A stretch of DNA of 64,000 nucleotides, taken from assembly GCA_002633005.1 (NCBI GenBank), contig NMRA01000055.1, positions 1,189,429-1,253,428 on the forward strand, written 5' to 3'. Below the pieces are notes generated by a model. That model did no database searches. It was not told where the DNA came from and saw nothing but the letters and a program-made list of their open reading frames with translations. A program made the translations under genes and the position numbers. The stretch comes from Phoronis australis. Taxonomy: Eukaryota > Animalia > Phoronida. Shown here piece by piece: positions 1 through 64,000 of the stretch. Within the stretch, counting starts at the first letter, position 1. Every line of letters starts with the position of its first letter.

Positions 1-224
1 AATTTTTTAATTCAAATAGCTACATAGTTCAGTTTTGAATGCATTGATGGACAATAATAAAATTTGATATTAACGAAATGCAAAAATTTAATTGGACCCG
101 TCCAATAGACGCGTTGTTCTTGAATGTCTGTTTTTTTTTGGAATACTGATGCAAAAGCCTAGAAATAGACCAAGCTTTGTCATTGATTGCTAGTAAGACA
201 AACTACTGGGATTTTGTTGTTCAG

Positions 225-370
225 GTGGTGACGATGACTTGGAGTACTACATTCGAGAGTGTGGCGACATACTGGGTGTTACAAACAAACTGCCTAAGGA
301 TGCACGTGACGGCCGGCACATCCTGGAGCACATATTTGCCCACGTCGTGGAATTCAAGAAACTCAACCAG
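225..370 (+). CDS. IFT52: Intraflagellar transport protein 52, penultimate coding exon (gene extends left of window)
   Basis: ttgttcag|...|gtaact boundaries. Translates (C)GDDDLEYYIRECGDILGVTNKLPKDARDGRHILEHIFAHVVEFKKLNQ, closely matching the recalled human IFT52 C-terminus KCTEEDLEFYVRKCGDILGVTSKLPKDQQDAKHILEHVFFQVVEFKKLNQ. Confidence 0.92.
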
Positions 371-1199
371 GTAACTGGAGCAACCTAGTAGAATCTCAAA
401 AGTTATATCTAGGTTTTCTATACTCATGGAATCTCAAAAACCCAATGCATGTCTGGTTTGTTGGTAATTAGTTATTAAGAAAAAACTGAAAAGTAGTATC
501 ACTTTTTTTCTGAGATGAATGGTGATGTATTTTTAATTGGTAGTTTGCTAGAAGCAATTATTATAGGGTCTCATTCTGATGCGCTGCATTTCCATAGCGA
601 ATTTGTGCAGTTAAATTTAGGACTTGATTTGCAATTCTGCTTTTAAGGTGCACGTGAGGCGAAGTTTTTGTTTTGGTTAAAGCATAAGGCTATAATTATA
701 TACATAATATTTGCTTTCTAATATTTGGAGTTTGTGACAGCTATTGGTGACTTTCTCATCTGACAAATCCTTTTTGAACATTTTGGACAAGAGAATGTTT
801 TTTCAGTCAGATAACCACCATGTTTCTCTTGAATGTAATGCATCGTATGAATGTTCTTGCAACCAATGCCTTTGTAGTAATCAGGGACCAAGCTTTGAAG
901 GTATAGGTGACAATCGTGTGCAAAATTTCAACTAGCTTTTTCTTCAAATCTCAGTTACCTTTTCCTCATTGGTGTATTAGTAAGCTCTGAAATATTGTTT
1001 GTTTCTACAGATTGATGGTTTCTTTTAATTGTGGTTACATTAAACTCCAACTTGAATTCTGTTATGTCTCCTACTCTATGATGTTCAACACCTTCACATT
1101 TCCTGGAACTCTGTTTCCTGTTTATATTTCTGTGTGAAAGAGGATTTTTGAAAATTAATCTATTTTAACAACTAGAATTATTCAGACAAATTTCTGGTT

Positions 1200-1400
1200 C
1201 CTTGTCATGACTGGTACGATGATTAGCCATTTCTGGCTCAATCATACCAGCCATCAATGATTTGCTGACCAGTCATTGCTGATAGGATGAGCAGTCATTA
1301 GTGGTTCTGTGACCAGTCATTGCTTGAATGATCATAGTCGATGACGAGTCATTACAGATTTGATGACCAGTCAATAATTGTTCAATGACCGGTCATTCCT
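1200..1400. repeat. Degenerate short tandem repeat built on TGACCAGTCAT
   Basis: Recurrent tgaccagtca(t) / atgacnngtcat units within the IFT52 intron. Confidence 0.6.
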
Positions 1401-2407
1401 GCTTGCGCTCAGCAACCATAATGGACAATTCCGTTTATGCTTATTTGTCATAACATGATTATGGATCGTTTTGTCCAATCATTGTAGAGTCTACCTTTTA
1501 TTATATAGTTTTTGAAGAATGCAATTTGTCAAGTAGCCCTAGGTGTTGCCCGACTACAAGAAATTTTGCATGTCACTAATTAGAACAACAAAAGGAGTGC
1601 ACTTTTCCTCAATGTAGTCGGCTATACAGTGTTTTTCTTGTCTCCCCTGTATTTATTTGTCTACACGACATTATGTATAGTGTGTTTCACTGTTATGAAT
1701 AGATGCTGGCTAGTAATCAAGATAAAAGTCCATGACATAACATGTGGTATTTGTTGTAGAACCCTCTATTTGTTCTCGGTTCATCTAGCGTCTACTGTCT
1801 GAATCTTAATCATAGTCGTTCGTCACTGACTGAGTTGCAGATCGGATCATTTCTCGGTCATAGAAAAAAGTGTAAACAAAAACTAATTTAATTATTGAAA
1901 TGATGCTATTTCAATAATAAAACAATTTCTTTGAAAAGGAGTGAAATTTTAATGAACATTATTTTTAATGAACTGATTTTTTTTGTTGGGGCTGGGGAAC
2001 TTGTAAGACACCAAATTTTACTTTTTATCAACTATAGTGAAAAATGCAAATATTTTATGAAGCTGTAAAGTACAGTACACGCCAAAGGAAATCAGTCAAA
2101 TCCTTTTCATTCAAGCTGTTCAAACCTTGAGATCCATGTACTCTCAACTGTCATGAAAAGGAAATTTTCTTGTGACAGGGAATTCTGGGTAATTTTGTCT
2201 TGAATTTGCTGATTTTTGCTGTGAACAGAATGTACCTCTTTTGTTGAGGTTGATCATTCTGTGTTTTAGTTCATTGAAATTAATTAAAAATGGAAAATTA
2301 TTTCCAATATCTTAGTGTTTCTGTATGTTTGTTTTGTTCAAGGAAACGGAAAATGAAAATTGAAGTTATTTGAGACACAATTATATGGATTTACGATTTT
2401 GTTTCAG

Positions 2408-2437
2408 GACCCCGACAATGAAATGCAGTACGGATGA
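2408..2437 (+). CDS. IFT52: IFT52 probable terminal coding exon (DPDNEMQYG*); alternative acceptor at 2343 gives ETENEN*
   Basis: Phase-0 acceptor ttttgtttcag followed by a short acidic tail and TGA. Human IFT52 also ends in a short acidic tail. The choice between the two acceptors is unresolved. Confidence 0.5.
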   Translation, partial: DPDNEMQYG

Positions 2438-5400
2438 ATCTAGTTTAAAGGACAAGGGGAATGTTTCTGAGATGTTACTCTCAGTTTGCTGGTCAAAAAA
2501 CAAGAACTTACAATTTAAATTTGTATATACTAGCTTGTAAATATTCGTTTGTAAGTGGCATCGTATATTTATTGTACATAGAATCACATCTTCAGCGACT
2601 ACCGTCCAGCCTTTTCCTTTACAATTCGCATTTGTTTTGGAGAAGTTATTCTTTAAAAAATTATATCAACCAGTCACTGCTTTATAACATTTACTGCCTT
2701 GTTTTGTTCATTTTACTTGTTTTCAGCCAAATTGATTTGGTTGTTGAAAACTTTGACGGCAACAATGTCTGAGAACAGTCTCGGTTGGACTTGTAACGTG
2801 GTTCGACTGTGGCTTCACACTGTACCACACGATTGTTTTTTGTAAGCATTTTGATCAGAGATCTGATTCATGAAAAGTGACTCTTGAATCAGGTTTTTAG
2901 CTCCTCAGCTGTTTTAATCATATATTAATAAAGTATAAAAATAGTTCCAGGTGATCACTACAGTGGGCCCACATGTGCGGCCTGCGCACTTCTGGTACGT
3001 GTATCAGTTTGCCTGCAATTATTTTTTTATTATAATTCTCGGTGATTATATTCTTTTGTTAGAGTAAGAATTAATTATTTTTCAGATAGTTTGGAGCACT
3101 AAACTACATTTCTGTCTGAAGTCACTTTTCGTGAAACAGATGTGATTGTGGTCATTTTCTGTTGTCACCAAAGCTATAAATGTTGAATTTTTTGTTGCAA
3201 TTCTGAGTTCTTATTGTTCTGTGATTGTATTCAACGTCATTTTCTGTTCTATGCATTTTAGGTGTCAAGAAATAAATTTATTTAATGTACGTGCAAATTG
3301 TCCACTTTACCTTGAAGGGTTTGTTGTAACGTGGTTTGATAGCAGTGTCTCACAATGCATGGAAATCAACACTTGCTAGACAAAGTATTTGGATACAACA
3401 TGTAATAAAATGAAAGTTTTTAAACCTTATGTGTAAGACACTGACAGAGCTATGCAACCATTATGTAACTCAGTCAAAGGAAAGTGAAAGGTAATGATCA
3501 ACTCTTCGAATTGAATGACTGTCGTACATGCCAGTAATTTTAGTCTATGTCCCTATACCATCAACCTTCACTTATAACTGTAATGGGATGCTTCTCATGT
3601 GTAGTATGAAATGACCATTTCTTCATCACGAAATAAAGTAATGAGCCATCATGACAGAGTCATTTTAGCTAATTTTGTGGTGATTTCCACTAGCACTCCC
3701 AACACCATGAATGGAATTCGTTTGTGATCAGCTGTCAACATCGAATTCCTCAGAATTTTGCCTGGCTACCTGTGATGCGGACTGTATATGAAATGCATGA
3801 AGGGAAAATTTGACATATCCGCTAGCAGACGTGCATTCAATTTTACTCAATTACAAATGAAAAGTATATAAGGATGTACTTAAAACAAGACTGACATCCA
3901 GTTTAAGGCGTGAACATTGTACATGTTCTCAAGGCGTCACGTGCTAGTCATATAATTCAGCTTAGGTGCATGGAAAATTCTTGGTCAAAAATTTCATTTA
4001 AAAGAAGTTATTTTGAATAAGGGCATCTGCCGGGACACGCTAAAACAGAGACACCAAGTGTTGAACACGTAAACTAAACGCAATCAAGATACTGCAGTAC
4101 CTGAACTTGCCTTAAAGTTGTGAGCAAACTTTTGTACAAGGCTTTTAATACAACAAGAGCAATGTTAAACTGAGAAATTTTTTTACAATAATACGGATAT
4201 AACCATTATATTTTCTATGTTTCACAAGAACTACATAGAAATAATATCAACAAAACATCTACAAAATAATAATAAGTGTACAAAGACCCAATTTAAAGAC
4301 CAATTAAAACAGATGAGGTAAATACTACTATGAATTGATTAAAAATGACCTAGAAATTTTCTAAATTATTTGTGTACATGACAGTAAAATGAAAAGAATA
4401 AATAGTGTTGAGCACATTACATAATGAAAACTTGAAATGTTTAACAATGGAAACACTTAACACTAAGCTCTTTACATGGTGATTTCAGCAGTTTTCCACT
4501 CGTTTACAGTAACAACACTTGGTAACAATTAACACCTGGTCCAGTATTAACATATCAGCAGCTTTCACTCAACGGTTCATTTGAGCTACAAGTGTACAGC
4601 ATGAAAAGATGTAAAATACAATCAATTTTTTACTTGGCTTCAACATATTTATCATAAATGAGAAATTTCATAGCAACAGGTAATAATGTCTGAGTGCTGC
4701 AGACTACTTGAAACAAATACAAAAGTTAGTATGCTTGGTTTGGAGAAGCTAGGTTCTGAATCTTAGCTTTCAAACAAATTTAACTCGAGAGCTCACAGGC
4801 AATATACAGTACATATCAAAATGAGAATAGGCTCACAGAAGTCAGTGTGGCTTATTGTACATGCCAATAATTATAATCATGTGAATGCGAGATCATAATT
4901 TTTAATATGTCATTTCAAAGCCGTTTTGATTCAATTAAGAACAAACCAGTTTGCACGGCACATAAAACAAACACATGCAACACAGAATTAATGCAGAAGA
5001 CAAATTTACGGGTGCATGGATTGGGCTTAGACCCAATGGCTGTTAACAAATACTCAAACTGCCCGACTAGAGAGTGAACTTTGTATACTGCCTGCCACTA
5101 TAACCATGACCATACGAACAAGATTTGACCAGAAAACATGCCATAGAAACACTACAATCAATGTGTCACTCAATGGGGCACTATCCTACTATAGTAATTC
5201 TGCCTTTGAGAAAATGCATCCCTTAAAGGGAAACATAACCCTCAGAGTAAAATCACATAATGATCAGTGACCACAGAGTGGCATCACTTTAATTGTCACA
5301 CAACAACATTAGGCAGCTGAGAAAACTACAGTGAGTACCGCTGATAAGTGAATGCTGGTCAAATGACCAATATTGGAGTGGCAGCATTACACTAAGCGTG

Positions 5401-5506
5401 ACAAAATAAATGGCAGTTCTCCAACGTCAGTTCACATTTTATTTTAATGCCAGTTTTGAGCGCTTGAAATTTATTTATAATGTCTGTTTCCTAGTAACAT
5501 AGGGAC

Positions 5507-5646
5507 TCAGTGGGGTAAGATGAGACAGTGGTTGGACAGTGGTGGTTGCCACTTGGCATCTTTGTAGACCTTGGACTGTTCGAAAGACTTCAGTGTTAAT
5601 TCATCCGAGTGAGGACCAGACTTACTCTTCACTTCCAAATACATTC
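5507..5646 (-). CDS. SAMD15: Duplicate SAMD15 exon 4 (allelic or duplicated copy)
   Basis: Same translation as 9893-10032: MYLEVKSKSGPHSDELTLKSFEQSKVYKDAKWQPPLSNHCLILPH*; acceptor intact. Confidence 0.7.
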
Positions 5647-6903
5647 CTGTAAAGAAAGGCTGACTTTTAAACATATCTGATATGTTGCATGCTCATAAAT
5701 ATTCTCTCAAACACACTGGCCATGAAGACTAATTATAACTAGGCTGGTTAGAAAATTTGACTGAGTCCAGTATTTTTAACACAATATTTGACAGGATTTA
5801 AAGGCCTATACCATGGGTGGCACAGCACTGAAAAAAGTGGGGGCTATAACCCCCCAGCCCCCCTTTGATTCACCGCCCATAGGTCATGGGCACCGGAGCA
5901 CTGAAACAAATGGGGGAAGCCCCCTATGGCACGCCGTCCATGTATACATGTATCAGTATATTAAGAAGTCCATAAGCAGGGTAGTGACGGATTTGTGATC
6001 CTATATTATGCTGCCACAGAGCATCTTCTCTAAGTTAAGGCTCGTTGTTCCTTTAAAATGAGAATCAAAGGTGGTTACACCAGAGAGTACACTAGACATT
6101 TGAAATGAGTTGCAGTTGGGCATCAACTTTAATATTGTATCAATTTTCCAATGGTATTTAGTATACAGCTCTGCCCAAAGGCTATAGTTATGACAATACT
6201 TTACCCGAGTTATACTAGAACGGGTTTTTTTACTTGATTAACATGTCAAATTGGAAAAAATTGTTGTATTTTGTTGTAAAATTGATACAGTGAATAAATT
6301 TATAATTACTTACATCAAAATGTGCAACGTGGTTGGTTTTTGGCTAGATTTATATTTTAAATGTTGACCTTCTTTCAATTCTTTAAATATCATCATCACA
6401 AACTAAGTGGTGGGGTAGTCAAGATTCAATCCGTGGCGGTCATGCTTCCGTCTCCAGCATATCTGTTTTGTGCAGAGGAGGTCATATTTTTATAGGTGCC
6501 TCATTTCCATTTTCTGGTCTGGCGGTCCTGTTTTGTGGTGAGTTGGTCAGATTTGGACAACCGGCGGTCATATTTTGGGTACGGCAGTCATGTTGTTTCT
6601 CACCCGATAGTACCCATAATGGATAACAATTTTGCGGACGGTTGCAGATCATGGATGTCGTTCATACATAACAGTTAATTGACATTGACATGCAAGGTGA
6701 GTGAAACAGTTGTTTGTGATCCTTTCTCTTACTCCTACAACTGTTTCAGTTGGCCTGTGTAAGCAAACACTGCTTAAGAAAAGGTTTATGGTCCTACGTG
6801 AAAAGATACTTGTTTTATTACACTCTATGGATAACTGAATAGCTGAGCCCTGCATGCCATATTCCACAGAAAGTCTGATGAGCGAAGGCTGTAAATGACT
6901 AAC

Positions 6904-6991
6904 CCAAGTCTTCCCTCGGAGGTATTGAGATACTTCTGAACCAGTCTGGGTCTTCAACACCAAGCATCTCTCGTATATTTTTAGTAATAAC
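6904..6991 (-). CDS. SAMD15: Duplicate SAMD15 exon 3 (allelic or duplicated copy)
   Basis: VITKNIREMLGVEDPDWFRSISIPPREDL+G; splice sites intact; one N/S difference from 11314-11401. Confidence 0.7.
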
Positions 6992-7284
6992 CTGGAATAT
7001 AAACCGGTCATGTGACATATAAGCAATTACTGGATTAAGGAAAGGTGAGTCTGTAAACGAAACTTCCCCATTACCAAACTGTATGTTCCAATGAATAAGC
7101 AACGATAAATGAAAACTTCATGTGACACACAATCATGTAGTATCCAAGTTTACAAACTTTATCTTTATAAATCTATAGTAAGTTAAAGACCATGGGGTCA
7201 CGCAACCACTGATAAAAAATAGAACAACAATTATCCACTTATTTCACACAAAAACAACTGTTATTTTTTAATTTTTCAAAAGCN

Positions 7285-7869
7285 TAGTTTTGAAGAGAAA
7301 CTGCTGTGAAAAAGTCACTCTTGACTTCTGTGCATCACGTACCATACACCTCTTATTTTTGGAGCACTCCCACCCAGGACAACATGAATATGTGCTGCTA
7401 GCCTACCCGGCATCGGGTGAGTTTCCAAAAAGAAACACTTAGTTCGACTCAATAAAGCTGTTATTCAGTGGGGTAACTGGTGGGGATAACATCACCGAAC
7501 GATGTTGATAGAAACTGATTGCTAAAAACTTACCAAGTAATGTTGTGTAGTCTTTGAATGGAACTGCATAGTCATAGAGACATAGAGCTCACACGGGGCT
7601 TGAGCATTCACGCACTTTTTGTCAGTTAGTTGACCTTGTTGACCGCAATTGTCCACGAATATAGTAACCTTAGGTCTTTTGAGAATTTGTGGCCACCTGT
7701 CGAAGACTTGCACCAGGGAAATTAGCAGTAATGAGGCTTAGCGCGACGACGTATTTTGATAAAAATTCCATCTTTTACCATTTGTTTACATGCAGACAGC
7801 CACGCATGCGCAATTTAATCACCACTAGTACAGCAGCGACACCGCGAGGAGAATTCTCCGAATAGCCCC
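7285..7869. mobile_element. End of a DNA transposon (TIR GGGGCTATTCGGA on - strand), ISL2EU/PHIS-like, truncated by gap
   Basis: Terminus atcaccactagtaca...tccgaatagcccc is shared with 30012-30066. Absent from the other copy of the duplication, whose empty site is AATTG. Superfamily is inferred from the GG-start TIR and AT-centred target. Confidence 0.55.
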
Positions 7870-9892
7870 ATTGAATGACTGTCGTACATGCCAGTAATTT
7901 TAGTCTATGTCCCTATACCATCAACCTTCACTTATAACTGTAATGGGATGCTTCTCATGTGTAGTATGAAATGACCGTTTCTTCATCATGAAATAAAGTA
8001 ATGAGCCATCATGACAGAGTCATTTTAGCTAATCCTGTGGTGATTTCCACTAGCACTCCAACAGCATGAATGGAATTCGTTTGTGATCAGCTGTCAACAT
8101 CGAATTCCTCATAATTTTGCCTGGCTACCTGTGATGCGGACCGTATATGAAACGCATGAAGGGAAAATTTGACATATCTGCTAGCAGACGTGCATTCAAT
8201 TTTACTCAATTACAAATGAAAAGTAAATAATAAGGATGTATTTAAAACAAGAGTAACATCCAGTTTAAGGCGTGAACATTGTACATGTTCTCAAGGCGCC
8301 ACGTGCTAGCCATATAAGTCAGCTTAGGTGCATGGAAAATTCTTGGTCAAAAATTTCATTTGCCGGGACACGCTAAAACAGAGACACCAAGTGTCGAACA
8401 CATAAACTAAACGCAATCAAGATACTGCAGTAGTAGTACCTGAACTTGCCTTAACGTTGTGAGCAAACTTTTGTACAAGGCTTTTAATAAAACAAGAGCA
8501 ATGTTAAACTGAGAAAATTTTTTTACAATAATACGGATATAACCATTATATTTTCTATGTTTCACAAGAACTACATAGAAATAATATCAACAAAACATCT
8601 ACAAAATAATAAAAAGTGTACAAAGACCCAATTTAAAGACCAATTAAAACAGATGAGGTAAATACTACTATGAATTGATTAAAAATGACCTAGAAATTTT
8701 CTAAATTATTTGTGTACATGACAGTAAAATGAAAAGAATAAATAGTGTTGAGCACATTACATAATGAAAACTTGAAATGTTTAACAATGGAAACACTTAA
8801 CACTAAGCTCTTTCACTGAGAAAAGATCACATGGTGATTTCAGCAGTTTTCCACTCGTTTACAGTAACAACACTTGATAACAATTATCACCTGGTCCAGT
8901 ATTAACATATCAGCAGCTTTCACTCAACGGTTAATTTGAGCTACAAGTGTACAGCATGAAAAGATGTAAAATACAATCAATTTTTTACTTGGCTTCAACA
9001 TATTTATCATAAATGAGAAATTTCATAGCAACAGGTAATAATGTCTGAGTGCTGCAGACTACTTGAAACAAATACAAAATTTCGTACGCTTGGTTTGGAG
9101 AAGCTAGGTTCTGAATCTTAGCTTTCAAACAAATTTAACTCGAGAGCTCACAGGCAATATACAGTACATATCAAAATGAGTACAGGCTCACAGAAGTCAG
9201 TGTGGCTTATTGTACATGCCAATAATTATAATCATGTGAATGCGAGATCATAATTTTTAATATGTCATTTCAAAGCCGTTTTGATTCAATTAAGAACAAA
9301 CCAGTTTGCACAGCACATAAAACTAACACAGGCAATACAGCATAAATGCAGAAGGCAAATTTACGGGTGCATGGATTGGGCTTAGACCCCTTTGGCTGTT
9401 AACAAATACTCAAAGTGTATGACTAGAGACTGAACTTTGTATACTGCCTGCCACTATAACCATGACCATACGAACAAGATTTGACCAGAAAACATGCCAT
9501 AGAAACACTACAATCAATGTGTCACTCAATGGGGCACTATCCTACCATAGTAATTCTGCCTTTGAGAAAATGCATCCCTTAAAGGGAAACATAACCCTCA
9601 GAGTAAAATCCCATAATGATCAGTGACCACAGTTTGGTATCACTTTAACTGTCACACAATAACATTAGGCAGCTGAGAAAACTACAGTGTGTACCGCTGA
9701 TAAGTGAATGCTGGTCAAATAACCAATATTGGAGTGGCAGCAATACACTACACTTTCACAACTGCTTTCGATAACAAATGTGACAAAATAAATGGCAGTT
9801 CTCCAACTTCAGTTCACATTTTATTTTAATGCCTAACAGTTTTGAGCGCTTGAAATTTATTTATAATGTCTGTTTCCTAGTAACATAGTGAC

Positions 9893-10032
9893 TCAGTGGG
9901 GTAAGATGAGACAGTGGTTGGACAGTGGTGGTTGCCACTTGGCATCTTTGTAGACCTTGGACTGTTCGAAAGACTTCAGTGTTAATTCATCCGAGTGGGG
10001 ACCAGACTTACTCTTCACTTCCAAATACATTC
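9893..10032 (-). CDS. SAMD15: SAMD15 exon 4 (terminal)
   Basis: Acceptor ctttacag|GA; (G)MYLEVKSKSGPHSDELTLKSF...LILPH*, similar to human SAMD15 [22 protein letters not shown]. Confidence 0.9.
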
Positions 10033-11313
10033 CTGTAAAGAAAGGCTGACTTTTAAACATATCTGATATGCTGTATGCTCATAAATATTCTCTCAAACAC
10101 ACTTCCATGAAGACTAATTATAACTAGGCTGGTTAGAAAATTTGACTGAGTCCAGCATTTTTAACATTATAATATTTGACAGAATTTAAAGGCCTATACC
10201 ATGGGTGGCGCAGCACTGAAAAAAGTGGGGCTATAACCCCCCAGCCCCCCTTTGATTCACCGCCCATAGGCCATATGGGCACCGGAGCACTGAAAAAAGT
10301 GGGGTACTATAGCCCCCCAGCCCCCTATGGCACGCCGTCCATGTATACATATATCAGTATATCAAGAAGTCCATAAGCAGGGTAATCACAGATATGTGAT
10401 CCTATATTATGCTGTCACAGAGCATCTTCTCCAGGTTAAGGCACATTGGACCTTTAAAATGGGAATCAAAGGTGGTTACACCAGAGAGTACACTTGACAT
10501 TTGAAATGAGTTGCAGACCGGCATCAACTTTAATATTGTATCAATTCTCCAACGGTATTTAATATACAACTCTGCCCAAAGGCTATAGTTATGACATGAT
10601 ACTTTACCCGAGAACCATTCAGTTATACTAAAACGGGTTTTTTACTTGATTAATACGTAAAACTGGAAAAAAAAATTGTTGTATTTTGTTGTAAAACTAA
10701 TACAATGAATAAATTTATGATTATTTGGCTCAAAATGTAATGTGGTTGGTTTTTGGTTAGATTTATATTTTAAATGTTGACATTTCAATTCTTTAAATAT
10801 CATCATCACAATTAAGTGGTGGGGGTAGTCAAGTTTCAATCCCTGGCGGTCATGTTTCCGTCTCCAGCCAATCTGTTTTGTTTTGAGGAGGTCATGTTTT
10901 TATCGGTGCCTCGTTTCCATCTTCTGGTCCGGCGGTCCTGTTTTGTCGTGAGTTGGTCCGATTTGGACAACCGGCGGTCATATTTTGGGTACGGCAGTCA
11001 TGTTGTTTCTCACTCGATAGTACCCATAATGGATAACAATTTTGTGGACGGTTGCAGATCAAGGCTGTCGTTCATACATAACAGGTAATTGACATTGACA
11101 TGCAAGGTGAGTGAAACAGTTGTTTGTGATCCCTTCTCTTACTCCTACAACTGTTTCAGTTGGCCTGTGTAAGCAAACACTGCTTAAGAAAAGGTTTATG
11201 GTCCTACGTGAAAAGATACTTGTTTTATTACACTCTATGGATAACTGAATAGCTGAGCCCTGCATGCCATATTCCACAGAAAGTCTGATGAGCGAAGGCT
11301 GTAAATGACTAAC

Positions 11314-11401
11314 CCAAGTCTTCCCTTGGAGGTATTGAGATACTTCTGAACCAGTCTGGGTCTTCAACACCAAGCATCTCTCGTATACTTTTAGTAATAA
11401 C
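11314..11401 (-). CDS. SAMD15: SAMD15 exon 3
   Basis: ttccag|GTT...TTGG|gttagt; VITKSIREMLGVEDPDWFRSISIPPREDL, similar to human [27 protein letters not shown]. Confidence 0.9.
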
Positions 11402-12549
11402 CTGGAATATAAACCGGTCATGTGACATGTAAGCAATTACTGGATTAAGGAAAGGTCAGTCTGTAAACAAAACTTATTTCCCCATTACCAAACTGAATGT
11501 TCCAGTGAATAAGCAACGATAAATGAAAACTTCGTGTGACACACAATCATGTAGTATCCAAAGTTTACAAACTTTATCTTTAAATCTATAGTAACTTAAA
11601 GGCTATGGGGTCATGCAACCACTGATCAAAAATAGAACGACAATTCTCCACTTATTCCACACAAAAACAATTGGCAAACTGTTATTTTTTAATTTTTCAA
11701 AAGCTGATAACGTTTTGTAAACAATGTGAATTTTAGCAAAATGTTATTTCATGACATCATTGCAAACTAAAATCCATACTTAAGAGTAATAGACTAAAAT
11801 GTTGGTCGTCTAACTCTTGTGGAGAAATTTAACACAACGGAATTTCATTTACCGGCTCTGATGTGTTAAAAAAGTGAGGAATAACCATAAGTGACCAGAT
11901 CCAAATAGAGATACACTGAACACTGATTTCAAAATTTGCAGTACATCTGAGCAGCTGTTCTCACACGGAGAGTTTTCATAATGACACTCTCTAGAATAAT
12001 GAAAGCAGGAAAACGAGTTCCGCTTGATCCTAACTCAGATTTAGTGGACATAAACTCAATTACATTGTGGTTCATTAATAAAAATCAGAGAAATAAATTC
12101 CACTGTCAGTCCATCCCATATTGTTTCATTAGTTTAGTTCACTAATTTATTTCAACAGTTTGACATGGCTGGGATTAAAATTCTACCAATGGCTTGGTCA
12201 CAGATACTTTTTCACATTGAGAAATGTATGAAACACGATGTCCTTGCTCATCCACTGATATTTCAAAAGGCTTGCCTTTTTTCATGGTATTAATACATCC
12301 CACCATACACATTAGTGGAAGTTTGCCAGGCTGACGATAATAGGAAGGACGTACATGCTCTTGATACCAGTAGGTTGAAACCTTATGTCAGCATTACATG
12401 AGATCTATAGGTGGCGCTGAATGCATGTCCACCAAAGACCTGGTCGTTGACTGGTGAGATTATATGGCATGGCTATTTCGGAATTTATCTATTACATTAA
12501 CAAACTTATGTTGATGCTTTGAGGCAAATTAAAATGTTGGCAATTGTAC

Positions 12550-12648
12550 CTTTATGTGCTCAAAATCTGTTACGCCGATTTTGGGGAGAGCTGAGGCCTC
12601 CATGATTATAAGCTTCCTTCCATTCACAAGATTTGAAGCAAAACAGTC
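12550..12648 (-). CDS. SAMD15: SAMD15 exon 2 (SAM domain core)
   Basis: cttacag|GAC...AAG|gtacaa; DCFASNLVNGRKLIIMEASALPKIGVTDFEHIK, similar to human [33 protein letters not shown]. Confidence 0.92.
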
Positions 12649-14377
12649 CTGTAAGAATAAAGCAACATGTAACAATTAGTTATCCATGAACCAACTTGCT
12701 GTACCGTGTCATTCCAATGGAGTTGCTCAAGGTAAGACCACAAAATGACACAACATGAACTGTCACCCTGAGGGTGCAGATTGATCCCAGAGCACAAAAT
12801 ATTATTTTTTTCACTAAAGGTGATAGTTAATTTCTTCCGAAGTTTGACCTCAGATTGAAGGTGCAATGGCACAAACTTCATGACAAACATTTATATTGTT
12901 ATCAACAGTTCATTGACATTCTTGGTATTTTTGTGTTACCATTCATACATGGAAAGACAGCAAAACAACACTGGACATGCAGCCACAAAGACAGACAAAC
13001 AGACAGACCGACAGAAACACAGGCAGAGGGCAGAGATACTTTGTATCATGGTTATTTTTGTGAGTCAAGTGTCTTTGGAGAGACGTGCTGGAGGATTCAA
13101 ATTTAAAGTTAGCACTACCAGTAACTTATACTTGGCCAATTTTGATGATTCAAATCAAATTCTGGATGTTCATTTTCTTAGAAGACTGATACACCCAGCA
13201 GAAATACAAAAAGATAGAAACAATGTATAAGTATAGCCAGGAAAGGTTATAACTTGAACAACAACACGCAAAGAGGAGTCTCACGCTTAGCAGGATTGCT
13301 GCCACTTTCACAATAAAAACTGCATTTAACTTTGAGGTTGAGAATCTGGCGCCCCTATACGTGCCTCAGCTTGGTTTTCAAGTTCTCGATATTCACCCTA
13401 TTGTGACAGCAGTTTGAGCAAATCCACAAACTACAAATCATCATGCATTTCACATTGATTATCCCGAGCAACATATTGCACTTGTCTAGTTTCAATTAAA
13501 TGGTACAAAACAGAAAAAAAATTCTCCATAGGCATTTTTGATGCTAGCCTACACAAAACATAGATCTAGCTGGCAGGCTAAGTCTCATTTAACCTTGATA
13601 TAAATCCGTAAATATTGTTTGAGTCTTGAAGTTTGAAGCCAGGGGCTATGATGTCATACCATCTGCAGCACGCAGTGTTAAAAATGGAGAGTTTCTGATT
13701 TTGAGAACTGAATGAGGGATTGCTTGAAGAACAGTTTGATAGCAGGAGTACGCTTATTTCACCACTCACTGAACGGCTTTTTCCAGGAACAAAGAGAGCG
13801 CGGTGCCCGAGCCAGCCACAGTTGCCATGACAGCATTGTGCGGTGAGAGCGAGATCCTGCTGAATTAAGTGTAATTACCCGACCATAAACAGTTTATGGC
13901 ATAAACTGTAGTAAACAACTCTGCCTGCTAGCTATTATCTGTCCACTTCATTAGCTCAGATCTACCTCAATACAAGGGCGTGCTGAATAGGCATCCTAAA
14001 TGCTGTCTGGAGCTTAGGGAATCTGAGCTGTGACCAGTGTAAGCGAGAAATTCTCCACATGTTGGAAGGAATTAATTACATCGACAGTCTCCTAAGGTGT
14101 CCCTCTATGCGCAAAAGGTATTTATAACATGACTTTGATGTTTTAGTAAGTGTGATGCATAATTCATCAAAAAATTCCAGCGTATGAAGGTCCAATAGGA
14201 GCTACACCATCTCTAGACATCTATAGAGACGGTGGTCACTATCTATCCTCTCGATGTATCAGCAATGGCAAGTCGGAGGCAAACTGTCAGTTACTAGGGC
14301 TAGCTAATTTAAGCCCTGTTCACAAACAGAACCCATAACACCATTCCTTAACAAGAAGAATGCATCTCTCAAATCAC

Positions 14378-14533
14378 CTTATAATACGGGAATCCTAACT
14401 CCTCTATCCAATTGGCCACTTCGTCCACTGTCCAGAAAATGCAACTAGACACGCGATCGTCCTTAAAATCACCGTGTACATTGGTGCTTGACCTGCTGAG
14501 ACTAAGTTTAGAATCGTTACTTGATTTCGACAT
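14378..14533 (-). CDS. SAMD15: SAMD15 exon 1 (start; SAM domain N-terminus); spliced product 160 aa
   Basis: MSKSSNDSKLSLSRSSTNVHGDFKDDRVSSCIFWTVDEVANWIEELGFPYYK|gtgatt, a classic SAM start WxxxxVxxWIxxLGFPxY. All four exons join in frame. Confidence 0.92.
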
Positions 14534-15042
14534 ATTTAGGGGTTGTCACAGCAACAAATTTCAATCTGCCAACAGTTAAAGATCGGAGAGAAAACCGAAA
14601 ACAAGTAATAATCCCCTTGCAACAGGTGATTGCTACTGGGCAGCCATATTGAAACAAGTTGATTCCTTGGCAACTTCACGTTGGGCGGAAGTGCGTCATG
14701 GTAATTTGCGGGACTTCCCCAAGGGATTTCCGTGACTAGCCGTCTGGCCTGTGTAGCACTTATTTGCCGTGAGCTGCTTTAATTCAGCAAGTCCTGTCTC
14801 TGTTGACCAAATCACATGGAATAAACACACTTTCCGAGCGGAGATTTATGACAAGAAATTGGTCAAGTTGAACAAAACCGCTTTGTGAAGTCGTTGCGAA
14901 CGTGGGACTCTGCGGACTGAGGCTGATCCCGGCGATCGCCGCCCGGGACGCCGGAGGTCAACTAGATAATGAAAGTGTTCCGTCGTCGTTGCCTCTGACT
15001 ATGATTTAGACAACTTCAGGACCGCAGCCGGAGAAAGCAATC
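14534..15042. promoter_or_regulatory. Putative bidirectional promoter between SAMD15 and TIR gene A, with X-box, ETS and kB-like motifs
   Basis: GTTGTCACAGCAAC (14542-14555) and GATTCCTTGGCAAC (14661-14674) are X-box-like. GGCGGAAGTG (14684-14693) is ETS-like. GGGACTTCCC (14710-14719) and GGGATTTCC (14723-14731) are kB-like. CpG-rich relative to flanks. Confidence 0.6.
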
Positions 15043-15469
15043 ATGTGTAACTCTATTGGAATACTGTATCACGACTCAGACTCGGCACTTGTAACACAAA
15101 TAGTCGACATTCTTGAAGGACCATTTTTTACACAGTGCTTTTTCGCCGGTCGTGACATGGTAAAAGCCGATTCCATGACGTATGTCTTCGATTTCTTGGA
15201 GTACATTTTAAGTAAGTGTAGAAAGTTCGTCATCGTGCTTTCAGACAATTTCTTCTCGTCTCGCGAAACAAGACTTGACTTGATGTCCTTCTTTATTCGT
15301 TTCGACCAAGGAAACTGCAAGGTGTCCTTCATAACGGTCAACGGTAAGCCTAACATACCGTACCGAAGGTTGCTTGCGATGGAGAAGAGTAAAACGGCAA
15401 AATTCATCAACTCCATCGAATATGAAGAATATCTTTCTCTGGTCAAAGCTATCAACAGAGCACTATCAG
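15043..15469 (+). CDS. TIR-ZU5-UPA protein A, exon 1 (TIR domain)
   Basis: In-frame TAG at 15007 precedes the ATG. TIR motifs IGILYHDSD, CFFAGRD, KCRKFVIVLSDNFFSS...DL. Donor G|gtcagt, phase 1. Confidence 0.88.
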
Positions 15470-16173
15470 GTCAGTATTGCACAATTTTTAATTACATCGA
15501 ATCGTCTTGTCAGTTATGATGAATCTAACCAACTTCCACGAAGCCGTAAGTTTTCTATAGTGAGCTGCGATGATCTGATCACAGTTGTGGAAATCAGAAT
15601 TAAACGCGACTGGATGAGGAATATCACCGCGTTAAGGCCCGGCCTGGAGTGCCCCAGCCGCTGTAATAGGCCATTGACGGGGGAAAGTGTCGTCGTAAGA
15701 TTATTATAGTAAGACGCATTATTATATTAGTTAAGAGTCCCACTACGAGTCCAGAAGTCATACGCACAAGTGCCTGGTCGCACAGCCACGTGAAAAGAGC
15801 ACTAGTGTGAGTCGTGGTATTGATTGCCAGGTTTGGCCCTCGATCTTCAAAGGCGTGCCGTGTGCCACGGGTATTTTATGGTTAGCATTTACACTATTCA
15901 TGGATTTCCATTCACAACGCCACTTTTGAGGTACTAATGAAGAAATATGAAAATCCTAATATAAGGCACACGTGACTCTGGTCTCCACGCAGTTAATGTA
16001 CGGCGTCAGTGAAATGCTGACAATTATACTGGTCCAATTATACTGGTCCAATTAGATTTAGCAGATGAATGAAAATTTAGGCTCTCTCAGAATTAATTAT
16101 GTCTTTCATCATAGTTTCCAGCCACCAATTTAAAGGTATTTTGCCAGCTACGACTTGAAATAACTAGTCATTC

Positions 16174-16425
16174 ATGCGCGCACCCAGGGGGGGGGGCTCG
16201 GGGGAGTGGGGTTCAAAGGAGCCCGCCATTGGGAAAAGTGGGCAAAAAGGTCCGCCTGCGAGAAATAAAGTCCGAGAAAATGAGACAAAAGTCCACTAAA
16301 CAAGCACAAAACGCTCACAGAGGTGCGCGGGTTTTTTATTTTTTTTAGTCTGCCGGCTATTGTGTTACCAAAAAGTTCCACAACGTTAGAAATTCGAGCC
16401 CCCTATAAGGCCTGGGAGCGCGCAT
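16174..16425. mobile_element. Short interspersed MITE family with CATGCGCGCACCCAG-type TIRs (other copies ~28849-29092, ~30760-31012, ~37125-37370)
   Basis: Shared TIR and internal gaagtgggc...aaggtccgcc...gagaaa motif across copies. Confidence 0.7.
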
Positions 16426-16545
16426 GTCCTTCCAAAGCGCCTATTTTACCATAGTTTTTTTGCCTCAGAATCTGCCGAGGCAACTGCCCTGGCTGCCCCC
16501 CATTGATAATATTGCCCTAGTCGATTACATCTCTGCGTAAAATTA

Positions 16546-16833
16546 TCGTTGGCCAAATAACTGAACGTTACGCACGTAAATAGTAAATACGTGCGTGAAT
16601 TAATTCTTGCTAGTGGCGTAAATTAATTATGAACGGCTTCAATTAATTATTTGCGACGCAAATTATTGAAATTTTAAATAAGTAAATTAAATCTTGTTAG
16701 TGGCGGAAATAATTCTTATTAGTGGTGTAAATTAATTATTTTCGGCGAAAATTAACTTTTAACGGAGTAAATTAATTCTTTGCGGCGAAAATTAATTATT
16801 TACGTGCGTAACGTACACAACTTTGGCCAACGA
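16546..16833. mobile_element. MITE with TIR TCGTTGGCCAAA, TA TSD and internal ~21-bp AATTAATT repeats
   Basis: ta|tcgttggccaaa...tttggccaacga|ta, plus an inner inverted pair cgttacgcacgtaaata / tatttacgtgcgtaacg. Confidence 0.8.
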
Positions 16834-17506
16834 TATGAAAGCAGCCCTGGTATCTTCTTGTACACCCTTTTTGCTTACTTTACCACCTGAGTCTTTCGCG
16901 CCAAAGGTCAAACCGCTTTTTTAATTTCTTCATTACACTCTTTCTTGACGTCATTCTTAATTGCTGTCGCATTGCATACAGCGCCGATCCAATTTCGATT
17001 ATCTTTGAGGTGCCCTTATGCCAGCAACTACGAGCAGTAGACAAACTGGTTTAGTAAGGAAAATAAACGAGGAGTTGCACCAATTACACTCGTCATATCG
17101 ACGAGTACATGTAGTTGCTGAGAGTTCCAGAAATTAGCGTTGCATGCAGACTTACAAATCGCTGTATGCCGGACAGACCTTAATGGCGAAGGCAACCTTT
17201 TTTCATATCATTTTCAGCAAAAATAGGGTTCGTTGATTATCCCAGACATATTTTTCACTTATTTACAGCTTTTCGTAATTTAATTAATTACTCGTCCTCT
17301 ACTCCGGAAGTGATGTTTTAGGAGGCAAGAATTTCGCGCCAATTTCTTTTCATACAGTCAGACTGTACCCCTGTTACATGTACGTTCAGCTAACGACCAT
17401 GCCAGTAATAATCGATGACCTTTTTACACATGGGTTCATAAACCCACCAGAGGTGTGCTTTTACCTGTGCACTGTGGTTACTAATTGACCCTATTCCTTG
17501 ATTCAG

Positions 17507-17602
17507 ACGAAGCTGGCAGAATCTCCGAATTTCCGTTAAACAAATACAAGTTTGTATTCGGTAGCTGCAAAGATGGAGATGTTCATGAAGGTGGCCCTAC
17601 TG
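17507..17602 (+). CDS. TIR-ZU5-UPA protein A, exon 2
   Basis: ttgattcag|AC...G|gtgagt; DEAGRISEFPLNKYKFVFGSCKDGDVHEGGPT, homologous to 34798-34890. Confidence 0.85.
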
Positions 17603-18531
17603 GTGAGTCGTTGCAAATGGCTGATATTGGTGTGTCTTTTCTAACGATAGCTCATTTGCGGGCGAGAACTCTTCGATTCGTGCGAGACAATTTTAATTGT
17701 TTTCCGAAATCTTGAACATGTTTCACGTGAACTCAGTTTTTGTGGAATTATTATCTGTGTTGTATCAAACAGAATTTTTCCTAAAAATTACACAAAAACC
17801 GCAAATGTGGTCTTTCGTTGAATTTTGCCAATTTTTAAAGTTATTTCGAACACTAGAAAAATAGCTAAAGTTGGCTTATTTAGAACACCGTATCTCGGAA
17901 ATGGCTGCTCGGTTTCATTTGAAACTTTCAGATATTTTGGTTTCTGCAATGTTCTCCTAAACGCTCAAAATTTGAATTTTGTATGAGACGCTTTTAAACA
18001 TTAGGACTTTTGTGCTTTTATGAAAAAAAATTAATAGTTGGACAAAACAAAAGCCGATAATATAGAAAGTGGTAACAGTTTTTAAGATTTTATCTTGAAC
18101 ATTTAAATCGGACAAACTGTGGTCATTATATTGGTACCATTGTTAGCTATGAATAGCCACCGACCTCGATTTCAAAGAATGTTTGGCAGACAGCGAAGGG
18201 GTTTCATGATTTGTAATAAAGTCACAACAACGCTAATTATTTTGTTTTTCACAACTCTGGCCAAAACCGATAACTACAAGCAATAATCATGGCCAGTTCC
18301 TTCTAAATTCTGAAATCACGTTCATGTACAAGGCGGGTTCATAGACATTTAAATAGTTTTAAGAAGAATTTTGTGATATGCAATTTTTGTTTTGGTCCTT
18401 CGTGTCACGCGTGGTTGCCAGAGCGCGAGAACATTTGATTGAAGTTTTGCTTAGATGTAGTTGCATTTTCTTCATCCAAGAACTGTTCGAACGTTGAAAA
18501 TGACCTGAGAATATGTTTTTTCCCAATGTAG

Positions 18532-18665
18532 TCTCCGATCCACACGTGGTTTTGGACGTTCAGAACACTGTAGTGACCTTCAAAGCTGGCTTCAAGAAAG
18601 CCATATTGGGCGAAGGTGTCCAACTTTGTTCTTCCGGCAACCATGACTTTCAGGTTGTCGTTGAG
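18532..18665 (+). CDS. TIR-ZU5-UPA protein A, exon 3 (start of ZU5-like region)
   Basis: aatgtag|TC...GAG|gtaagt; VSDPHVVLDVQNTVVTFKAGFKKAILGEGVQLCSSGNHDFQVVVE, homologous to 37512-37648. Confidence 0.85.
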
Positions 18666-21600
18666 GTAAGTGTATTTGTGTTTCTTGTCTAATTCTGTGC
18701 CACAAAAATCAACTTTTTATCTTGTTTCCGCGCTGTTTTGCACTACTCTCCACCGATACACTTGCCATTGGCGCTCTGTATATGTGGACCCGATCGAAGC
18801 AGTGTGCGTAATTTCTTCCAAAGGCAAAGTTGTCTCCCCTACGAACCTCTGTAAGGCTACTGATAATATCCGAAAGAAGCCGACCCTCTTTACTAAATGG
18901 AAGCACCCGAACACAGCAGTACTGTGAATGCTCCTACCAACAGTAGTAATTAAGCATTGCATAAAAGTTACTGTCAATATTCCTCAAAATTCACTAGTGA
19001 CAGCTAGAGAGTGCCTAATGAGAACCAACACCCTGCTTTGTCAAGGACCTAAGCACAGGAGAAACCCGACTTCTCTATACTTAGAACGATATTGGAATTC
19101 CTGTTGGCAAACAGTTCTTTGACATGATTTATAAATGTGTGCCTTCAGTTTGAATGTGAGTTGTGACCACGTTTACGTAGCATCGCTTTTAACAGTGCCG
19201 GAGGTAATTTTTCTCCGGGTATTTTTCTTCACGGGGCCTAAATTAATGTGAAGAATTTTGAACCCATGAAAAATGACCTCCACATCCGCGAAAGCTTGTC
19301 CTGTCAGTGTTCAACGATTCCCCCGCCGTGTGGGAGTTGGGACAAGTAAATATACCCGCAACAGGTGATCTGTCAATAATGTTCGTCTGGGGGTGACCTC
19401 CTCGGGGGAGGGGGAAGAGGCTACTGGTGTGGGTTAGCCATCGAAAACTAAAACCCCCGAGACGTGGTGATCTGGGTCAGGTGGCGGTTAGACTATTCTT
19501 AAACGTATAGGACTATTGTTGACCTGGGTGTCGGATTACTCAACACCCAGCCAAGGAGCTAGGCGCCAAGGATGTGTCAACGGGGTGGGGCAAGGATAAG
19601 GGTATTGGATATGTGGGGCTTGCGGGCAAGGAATAATGTAAAGGTACGTATGTCCGCGAACAATATGTCCATAAGAACTACAGTGTATGTTCGTTAGGCG
19701 CGACAATTGTGCTCAGTGGATCGGGAGCATTTGCACTCGTGAGAGGGGAACAGCGTGCGTCTCTCACGGTGAGAGATGATTGAGTCCTGGCGCAGCAACA
19801 TGGGGACGGGCTTCATATCAAAGTAAGCGAGGGGGTGCAAGAATAGGGAACGGCGTGCGAGGGTATAGAATGGTGTTTCAGTGCAGGCTTGGAACCAAAG
19901 TGCGGGAGCAGAGATAGTCCCTGGTGGTCTCTGAGATCGAGAAACGTGTCTGATAAATTGTCAGTATAGAACTGTCAGAGAGTACGCAATCGACAACGCG
20001 GTGTGGATGGATGATTTGCATCAGAGAGATAACGTAGCGGCGTGCAGGCCAGGAATATGACGTGTAGGAGCTGGGTTGCTCTGTTTACAAACAAAGAAAA
20101 TTATGTCCATGACCACAAGGCTGAGTAGAAAAATGTGGTGCTGCCTCAATTGGATCGCAGGACTATGAATCCGGCCGTTAGAGGGTCAAGTGTGCGTGAG
20201 AGAAGAATTTTAAATTTCTCGGCTGTGCGGCGCGCGGTGTATGAGATGGAGGGATGTGGATGATGTGTGAGAGCAGAGCTTATGTCTTTGCGAGCAAAAA
20301 GGTACACAAAACGCCGAAAATGCATGGTGCTATATCGGGGGACTTCGTTCGTCATATGGCCATCACTGTTACTGCATGAGCTAGGCCTACTGCATATTAA
20401 GAGCCTTTCTGTTTTTTTTTTTTTAATTTAGGAACTTAAGTCTCCTCTCGACATTTTGTAATTGTTCTAGGTCCAAATATGGATTTTAATGAAGGTGTTT
20501 CTGCAATCAGATATCCCACTGCATAGATAGTGTCTCATACCATTCAGCTTGAATTTGACCCGCGTGGGCCGGACTACAAATGATGTAGTGCCCGTGCAGC
20601 TTCCATGCTTTTTTCCTAACAGGGAACAACGTGATACTGTTCATTTTCTCTCGTGTGTAAGAATGTGTAACCGAGCCTGTTTCTATGTAGTGTCAATGAA
20701 CTAACGTGTGAGCTTAATTTCATCCAACCGTACTTCACTACTTTTTGGACTTAGGAACCGGTGTAAACAAGGTTAGTTTGCGAATCTTCCCGCATTATTA
20801 GATGCTTATCTTTATGGTGTTTGTATATCTGTAGTCCCTTGCACGTGTGTACAATGTACGTTAAGCTGTTTATCTCTTATATGGAATATAGATCGCTTCT
20901 TTTTAAAATGTTCTTGCTTGCAGACTCTCTCAAATTGGCATGCGCAGTTGTATTAGACGCACCAACGCAGCAATAGGTGGAGTGAGATCTCAAAGGGACA
21001 TTATCGGAAGAAAAGGCAATTTTACATAAATTAGCTGCATCGCTGTTTCGAACCCATTAGCTGCGCTGTAGCAGCTGGACGGCCCTTCCAGCAATGATTC
21101 CAAATGGCGTCTTTTGGTCGTAAAATCGATAGTGGACCTTTGAGACCCACATAGCAATCGTCCTATTGAACTGTCTAAAACACTGTGACGGTTTTTAGTT
21201 TGCCTGGGATGTCATGGTACTCGTTATCCAATGGCTTTGCGGCTAGTTAATCTCTCTCCGCTTCCTGTTGTGATATTCGGCATGTCGATGTGAAACGTCC
21301 CATCTACCTCCATTTTGAGAATATACCGTTGAACTTCCGGTTGAGGGTATGTGTCAAGGTCACAAACTTGGGTGCGGGAGTAACGCTAGCACTTGCCGAG
21401 TCACGTGCAGTGAAAAGTCATGGCTTTGTTGCCATGTCAGTTTTGGAAGTGTGGCGAGAATCTTGATAGTGTGAGGTCTTGCTTTTCACCAGCAAAATCT
21501 TGAATTATCCTGCAAAACTTGTAAAAACTGTCCCCTTGCTCTTACCCTTTGCATGCCGCTGTTTCAGCTCGATTGGCGAATATTTATTTTAAGATGTTGC

Positions 21601-22485
21601 TCCATTTTTACGCTTGACCATGCATTGGGGAGCACGGACTGTGGCTGTGAGGTACAAACCCTCATATTATGGGAAGGAGTTGTACCCCAAACTTGAATAG
21701 GACGGACGAGAAATGGGAAGGCAATACCTATGACGCCAAAAGCGGTGGAACTAGATACTAATCTTCATGAGTAACATAATTCCATCGCTGACGATGTGGA
21801 CCGTTATTTTGCAGAGGCGGATCTACAGGGGGGGGGGGGGTTCAGGGGGTTTAAACCCCCCCCTCGGGACAGGATCAAAAATAAAAACTGGAAAAAAAAT
21901 CGCCAGAAAAACGAAATTAGCTACTAAAAATCCAAAAAAATCTTACACGGGAGGAGGGAAACACTCTCGCGACCTTCCTTCCCCTCGGCGCTACGCGCCT
22001 CGGATTCTCTCGAGTCCTAAACCCCCCCTTACTGAAATCGTAGATCTGCTACTGTTTTGATATTGGTAACCGCTTTGATTTCAAAAGAACTGGTATGGTT
22101 GCCGATTTTGATGTCATGCTAGTGTAATTAATCAAAACCCCATCCTTCACATCTCTTGTCTTTCTCATTTCTGACTCGTCCTTCCCGTCCACAGTGTATG
22201 CTTCACGCTGCATGATGAAGCCTTATTTAGCCATCCGTGGTGCTAGGTTTAAGTGACATGCTCCGTTGTTTCGACCTTCCCCAATGGTGCCGCAACACAC
22301 CTGTCCTTGCATTGCTCTGTACAACACGAAGCTGTAATTCTTGTTAAATATAGCCTCAGTTTTCCTCAGGTGCCTTATACACTTTTGCGGTTCTTAATGG
22401 CGAGTTGTGTAGCATTACTTTGTACGCGACTGGTACCAAGAATTTTAATAAAGAAAAGGCCTTAGCATTTCATTTCTTTTGCCAG

Positions 22486-22823
22486 AGAATGTACTTGTCA
22501 GCGGAAGTCATGAAGTCTGTCACAGATTCCAACCCAGCATTCGCTCCCCTGATTTCCAGCGTGACGCCGTTGTACTTTTTTTCTGTGAACCCGGCAAGAA
22601 ATGCAGAAAATGGCTCCAGTAGTAAGCTCGACCATCCGGAGTTGCAAGCCCAGCTGCAGCTGTGGTCTCTGCGAGATTCTAAGGCATCCAGAAACTATCG
22701 AGTTATGTTCTCCGAGTCTGTCAATTTTTTTGGTGGAAATTGGTGCGATGCAACGGACAGATCTCTGTGTACTTTGAATGGAAAAGCAGCGTGCTTTGAA
22801 CTGGTCCTCAACAAGTATGGCGT
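22486..22823 (+). CDS. TIR-ZU5-UPA protein A, exon 4 (ZU5-like)
   Basis: ttttgccag|AGA...GT|gtaagt; RMYLSAEVMKSVTDSNPAFAPLISSVTP...YRVMFSESVNFFGGNWCDATDRSLCTLNGKAACFELVLNKYG, resembling the second ankyrin ZU5. Confidence 0.85.
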
Positions 22824-23546
22824 GTAAGTTCACAATGGCACCAATTGTTTGGCTTCGTCAGTTCCGCCGAGTCAACCAGCTAAGAGGTTTTCGCCTGCGT
22901 TCGGCAACGCTAGGATATCGCTAAAAGACGTGATTTTGGCTAGATTTTAGCGAGGTCCTAGCGAAGGTCATAGTGTTACTGAACTCAATCGACAACGTTT
23001 TGTGGGCCTAAGTCGTTATTGAGAACCAATCAAAGGGCTTAGCCCTTTGACTCGGCGTGTCACGCGAAGTACTGTACCGCATTCAAGTGCACCAACTGTA
23101 CAAAACTTTGAAATGTCTCATGCGCAAATTATTTACTCGAATGGACTTAGTTGTATTGAACTTAAATTCCCGATCATAATGCTAGCCTGCTTACTAAAGT
23201 TTTGTTTGTGAAATTGGAAAGCTCCAGTGCAAAATATACCCAAATCTCACTTGCTTTACGTTTATAAGCCTTAGGTGTCAATGTGAAAGATTCACAAGAA
23301 TTCCGAGTCTGTTCATTTCAGAAACAGGTACGTCTATTTGTCGTTTTTAGCCTGCAACGTTTTAATGTGCTTAAAAGCACCGAGATCATAATGTTCCGTG
23401 GGTGACTTTAATTTTGAGGAAGTAAATCTAGGGTATAGCTTTTGGTAGTTGATTCAAACACATTCAGGTAAACTCATCTCTTTTCAATCCTAGTATTCTT
23501 AATTGGTGCTCGATATTTAACCGCAAGCTTGCAACTATTTTCCTAG

Positions 23547-23985
23547 GTATTTACTTTGCGAGGTAGACCAGTCATCCTTGGAAGACATGACCAAAGTGTC
23601 ATGTATCCTCCAGGCCATGAGCGACTATCTTTCGCAAAACTATCAGAGGTTTTCTGCCATGGTTAGCTCTGACCGGCGGAAGGTTACCTTTTGCGCCATG
23701 AGGCCGTCAAATGGCAAGTATCTCAACGCAGTGTGCACGACTGAGTCGCGGTGGCATCGGCAGGCATTCATACGAGTACCAAAATCAACCATAAGGGGTA
23801 CTTTGAATGTGATCATCGATATAGAGGCCGGCTGCAAACGTATGTGCGTTCCTGCCACGTTTGACCTGCACAAGCAAAGCGTCATTTGCAAAATTCTGTC
23901 CTTGAGGGACATTTGCCATCAAGCCAAGATTACCTGTTGTATAACGGAGAAGAAAGACGTGGTATTCGAGTTTAAGTATCAAATG
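23547..23985 (+). CDS. TIR-ZU5-UPA protein A, exon 5 (end of ZU5 plus UPA-like beta domain)
   Basis: ttcctag|G...ATG|gtatgt; VYLLCEVDQSSLEDMTKVSCILQAMSDYLSQNYQRFSAMVSSDRRKVTFCAMRP...VVFEFKYQM. Confidence 0.85.
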
Positions 23986-24286
23986 GTATGTGTGCATTTA
24001 AAATTGTTCACGATTTTATATGGTTACTTCAGCACAATAACGGATTTAGGATATCATGCTGGTTGGCACCATTTTGTCTCGTAGACAAGCACGCTTTGCA
24101 GCGCCCGAAAATGGTTGAAATACCTTTTTATAGAAGGTAGAAGGTGAAACGTGACAACTACACTACATACTAAAAACTACTTTGAAAAGGTAAAGTCTCC
24201 CTTAACCCTATATATATATGTATATGTATATACTATGGCCGTAGCTTACAGTATTACGAGGAAATGTCACCTGTTTATTTTACCAG

Positions 24287-24383
24287 GCTAGTCGCTTCTT
24301 GCGCTCACCAGAGCTAACACGGTCGTTGATGGCTTCCAGCATCTCTTGCAAAGGAGACTGCAACCAAAACAGCGAGTACGAAG
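24287..24383 (+). CDS. TIR-ZU5-UPA protein A, exon 6
   Basis: ttttaccag|GCT...G|gtgggt; ASRFLRSPELTRSLMASSISCKGDCNQNSEYE, homologous to 42415-42487. Confidence 0.8.
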
Positions 24384-24781
24384 GTGGGTACAATGATCCG
24401 CGCTCACTTGCAACAGATCAAAAGACGGGTTTGCGCGGTCGGTTTCTCTATTAAGACAGAGAAATAGATCTGAGTTGTATTAAAATTGATTGCGATGATC
24501 TCTTGGTTACAATACACATGTATGTATAGTCTACGAAAATCAACATTTGTACTAATTTCTTTAGCCGTGTTTGCAGTCAAATAAAAACGCACATTTTAGG
24601 CATAATTCCAAAAATCGCCCCGTAGGCGTGTAAACGGCATTTTATTTCAAGGAATGAAAAAGTCTATACCCCAATGTATCCCTGCAGTGTACACCTATAC
24701 TGTATTATTGTACTTTTTGTACACTTCGTACATGTAGGCCAGATGTTAATGCGGAGTATCGTATTTTATTCCTTGTTCCAG

Positions 24782-25014
24782 AATCATCTTCAAGAAGAAA
24801 ACATTCGATACCCGACCTTGACGCACGTGCTAGAAGCCTGCTGAAATACGGTAGTCGTTCGCCTTGGGACAGAGGCAAGAAGGAAAGAAAGCGTGATTCA
24901 AACGAATCTCCAAAATATAACCCAGATGGTGTTATTACGGCACGCCATCTGACAAAAGCCGTGTCAGTAGACGATGAGGGCTATAAAGCCATTCGACAGT
25001 TGATTTACCCATAA
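24782..25014 (+). CDS. TIR-ZU5-UPA protein A, exon 7 (terminal; total 587 aa)
   Basis: ttgttccag|AA; ESSSRRKHSIPDLDARARSLLKYG...SPKYNPDGVITARHLTKAVSVDDEGYKAIRQLIYP*. Summed CDS is 1764 nt with no internal stop. Confidence 0.82.
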
Positions 25015-27005
25015 TTGCATCTTTTGACAAGTGAATATAACTGACTTTCGGAATAGCCGTGCCATATTGAAAATAATTTTCCCGCCAGGCGGCCATCACG
25101 TCTTAATTGGTCGATAAGCCTTCAGCGCCACCTACAGATCCCATGTAATGCGGACGAGAGGTTTCAACAGTGGTGTAAACAACATTTTAACACCTTTCCG
25201 GATGTGCAATTGCATGTACTAATGGCTTACCCATAGGCAAACCTCTTGAACTATCCGTAGAGGATGGACGTCATGTCGCATACATTTCTAACTGCCATGA
25301 AGAATTCGCGGTTGCATACATGTAGCCAGTTCTTCGAGTGGTCCTACTGGCTGGCGATGTCAACTTAGGCTAAACTAATTTAGTCAACTTAACCCCGCTA
25401 ATCAAACGATAATTAATTGAAAATGAGAATTCTTCCTCTATGATTATCAAATTAATAACCCATTATAGACCTGCGGATTTAAGGGGGCTAATGATCCATG
25501 CCCCCCCCCTCAATTTTCCCAGATTCCATTTGGCAATTCAGGGTTGCCAATGTCTGATGGGCAGAATTCTAGCTAATAGTCTGGTGTACCCCCAACTGAA
25601 AATCCTGGATTCGCCCCTGTTATATGTAGCATTGAACTTTGGTTCACATAATCAAAGTCGGGATCAAGCCGAATCCTCTTTTTCGCTCTCATTACTCACT
25701 GAGAGCGCCAATATGAAAACCCTTATTACTCGTCTGACATAAAAATCTTAATGTCTAGTGTTTTTATACTTCAAGGCGGAGAGGAAGGCTGAATCAAAAG
25801 GCAGTTCCGCCGCTTATTAATGCAAATGTTCACAAAGGGCAACGTCCACGTCAGCTGTCTTACCCAGTATTTATCGTTGTATGACAAAAAACTGTAAAAA
25901 AGACTATTTTTCCGGCCAATTAAGAGGGATCATCATGAGAGAACAGTCCCAAACGGCGGTTACGATGACAGATCTACAAATACAGATGGAGTACGATCAA
26001 ATGCTGAGGAGGGTTTGCTTTTCAGGAGGTGAATCAGCCCATGAACACTGTATACACGTGTAATCCAATCACAGTGTTGTCAGTGTCATGCTTGTGCTGA
26101 AGCTGGATTTAATGTGCGTCCGTGTACGGCGTAAGCAAGGTGTAGAATCGGACATTTCGATAGAGTCATAGTTAAATCAAACCTTATATACAATGCAATA
26201 TTTTTGTACTTTCAGTGTATTTTGTTTAATGTGTGCATCAATACATCAGATAATTCTTATTTTCCTCGTACCATATTCAACCGGTTCATGTCCCAGTCAG
26301 AGCACCAGATAGATTTTGAATATGAAAGAGCGAATCAGCCACGGGTCTCGATCTATTTACTGAGATGTCTGAACGTTGACGTTATTTCACGTGAATGACC
26401 CCCCGGCATAACCAATGGAACAACGTTACTTTAGCATTCTTGCTGTTACGAATATCTCATTGACCGACTACATGTATTTATGTGATAATCGACTTTCAAG
26501 CCACCTCAGTTTAGGCGTACTCATTTTTCGTTAGTCAGTTTCATTTTTCTTTGGATGGGCAGCATTTTGCAATTTTTAAAAAGGTCAGTTGGAAAAATTC
26601 AGATCAACATCATACGTTTCAGTTTTTGTTGCGGATGTTGAGCCAGTGTAGAGGCTGTTTATTTATGCAGTGGCGGATTTAGAGGGGGCCACGGGGCCAT
26701 GGCCCCCCTAAAATTGTCCCAGATTCTGTTTGGAAGTTCAGGGGTACGAATGTCTGACGGGCCAAATCCTGACTAATACTCTGCCCTGGCTCCCCTAACT
26801 CAAGATTCTGGATCCACTTTTGTTCTGCATGTAAAGATACGCTTCCTTCACTACTCACGCATCACTGATTTTTCTTTTAATTTTTCGCTAAAAGTATTGT
26901 CTGTTCAGAGATGACTGTCTAGGAAAGATAATTGATTGTGAATGGACGTTGGAATCACGACTGTATATACACGCGTTAGCGCATGCAAACACGTACATTC
27001 ATGCC

Positions 27006-27330
27006 AGTGGCGGATTTAGGGGGGGGGGGGGCAAGGGGGCCATGGCCCCCCTAAAATTCTACCAGATCCCATTTGTGAGTTCGGGTGCGAATTGTTGACT
27101 AGCACATGCGCGCAACCAGGGGGGCTTGGGGATGAATAAACAACGCATACGCCATGAATAAACCCCGTTTACCGTTTAATTTTTCTTTTTTTTAGTCAAC
27201 AGGTACGCAAACCCAAGAATTCGAGACCCCTGCATCCCTAGATTTTAGGCTGGGCTCGCGCGTCTACCGAAATACTGCTTATTCCTGTGCCCTGGCCTCC
27301 CTAACTCAAAATCCTGGATCCGCCCCTTCA
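27006..27330. mobile_element. CAGTGGCGGAT-type MITE family (also ~21811-22055, ~25470-25620, ~26668-26820, inverted ~55967-56238)
   Basis: Recurrent cagtggcggatttag-G(n)...ggatccgcccc termini. Confidence 0.7.
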
Positions 27331-28117
27331 TGCAAGGCTTGCTGATATTGATTGAATCATCACAGGCGGATATCGGTGTTGACAATACAAAGAAAAGTTA
27401 GAGAGATTCTGCTCAACCTAATATCTCACCTAAAACTGTTACTAATGATATATCAGAAGAGTTGTATCCTGTTAAGTAACAGTTATTTAAATCAGACTTA
27501 AGGGCAAAATTGTGGGAGGCCTCAGTGTTTTATTGAATCAGGCTGCAGTTGTCAAGATTATTTCAAAGACAAAGAATGCACATAATTCAAGACTCGGTCA
27601 GAAACAGATAATTTCATACCTTGGCAATAAGAAGTCTTGTACGACCTGATTTTAACTCGTTTAGTTTACAGCACTTATGAAATTCACAAATACCCTCTAC
27701 GGCGCGGTTGACACGACAGAAAAACGCTGTTGACATACCATTTTGATGTTTTATTTGCCATGAAAAGAACCCTAAGTCGATACTCTAACCGGTCGAGTTG
27801 TGCACCTCAGAATCTACCGGTTAAGATCAAAGATATCATGTTGTTGTTGTTAATTAATTCGTCTCAGACTGTTGATGTTATCATTCTCTAAATAATGAGA
27901 CCCATCACAAATTAACACTTTGGGGAATACGATAGTATTTTTAAATTTTCGTTTTGAAAGTTTGTAAATGGCATATTTGAATAGTTCGTGAAAAGCACAC
28001 GTAATTAGGTTTATGAATTTTGGAAATTGGACGAGTAATGTGACTTTTGCTACCTAAAACGTTTGTTAAATGTTCCAATAATATGTTCCTCATCAATTCT
28101 ACTGGGTGTGCAACATA

Positions 28118-29572
28118 ATTGGGCCAAGTACCCAACTACCAGGTAGCAGTTGGATTCTGAGGTACAATAGGCCGTTCGGTTTGCCTCATTCTGGAGAGTT
28201 ATTTTTATGTCCTTCACATGACACCGCGTCAAATAAAAATCTAGGCTTCAAATCAGCAGGACGTGAAGGGTCTCTGGGTCACAGAGACTATCCGTCATTT
28301 CCAGAGAGTCGTTTGATTTGTAGGTAGTTCTCCCATACTGTTGAAATTACTGCGCATTATTGACAGCCGCCGTTGTTTGCCAACAGTTTGGAAGTACCAC
28401 GAAGAGACGCTTTATAGTTTCCGTAACTGCACGTTCACTTTCATCCTCCAACCAGAATGGCCTAATGAGCCCATGTTTCGATCTTGTCAGGTGATCGTTA
28501 TACTATTTAGTAGTGGAATGAAGTGGCCTCTGAGTTCATGTGTTTAGACAATAAAACAGAGCTTCATCAGACTACCATGGGTGACGCACCATAGGGCGCG
28601 GGGTGGGGGACTATAGCTCCCCACTTCTTTTAGTGACATAGGCGGCGCACCATAGGAGCCTTTGGGGCTATATCCTCCACTTATTTTATTGCTGTGCCCC
28701 CATGAATACCATTTGTCATCCAAGAAGTCGGGCCACAACAATCATCTCAGTTTGTCTCAACATGCATGCACGTTTCCGCAGAAAACGTTATTTCTGCAAC
28801 TGTTCAAAGCATCTTGTAAAAAACCTGCTCAAAACGTTCACACAGGTGCATGCGCACACACATGGGGGGGGGGCTCGAAGGAGTCCCCCCATTTGGCGAA
28901 GTGGGCATAAAGGTCCGCCCCTGAGAAACAAAAAGTACGAGAAAATGGTACAAAAGGGCACTAAATAAGCAAAAAAAGGTGCACCCGGTTTTTTATTTTT
29001 ATTTTTTTTAGTTCGCCCGCTTTTTCGTTACCAAGAGGTCCACTACGTCAGAAATCCGAGCCCCCCCATATTGAAGGCTGGGTGCGCGCATGCAGGTGTA
29101 CACTGGTTTTCCTAATCAAAACACAATTGTTGACGTGTTCATGTGCGTCATGTTTTTGGTCACCCGATACATGTACATGTACATAGATGTATTATCGCCA
29201 CGGTCATTTCAAAGGTCAATCAGTCTTATCTATCAAGGATGGACAAAGAACAATAGGCCGATACGTCACGTTGCGATAAAATTCCCTGAATTCGGATTTA
29301 GCCGAACGTGAAAGTACTGACGCATAACTATACATTCTGTTTCTCTTGTGCTGCGTCCTCTCGACATCTAACAACAAGAAATACATATACTGTACGTCAA
29401 CCTAAGTCGGTCAACAAACGAGGCAACGTTGCGACTGCGCAGAAATGGGTGAGTAACTTACATGTATATCGACTGTGAATAGCGACAAAATTTGGTTCAC
29501 AGCTATGTGCGAATCCATAGGAATTATGTGTCACGACTCGGACAAAAATTTCGTGAAAAACGTTGTAGACGT
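28118..29572. repeat. Second near-identical duplication, copy 1 (upstream region and first ~22 codons of TIR gene B); probable allelic haplotig
   Basis: Colinear with 30067-31483; ends exactly at the N at 29573. Confidence 0.88.
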
Positions 29573-29573
29573 N

Positions 29574-30066
29574 CCATTGGGATTGGATTGTAATCTTAAC
29601 TCATTAACCTGTATCGAGTTGACAGCATAAAAATTCAGCATTGATTGATGTAACTGTCACTGATAAACTTTTAGAAATCATTCCAAACAATAATAATGCT
29701 TTGATGTACGAAAGATCTCGATTGCTACGTCAAGTATCGTATCACATATCACAACATATAAAGATTAACCAGACTCTGGCTGGCGACTGACTGCCGCGAA
29801 GTCGACATCGGCGAGTGCCTCAGTTAACAGGCATCGGTAGAATAATCATGGAATAATCGTAAAAATAATCACAAACCTTACCTTTGTATGAGGTCGTGCT
29901 TACTTCCTCTCATAGAAGCACCCTTTTTACGCAATCTCAGATTCAGTTGGCACGGCTGCAAGCCATTTCACCATGTATTTAAAGGGCTCGCAAAATCGAG
30001 GCTGTTAATCTATCACCACTAGTACACGCACGCCCTCTAGTTATTGTAGATTTTCCGAATAGCCCC
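29574..30066. mobile_element. End of a second ISL2EU/PHIS-like DNA transposon, truncated by gap
   Basis: Same terminus as 7818-7869; the empty site in the other copy is AATTG (28117-28121). Minus strand 29882-29967 reads NGLQPCQLNLRLRKKGASMRGSKHDLIQR|gtaag, a SAP-like motif. Confidence 0.55.
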
Positions 30067-31415
30067 ATTGGGCCAACCACCAAACCACCAGGCAGCAGTT
30101 GGATTCTGAGGTACAATAGGCCGGGCGGTTTACCTCATTCTGGAGAGTTATTTTTATGTCCTTCACATGACATCGCGGCAAATAAAAATCTAGGCTTCAA
30201 ATCAGCAGGACTTGAAAGGTTTCTGGGTCACAGAGACGATCCGTCATTTCCAGAGAGTCGTTTATTTGTAGGTAGTTCTTTCATACAGTTTGTACTGTTG
30301 AAATTACTGCACATTATTGACAGCCGCCGTTGTTTGCCAACAGTTTGGAAGTACCACGAAGAGACGCTTTATAGTTTCCGTGACTGCACGTTCATTTTCA
30401 TCCTCCAACCAGAATGAAGTGGCCTCCGAGTTCATGTGTTTAGACAATAAAACAGAGCTTCATCAGACTACCATGGGTGGCGCACCATAGGGCGCGGGGT
30501 GGGGGGCTATAGCTCCCCACTTCGTTTAGTGCCGCGTCGCCCATGTTCACATAGGCGGCGCACCATAGGAGCCTTGGGGGCTATATCCTCCACTTATTTT
30601 ATTGCTGTGCCCCCATGAATACCATTTGTCATCCAAGAAGTCGGGCCACAACAATCATCGCAGTTTGTCTCAACATGCATGTACGTTTCCTCAGAAAACG
30701 TTTTTTCTGCAACTGTTCAAAGCATCTTGTAAAAAACCTGCTCAAAACGTTCACACAGGTCCATGCGCACACACAAGGGGGGGGGGGGGCTCGAAGGAGT
30801 CCCCCCATTTGGCGAAGTGGGCATAAAGGTCCGCCCCTGAGAAACAAAAAAGTACGAGAAAATGGTACAAAAGGGCACTTAACAAGCACAAAAAAGGTGC
30901 ATTCAGTTTTTTATTTTGATTTTATTTTTTTAGTTCGCCCGCTTTTTCGTTACCAAGAGGCCCACTACGTCAGGAATCCACGCCCCCCATATTGAAGGCT
31001 GGGTGCGCGCATGCAGGTGTACACTGGTTTTCCTAATCAAAACACAATTGTTGACGTGTTCATGTGCGTCATGTTTTTGGTCACCCGATACATGTACATG
31101 TACATAGATGTATTATCGCCACGGTCATTTCAAAGGTCAATCAGTCTTATCTATCAAGGATGGACAAAGAACAATAGGCCGATACGTCACGTTGCGATAA
31201 AATTCCCTGAATTCGGATTTAGCCGAACGGGATAGTAGTGACGCATAACTATACATTCTGTTTCTCTTGTGCTGCGTCCTCTCGACATCTAGCAACAAGA
31301 AATGCTTATACTGTACGCCAACCTGAGTCGGTCAACAAACGAGGCAACGCTGCGACTGCGCATGTAACTTACATGTATATCGACTGTGAATAGCGACAAA
31401 ATTTGGTTAACAGCT

Positions 31416-31842
31416 ATGTGCGAATCCATAGGAATTATGTATCACGACTCGGACGAAAACTTCGTGAAAAACGTTGTAGACGTTCTTGAAGGACCATTCT
31501 TTAACTCAAACTGCGTGTTCGCCAGTCGAGACATAGCATTCAGCACTGGGCCGGTAACATTCCAGTATGAATTTTTAGAACACTTTCTGCAAAATCTCAC
31601 TAAGTTTGTGATCGTTTTATCCAACAATTTTCTCTCATCGCACCAAAGTCAGCATGATCTGGAAGCCTTCTACTGTCGCTTCGGTCAAGGAAACTGCAAA
31701 GTTGTGTTCGTGAAGAATGACGATCTGATCGACTTGCCGTTTAGGCTTCAAGCACTGGAGAACAAACAGGCAAAATTCATCAAAGCGAGTAAAGACAGAG
31801 GGCATCTCGATGTAGCCAAAGCTATCTGCAGAGCGTTATCAG
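31416..31842 (+). CDS. TIR-ZU5-UPA protein B, exon 1 (TIR domain)
   Basis: MCESIGIMYHDSD...KFVIVLSNNFLSSHQSQHDLEAF...KAICRALS; same 427-nt length and phase-1 donor as gene A exon 1. Confidence 0.88.
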
Positions 31843-34126
31843 GTAAAAATTTTCCGTTACTATTTGCATCTTTCAAGCTGTGCAGAACATACCTACTCTT
31901 TTAGATGACCCCAACAAACCCCCGCCCCTCATAACGAATAATTTCAAAGTACATTTTTCCTAGAAATATTTACTTACTAAGTGACTGATTTCTACCGATA
32001 TTTTCAAAAATAGTACGCCAAACATTATTGGCATATATAGACGCTTAGGAGAGAGCCCAGGTTGCCCGCCCCACATCCCCGAGCGTGTTAAAAACGCCGC
32101 CCATGACGGTGTTGGGGTTAAGCGAACAATTTTCTCGCTACATCCTAGTGGCGCCGCCAGTATACTAAACGATCCCTAAAAAGTTTAAAAGGCGTTTGAG
32201 ATATATGATATTATAGCCCCAAAAGCAAATAAACATTTTATCCAGGTTACGAAATGTAAGTGTTCATCAGTCTATTTAAAAATCTCTATGTTTTATTGCA
32301 AACGCGACATAGAAGTATGACCCAGGTAAACAGTAATAAACTTATCGAACTTAAAGCATAACTTGTTCCGTTAACTAAAAGAGGCAGGGAATGCGAAAGC
32401 TAGTCAAGCATAACGAAAGTACCCTCTTGCAACATCCATTAATGAGTAATTCACTTGCCCCTGTGAGGAAATTGTCAGAAAAAAATCATAAAATTCACTA
32501 TTTTTGAAATACGCGCTAAGGAAAAACTATGTGGTCACCACACAGTTTCTAATTTCCCTCCCATTTTTGATAAATGCTCGCATGCACTCATAATCAGTTG
32601 CTTGAAGTCGCTTGAAGTCAAAGATCACATTTCCATGTAAAGGAAACTTAAACCAAAAGAAAAATGCTTAAATTCTACCAACATAAATTTAAATTCTATG
32701 CTAACAAACCCTAAAATTCCCAGGTGAGCAGGTTGAATTCTGTTTCAGTGGCAAATAACGACTTACAATATTGCAATTTAGTCTGTTTATTGCGTTCCAG
32801 GCCGCTTTAAGTTAACATTTCACTGAAGATTTGAGACTCTAAACAAATTTCATAGACAAAAGGAAGCAACTCCGATATTATTCCTAAGAAATTCCTCAGG
32901 AGGCGCCACTCTCTTCCGGTACATATCGAGTTGAGCATCGACGAGTAAGCGCGTGTAGAGAACTAGCAAACAAATCAATTTTCACATTGTGGGGAGCCCG
33001 ATAAAAATTCAGATTTCAAGTAAGTGGCAAACAGCGCTTGATGTTATATTCATGTCACCAGTGGCCTACGAATACTGCTTGTATGTTTCGACATAGAACT
33101 GTGATCTTTCGGATTATTCCTGAAGATAACTTTCATCTCTAGCATCGCGACTTCGCAAAGCTGCCGATGCCAGGGTATCAGTGGACTTCAAAAGCGAGGC
33201 CACGACCTTGCAAATTACTGGATAATTACCGTCTGACATCATCGATAACAATGTGCTTCAAATTTGACCATATATCGATACAAAGTTCTCAGGAAGACAA
33301 ACGCGAAGTTTGTGACAATCATGAATACGTTGGAAATGGCTTAATTGCTACCATAAGCAATCTATTCGATATATTTCAAAAGTATTGGTTTTATCAGGCC
33401 TAGTTTTCCCGTCTACGTGCTGGGAAAACACACGTGTATTTGTTTGTTCAAATTACAAATAAAATATTCAAGATTGTAGACGAAACTTCAACGCAGTGAG
33501 AATATAGGCTACTGAACGTGTTGCCTGCCATAGCAGACATCAAATGGAATTAAGAGTAGTGAACAACTATTGTTAAAGGAGACCGATATGTGATCTTGGG
33601 AAGACCAGTCTACGGCTCATATTTAACGACCAATCACAAGCCAGAATAGATCGGAGCAATCTAGGCTCTGCAATTAATTACGGTACAATGTACTTGTTCA
33701 ATGTAAAACACCGAGCGCCGCTAGCAAATAGTTGCGATCCGGCCGATAGTAAAACCAAAAAGGCTTGTGTTTGGTGGCAACTATTGCATTGCTGGTTGCT
33801 GCTTGTGCGCGAGATAGGATATCTTGTGCAAGTGTTAGCGGTCAATAAGACGTTTATAGTCTTTGCGCAAACCTGAATTCAACGAAAACTTAATCCCACG
33901 TCATTTGATTACCATAACGTCAACTGTTGCTCAAAGACAAACATGTTTTGAAATTTGGGGTGGGTTGCATAAATCTTTAAAACTGATGAGTTGGACAGGT
34001 TTGATTGTAGCACAACTTCAAATGTCTTGTCCGACAGTTGTCTGAAGTGTCACGTGGTAATGCGACGCCACTGAACTTTGCTACCCAGCATACGACGTTT
34101 GTGTAACTGGAGCGCGGTGGTCTATC

Positions 34127-34389
34127 GGGGATCACTCATATTGACAAGGTGCCCGCAGGCGTGTACCAAAATTTGCTGCCAGAGAGACCCCCTATCGTAG
34201 GTGCCAGGTCTGCTTATTCTCACCCCCTTTTGGGGGCTGAGGCCAATGCAGTGGGTCTTTTGCGGGGACGAAATGAAAATTTAGAGGACTACTGGACCCC
34301 GCGCAGGTGCTGCAAAACTGGTTGAAAAAGTACTGCCTACCTGCAATTTTTGGTCACGCCTGCGGGCGCCTTGTCAATATGAGTGGCCC
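34127..34389. mobile_element. MITE with ~45-bp TIRs (CACTCATATTGACAAGG...CCCGCAGGCGTG)
   Basis: Left cactcatattgacaaggtgcccgcaggcgtg versus right cacgcctgcgggcgccttgtcaatatgagtg. Confidence 0.8.
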
Positions 34390-34797
34390 TTTTGGGGGTG
34401 GTCTACCAACAGAATGGCCGCTGCAGCTGAATGTCACTGCGAAACTTACTGTTTTACACTTTCATTACAAGATGTGAAGTGTTATCTGTTTGAATCATAT
34501 TCCTTTCACTTTGGCGAGAATTTCTCTGTGTCCTGAATTGGTATAAACAAAAGAAGTTTGAGACCTTACAAACACATAGCAACTGATTACAGTATGTTGC
34601 GTTGATATTCAGTTATTGCACTGCAGGCAAAGAATGTCATTTTATGAACGTGATTTATAAGCATTTGATACGAGTCGTGTCCCCTTTTAAATGCCAAGGC
34701 AAGGTTTTATGCTTTAACTCGCACGTGGGCAAACGTTTCCTGAAAAACGGAATTTGCGTTAATCTGTGGTTAGGTAATAGTATTTTGCTTGATTTAG

Positions 34798-34890
34798 ATG
34801 ACGCGGCTAGAGTGTTAGAGTTCCCGCTGCAAAGTTACACGTTTGTCTTCGGTGATAAAGAGGGCGCTGTGCACGAAGTCAGTTTGGGTG
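34798..34890 (+). CDS. TIR-ZU5-UPA protein B, exon 2
   Basis: ttgatttag|AT...G|gtgagt; DDAARVLEFPLQSYTFVFGDKEGAVHEVSLG. Confidence 0.85.
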
Positions 34891-36424
34891 GTGAGTAATG
34901 ACTGTGAACACATGATCAGTTTGTTTATTCAGAAATCATCTAGTAAAGGATCATTCAATGGCAAATAGATAAAAATTACATTTTGAGTCTCTAGACGAGT
35001 GTTGCTCTCTTTAGTCTTTTTAAATATTAAAATATTTGTAGGAAGGCCACATCATTTTTATTTAATTATCCAATTAGACGCTTTGTAACATGATTATGTT
35101 ATGTTTTTGGACTTATTGTCTTCCATCAGATTCCGAGAAAGAACTTGGTCAGAGGTGTGTTTCATGAAAAGTAACTTAAGACAGAATATTGCACTTAGGC
35201 TTAGGCTTTGTATTGCTGAATAAAATTTTGGCCACGTAATTATGAGCGCATCACAGTCTGGAAGTAATTCATAGAAAATATCTCGGTAACTAGCAGCCCA
35301 TGTGTACACTGTATGCTCTCAGCCACTTTCCACTTTTGCTCACTTGAGATTTAATTGCTTTACAAAAACGTGGAGTGCAGGACCTAATTTCTGTCTCAAG
35401 CCACTTGAAAGTCATTTTTTATGAACCAGGCCTGTAGTCACGAACCTTGAACATTTTTAAACGCGATTTACTGGCTCTAAAATGGTACGGCGTATTTACA
35501 AAGCGTATCGGAGAGATTTGAGCTAGACGCATTAACCGTTGCGTGCGAGCGAATGATCCCCCACCACCATTTCGTTGCCAATTTTTCAGAAATCCCCGTT
35601 CCTGTAGTATTGTAGTACTTTTCCACAAAAGGCGCCTGCGTGTAACGGAATATTTGACAATTGAGGTTTAAAACGGCACAAATGTGTTCAGTGCAAGTAG
35701 CGGATGCGGTATAATTGCAGTATTTTTGCACCACGCCGTAACACTACAAAAACGGCATGAAACAAAGCGAATACGGAAAAACTGCAGAGGTTGACTTGTG
35801 GGCGAAGTACTTGACTTTCACACAGCGATTTTGTGTAGCCTTACACATGTCATCCCGAGTTCTTCGCATAAATACACAGCCCAGGTGCGGAACTAGTATG
35901 ACTGTTGAGCTTGAACGTGGGCCAAATGATTAAAGTTAAGGTACAAATCCCCTTTTTATTTTTTGCAGTAATTGACATATACCTTCGCTATTCATCGTAA
36001 CTTGAGCTTGCTTAATTGTACGCGACGCTCTGGAACACGGCTCAATCACGTTTTTGGTGATCAGAGTCTGAATTTTCAGCGCGTAAGGACATGAGCGGTG
36101 TTTCTCAGTTTTCCATGAGCCAAAAGTGGAGATGCCTGGGATGTGCGAAATAACTCCACACTCTCTTAGTACAGCTGTCTTTGGGCCTTAGCGTCAAGCG
36201 GATGTACATCCACAAACTAGGAACTTGCGAAAAAATCTAAATTGGTGACAAGCTCCGTTTGTATTTATTAAAACACTTTGGTTTCCGTGTGGTTCGAATG
36301 TGGAGTAACTGGAGGTCACAATACTGATGTCTGTGTAAACAGTGAAGGATTACCCCGTTATACCTACATGTATTGCTGATACACTGCTTATGACGTCAAA
36401 CACACGCAGCTACTGACATGTAAC

Positions 36425-37001
36425 CTCGCTGGTTCCCTGCGTGCCGCTAGGTGGGGCGGTAGCCGCGCCAGCACGCAGGTATCACTTAAATTTCCTCTGT
36501 AAATTTTTTTACACCGGCGTTTCTGATTGGCTAGTCGATTCGTCAACAGGCAGCGCTTTGCGTAAACAAACTGGCATGGCTGATGGACTGAAGTGTAAAT
36601 GTGGTCTGTTGTACAGACAAACCGGTGCTTAAAATTATGTTCAGGAAATGTGAAGCCTAGAAATTGTGATTGAGCCTTTTCGGAATGCATCTTTCTACTG
36701 TCGATGACTTTTGTTTACAATAGTGTCCTTATACAGTATGAATAACACACCGTAATATGTGTTTATTGTGCATGTATGTGCTTCAAGCACGCAGCTATTA
36801 AACATCACTGCACAAACGAAATAGTTGCTGCGACGCCACTTACATGACAAGGCTAAAATCATTCACAGTCTGCCATTTTTTCACGGTGTTGTAAAGCTAA
36901 CCAATGACTGCAAAGATTACACCGACCAATGCTAAAGCGCGTGCCACTGCGTGATACCTGCGTGCGTGCTGGCTGGGCTAAGCACGCAGGGAACCAGCGA
37001 G
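36425..37001. mobile_element. Non-autonomous DNA transposon, 20-bp TIR CTCGCTGGTTCCCTGCGTGC with 9-bp flanking direct repeat (MULE-like)
   Basis: ACATGTAAC at 36416-36424 and 37002-37010; a tiny derivative lies at ~42748-42798. Confidence 0.78.
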
Positions 37002-37511
37002 ACATGTAACCTGCGCGCGGGCATTTGAGCGCGAATTACAAATGGCGAGTGAATGGCTAGACTTTTAAAAAGACGTCTGAAGATTATTGATGTCAGGAAT
37101 TTAGTATACCAGGTAATGAAAGTATGCGCGCACCCAGCCTTTAGTTTGGGAGGGCTCGAATTTCTGACCAAGTGGACCTTTTGCTAACAAAAAAGCTTGA
37201 GAACTAAATAAAGACGGGGTACCACCTTCAGCACTGGGAACTGTGAGTCTGCGCCTTTTTAGTGGACTTTTGTCTCGCTTCCACGGACTTTTGTTTCTCT
37301 GAGGCGGACCTTTTTGCCCACTTCGCCAAGGGGGGCTCGTTCAAGCCGAGCCCCCCTGGGTGCGCGCATGGAAAGGGCTAATTTGTTAGCATTGAAACCG
37401 GATTTGTACTTTTAACTGCACCAATATATCCATCACTATCTCATTTCATGAGCGAGGTTTACAAAATGTCTACATAGGGGCCTACTCTTATATACATTGT
37501 CTTTTTCAAAG

Positions 37512-37648
37512 AAGGCTGTCGCCAACATGACATTTTGGACATCCAGACTTCAGTAGTGACCTTCGTACGTGGCTCTCCAAACGCCATACTGGGCAAGGGT
37601 GTCCAACTTTGTTACTCAGGCCACAACAGACTAGATATCGTCGTTGAG
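37512..37648 (+). CDS. TIR-ZU5-UPA protein B, exon 3 (NAGNAG acceptor, alternative start 37515)
   Basis: EGCRQHDILDIQTSVVTFVRGSPNAILGKGVQLCYSGHNRLDIVVE|gtaggc. Confidence 0.85.
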
Positions 37649-37855
37649 GTAGGCATAAGTATTGTGACTTTACTTTGAAATGTCGTACTGTTTAGACATG
37701 TCTCGTTTGGTGTATCCTCCACAATTGTTTTCACCCTAGGATTGATTGATCTAACCATTTATCTGTGTTTGCAATCTAGTTATATTCCTCTGTCTTCAAG
37801 GGTTAATAGTCACACACTTTCAGAATACGAAGACGAGAGCGCTTCACGAAACACT

Positions 37856-38165
37856 ACTGCCTCCCGTTCAGGAACGCTAGGACCACGCTAAAAAGCAAGA
37901 CTTCGCGAGATTACGTGAGATATTGCCGTGCATTTTAAATAAGAACACGTGACTTTGAATAGGTTTTATCTAGGTACTAGCGTAGGTCCAGTAGCGTCTA
38001 CTGAACGCACGCCAGCCTCCCGTTCAGTAACGCTAGGACCTCGCTAAAAAGCAAGACTTCGCGAGATTACATGTACGTGAGAAATTGCCGTGTATTTTAA
38101 ATGAGAGCACGAGATCTTGACTAGATTTTAGCTAGGTCCTAGCGTCTACTGAACGCACGCCAGGC
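37856..38165. repeat. Tandem dimer of ~155-bp repeat; inverted copy at ~40676-40832, degenerate copy ~22890-22985
   Basis: Shared core cgctaaaaagcaagacttcgcgagattac...gtgaga.attgccgtg. Confidence 0.8.
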
Positions 38166-39353
38166 TTCTACTTCACGCCTGTTATTCCCGGACATGTTTA
38201 GGGAGTATTAATCAGCATGCCGTGTGCCTGTTTGGGGTTTGAAAACCCCGTACCACTCAGTAGGGACTTTATTTGTTACCTATCAAAAGGGTCATCTGGA
38301 ATCGTGGATGTGTCGCTGTGTGTGGTGTCGATGATTTCCCCGAGTGCACTTTGCGATTGCGTAGCTTTATGTCGCGGTAACTGCTTCCTGTGTAATATTA
38401 TCGTGATCACAACGAGGAGACTCTGGCGTATCGTTCATGCAAAGTGACGTATGTAGGAATACGCTCCACAAAACAATTTTAGAAAAATTAAATCTCACTT
38501 GAGCAAAAGCGTAAAGTTTCTGAGAACATATACGTAAGTGATAGCTGAGGTAATTTCTACGGCAATTCTTCACTTATTCAGCACAGAATGGCCGACAAAG
38601 GAAATTCTATTTACTACAAAAGATGTTTAGAAGTTAGTCTATGACTGTCATGCAGATGTAGTTTGTACTATTCAGATGTCATAAACAACTTCCGGTAAAC
38701 TTTACATTAAATTTGTTAATAAAAGGCAGTTGAAATGGTATTTGGTGAAACGTGAAAGCAGATCACTTAAGTTGAGAGTTACTTTAAATTCCGTTTGTTA
38801 TAATTACTGAACTTATCCTGGTTATTGAACTTGTATACGTTTATGTATTAAGTATGGGTGCGTTCTAACTTTTATTCGTTTCACTTACGGTTATAAATTC
38901 GATTCCACCTGGTTCCTTATTCAAAAGTGTTTCCCAGCTTGCGAAAAACTGGTAAGTCTTTACTAATTTATTTGTTACGGCAGTTTTAGTTGCCGAAGCA
39001 GTGAGGCTGGCTAGGAATTCCAGTCGTTTTATTTCAACCAATTTCAATATTCAAACGGGTAGCAACGCTATGGCTCTACGCCTGCGAAAAAAATGTTTTG
39101 ACCCCGGAAATTGATAGCGGCTTTGATGAGAAGGCTATGCACAGAAAGCGAAGTACTGTTTAACGTGGGTGGCGCAGCATAGGGGGCTGGGGGGGAGGGG
39201 GGTTTAGTACTCCACTTTTCAGTGCTGAGTCGCTTATGGTCTATGGGCGGTGCACCACAGGGGGTTAGGGGGGCTATAGGTCGCCCACTTTTTTCAGTGC
39301 TGCGCCGCCAATGTGTTAACACGGTTCTTGAAATTTTCTCCTCTTTTCGACAG

Positions 39354-39694
39354 AGAATGGAGTTGCCAGAGCAGGTCATGAAGTCCCTCATTGACGCCAA
39401 CCAGTCGGTATTTGCCCCGTTGATACCCTGTGCCAAGCCGTTGTACTTTCTTGCTGTAAATTCAACAAAAAGTGCTGAAGATGGCGCCAGTGAGAAGTCC
39501 AAGCCACCGGAGTTGAACGCCCAGCTGCAGCTGTGGTATCCGTGCGATTCGGACGGTTCTAAGCACTATCGCGTTATGTTCTCAGAAACTGTTAACTTCT
39601 TCGGTGGAAATTGGTCGGATGTAACGCACAGTTCACAGTTTGCTTGGAATGATCAAGCGGCATGCTTTGAACTGGAGCTCAAGAAATACGGCGT
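39354..39694 (+). CDS. TIR-ZU5-UPA protein B, exon 4 (ZU5-like)
   Basis: ttcgacag|AGA...GT|gtaagt; RMELPEQVMKSLIDANQSVFAPLIP...YRVMFSETVNFFGGNWSDVT...CFELELKKYG. Confidence 0.85.
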
Positions 39695-41293
39695 GTAAGT
39701 TTGTTTTGCAACAATATAGACAAAACCTCAGGATGTAGGTTTATTGTGCAATACTTGATATTCTCCAATTGTTATGACAATGCTGGTACTTATTTCAACC
39801 GCGTTGATGGAAGGGCGAATATCGTCTCTATTCCCTTCCCAAAAATATTGAAAAATCACGCGAAATTCCCCTCATGAGGCCTAAAAACCCCCAAAAGTGA
39901 TTCGAAATTTCCTTTCGAAGTTCAAATCACTTGTAAACACCCAGGTGACAATTTGAAAGAGCACAAAATGCTGCTTGATACAGATCCTATGAGAGCTTGC
40001 ATCAGGGCGGGGAAAATATTGATGGTGATAGGGAGGTAGAATTTCCGCCTCATTCGGCGAAATAATCCAATCTCAGAACTCACAGCCACCTTTCCACTCG
40101 GATGAACGAGGCTCCTGAAGGAACATGATAACTATGCTTGTTCTTCTCAGTTTACTAAAATTAAGCTCTAAAACGACACGGGTTATTTTCAGGTTAGTCT
40201 TTAAACGAATGAACTAGGTGTTTTAATTTCAAAATTCAACTTGCTCCAGATTAATATTTGAAACCTAACACGTGAAATAGATGCAAGAATTATTAAAAGC
40301 AATATAGCAGAATTGATGTTAAATAAATTTTAGCTTTAATTAACGACCTGTTTTTAATTTTAATAAAAAATAATTTTAATAGCATCAGTCATTCCTGCAG
40401 GTTAATGACAAGTCCCGTAGCCTCTAACTCACTGCAGGACCTACATTGTCAGCTGTGCATGATGATAATATTCTTGATCAACAAATTAAACCAGATTTGG
40501 TCATATTATTTACTTTTCATGTTTCGAACCTAGTTTTCCAAAACAACTTTTACCCTTTCGTCAGACAACTCAGAGTCTTTGCTTCATTGACTTGTTCTGT
40601 AATGTATTTTCTACGTCTCTGTGGTTGATTATTGACACATTTTTAGGATTTAATATCCAGTTTGGACTCGAAAGACCAGGCGTGCGTTCAGTAGACGCGA
40701 GGACCTACGCTAGGACCTAGCTAAAACCTAGTCAAAGTCACGTGTTCTTATTTACAATGCACGGCAATATCTCACGTAATCTCGCGAAGTCTTGCTTTTT
40801 AGCGAGGTCCTAGCGTCACTGAACGGGAGGCAGCTATTTAACTCACTCAATGTCAACTTCCGCTTTGTTTATTGCAGTGAGCCTCGCTTTGGATTTTAAT
40901 GTCCGCCCCTGAATTAGAAGTATAAGGGAACATGTTTGAGTTTGTGATGATACACGAGGTCTTTTAAACAAAAGTGGACTTTCCATCTCATCCCTTGGGG
41001 GCCCCATTGTACACGGTTCCGCACATGACCAGTGTCACGTTGCCACTTGAAAGTCTATCAAGCCGACAATTGGAATTAATTTTTAGGCCTGCTTTTATGT
41101 TAGATACTTAGGTAGGAAAACAAGTTGGTTATTTTGCCTTTGCAGTGTGGTTCACTGAAGGAATGTTTTTTTGAGATTTGACGAATTTCATTTGTCTTAA
41201 TATTTCAAGTAAATCCACCGTATAAATACCCATGGTGTTAAAGATTTTGTTTTGAGCTTGACACTTCTAATGCAACCTTTTCATCCGTTGCAG

Positions 41294-41594
41294 GTATTTA
41301 TTATCTAAGGTAGACCAGACGTCCTTGGAAGACATGACCAAAGTGACGTGTGTTCTTCAGGCCACGGGCGAACTTCTTTGTCAAAACTACCTGAGGATGA
41401 CCGCAATAATCAGCGCAGACCGGCGGAAAATTTCGTTATGTGCCGTGAGACCTTCAGACGAGAAATGTCTTGAAACAGTGTGCATAACCGATTCCCACTG
41501 GCACCGACAGGCATTCGTGCGTCTGCCTAAAGCTTATATTGGCGGCTCTTTAGACTTTACCTTGGACATAAAAGCTGGATGGAAACGCACACGT
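41294..41594 (+). CDS. TIR-ZU5-UPA protein B, exon 5 (3' part lost at assembly N 41595)
   Basis: ttgcag|G; VYLLSKVDQTSLEDMTKVTCVLQATGELLCQNYLRMTAIISADRRKISLCAVRP...DIKAGWKRTR, then N. Confidence 0.82.
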
Positions 41595-42414
41595 NGGACA
41601 GTTGAACCCTAACTTAAACGGAATGTTGCTACTTTAGATGTATTGGACTAGCCAGGTAGTCGTAGCAAAGCCTTAGTTGAATTCGAAAACACGAATTTAA
41701 TCATTCTTTTGGTGATTCCGCTTAAATTTGTCTCTTTCACCTACAGTCAGCAATATATTTTCCCTAGGTGAGGGCTTGGAATTTTAATCTTTTTGAAAAG
41801 ATTTTCTCTTTTTGGCTTCGATTTCCTTCTATTTGATTTCCAGTTTCCTCTTTTTATCATTGTTTTGATTTTATTCATGCAGTAACGTTGATTTCAATTA
41901 AATTTTACAACACAAAAAATATTTTCATGACACAAGCCTATTTATTTGTGGAACAATACAAAAAAACATTTTCCTCTTTTTTGTCATTGGTCGTTCCAAG
42001 CCATGTATTATTCAAGGAAAACTGCCATGGGCACAAAGCCAATCACTGGTGTTAGTCGAGGTGGGCGGTGACTTTGTTCAAAGCGGTCAACAAACCTCAA
42101 CTACTCTGTTTGGACGGGACTTTGTCACGCAAGCTCAGATTTAGCTAAGCAGATGCAAATTTTCCGATATTTGAGGCTTGGCGAGAACAATACTTTGCTT
42201 CAACTAATTGTAAATGATCTATTAGTATTTAATTCTGTTTTCAAAATAAAACGAAATTCATTTTAAATCAGCCAGCATGGATGATACAAAAATCTAGGAA
42301 TTTCTGAACTATCACATTAATTTGTTAAACATGGTGCAAAGACAGGTTAATCTTTGTTGCTGAAATCCAGCCCCAATACTTAACAAGTAAACACTTGTCC
42401 TTTTGATTCACCAG

Positions 42415-42487
42415 GCAAGTCCATTTCACCGTTGCACGGACTCGCTAAGAAGATCACTAAGAGCTTGTGAAGTAACCTGTGAACTAG
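42415..42487 (+). CDS. TIR-ZU5-UPA protein B, exon 6
   Basis: ttcaccag|GCA...G|gtgagt; ASPFHRCTDSLRRSLRACEVTCEL. Confidence 0.78.
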
Positions 42488-43707
42488 GTGAGTGACATGC
42501 AGGTGTGGCATACAAGTACCTGTAGCATTGTTTTGAATAATTCGAATGTGTGTTTGAAATAGCCTCCAATCTCGATTGCTTTGATAAATTGTTGCATGTG
42601 TTTGAATCGATTGGTCAGTTAATTCCACTGCGGGTCTTCGAACACACAACGTCAACACAAGGAACTTGGCGTAGTTGAAACGTCTGTCGTACACAGTGCG
42701 GGCTTCTCTCAAACGTTTTTGTAGGCGTCACCGAGTCAACTACATACTCGCTCGTTCCCTGCGTGCCGCTAGGTAGCCAGGCGCAGCGAACCAGCGAGAA
42801 GCAGATAAGCCACCTGAATGGTTTGTAAGCCGAAGATTGTCATCAAGAACCAATCAGATGCCTTAGACTTCAATCCGCGAAACCGGCAAAGTCGTTCAAG
42901 TGCAGTCAGTGATTCATATTGTTGCTTTTTTGTTCACTTGAGAGATCGTGTGACACTTTAAGACGTTGGTGCTACGGGAGCAAATCACTACGACCAAAAA
43001 CGGTTGCTCGAACGAATTGATCAACTTCCAATATGTCAACATGGTCGAATGTTGAATCTAAGTAAGAACTTTTGAAAAGTGCTACGTGCTCCAGCCACGT
43101 GACATTGATCCCACGTGGCACGGCAGGGCGGAGAATGTCCGTCATCATAGAACTGTTCGCCTGTTTAGTATGACTTTATTATGACGTTTTGGACCCGTTG
43201 AAATGCCAAAATTAAAAATCTAATATTTTGGCCGGATTGTCGTTCATGTGGCGCTATAAATTTCTAAGCACTTCGAAAATTATTACCTGTGCATGGACCC
43301 GGTCAATTAATCCTCAACTCCCCGGCTGCGTGCATTGGGTGCAACTGTCGTTGGAGGACACCAATTTATCTAAACACATAATTTTGTAAACACGCTAAAT
43401 TGTTCCCGTGTTCACCTGAATACAGGGTCTGCTAATTTAGGAAAACTGGTGTAACTGTAGATTTTTATTGCATTTCCTAGTTTTCGGTCCAAAATTGCCT
43501 CATCATCACTAAACATCCGAGTAGACTTTCCTGAAACATACATGTATCTACCTGTGCTTAACTGTTAGTGTGTGTGTTAATCTGGTCTTAAAAAGCCGAG
43601 GAGTATTTTCGAACCTCACAAAGCCGAGGAGGATTTTCGAACCTCACGGAAGACTTTTTTTAGCCCGCTTTCAAGGGATTGTTATGTGATTTGTTATTTT
43701 TTTGCAG

Positions 43708-44018
43708 AGAGCAATGAACTCGATAGCCAGCTTCACAATAGAGACATCAGTGGCCTTGTTTCACAACCAAATTCACGGCGTAAGTGCGAAATGTCCGAGA
43801 TTCACCGACGAAGCTCACGCCTACAAAGGTACGGTGCTCGTCTTGCGGGTCAGGAAAGGATGTCTCTATCTAGAGGCACGTGTGATCAGTGCTCTTCAAC
43901 ATTGCCACCAAGATTTAACCCCGACGGTGTCCTCTTGGCCCGGCATCTGACAAGACTTGAGCCAGCGGAAGATGAAAAGCCGAAAGACCGTCGACGTTCA
44001 CATACACATAGAAAATAA
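43708..44018 (+). CDS. TIR-ZU5-UPA protein B, exon 7 (terminal)
   Basis: tttttgcag|AG; ESNELDS...RRKCEMSEIHRRSSRLQRYG...PPRFNPDGVLLARHLTRLEPAEDEKPKDRRRSHTHRK*. Confidence 0.82.
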
Positions 44019-45319
44019 AAGCAAGTGTGTGCTTTGCCCTGTTAGCTGGCTGAAATGGGAATCGAGTTAGGCGTCTGAGCCTCATTCATGATTGCTTTTT
44101 AGAAAATGTTATTCTGGAATGAAAGGAACGTATGGAGAATGTTTAACTTACGCAATAGCAAAACAATACGAATAAGTTGTTTTAGGGGTGAATACTAAGT
44201 TAGTTCGACTTTATAAACGCAAAAATAGCAGGCTCGATGTTTTTGGTAAGTCGCCGCATGTGATACAATAAAGGTATAAGACTTTGGACTGGATGATAAT
44301 ACAGTGTAGCTTAGAATATTTTGCGACTGTTAAAATTTCCCCCGTCACTAATAGTCCCGCTTTCCCTATGCTATATCTGGAAGACACATCTTTCATGATT
44401 CTAGTTATCTAAAATTAATTGGCCAATGTTTAAAATTCTTTTAAGAGAATCGGCATTTTACCAAAAAGCCGCAAAGCAGTCGCTTTTCGACAACACAAAT
44501 CACGTCCAAATATCTAAAAGCTAATTTCAAATATAAGGGAGTACTTACAGGGTGTTCTGTCGAAACAGGAATCCCGCTGTAAAACAGATATGATGGAGTA
44601 GAAAACAGACTCCCGCACCTTCAAAATCAGACCGAAAAACACGAACCCCGTCCTTTAAAACAAGAGTCCCGAGGATCGGACAGGACACCCGTGGACCGAA
44701 ATACCACCCCCGCACTTTCTGTTCTTACGAAATGTATCAATTTCACATTTTGTTGAAAAAACCTTCCTACTGTAAATAGTTGTTGTGATGTGTTGTTGTA
44801 CTATATGAAGTTTAGACAGCTTATGACTATTGAAGTTCTAACGCGTTTATTCTACTGCTAAAGTTGTGGTGCGCCATGAAATATTGCGTTACCTCTTGGC
44901 CAGTTTCTTTTTTCCCCATCTTCAAAAAATGTTCTTATCCAGGGCGAGGTTGCGTACATATCACATGCTTTCATTTCGTTACAAGTATTTTTTATTTTAA
45001 TACCAGTAAAGCGAATTTGTGAACAAATTTTGCAACAGTGATCTGCCAAATAGAATGCATTGAGTTCATAAATTCCGATTCCAATTTCCGTTTTAATGTT
45101 CAAGGAGGAGTTGACGAAGTACACTTTACTTTCTTGAGGGCAAAGAACGGTGAAATTGTTGACGGTGCAGGTCGTTTTAATGAACAATTCTCGCAGTCCA
45201 TTACGGGATATTTGTTTTACGCCGGGGTTCCTGTTTCGACGAAACACCTTGATTTAATTTACAAAATGTTGCCAGGTTGAGTTTTCGTTATTCAGGTTTT
45301 TCTCACTAATGAATTACTA

Positions 45320-46436
45320 AACAAGAGCAACGCAGAGCGTTGAAATGCGCCCACAATTGCACCGCATACGGTATCCTTCTAGGGTTGTTTATTGGTACCA
45401 CAAAGTGGCCAGTAGAGAGCATATATGTAGTATGTTGTACTTAGCAAAATGGAAAGGCATGGTCATTGTCTCCTCAATAGGCTAGGGGCAAAATGTGAGT
45501 AATCTTCATAATACAAGCACATCCTATACACCAGTTGCTTAAAGCACCACAGAAACATAGAATAAAAACAAATTTACCAACATACGAGATTAGCATAGCA
45601 TTAGAATGCCAGAAACAAATTTCTACTTGGAACTTTTCCTTCATAGTCACGAAGTAACACAAAGTATACACCTGAAGACCTATGAAAATACAGAGGTCAA
45701 TGTAAAATACTATAAATTGCCACTAGAGGCAAATACTAAAATTGCCACTAGAGGCATACCGGTAGTCAGAATCATCCTAAAGTCGTCATCGTCCGTTGTC
45801 AACATCACATCAATACACTTGCTAAATTTAGTAAAGATCCTGCAAACGGTTTGGGAGATACAACCATGGGCGCAAAAAAAACAAAACTGCCACTAGGAGG
45901 TGCCACAGTAGTCCAAATCGTCTGAAAATCATTGTCAGCTGTCTTCCTTATAGTAAGCACATACACGGCAATTTTCACAATCATCCTTTGAGCGGTTTGA
46001 TTGATAGAGGGGTGGACGCAAAAATACAGACTCGAAAACAGTAAAAATGGCCACTAGGTGGCGCAAACTATGTCGAATCTATCTGAAAACGGGAGGATAG
46101 CGTCATCTCACTATTAGGTGCCTACATACCAAATTTCATGAAAATCCGTTCAGGACTTTTGAAGATACAAAGGTAAGCGTAAAAAACTAAAATTGCCACT
46201 AGGGGGCACACCGGTTGTCGGATCCGTCCGAAAGTTCGCACATGCCGTCCCATTCATGAATGGAACATATGTGCCAAATTTCATGAACGTATGTCAAAGG
46301 GTTTTGGAGATAGAGCAGCGGACGCCGGACGCCAGACGCCGGACGCCGGACGCCGCCCGGACGGACGGACGGACGGACGGACGGACGGAGATGACGGCAT
46401 AATGCGTCCACATATAAATATGTGGGCGCATAATAA
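45320..46436. mobile_element. Non-autonomous Helentron-type element (HINE/DINE-1/Pearl-like) with internal ~150-bp tandem array
   Basis: AACAAGAG start, hairpin caacgc-aga-gcgttg, subterminal inverted repeat ATGCGCCCACA (45345-45355) / TGTGGGCGCAT (46421-46431), (GACGCCG)n and (GACG)n microsatellite, terminal hairpin 46402-46431, A-rich flanks. Confidence 0.8.
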
Positions 46437-47736
46437 AATTCCAGATTTTCCTCATGTCTCATGAAATGTTATGTTCGATTTTTACAGGAAATTTACTTTT
46501 TAATACTGTAGTCATCCTCGATAAAATTCAAAACCCCATAAGACGTCTTTTCTTTTCTTTGCATTTACTATTGTAAGTACTGTACATTATTTCCGTAACA
46601 AAAATCACGTATGTATGGTGTAATTTGCTTACTAGACCGAAATTGCTCTTTTATACGAGATAATGTTTACACGTATGTGTCGACCTGCACTTGCAATTAT
46701 ACATGTACATGTAACAGTGTGGTTAAGAATTATCCCAAAAGATGTTTAAATGTCTCAGTTGACTCGTTACAAAAAGAGTAATTATAGTTTTCCTTGACGT
46801 GGATAGTTTTCAAGAAAGAGTTTTTGGATAGAATTCTGTCTAAAAATCTAAACTAGATCCATCTAACTTTCAAATCTTTTGTAACGAAATGAGCACGAGA
46901 GTACAAGTCTCTCCAGTCAAAGTTTTCGTCCCAAGCCGAATCCATACGACAATCTTGATCCTGCTATTGAGCCTTGCCTAAAAAGTTAAAAAGTTCACAA
47001 ATATGTCAACATCCTCCCCCCTGCCCTGTTCTTAATTTAAATAATACTATTTCGTGAACATTGTCCATGAGGCAGAGAAAGCATCCCAGCACATCGTCGA
47101 AGGAATGCAAACGTGTTCTTTCAATGGTACATGTATGTCAAGGGTGTTATGCCACATTCCAGTGTCGGGGGCAGTGTTCCAGAGATTTGAGCTTTGGTTT
47201 TGCCGACTTTCAGATTCACTGAGCATGTTATTTTATATTTTCTGTAAAAACATCACGGACACAGTCGTAAATTCATGCTTGGAGATTAAAAGGAGCAAAA
47301 GACATTGACATAATTTGTTGATTATATTTTTTGCTAAATACATTGTAGATTTCCTTTCGTGTCACAGAAAAATGGCTATTTTCAACAATTTTCTCTGGCT
47401 CATTAAAGTGCTTGGCTTCGGCCTTACAAATGTACCTTTACGCACATGTCTTATTTATTTAACGACGTTGTCTATCCTGTAGATTTTGGCCATGCAGTCT
47501 TACATTCTAGAGGCAGTTACCGTGACCAACACCAAAACAAGCATGGAGGTGCTGTATACTCACATGAATTGTAACAATTTTCAACTTTACATTTCTATAA
47601 CAAGCTTTCTTCTGACAAGGTTCAAGTACACGGATGGTCAGTCCATTGTCATTCAAAATGGAGTTACAAGTTGAATGTTCGCTTTGAAATAAAAACCAAA
47701 GGAAGTAAACGCTTCCTGTCTAGTTGCTGTAAACCA

Positions 47737-47953
47737 GGGACATGTTCCAAGAAACCGACTTAATTCATGTTGAGTGAAGTCTAAGATTTGCACCAACTTC
47801 GAAATTTTGAAATTTTCATATCCGGTACGTTTGACAAAACTTCAGTTAAAAAATCTAAGTCAAACTTAAGACTTCTTTCTTGAAAGGAATTCGAGAGAAA
47901 TTCAAGTTTTATTGGCTGAAATTGAAGATTTGCCTTTCTTGGAACCGGGTCCC
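47737..47953. mobile_element. MITE with GGGAC..GTTCCAAGAAA imperfect TIRs (Harbinger-like)
   Basis: gggacatgttccaagaaa ... tttcttggaaccgggtccc. Confidence 0.55.
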
Positions 47954-49854
47954 ATATTCACAACGTCACTAGAAACAAAGCTGTTTGTTTCGATGAGTCA
48001 ATCATTTGGCTCATCCCACTCGACTATTTATTCACTTGCACTGTAAATATTGCAAGATTTAGCACATTGTCTTGTGCGTGAAAAATCAGCGTCTATTAAA
48101 ATTGTTGTCGTCGTCGTCATCATGATGATTATCATTATTTTTAAATGCTTTTGAATTGTTATTATTATTATTATTAGTATTATGTGCCCAGATAACTTGT
48201 CAACTTGCTTCAAATCATTGGAGTAGATCCCATCAGTTTTGCATAGAACAAGCTTGAATTGAAATAAATTTCTAAATCAAGCATTTAACTCGAAATGTGA
48301 TTTTCTATAAATCTTTATTAAACAAAATATACAGATAACAAAACAGGATTGGCAACTTAAGCAAACCATTCACGCCCACACAAACACACACATGCAACCT
48401 AGTGTGGGGGTCAATTACAACTCCAAGTTACCTCAAGATCAGAGCACCATAACAGGCCAACTTTTACTGAAATCCTCAAATTACAAATATTTCCAAAATG
48501 TCTTTTTCAATTTTGTAATATCCGAAGACATCCCTTCAAGACTGAAATTATGAAGTTCAGATGCATGCTTTATCGTGAAGAGTCTGTCTATGATTCATAA
48601 TGATACAGCTTGGCACTGGCCCGGCGTAGCTCATGGGTGCTCTCCGAATGTGAGGTGGGCAGTAGGGCGGCACCCCAATGGGTGAGGGCAAACCATCAAG
48701 AGACGGAGACTACAATAGTGCCATTGTTTTATCAATTGGCGGTCACCTCTATCCACCAGGTCGCCACAGCTCCCCCATAGCCACTAATTTTTCTCCTGTA
48801 GCTATTATCACCCCTCCTGCCGTCGCCACTACTATTTTCCCCTCTAATTCAGTCTATAATTTTGTTTCAGGGCGCCTCAGAAGGGATACGTTCTCTGTAC
48901 ACAGCGGGAACCGTTTCCTTTGGTTATTGGCGGTACTTATACTTTTAATTGTTGTTAAGAGTCTTGTTTGCTTATTACATTCTTGGAAACATGTTTTCCT
49001 AGATTCATCTGAGCCCAACGTTTTAAGCAAAAATTGTTTGCATGCATAAAATTCAGCATTACAAATGTCACAGTTTCTGTCCAAGATTTTTCATTGATTT
49101 TAACAATCTCCAAGATTTTTGTCATAAAGGAAACTAAACGTTTGATTACAAGATTATTTACTTAATAGTAGTCGTTGTTTGACCAACTTTAAGATTACAA
49201 GAACGCGTAAAGGTTTCAGTGAAAGACGAGCGTTTTTGCCTCTGAAGCCAATATTAAGTTTTTGTACTGATTTTAAGGAACAGCAACATTTTTGTTATAA
49301 AAGAATCAAACTAAATGTTTTATTACAACATTATTTTTCTTAACAATGGTCGGTGCTTGACGAATTATAAGATGGCAAGAACATGTATAGGTACAAGTGC
49401 AAGACGACCATTTTTGCCTCTGCATTCAATGATACGAAGCTTCAGCCTACTTCCGTACTTTCGTTGTATTTCATTTGCATTTAAAACACGTTTGTGAAAG
49501 GGACATTGCGTTTCATTCATTCTACTGAATATTTTATATCAATAATTATAGCCATAATAATCTCACAGCTTTGGATCCCCTGGGAGAGACACAAGGTCTC
49601 CTGTCAAAGTTTGTAAGAAAGTGGAAGTGAGCATTTCTGTGCATTATAAAAACCTTCATTACGTTAAATGTTATTAATTTTACTTTCATTGCTTACGTTT
49701 TGCTTTACATTATATTATCTCAAGACTTTAATAAGTGGAAAATAACGTATTTTGCTACATGTAGACATTCTTGCGTGCCTGTTCGGTAATTTTATTTTTA
49801 TTAACCGAGACTTGTATGAATCTGGTTTGATTTAAAAAACTGCTACCTTAAACT

Positions 49855-50600
49855 CTTGGGACATTCGGGGCACCGAACAGCTTGCCCCCATCCTCTTGCT
49901 TGACAACTTTACAGCAACTCCAATGGTGTGATTTGCCTGAAAGTATGTCTGCGTACTGTCAATTCAGGAGCCTAAAGGAAAGTAAACCAGGTGGATATTT
50001 CATATTTATAGTGTAAGTATTCATTTATACTGTGGGCATTCTGGGCACTGGACAGCTTGCTCCCGTCCTCATTCCCGACAACTTGACAGCAGCTCATGTG
50101 ATGCGATTTGCCGGAAGGTATGACTGCTAAGTGTCAATACCCGAGTGTAAAGGAAAATAATGACTGTAAAGGAAAGTAAATATCGTGGGCATTTCATACG
50201 TTTAATTAATCATTTATAATGTTGGCATTCTGGCCACTGGACAGCTTGCTCCCGTCCTCATTGCCGACAACTAGACAGCAACATATGTGGTAGGATTTGC
50301 CTCAGTGATGGTACATAGTATTTTTACTCTCAACTCTCCCAACTTACATTTGCTTATTATGATTATTGAAGTTGGTGAACCTACCTCCCACTTCAAAAGA
50401 ATTCATTTATACTGTTGGCATTCTGGCCACTGGACAGCTTGCTCCGGCGTCGTCATTCCCGACAACTGGACAGTAACTCACGTGGTGCGATTTGCATGAA
50501 GGTACGCTGTACCCTTACCCTCAAATTTGCTCATCTCAGTTTACATTTACTTACCGTGATTATTGAAGTTGCTGAACCTACCTCCCACTTCAGAAGAAAT
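49855..50600. repeat. Degenerate tandem repeat, ~4 units of ~180-190 bp
   Basis: Core ggcattctggccactggacagcttgctcc...cgacaact.gacag recurs at ~49860, 50035, 50224 and 50416. Confidence 0.8.
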
Positions 50601-52134
50601 GAGCTTGCGAGTAATCCTTAAAAGACATTTTCTAGTAACAAGGCTATAGAGAATTTCTTTTATCATCCTTTACCCCTAACGAACACCTCCTGTTTGAATC
50701 TCACTTGTGTCGATGTGTATTCACAAGAATTACACACCACGAAAGCAACTTTTTCCAGTTTGCCCAAACACTAATGAAAGGAAATTGTTTGCTTGACGTG
50801 CAAATCTCTTTAGCTAAAAGGCGACAAATTGTTATTGCAGGTTTGCTTTTTCGGTTATTTTTCATTCACTGTATGAAGTTCTCAACAAATACGTTTTATT
50901 TCTAATAGTAGTACTGAGGCCATTTACACGTTTTGCTGTGTATACTTAAGTGTTGAAAGTATTGAGATTTGATAACAATTCACTCTATTTTATTAGTTTA
51001 TTGGCCTAAATTCAAGAAATAACATTTTCAAGTTTGGTGTAATTGGTAACATTTACGCATGAAAATTCACGGTCCCAATGAGAAGAGTGATCATCCTGTC
51101 GTTACGATCAAAATTCAAGTTCTTTGATCATTAAGTTCTTTGAAATATAGGTTTCCTGCGTTGTAAATTGGTTGGTAAAAGAGATTAACTAAAAGACATT
51201 GAGCCTGAATAACAATGGTGGGTGTTTGTCTTACAAATAAGATTATAGATTACAATGCATGATCGCTTGCTGAACACTTTCCAACCATCGATTATTAAAC
51301 TCTATCCTGTTTTCCTGATACTCCGAAACTTAAAACTTGCGATTGCTGATCCTTGCTTTATGCAAAAATTGTGTATTGTAAACTGGACTTTAACATGTAA
51401 CTGTTACCGCTCATTTCTGACCCGGGACACTTCCGGTGCCGAGTATGCGGTAGGGATGATCCTCCACATTCAAGAAGATCTGCAGCTTACTGGCCGATTT
51501 ATTATTATGAATTTCAGTGCTTATGGATATCCGTAGTCTGTTTATTAAATGCAACATCTACAAGATTTTCCACTGACTACATGAACATGGCATATCTTTG
51601 TAAGACATTGTCATATTTGTATCAACTTATCATATCTTATCCTAAAAAGGGACACTGTAGTGGCAGAAATCGTCGTTTTCGTTTCTGTCAGGTCCATTAA
51701 AACACACCTACAATCTTCGATTTCACTGCTAAACCCACATCACTTCCTGCAGGTATTAAATGGTAATAAAAAACTCACTATCTACCAATGATTATTATTT
51801 TTGTTATTATTGTTATTATTTTTATTATTATTATTATTATTATCTGCCGTGCTTTTGCGTTAATTGCTTTTAAAGTCGTTTCTGATGTGATATTTGCTCT
51901 GCTTGACATAGATGAATTTGGTTTAACCTTTGTAATAATGTCATAGGTTTACCACGTTCGTGTGGGTACAAATCTTTTATCAAAGAATCGTTGTTCCTAG
52001 ACCAGGCCTTGCAATGCGCCCGTGTTGGAGTGTGTTAAAGAGTGATGCTGATCAATAATGATTACAAGAATTAGAACTGATCCAATGAGCAGATGGAACT
52101 TAGATCAGATGATGTGACGATTCTATCAAACATG

Positions 52135-53235
52135 TGAAACTTCCTTTAATAACCGTTTAAAAGAACTCAAGCACTATCTAGTTCAACGTCATTTTCCCTT
52201 ACATCTTATACACAAACAGTTTGACAAAGTCCGTTCAATCACACGAAATGAGTCTTTAAGAACTAAAACTAAAGGCAATACTACTAAAAGAATACCATTC
52301 ATAACCATGTTCAATCCATGTTTAAACGGAATTAGCCACGTCTTCAGAAAACATCTTTTCACGCTGAATATTTCCCCTCAAATGAAAAACTTATTTCCTC
52401 ACCCACCTATAATTTCTTGGAGAAAATGTAAAAATCTAAAACATTACTTAGTTAAAGCTAATATCGACTTCGTACACCAAACTGACAAACCTATTGGCAA
52501 CACACAATGTAACAAAACTAGGTGTAAAATGTGTAACTTTATCAACGATAGCACTTTTTTCCAGTCTTCCCAAACCAATGAAACCTTTGAAATAAAATAT
52601 TATTCTGATTGCATCACCGACAATATTATTTACCTTATAACTTGTAAAAAATGTTCTATCCAATACGTAGGACGAACTCAACATACTCTACAAACTCGAT
52701 TTCGTAACCATAGATTTAACATAATACATAAAAATATTGATATGCGCTAACTGCGAAGCGATACCGAAGCCAGTTTACAGTGAAACAACACGTGTAGATG
52801 AGATAAAAGGTAATATATACATGTATTATGACAAACTCAACTACTACAGATATCGGTAATTACAAAAGTTACATAATATGTTGAACTGTAAAGGTGGCTG
52901 ACAATCTGCCACAGATGCAGCAGAAAGATACTATAGGTAATCATTTCAATTCCAAAAAACATAATATTCAAGATCTTTCTGTACAAATAACAGAAAAACT
53001 CCAAGACCCCTCAAAGACTCAAAAGAGAACAATATTGGCTAGACAAGCTCAATACAATAGAACCTCATGGACTGAACATAAAAACTTCTTGAAATATATC
53101 TTTGAATTTTTACGCAAAAATGTATCATATTCATTACGCCACATCTTAAATGTCAATTGTCATAGAGTGTTTGATTTTACTTTATTTCTGTTTCTGTTGA
53201 CAAAGGACGTTATTACATCCGAAAATTTCAGTTGA
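52135..53235 (+). mobile_element. 5'-truncated Penelope-like retroelement (RT thumb plus GIY-YIG endonuclease), degenerate
   Basis: LKELKHYLVQRHFP...RIPFITMFNP...PPIISWRKCKNLKHYLV...CNKTRCKMC...NIIYLITCKKCSIQYVGRTQHTLQTRFRNH. Interrupted at ~52742-52926, resumes DTIGNHFNSKKH...(frameshift)REQYWLDKLNTIEPHGLN. Confidence 0.9.
53194..53231 (+). ncRNA. Minimal type-I hammerhead-ribozyme-like motif at the Penelope 3' end
   Basis: CTG-TTGACAA-A-GGACGT-tatt-ACATCC-GAAA-AT-TT-CAG: U3/A8 core variant, stem II with one mismatch, palindromic AATT stem III. Confidence 0.45.
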
Positions 53236-56200
53236 TCCATTCTTGTTGTTTTATTTACCTATTTATAATCTACATTTCGTGAAACAATAGTATCCTTGGG
53301 AGGATCTGGATCACCTTATTTAGTTTCAGATTTATCTTCTACTTTGAAAAGTGAGAAACTTAAAAAAGTTAACCATTCTTTGCTTCCAGGAAGGTAGCGA
53401 TTTGTGTGAACTATTTTGGGTACACACAAAGTGTGAAAAAGTTGGCAACGTTCAGTTGTCACATCTGCAGATTGCGTTTGTTGGTATGTGTGTTTACTAA
53501 AACAGATGAGAAAGTGAGTGTAGATGCATTATTCGTTAATAATGCTATAAAATGCATACAAGAAGTATGCCAATTATTCGGACACAAAGCTTTTAGCCCA
53601 TTCTAGAACATGATGCATGCAAGTCAGTGGATGTAAAAGAAATGCTCTATTTGAAGATTGTTCACACGGAGCCAGATACACAAGACTTTCCTAATGTTTT
53701 AATAACTGCATATACATGTGGCCAATACAGAGGCTAATCCATCAAGTGTTTTGTATCTCAGTCTACCATTAAACGTTGTAGTTTTGGTTTGTGTAGCAGG
53801 TGTGACTTCCCAGTTCATCAAGCAAGAATAGCCTGTCTGTTGTCAATACTTTCAGCCTTAATACAGAGTTTTCACACTCCAATATTCCAGGCACAGTGCA
53901 TTTTGATCAAGTTTGCACTTATTTGTTCAGAAAATTCATTCTACTTTATTTTTATTTCTTGATTCAAACATAATCTCTCCTAGGGTAATGATTCTTTAAT
54001 CTTGTTAATCTTGTATATAGTATTTCAAATAATTATTTGTTTTAATTTCATATTTATTTATTTTATAACTTATGTATTTATTTGTGGGTATACATATACT
54101 AACCTGTGGCTAATATTTTTCTTTTGTTTTACTGAAACCAACTATAAATAGACTGATTTGAAAAAAATGACTTGTCATGAGTACTATTAATCTTATAGAT
54201 TTTCATATCACTTTTTGTAAGCATCAAATTTCAGGGTATTTATTTTGATTCACGATAGTTGTTGGCGGCTCACATGAGTCTTACATCAAAACTCATACTT
54301 TAAATACCCATTTAAAACCGAATTAGGTCACACTTGTCACTTCCACTCCATTCCATTCCATTCATACACTTTCATTATTCATTGAAACAATGATCAGTGC
54401 CAAACATTACCAGGCAAGTCGCACCAACTTATTTATTGGCTTCAACCAATCTGACTAAGGAACTCCTTGGGACCACTGTAAATACATTTGTTGAAATTGC
54501 TTAACTTCAATAGAATTTTTATTTTATATGTATTGGTTTAACCACAGAGTCCAAGCAATAAGATAATGCCACTTTAAACACTCAAAAGTAGGCCCGTCAA
54601 ATGATAGGTGAAGTTGCCTTTTCGTGCCATTTTGAGTCACCGTGAGAACTACGCACAAACAACAAACAGGCAATAACATTTGCATTGATTAGGGTACTGC
54701 ATAGAACACTATTGCATGTGAGTGTTATTCACAGCTGCTTAAATAGAGCTGTCCCACATTACACATCTACACTCGAATCTAACTCTATATAACCACAATG
54801 CCATAAACATGCGTTAGGCACATTTGTTGCCTCGTTTAATTGCTACTGGAGTTTTACATGTTATACATTGTTGTCTGAGTTTAAACAAGTTTTTCTCGAT
54901 TGCATTACTCTATTCGTCCGTCCAGTGACAACGAAGTATCACTGCTGTGCTGTGGGCTGTAACTCTGACGTGAAAAAAGTAAGAGACACGAAAATGTGCC
55001 TGATTTTCAAAACTAGGTCACGCGCTTTATTATCTCTGGGAAAAGGGGAGTTCTGTCGCCATGAAATCCGGGATGACCCTAATAATAGTTGATTCTCGCG
55101 GTGACATAGATAAAAGTAAGCCATTAAGTTTAACACTTCATAACATATGGCAGTTCATGGCATTGATGGGCTCAGAGGGATGCTCTCAACATACTCTAGA
55201 AACCAACTTTACATGTTTTACAATTCAACATCGGCTTTAAACTACTACACTTTCAACCTGCCATAACACTAAAGAATTGTATGTTAGGTGTTTGCTATTG
55301 GACATCCACAGGCCAGCAAGTGACGTCAGGCCATACCTTGTTAAGAGTCTGCATTAGGTGTTGCTTGAAGTGATTGTAAGATCTTTATCACAACGGGTGG
55401 TGTGAGCAAAATGTCTGTTAAATGTTCTTGACACATGGATCCAAATCTTGCAAAGATCTGAAGCAAGTTCCCGGTTTCCTTTTCAGGCACAAAACGAGAT
55501 CTTTATAACTGGTAAAACAAAATAAACATTTCGTCATAATAATTTACCGTCCTAGTCCCCTTTGCCATCTCCATCTCTGGCAACGACGTTGTGACGCACA
55601 TGTGTCATTATTGGAAAAATGGCATTTATAAACATACACGTGGCCTTATAGGTATAATACACATCCCCGACAGGATAATGTCAAGGTTCCTATCACAAAA
55701 TGGCACCAGCCGAGTTTGATTGCTCATCCCATTTAGTAAAACACATAAAATTTACAAGCGGTACATTGAGTACAAATTGCAATTTTTATTCAACTCTTTC
55801 AGGTGACATGGAATAACCTTCGTCTTTTCAAAATTGAACTTAAATACCCAATTTGGCTTGTCGCCCACTACCTAAATTATGAGTTTTTCAATTTAAACAC
55901 CCCACATAATAATCGATGGCCCGCATCTCAATTTTAGAGATCAACCTTACAGTTTTGCACATGTACCAGGGGCGGACCCAGGATTTTGTGTTAAGGGGGG
56001 GGCAGCCTAAAATGTAGGGATGCAGGGGTCTCGAATGTTTGGGTTTGCGGACCTTTCGACTAAAAAAAAAACGGTAATCGGGGTTTTTTCATGGCCTATG
56101 CATTGTTTATTCACCCAGTGAGCGCCCCTGGTTGCACACAAGTCCTTGTCAGCAATTCGCACCGGATGCCAAATGGTATCTGGTACAATTTTAGGGGGGT

Positions 56201-56970
56201 CCATGGCGCCCTTGGCCTCCCCCTAAATCCTCCACTGTGTATAGTTTAAGGACAAATTAAAACAAACTGGTGGACAAGACTCACTGTAATTATCTCCTGA
56301 GTTTCTCCAGATAGTCTGTCTATACAACTTTGTCACATACCCATCTTCTGTTGCGCACTTCTTGAGAGTCACCAACTCATTGTACTTCATTGGCATCTTT
56401 CAGAAATGCTTTTTAAAAAGCTATCGGAGAACCACACCACAAAACCTCTGGCTGCAACTGGTAGTTTCACAAGCGAACACTGAAATTATGTACGAACTAA
56501 AAATGATGAGGTACAGACTACTTTTTGCCACACAATATTCTTATAGATAAACTGACAATTGAGAGAGTGGGGTAAGACGGCACCCTTAACTTTAAAGATC
56601 CATTACCCAAAAAGTATACAATGTATGTACAACGAATTAATCATGTTCGGAGAGCTTACCTTGTAGTTTATAAAAAACATAATTAGTAGAATTGAAATTA
56701 CACCCTCTTGGCCCAAGACAGATTTGACTTTTTAAGAGGTGCTAAGCTGTTTTACCCTACCTTGCGGTTAAGACGGTCACTGCAGTTTGGTAAAACGGCC
56801 CTGCTACCACAAACACAGATTAAATGTAATCATCGATTTATACAACAAAATTTCACAATTAACAAAAGTCTTTTTCTTCTTTAGTTTTAAATCATACATT
56901 ATACAATATGCGTTCTTAGCTTTTAAAAACTTTACATGACGAAACTGGCAGTTTACATTTAATGTAGCAA

Positions 56971-59795
56971 CCCATATGAAAAAGTACACTGGACTTTCAG
57001 TTGGGACAGGAATTGAAATTCAATTGAGGTTCAATTGAGATTCAATTGAAATTNTGGGAATCTGAGTTCATTTTCAAATAAACCAGAGCCAAGCCGGTAT
57101 ACTCTTTCATTTAGGACTGTCACTGTTCTTTGAAGTGGTGCACATGCGTGAGTTCACGCACTTGAATCGCTGGAGTAGGCCTACAGTTTACGAGTTGGCA
57201 ACAACGTGTGAAAGACAAATCATATTTCGCGCACGTAGCCCCAGAAACAACTAAAGGGTTTGAGAATTTCTTGGCAACTGAAAGTAAAGATGTGACCGTC
57301 GTTTGGCGACTAATAAGGTTGTCATTTTCACTTTGGCTGTCTTAATACGATAAAAAGGAGAAGCACATCTCAGTCTAAGTCACGATTGTCTGCCGGGACC
57401 ACTTGCGCGCTAACGGTACCGCAGTGCGATATCAGGGATATTGTCGTGGATATTTGGTACAGGTAATAAGGACATCTTATGTGAAAAATAAACATTTTTG
57501 TCCACCACAAAGTTTGGTAAGTTGATCATATGAAAAAGTACACTGGACTTTCAGTTGAGACAGGAATTGAAATTCAATTGAGGTTCAATTGAGATTCAAT
57601 TGAAATTCAATTGAAGTTTTTGCCATGTAAATGAATTGATTCAATTCATTAGCATATTCAATAGCCATTCAATAGGAATTCAATAGCCGTTCAATTCTCC
57701 ATGCAGTACAGGATCATCCCATATTCAATAACCATTCAACAGCTGTTCAATAGCCATTCAATAGCCGTTCAATGGCCATTCAATAGCCGTTCAATGGCCA
57801 TTCAATTTCTCTAACTGTACAGAATATTTTGAATTTCAAGTATTTTCTATAATAAATTAACTCTTTCAAAAATAGGATGTATTGTTGTTAACCTGTTCAA
57901 GAGATAGGAATAGTTCACAATCTTCATTCAACAACCTGGCATGCACGAATAAAATCAAATCATAGACAACTGAACATTTCGAAACCTTAAATCGAAACTT
58001 GCACAAGTATTGCAATTATCATACGGCATCAGTCAAAGAAAAACAAAAACAGAGCCTTAGGCATTTAAATAGTAGCAGGCTTTGTAAACATTTTGAAGAA
58101 TCTAATGTTGACTAATTGTAGATTGTTTTTTCAACATTTGTATGCTGAGCCTCGTACATGAAATAATCATATGACGCTATGAACTTAGTTGAACACATCC
58201 ATACGTTGAAGGGTAAAGTAGTATTTTATATCCAGTTAGCTAAATAAATGTAGGCGATAAGATAAAAAATAATAATTTAGGGCATACAAAGCTATAGCAG
58301 CAAAATATTAGTTGTCTTAAAAGCACGGTCTACATGTGATACAAAACCTTTAAATGTCGGCATTGTACAGCCTTTCATGGTCTCTGCAGAACTCTGGAGT
58401 CCGCACTTTTCAGAGTACTGAGACTTGATATAATCCATTAATTTGAGGGATCTGTCCACAACAGGAACTGATGACCGCGGCACAGTGTTGGTGGGTCAGT
58501 GGGCATTAGCTCCCAAGAGTTATAGTCTTTCACTTTATCATGCATGTTTTCAAAGTCTTCTTCTGTACTAAAAAAGTTGAAAAATATCCAGTTAGAGGGT
58601 ATCAAATAAAGTATGAAGTAAATTTGAATTATGTATTGAGCTTGTTGCTCAGGAAATACATGAATGCTTTCTTAGTTAATTAGCCATAGTCTTTAGAAAA
58701 TTTAATATGCTTTTGACTAAGAGCATTAATAAGGGGGTTATTTGCTACACTAATGGAAACTCATAGCTGAAGTTTGATTTTTAGTCGTATGAGCGGAACA
58801 GTTAATTAAACCATACTGCAGAGACACTACAGATAGATGACTGGCGGCAATGGCAAACCTCTAATATCCGATACATCTCTTACTAATAGTGCCTATAGCT
58901 CAATTATTTAGTTTCAGTTCATGTAACAAAAATAAAAATTTACTTTTCTCTCATTGCTCTGATGTGAGAATTTTAACACAAAATCATAACAACGTGTTTC
59001 TAAGTCTCAAGTAATTAAAGTAAATAAAATATGTTAGGTCAAAACACGATTAACTGACACTTGTCTTGGCAACTACATGCACATGCAGGTTTTGGTCTGT
59101 AACCTAACACATTTTGAAATCTGTGCTCTATACTACTTAACTTCCATAACCTTAATCAATTGAATCAGTTAAAAAAACTTCCTTTTTGTTTGCAAGACTA
59201 AAGCTACTCATTCATAAGTGAAACATAAATGTCACTTAACAATCAAATTGACAAAAATACAATGTTGAAATCAAAAACTCACCATTTAATGTATTCAGTT
59301 CTTCACTATCCATGCAGAGTTTATGCTGGACCAAAACCGTTTGAGAGGTTTGAAAATCTTAAAGGTCACTTTCCAGGGATGTAACCTTGACAACCAATTG
59401 GTAACACATGTTTAAAATAAACATTGCTGGTAACTTGTTAAATCAAACCATCCAGAAATTCCCTAAGTCTTGAAATTCAATTGCCATTCAATTCCATGAC
59501 ATCCTGAAATTTTCTAAGTCCTCAAATTCAATAACAATTCAATTCCGAACGGCCAAAATTTTTCTAAGTCCTGGAATTCAATAGCCATTCAATACAGAGC
59601 AGCTAAAAATTTTCTAAGTGCGGAAATTCAATAGCCGTTCAATAGCCGTTCAATAGCCATTCAATTGACGGCAAGGGAAGTGCCAATTGAATTTTCATTC
59701 AATAGACATATTCAATAGAAATTCAATTTTCTATTGAAATTCAATTGAATTCAATTGAATCTCAGTTGAAACTCAACTTTTCCTTTTCGTATGGG
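56971..59795. mobile_element. EnSpm/CMC-like DNA transposon with TIR CCCATAYGAAAA, AA 2-bp TSD and subterminal TTCAATAGCC/TTCAATTGA arrays
   Basis: aa|cccatatgaaaa ... ttttcgtatggg|aa. The left end is repeated at 57527 after the N at 57054. Arrays at ~57560-57810 and ~59470-59770. Confidence 0.72.
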
Positions 59796-62700
59796 AACTA
59801 ACAATAAATTTTCCACCACAAGCAGTCGCTAGAGGCAGAGGTCAAAAATGTAATCTTCGTCATCGCTATCTACCCCGGCACATTGGTCATTAAATCTACG
59901 CTTCAAAGTAGTTCTCGGTACTCCAACCGCCTTGCAGCAGTTTTACAGCCCATCTCCCTCCATGTCATTGCGGCTATTGCCTTCTCCATGTCCTCCCTTT
60001 CCCACGCAATTCTGCAAGACGTTCTTATATACTTCCGCGGCATTATCTACAAAACAAAATATCAAAAATCATTGTACAGTGTATTTCTGCTATGTATTAC
60101 ATGTGTATGGGGTAAAACGGTCACCCTGTCCGTCTTATCCCACTACCTAGCGGTCCGTCTTAACCACAATCAAGGCTTCAAGCATGCACCGATAAAACTA
60201 CTTAAGATACAGTCAAGTGACTTAATTATCGGACGTTTTGGCACATTTTGCATTATATTTGATTGAAAACATTACGGATTGTTGTAAATTCTTTGCTGAA
60301 ATAAAGATTTACCTTCACGGAATTGTTCTGTTACTATATCTTGTCACTGAAAGCCACATTTATGTTCCGACTGATCTTCAAAAAACACAACAACCAAACC
60401 TTCGGAGAACCTAAATATTGGACACCATGTTTCTCCATACGCCACACCGCGGAAAACTGACTAACCACGTAATGGCCGCGGGCACCTTGTCGCCAAATTT
60501 CAGCTCGAGTGTTTTGACATATATGCTGCTAGAACCCAGGTCCATTCGCAACAAAATTATCCATGAAATGAAATCTGATGACGGCGCCAAGTCGTTTCTA
60601 TGAATTAGTGCAGACAACTAAGGCACGTGCAAACTCACTGCAGTTTTTAGTATCACTTAGGCTTCTTGATATGACACCCGACGTGCGCGGTCGGGATTTG
60701 ACTTGAGTTGAAAAACAAACGAAAAAATGGAACAGTGACATATTGTCTGTTCAATGAGATGGTTTCATTGTGGAAAAAGATTTTATTTTCAACTTTTATA
60801 ACCGATTTATAGGATCGTCCATTTTAGGCCGACTTGGGGATCTAAGTTGCACCCTCTCGGTGAAATCAAAACGAGGCAACGCTGTAAAAAACGAGGTGCC
60901 GGACATTGAATGCATTACAACGGAACAAAAATTGGTGTCATTTAAAGTGTAAATTGCAAGGTCTAAGTATGTTAAATTGTAATAATATTTTCAAGATATT
61001 GTTAGTTGGATATATCTTCGTCCAATTATCATGTTATTGTGTCTGTAGTTACGTTAAAAAGCGAAAATTAAAAAAAATCCGCGAAAAGTTGACCTTTGAC
61101 AGCGTGACATGGTGTTGGGGAACACAAACTAGATCAATATCCCACAATGCAGTTTACCGCCCATACAAAACAGTGGAAGANGTGCCCCTGTTTATTTTGT
61201 TGGAACTGACCAGATTACAATAACAAAATGTCCAGTTACTGGGAACATTCTACCCTGTTACTATCACTGTGTTCACTTGAAATACTGCCTTGGTATTACA
61301 CAGGTATCATCTCTGCTGCTCTCACAGTTCTTGAAGTTTTTATTATGGAGGATAGTGTGGATACTGATGACACTGGTCACATTTAGGTTAATGGATATGA
61401 TATTGTGGATACTGATGGCACTGAGTGGTCAGGTTTAGATACAGATTTCAATGATCTAGATTATAATGAGGATATGCCACACGGAAAACTTTCCTGACAT
61501 GTTTTCTGGAAATCTAAATGGATTATTTGTAAACAGTCGTCTTTGTTTCTGGAAAACAAAAACTAAAACTGCTTGTTCAACCCTTTATCAGTATTAAACT
61601 TGGATAAATTTTATATCAATATAATGCTCATTTACTCAAGATGTATTGTTGAAAATTTGGTAAGTTTATGTTTATTGATGACTTAGTAACGAGGTTTTAA
61701 TTAAGTGCAGTGCTTGTGACCTAGTTCTGAGTGAAATACCCTCCAACTTCAAGGGGGTAGACATTCCACAGCTCAGCCAGGCCACTAAGCAATTTATACC
61801 ATATGGCGCTCAGGGTCAATATGAGTTAGTAGTGACTTGAATTCCACCCAGTGAGCAAAGGGAATTTATATTATATAGTTAATAAGTTCACCACCAAGTG
61901 AAAAAGCCAAGAAGCAAAGTAAAAAGCGAACTGTAAAACATGCTGTCTTTGAATGAATATTAGGTCATTTGGAGGGCTTGATTTCCTTGCAGTTATATTT
62001 GTCATATCATTTTCGCACATAAATTTCTTCATGTGATTGTTATTTAGATGTGCAGGTCCCTTTGCTATGCTATGCAACTGTTATAGATATTACACAAAAT
62101 CCGTACAAACTTCCAACCCTGTTTGGATTCAGATTCAGTTTACTGACTGCGTGACTAGTTGAGAATTGTTATAGTAGTTATTGCCCTGCAGCCTAACTGT
62201 GATCTAGAACTATGTTCAGGTAGTGGTTAAAGTTTCATCAATTTCTAATTTTATTTGGCTCTGGTGAAATCTTGTCCAAAGTGATGAAGAAAATCTTAAG
62301 TATAAATTGTAAATCACTCAATGTTACGTAATTGTATGACATAGAGCTTTTTGACCTGAAGACATAATGTTTTTCTAGAATCACTGTAAAATGATAGCAG
62401 CTGTACTAAATACTGCCAGTCAAGCATCAATCACCCTATTGCCTTAATTGTGAAAAATCGTAAGTGTGCATCCCTATAATCCAATCTACCTTTCAGAAGT
62501 CCTCAATTTGTTCTCAGTTTTTACGTAATGAAGTGCTTTTTGTGAAATTGCAGTGACCCTTGATCTGCCTCTTGTCACGTGGATGTTGCTATTTTTGTCT
62601 TGATAATACAACACCAGGCAGTTACACATGCAACACTACGGATGACTCAAGTGCTGCGAAAAGTAGTAAAGACGGTATATAATAAGTTTTACATTTTATT

Positions 62701-62975
62701 CTGTTACTGCCTTCTTGGTGTGAATCAATGTGTTCACCAATTTAACTCACCTTTGGAAATTGAAAAGTTAATATTTGCTGTTCAAAGTGTCTCTGAAGCT
62801 ACTGTTTTTATCTTCATTGAAAATTTTGTTTTTGTTTAATATTTCCTTAGTTTGTTGTTAAAATTTCTAGCCAATTTTTATAAGTTGATATTCAGTGTCA
62901 TTTCTTACCCCGTCTGTGTGGAGAACTACCATCAGTGAAGCATTCAGGTGAGATCACCGCTCTCCCTTGTTTCAG

Positions 62976-63809
62976 GTAACTGCGCAGGTGGTGTGGGTGG
63001 CTCCATCCGGTGGGACTCAGAGTGAGGGTGCCCTTCAGACACGCCAGGGTCTGCTGCGCTTGGCCGCCTCTAGCAAGGTGTACCGCTGTAAGCTGCACAA
63101 GTGCCCACTGCATCACAAACAGCAGCTGTTGAGTCTGGAACAGGCAAAGAAAAAATATGTTGCAATGCACAAGAGTGAGTGTATGAAATGCAGTGAAACT
63201 TCTTTAAAACTTACAACGGAAGCTGGATATCCAATAAAGACTAAACTGCCACACATATTATGTAGAAGGCGGAGAGTCATTAAGATGAAAAGAATGATTT
63301 TATTATATAATTTTGTTAATGAACTGTGTTTTTTGAAGTCGTGTACAATTAGTGCCAGTGTAAATGACTTGGAAGTCATAGAAAGTTTTACTTATTATGT
63401 TCTGTTTCACTGTTGTGGTGTGTATTACTTTTCTTTTGCTGTCTTTTCTGTCTCCAAGGTAGCATAATTGAATTGTAGTCACATTCTAAATTTTGTTGAT
63501 TTTACAACAAGAATGTAGTTTTTTTGGCTTTGAAAACCATTGTTCTAAAAGGTATACTTTTTCAATTTAGACTCGAAAATGCAAGAGATGGATCTTGTGC
63601 AGAAGCTGAACGACGCTAGCAAGAAGGCGGCCGAGGCGCTGCTCAGTCAGAATGGGGACCAGGTGTTACCTAATCAATTGAAACAGCACTCGGCCAAAGT
63701 GAGCACTTGTCACATCCTGGTCTTTGAGGTCATTAAGGTCATCATGAGCTGCAGCAAAAGAATGACCAAGAAGGAAATCACTAAAGGTTCCAATAGAATA
63801 ACTAGATGA
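62976..63809 (+). CDS. Unidentified spliced coding fragment (exons 62976-63174 and 63571-63809), possibly transposon-derived
   Basis: tgtttcag|GTA...AAGA|gtgagt joins tttag|AC in frame: ...YRCKLHKCPLHHKQQLLSLEQAKKKYVAMHKNSKMQEMDLVQKLNDASKKAAEALL... GC-rich relative to flanks; no family recognised. Confidence 0.4.
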
Positions 63810-64000
63810 GAAGTAATTCTGGCCAAGAGCTGTCGTGGAGTGAGACAGTATGGTGTTAGGTTTTAGTTGGTCATATAATATTCGTTTTTAGTTTTTGTCG
63901 TGTCAAACCTTATTATGTGCGACATGTGTTTCGTATATTGAAAGCTTTTTAGACGCTTTTATTTTTCTGTGAGGTTTCCCATGCATTTCACTTTTAAGCA

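What the first reader, a model, noticed from the sequence alone, without database searches (positions are those of the whole stretch)
15043..44018. Tandem pair of TIR-ZU5-UPA genes: candidate undescribed innate-immune adaptor family
Seen: two 7-exon genes with identical intron phases (1,1,0,2,0,1; the B exon-5 donor is inferred across the gap) and open frames, but clearly diverged proteins (TIR exons roughly 40-45% identical by eye), so they are old paralogs rather than alleles. Exon 1 is a TIR domain. Exons 3-5 align by eye with the ankyrin ZU5-UPA region: SAEVMKSVTDSNPAFAPLISSVTP vs PDEIVKKILGNKATFSPIVTVEP, and YRVMFSESVNFFGGNWCDATDRSLCTLNGKAACF vs LRLLCSITGGTSPAQWEDITGTTPLTFIKDCVSF. Known: in ankyrins, UNC5 and PIDD1, ZU5-UPA is followed by a death domain and acts as an autoinhibitory or scaffolding supramodule. 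Here there is no death domain, signal peptide, TM helix or LRR, and a TIR sits at the N-terminus instead. Inference: a cytosolic TIR adaptor or sensor whose TIR is gated by a ZU5-UPA module. I do not know of a characterised protein with this order.
Basis: partly seen in the sequence, partly recalled or inferred. Interest (0 to 1): 0.88.

Follow-up and report, generated by a model that had tools for sequence, protein, structure and literature searches.

The report
TIR grafted onto ankyrin-type ZU5 module
Two neighbouring animal genes, one of them shown to be transcribed, likely join an immune-signalling TIR domain to a scaffold module that shares its intron positions with the cytoskeletal protein ankyrin; I found no description of this pairing, and it would most likely act as a non-enzymatic feedback brake on Toll signalling.

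Summary
Two real paralogous 7-exon genes (phases 1,1,0,2,0,1). Gene A reads open for 587 aa and is transcribed; 5 of 6 splice joints were seen in reads, but not the TIR exon 1-to-2 joint. Gene B is cut by an assembly gap and showed no exon-1 reads. Exon 1 is a TIR fold (Foldseek, VIA, weak Pfam). Exons 2-4 are an ankyrin-type second ZU5: sequence likeness is faint and method-dependent, but an intron-blind alignment puts all three internal introns on same-phase ankyrin introns (1 of 9,907 shuffles). UPA (exon 5) is inferred only, from order, boundaries and strand pattern; its tests were not significant. There is no death domain, membrane helix or self-cleavage motif, and Asp sits at the likely catalytic Glu. 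A tandem kB-like pair lies upstream of A, and intron 3 is often retained (predicted 227-aa TIR-only form). No homologue was found among 1.84 billion representatives and no paper names the fusion, so the 'family' is two genes in one species. The scan has noted other ZU5-UPA fusions on other DNA, not this order. Best reading: exon-shuffled, NF-kB-inducible inhibitory TIR adaptor (0.4).

The parts
14710..14731 (+). Tandem pair of NF-kB-like sites about 320 bp upstream of gene A's ATG (consensus recalled, function untested)
   Evidence: Only pair within 30 bp among 12 nine-base sites in the window; 14 of 5,000 dinucleotide shuffles of the 500 bp upstream give such a pair. Noticed after the fact.
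14862..15042 (+). Gene A 5' UTR (minimum), with an in-frame stop at 15007-15009
   Evidence: An X8 contig piece covers 14862-15031 in one stretch; in-frame stop. Supports ATG 15043 as start, so TIR is N-terminal.
15043..15469 (+). Gene A exon 1: whole TIR domain (aa 1-142), phase 1 donor
   Evidence: Pfam TIR_2 E 1.8e-4, below cut-off; MyD88 TIR E 0.0013; five-strand five-helix model, Foldseek top 3 all TIR; sense reads.
17507..17602 (+). Gene A exon 2 (aa 143-175): aligns to the last strands of ankyrin ZU5-N and the start of ZU5-C
   Evidence: joint to exon 3 in 2/1/5 reads plus one contig; donor on ankyrin phase-1 intron 186.
18532..18665 (+). Gene A exon 3 (aa 175-219): N-terminal part of ZU5-C
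   Evidence: joint to exon 4 in 10 reads of X7, 0 in X5 and X6.
18666..22485 (+). Gene A intron 3, covered by sense reads; read-through stops at 18690-18692 (predicted 227-aa TIR-only product)
   Evidence: Depth about 1-7 across the intron against 0 in the repeat-free bin of intron 1 and 0-0.75 in intron 2; X8 contig runs exon 2 to exon 3 into the intron; translation.
22486..22823 (+). Gene A exon 4 (aa 220-332): C-terminal half of ZU5-C, bounded by ankyrin-matching phase 0 and phase 2 introns
   Evidence: End-to-end profile alignment z 5.8, 0 of 200 shuffles; intron match; joint to exon 5 in 0/6/3 reads plus a contig.
23275..23327 (+). Alternative donor at 23327 spliced to exon 5 (53-nt cassette or retained part of intron 4); frame-breaking
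   Evidence: 8 reads in X7; no open in-frame acceptor except a 6-nt one.
23547..23985 (+). Gene A exon 5 (aa 332-478): last ZU5 strand, helix, then a beta-rich domain inferred to be UPA
   Evidence: Helix then 8 strands in a low-confidence model; phase 2 to phase 0 boundaries as in ankyrin; alignment not significant; joint to exon 6 in 2/5/11 reads.
24287..24383 (+). Gene A exon 6: start of a polar tail
   Evidence: joint to exon 7 in 5/6/16 reads; no Pfam hit.
24782..25014 (+). Gene A exon 7 coding part: basic tail with a short motif shared with B (NPDGV..ARHLT); 3' UTR reads continue to about 26200
   Evidence: no match to an ankyrin death-domain profile or Pfam.
28516..29572 (+). 93% copy of 30412-31483 ending at an N, including the first 23 codons of B exon 1; likely an uncollapsed haplotype, not a third gene
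   Evidence: Self-BLAST; N at 29573.
31416..31842 (+). Gene B exon 1: TIR domain
   Evidence: Pfam TIR_2 E 4.4e-5; 51% identical to A; zero depth in bin 31575-32241 in 3 of 3 runs at 96% likeness.
34798..34890 (+). Gene B exon 2
   Evidence: 53% identical to A exon 2; open in the spliced model.
37512..37648 (+). Gene B exon 3
   Evidence: 52% identical to A.
39354..39694 (+). Gene B exon 4
   Evidence: 59% identical to A.
41294..41594 (+). Gene B exon 5, first 100 codons; the rest and the donor are lost at the N at 41595
   Evidence: 59% identical to A.
42415..42487 (+). Gene B exon 6 (phase 0 to 1)
   Evidence: AG/GT ends; 43% identical to A over 23 codons.
43708..44018 (+). Gene B exon 7 coding part with the shared tail motif

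Best explanation
The two genes are old tandem paralogues that likely arose when a single-exon TIR domain was shuffled onto an ankyrin-type ZU5 module with a probable UPA domain, and the product would most likely be a cytosolic, non-enzymatic, NF-kB-inducible TIR adaptor that damps Toll signalling. Shown: exon structure, TIR fold, transcription and 5 of 6 joints of gene A, shared intron positions with ankyrin, no death domain, membrane helix or HF/S-SF/S motif. Inferred: the TIR exon was spliced in at a phase-1 intron inside the first ankyrin ZU5, replacing the repeats and most of that ZU5, while the death domain was lost at the other end. The TIR would enter receptor or MyD88 TIR assemblies but, with no death domain, could not pass the signal to IRAK/Pelle kinases, so it would cap them; ZU5-UPA would stay uncleaved and serve as a docking or localisation scaffold. 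Retention of intron 3 would give a TIR-only form or hold the message until needed.
For: TIR fold: 3 of 3 hits at E<=0.001 are TIR; 7 of top 8 are TIR/SEFIR, Z 11.1-11.8, rmsd 2.7-3.4, 122-136 aligned. ZU5-C: z 5.8, 0 of 200; free placement of exons 2-5 z 3.7-5.6 with residue 175 on ankyrin 186 and 220 on 216 in 4 of 4 gap settings; 3 of 3 introns on same-phase ankyrin introns, 1 of 4,954 and 0 of 4,953 shuffles. Purifying selection in every tested domain exon. Sense transcription and joints. No death domain, no cleavage motif and top 19-residue hydropathy 1.18/1.24. BB loop lacks MyD88's Pro-Gly and Asp79/Asp81 sits at the column recalled as the catalytic Glu. kB-like pair, 14 of 5,000 shuffles.
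Against: No exon 1-to-2 joint among shown rows. Exon 3-to-4 joint in only 1 of 3 read sets. UPA not significant: z 1.4, below its own wrong-region controls (1.6, 2.0), z 1.0-1.7 in 8 settings, misplaced when free. HH-suite gave only E 0.07 (5 of 130 shuffles) and nothing in glocal mode even for exon 4 (25 of 100); single exon-4 sequences were beaten by 5 and 11 of 175 decoys; no Pfam ZU5/UPA hit. The 186 intron is in only 3 of 25 ankyrin loci. B lacks the kB pair and exon-1 reads. Inhibitory direction rests on analogy; no induction data.
Confidence: 0.4

Rival explanations
1. Autoinhibited activating adaptor or sensor: ZU5-UPA holds the TIR shut, a trigger opens it, and the TIR nucleates MyD88 or a TIR filament, possibly helped by UPA self-association as recalled for NLRP1/CARD8.
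For: Same architecture evidence; nearest solved sequence is the MyD88 TIR; ZU5 packs against the death fold in UNC5b (PMC3210808, passages).
Against: No self-cleavage motif to release anything; BB loop altered; TIR sits where ankyrin's first ZU5 sits, not where the death domain follows; no sensor domain found.
Confidence: 0.22
2. The main products are separate or short: a TIR-only protein from intron-3-retaining messages, with the full TIR-ZU5-UPA form rare or absent.
For: Intron 3 covered at near-exon depth, no exon 3-to-4 joint in X5 or X6, a contig running from exon 3 into the intron, frame-breaking alternative donor in X7; exon 1-to-2 joint not shown.
Against: 10 exon 3-to-4 reads in X7; exons 2-5 conserved with matching phases in both paralogues under selection; exon 1 depth like the other exons with zero depth just inside intron 1, and no competing joint from exon 1 shown.
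Confidence: 0.13
3. A TIR enzyme (NADase or signal-making) whose assembly is controlled by the ZU5-UPA scaffold.
For: SARM1/TIR-1 and plant TIRs are among the tied fold matches; the acidic residue is kept in both paralogues.
Against: It is Asp, not Glu, by alignment to MyD88 (column identity recalled); the catalytic Glu and BB-loop Asp/Gly are described as crucial (PMC13732033, passages).
Confidence: 0.1
4. A non-immune scaffold: an ankyrin derivative in trafficking, cortex or development, with the TIR as a plain interaction module.
For: Module shares introns with ankyrin; transcribed in three samples with no challenge on record.
Against: The spectrin-binding first ZU5 is mostly absent and the basic PI3P pocket of ankyrin-B ZU5-C is not kept (PMC4274267 passages; bioRxiv 2020.03.04.976142 passages); kB-like pair upstream.
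Confidence: 0.1
5. The middle region is not ZU5-UPA; the likeness and intron matches are chance.
For: No Pfam, PDB-sequence or fold hit; HH-suite glocal blank.
Against: Three same-phase intron matches from an intron-blind alignment; HMMER, HH-suite local and the profile alignment pick the same register; true ankyrin scores only E 2 against UNC5B.
Confidence: 0.05

Closest known systems
Ankyrin ZU5N-ZU5C-UPA-death domain (PDB 4d8o, 3ud1, 3f59)
   Same: Exons 2-4 align to the end of ZU5N and to ZU5C; three introns match in place and phase; exon 5 spans the UPA interval between matching phase 2 and phase 0 introns.
   Different: TIR replaces ankyrin repeats and most of ZU5N; no death domain; the RRK lipid pocket is gone; the ankyrin intron at 284 is absent; about 18% identity in the best block. 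Ankyrin was the only ZU5-UPA family I could compare, so the donor may be a relative with the same introns.
UNC5 cytoplasmic ZU5-UPA-DD and UNC5CL/ZUD
   Same: One complete ZU5 followed by probable UPA, uncleaved; UNC5CL is recalled as an NF-kB modulator.
   Different: No membrane helix or death domain; N-terminal TIR. Not compared by sequence.
PIDD1, NLRP1, CARD8 (FIIND = ZU5-UPA)
   Same: ZU5-UPA joined to an innate-immune signalling domain.
   Different: They self-cleave at HF/S or SF/S (PMC3210808) and carry the effector after UPA; here the motif is absent and the TIR is in front.
MyD88 and other cytosolic TIR adaptors (TIRAP/MAL, TRAM, SARM1)
   Same: Cytosolic TIR; MyD88 is the best solved sequence match (E 0.0013).
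   Different: No death domain, SAM or ARM; TIR is N-terminal; BB-loop Pro-Gly missing.
Lineage-specific shuffled TIR proteins of amphioxus and sea urchin (PMC2575513)
   Same: Same kind of event: TIR joined to a new partner domain.
   Different: ZU5 is not among the 28 amphioxus or 6 sea urchin TIR partners in Additional file 4; it appears once, in the sea urchin NACHT list.

Membership tests
TIR domain | Five-strand, five-helix TIR fold | tested here: met
   Model pLDDT 59.5 with the alternating pattern; Foldseek 3 of 3 hits at E<=0.001 are TIR; VIA 7 of top 8 TIR/SEFIR, top row MilB tied.
TIR domain | Pfam TIR or TIR_2 above the curated cut-off | tested here: not met
   22.4 and 24.4 bits against 28: divergent member.
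NADase-type TIR | Catalytic Glu in helix C and BB-loop Asp/Gly | tested here: inconclusive
   Asp79/Asp81 at the column recalled as catalytic, by alignment to MyD88 only; no assay.
Ankyrin-type ZU5 (ZU5C) | Homology to ankyrin ZU5C by alignment and gene structure | tested here: met
   weaker or blank by HH-suite, HMMER and Pfam.
Ankyrin-type ZU5 (ZU5C) | ZU5 beta-sandwich fold | not testable with these tools
   The domain is split over four exons and no deep alignment exists.
UPA domain | Sequence or fold match of exon 5 to UPA | tested here: inconclusive
   z 1.0-1.7; model pLDDT 41.5; boundaries and strand order fit.
Ankyrin / UNC5 / PIDD1 / UNC5CL (ZU5-UPA-DD proteins) | Death domain after UPA | tested here: not met
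   Tails score below zero bits against an 8-row ankyrin death-domain profile; no Pfam hit on exons 6-7.
Ankyrin | Ankyrin repeats, full ZU5N and the ZU5C basic pocket | tested here: not met
   pocket residues from PMC4274267.
FIIND / PIDD1 autoprocessing proteins | HF/S or SF/S before the last ZU5 strand | tested here: not met
   No such motif in A or the held part of B; the aligned site has Tyr-Gly.
MyD88 | N-terminal death domain, C-terminal TIR | tested here: not met
   TIR is first, behind a transcribed in-frame stop; no death domain.
TLR / IL-1R | Ectodomain and membrane helix | tested here: not met
   Top 19-residue hydropathy 1.18 (A) and 1.24 (B part); no LRR or Ig hit.
TIR adaptor (function) | Binds TLR or MyD88 TIR and alters NF-kB output | not testable with these tools
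   Needs experiments.

The most novel reading that the evidence does not exclude
An undescribed TIR-ZU5-UPA adaptor made by grafting a TIR exon onto ankyrin's scaffold module: an NF-kB-induced feedback regulator in which ZU5-UPA controls a TIR instead of a death fold, and a regulated intron switches between a TIR-only decoy and the full scaffold form.
Probability: 0.2. Interest if true: 0.75.

Novelty: new variant of a known kind. Interest (0 to 1): 0.52.

Why it matters
ZU5-UPA modules are known to control death folds (death domain, CARD). A version coupled to a TIR, without self-cleavage, would extend that module to the Toll pathway and give a natural test of whether ZU5-UPA is a general gate. 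The shared introns record the exon-shuffling step unusually well. Limits: only two paralogues in one species are known, TIR shuffling is common in invertebrates, and function is untested.

Tried and rejected
Homologue searches were blank: exon-4 alignment, longer proteins (1,436 candidates); TIR alignment, longer (1,241); exon-5 alignment, near length (18); metagenome loci (597 pattern matches, none confirmed); 1.84 billion representatives gave 1 hit, a tandem-repeat sequence I judged spurious. These blanks are weak evidence: the species' own proteins were not found either. PDB sequence searches with exons 4 and 5 were blank; a TIR fragment gave only an LRR chance hit. The exon-5 model (pLDDT 41.5) gave meaningless fold matches, best Z 4.6, no UPA listed. 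A co-folding job on exon 3, 4 and 5 products gave no verdict. The protein atlas gave no answer. No RNA holder was listed in the index; the RNA runs came by species label. HH-suite glocal mode found nothing. I rejected: a third gene at 29505 (haplotype copy at an N); an upstream coding exon for A (transcribed in-frame stop); the open frame 22354-22485 as coding (not conserved in B; reads use the 22486 acceptor); a degenerate death domain in the tail; folding exon 5 with ankyrin rows in the alignment (circular).


Full report
Setting. The window is animal DNA with five single-N gaps, two of them beside 93% duplicates that look like uncollapsed haplotypes. No whole genome is held; the organism is coded and I did not identify it.

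Gene models. Gene A has seven exons (15043-15469, 17507-17602, 18532-18665, 22486-22823, 23547-23985, 24287-24383, 24782-25014), all GT-AG, phases 1,1,0,2,0,1, open for 587 aa. Gene B has the same plan (31416-44018); exons 1 to 5a read open for 433 aa and exons 6-7 read open, but about 46 codons of exon 5 and its donor fall in the gap at 41595. Exon identities are 51-59% for exons 1-5 and 36-43% in the tail; dN/dS is 0.12-0.42 for exons 1-5 and 0.66 for exon 7, with dS 0.8-2.1. These are old paralogues under selection.

Transcription. Three raw RNA runs of one study (about a fifth of each read) and one contig set were laid on gene A. Reads on the unique exons all had the first mate on the minus strand, as expected for a plus-strand message. 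Joints in X5/X6/X7: exon 2-3 2/1/5, 3-4 0/0/10, 4-5 0/6/3, 5-6 2/5/11, 6-7 5/6/16. The exon 1-2 joint was not among the 15 of 27 rows shown, in this lay or the second. Indirect support: depth 6.5-8.8 in the bin 14802-15202, zero in 15604-16004, and no other joint from exon 1 shown. A contig piece covers 14862-15031, across an in-frame stop, so the TIR is N-terminal. Intron 3 carries sense reads at depth about 1-7, unlike introns 1 and 2; read-through would stop after 227 aa. This may be regulated retention or slow splicing in nascent RNA. X7 also has 8 reads from a frame-breaking donor at 23327.

TIR. Of 10 exon translations, only the two first exons matched Pfam (TIR_2, E 1.8e-4 and 4.4e-5, below cut-off). 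The best solved sequences are MyD88 (E 0.0013) and TLR2. The model (pLDDT 59.5) matches TIRs in Foldseek (3 of 3 at E<=0.001) and VIA (7 of the top 8). In the MyD88 alignment the BB-loop Pro-Gly is missing, and both paralogues have Asp (79, 81) in the column I recall as the catalytic Glu of SARM1-type TIRs.

ZU5. No library search found it. I fetched 113 metagenome loci with an ankyrin motif, confirmed one as ZU5-ZU5-UPA-death (Pfam; PDB 4d8o E 1e-201), and built a profile from 16 of the 113 chosen for long frames. Standard tools were weak: HMMER 1.9 bits for B and nothing for A; HH-suite local E 0.07, 5 of 130 shuffles; glocal blank; single exon-4 sequences beaten by 5 and 11 of 175 decoys. 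Such faintness is usual here: that ankyrin scores E 2 against UNC5B, and CARD8 matched UNC5b at 12% identity (PMC3210808). End to end, exon 4 against ankyrin 216-316 gave z 5.8, 0 of 200, with wrong-region controls at -0.2, -0.2 and 1.2. Placed freely on all 640 ankyrin positions with no intron information, exons 2-5 scored z 3.7-5.6 in 4 gap settings.

Shared introns. The ankyrin loci have introns at 216 (phase 0, 19 resolved junctions), 284 (phase 1, 13), 316 (phase 2, 6), 186 (phase 1, 3) and 145 (phase 1, 3, plus 12 mis-mapped nearby) among 54 multi-exon loci. The free alignment puts gene residue 175 (phase 1) on 186 and 220 (phase 0) on 216 in 4 of 4 settings, and 332 (phase 2) on 317 in 2 of 4 and in an adjacent gap in the others. 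Three matches within one codon arose in 1 of 4,954 column and 0 of 4,953 block shuffles; that test used 10 intron positions, after I dropped three multi-locus positions and most singletons as mapping artefacts. The 186 intron is in only 3 of 25 loci, and the 284 intron is absent from our genes. Exon 2 starts at ankyrin 155, ten codons from the phase-1 intron at 145 in a variable loop, so exon 2 seems to keep the last strands of ZU5N (which ends near 174 by PDB 3f59). The simplest history is a TIR exon spliced in at that phase-1 intron (inference).

UPA. Exon 5 starts at the 316-type intron and ends at a phase-0 intron; 10 of 19 ankyrin loci have a phase-0 donor four codons after the last UPA strand, nine of them apparently one clade. 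Length (146 against about 160) and a helix followed by eight strands fit. But the alignment is not significant (z 1.4, under its own controls; z 1.0-1.7; 26 of 83 decoys) and it is misplaced when free. I put UPA at about 0.75, by order and boundaries only.

What is missing. No death domain in the 109/127-aa basic tails, no membrane helix, no HF/S or SF/S motif. The ankyrin-B lipid pocket is not kept. The tails share one short motif of unknown use.

Promoter. Two kB-like sites three bases apart lie at 14710-14731, the only such pair in the window; 14 of 5,000 shuffles of the upstream 500 bp give one. Single sites are not enriched window-wide (5 found, 3.1 expected). This was noticed after the fact, and B has no such pair.

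Mechanism. A TIR that can likely join TIR assemblies but has no death domain to relay the signal, likely no enzyme activity, no self-cleavage and a probable NF-kB-driven promoter fits a feedback brake (0.4). A gated activator (0.22), mainly short products (0.13), an enzyme (0.1), a non-immune scaffold (0.1) and chance likeness (0.05) remain.

Novelty. Six hyphenated forms of the fusion gave 0 papers. ZU5 with TIR gave 16 papers, 8 with 'TIR domain'; ZU5-TIR-echinoderm 1, FIIND-TIR-invertebrate 3. I read passages of PMC8195603, PMC8260672 and PMC12909245, none describing it; the rest I saw as listings only. For PMC2575513 I read passages and Additional file 4, where ZU5 is no TIR partner; PMC2858798 supplements had no ZU5. 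Passages only: PMC4274267, PMC3210808, PMC3482391, PMC13732033 and two bioRxiv preprints. Domain-architecture tables in unread supplements (for example PMC8260672, PMC8195603) and InterPro could still hold this order. No homologue was found. Earlier scan notes list other ZU5-UPA fusions but no look-alike sequence.

Verdict. A real, apparently undescribed domain order built from known parts, with good evidence for how it arose and none yet for what it does. New variant of a known kind; interest 0.52.

Noticed in passing
window 14401-14801: Antisense reads at depth 46 and 33 in X5 and X6 but about 1 in X7, just upstream of gene A and over the kB-like pair: a divergent transcript from a two-way promoter, or a repeat.
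   Followed up: no
window 3510-7283 and 7870-11704: 92.6% duplicate on either side of the N at 7284; likely an uncollapsed haplotype.
   Followed up: partly
window 52118-53235: ORF remnants with a GIY-YIG match (E 2.3e-5), likely a decayed Penelope-type retroelement (label recalled).
   Followed up: partly
window 24383 and 31414: A's exon 6 donor (phase 1) is compatible with an AG two bases before B's ATG, kept in both haplotype copies, so an A-B read-through is possible on paper; no reads support it.
   Followed up: partly
window 28118-28459 and 30067-30416: 92% duplicated element with heavy reads on both strands at 29574-30240; a transcribed repeat.
   Followed up: no
window 16173-16426, 28849-29092, 30760-31013, 37124-37372: A family of about 250-bp interspersed repeats, 70-75% alike, that crowds the RNA joint tables.
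   Followed up: no
window 61133-63809: Several plus-strand open frames that may be exons of a neighbouring gene; no Pfam match above noise.
   Followed up: partly
window 15412-24981: Of 12 coding codons changed by the read variants I took from the shown rows, 7 are synonymous and 5 change the residue; none makes a stop.
   Followed up: partly
L002, L014, L034, L040, L057: Divergent ankyrin-like ZU5-ZU5-UPA sequences in metagenomes, some with long inserts in ZU5C.
   Followed up: no
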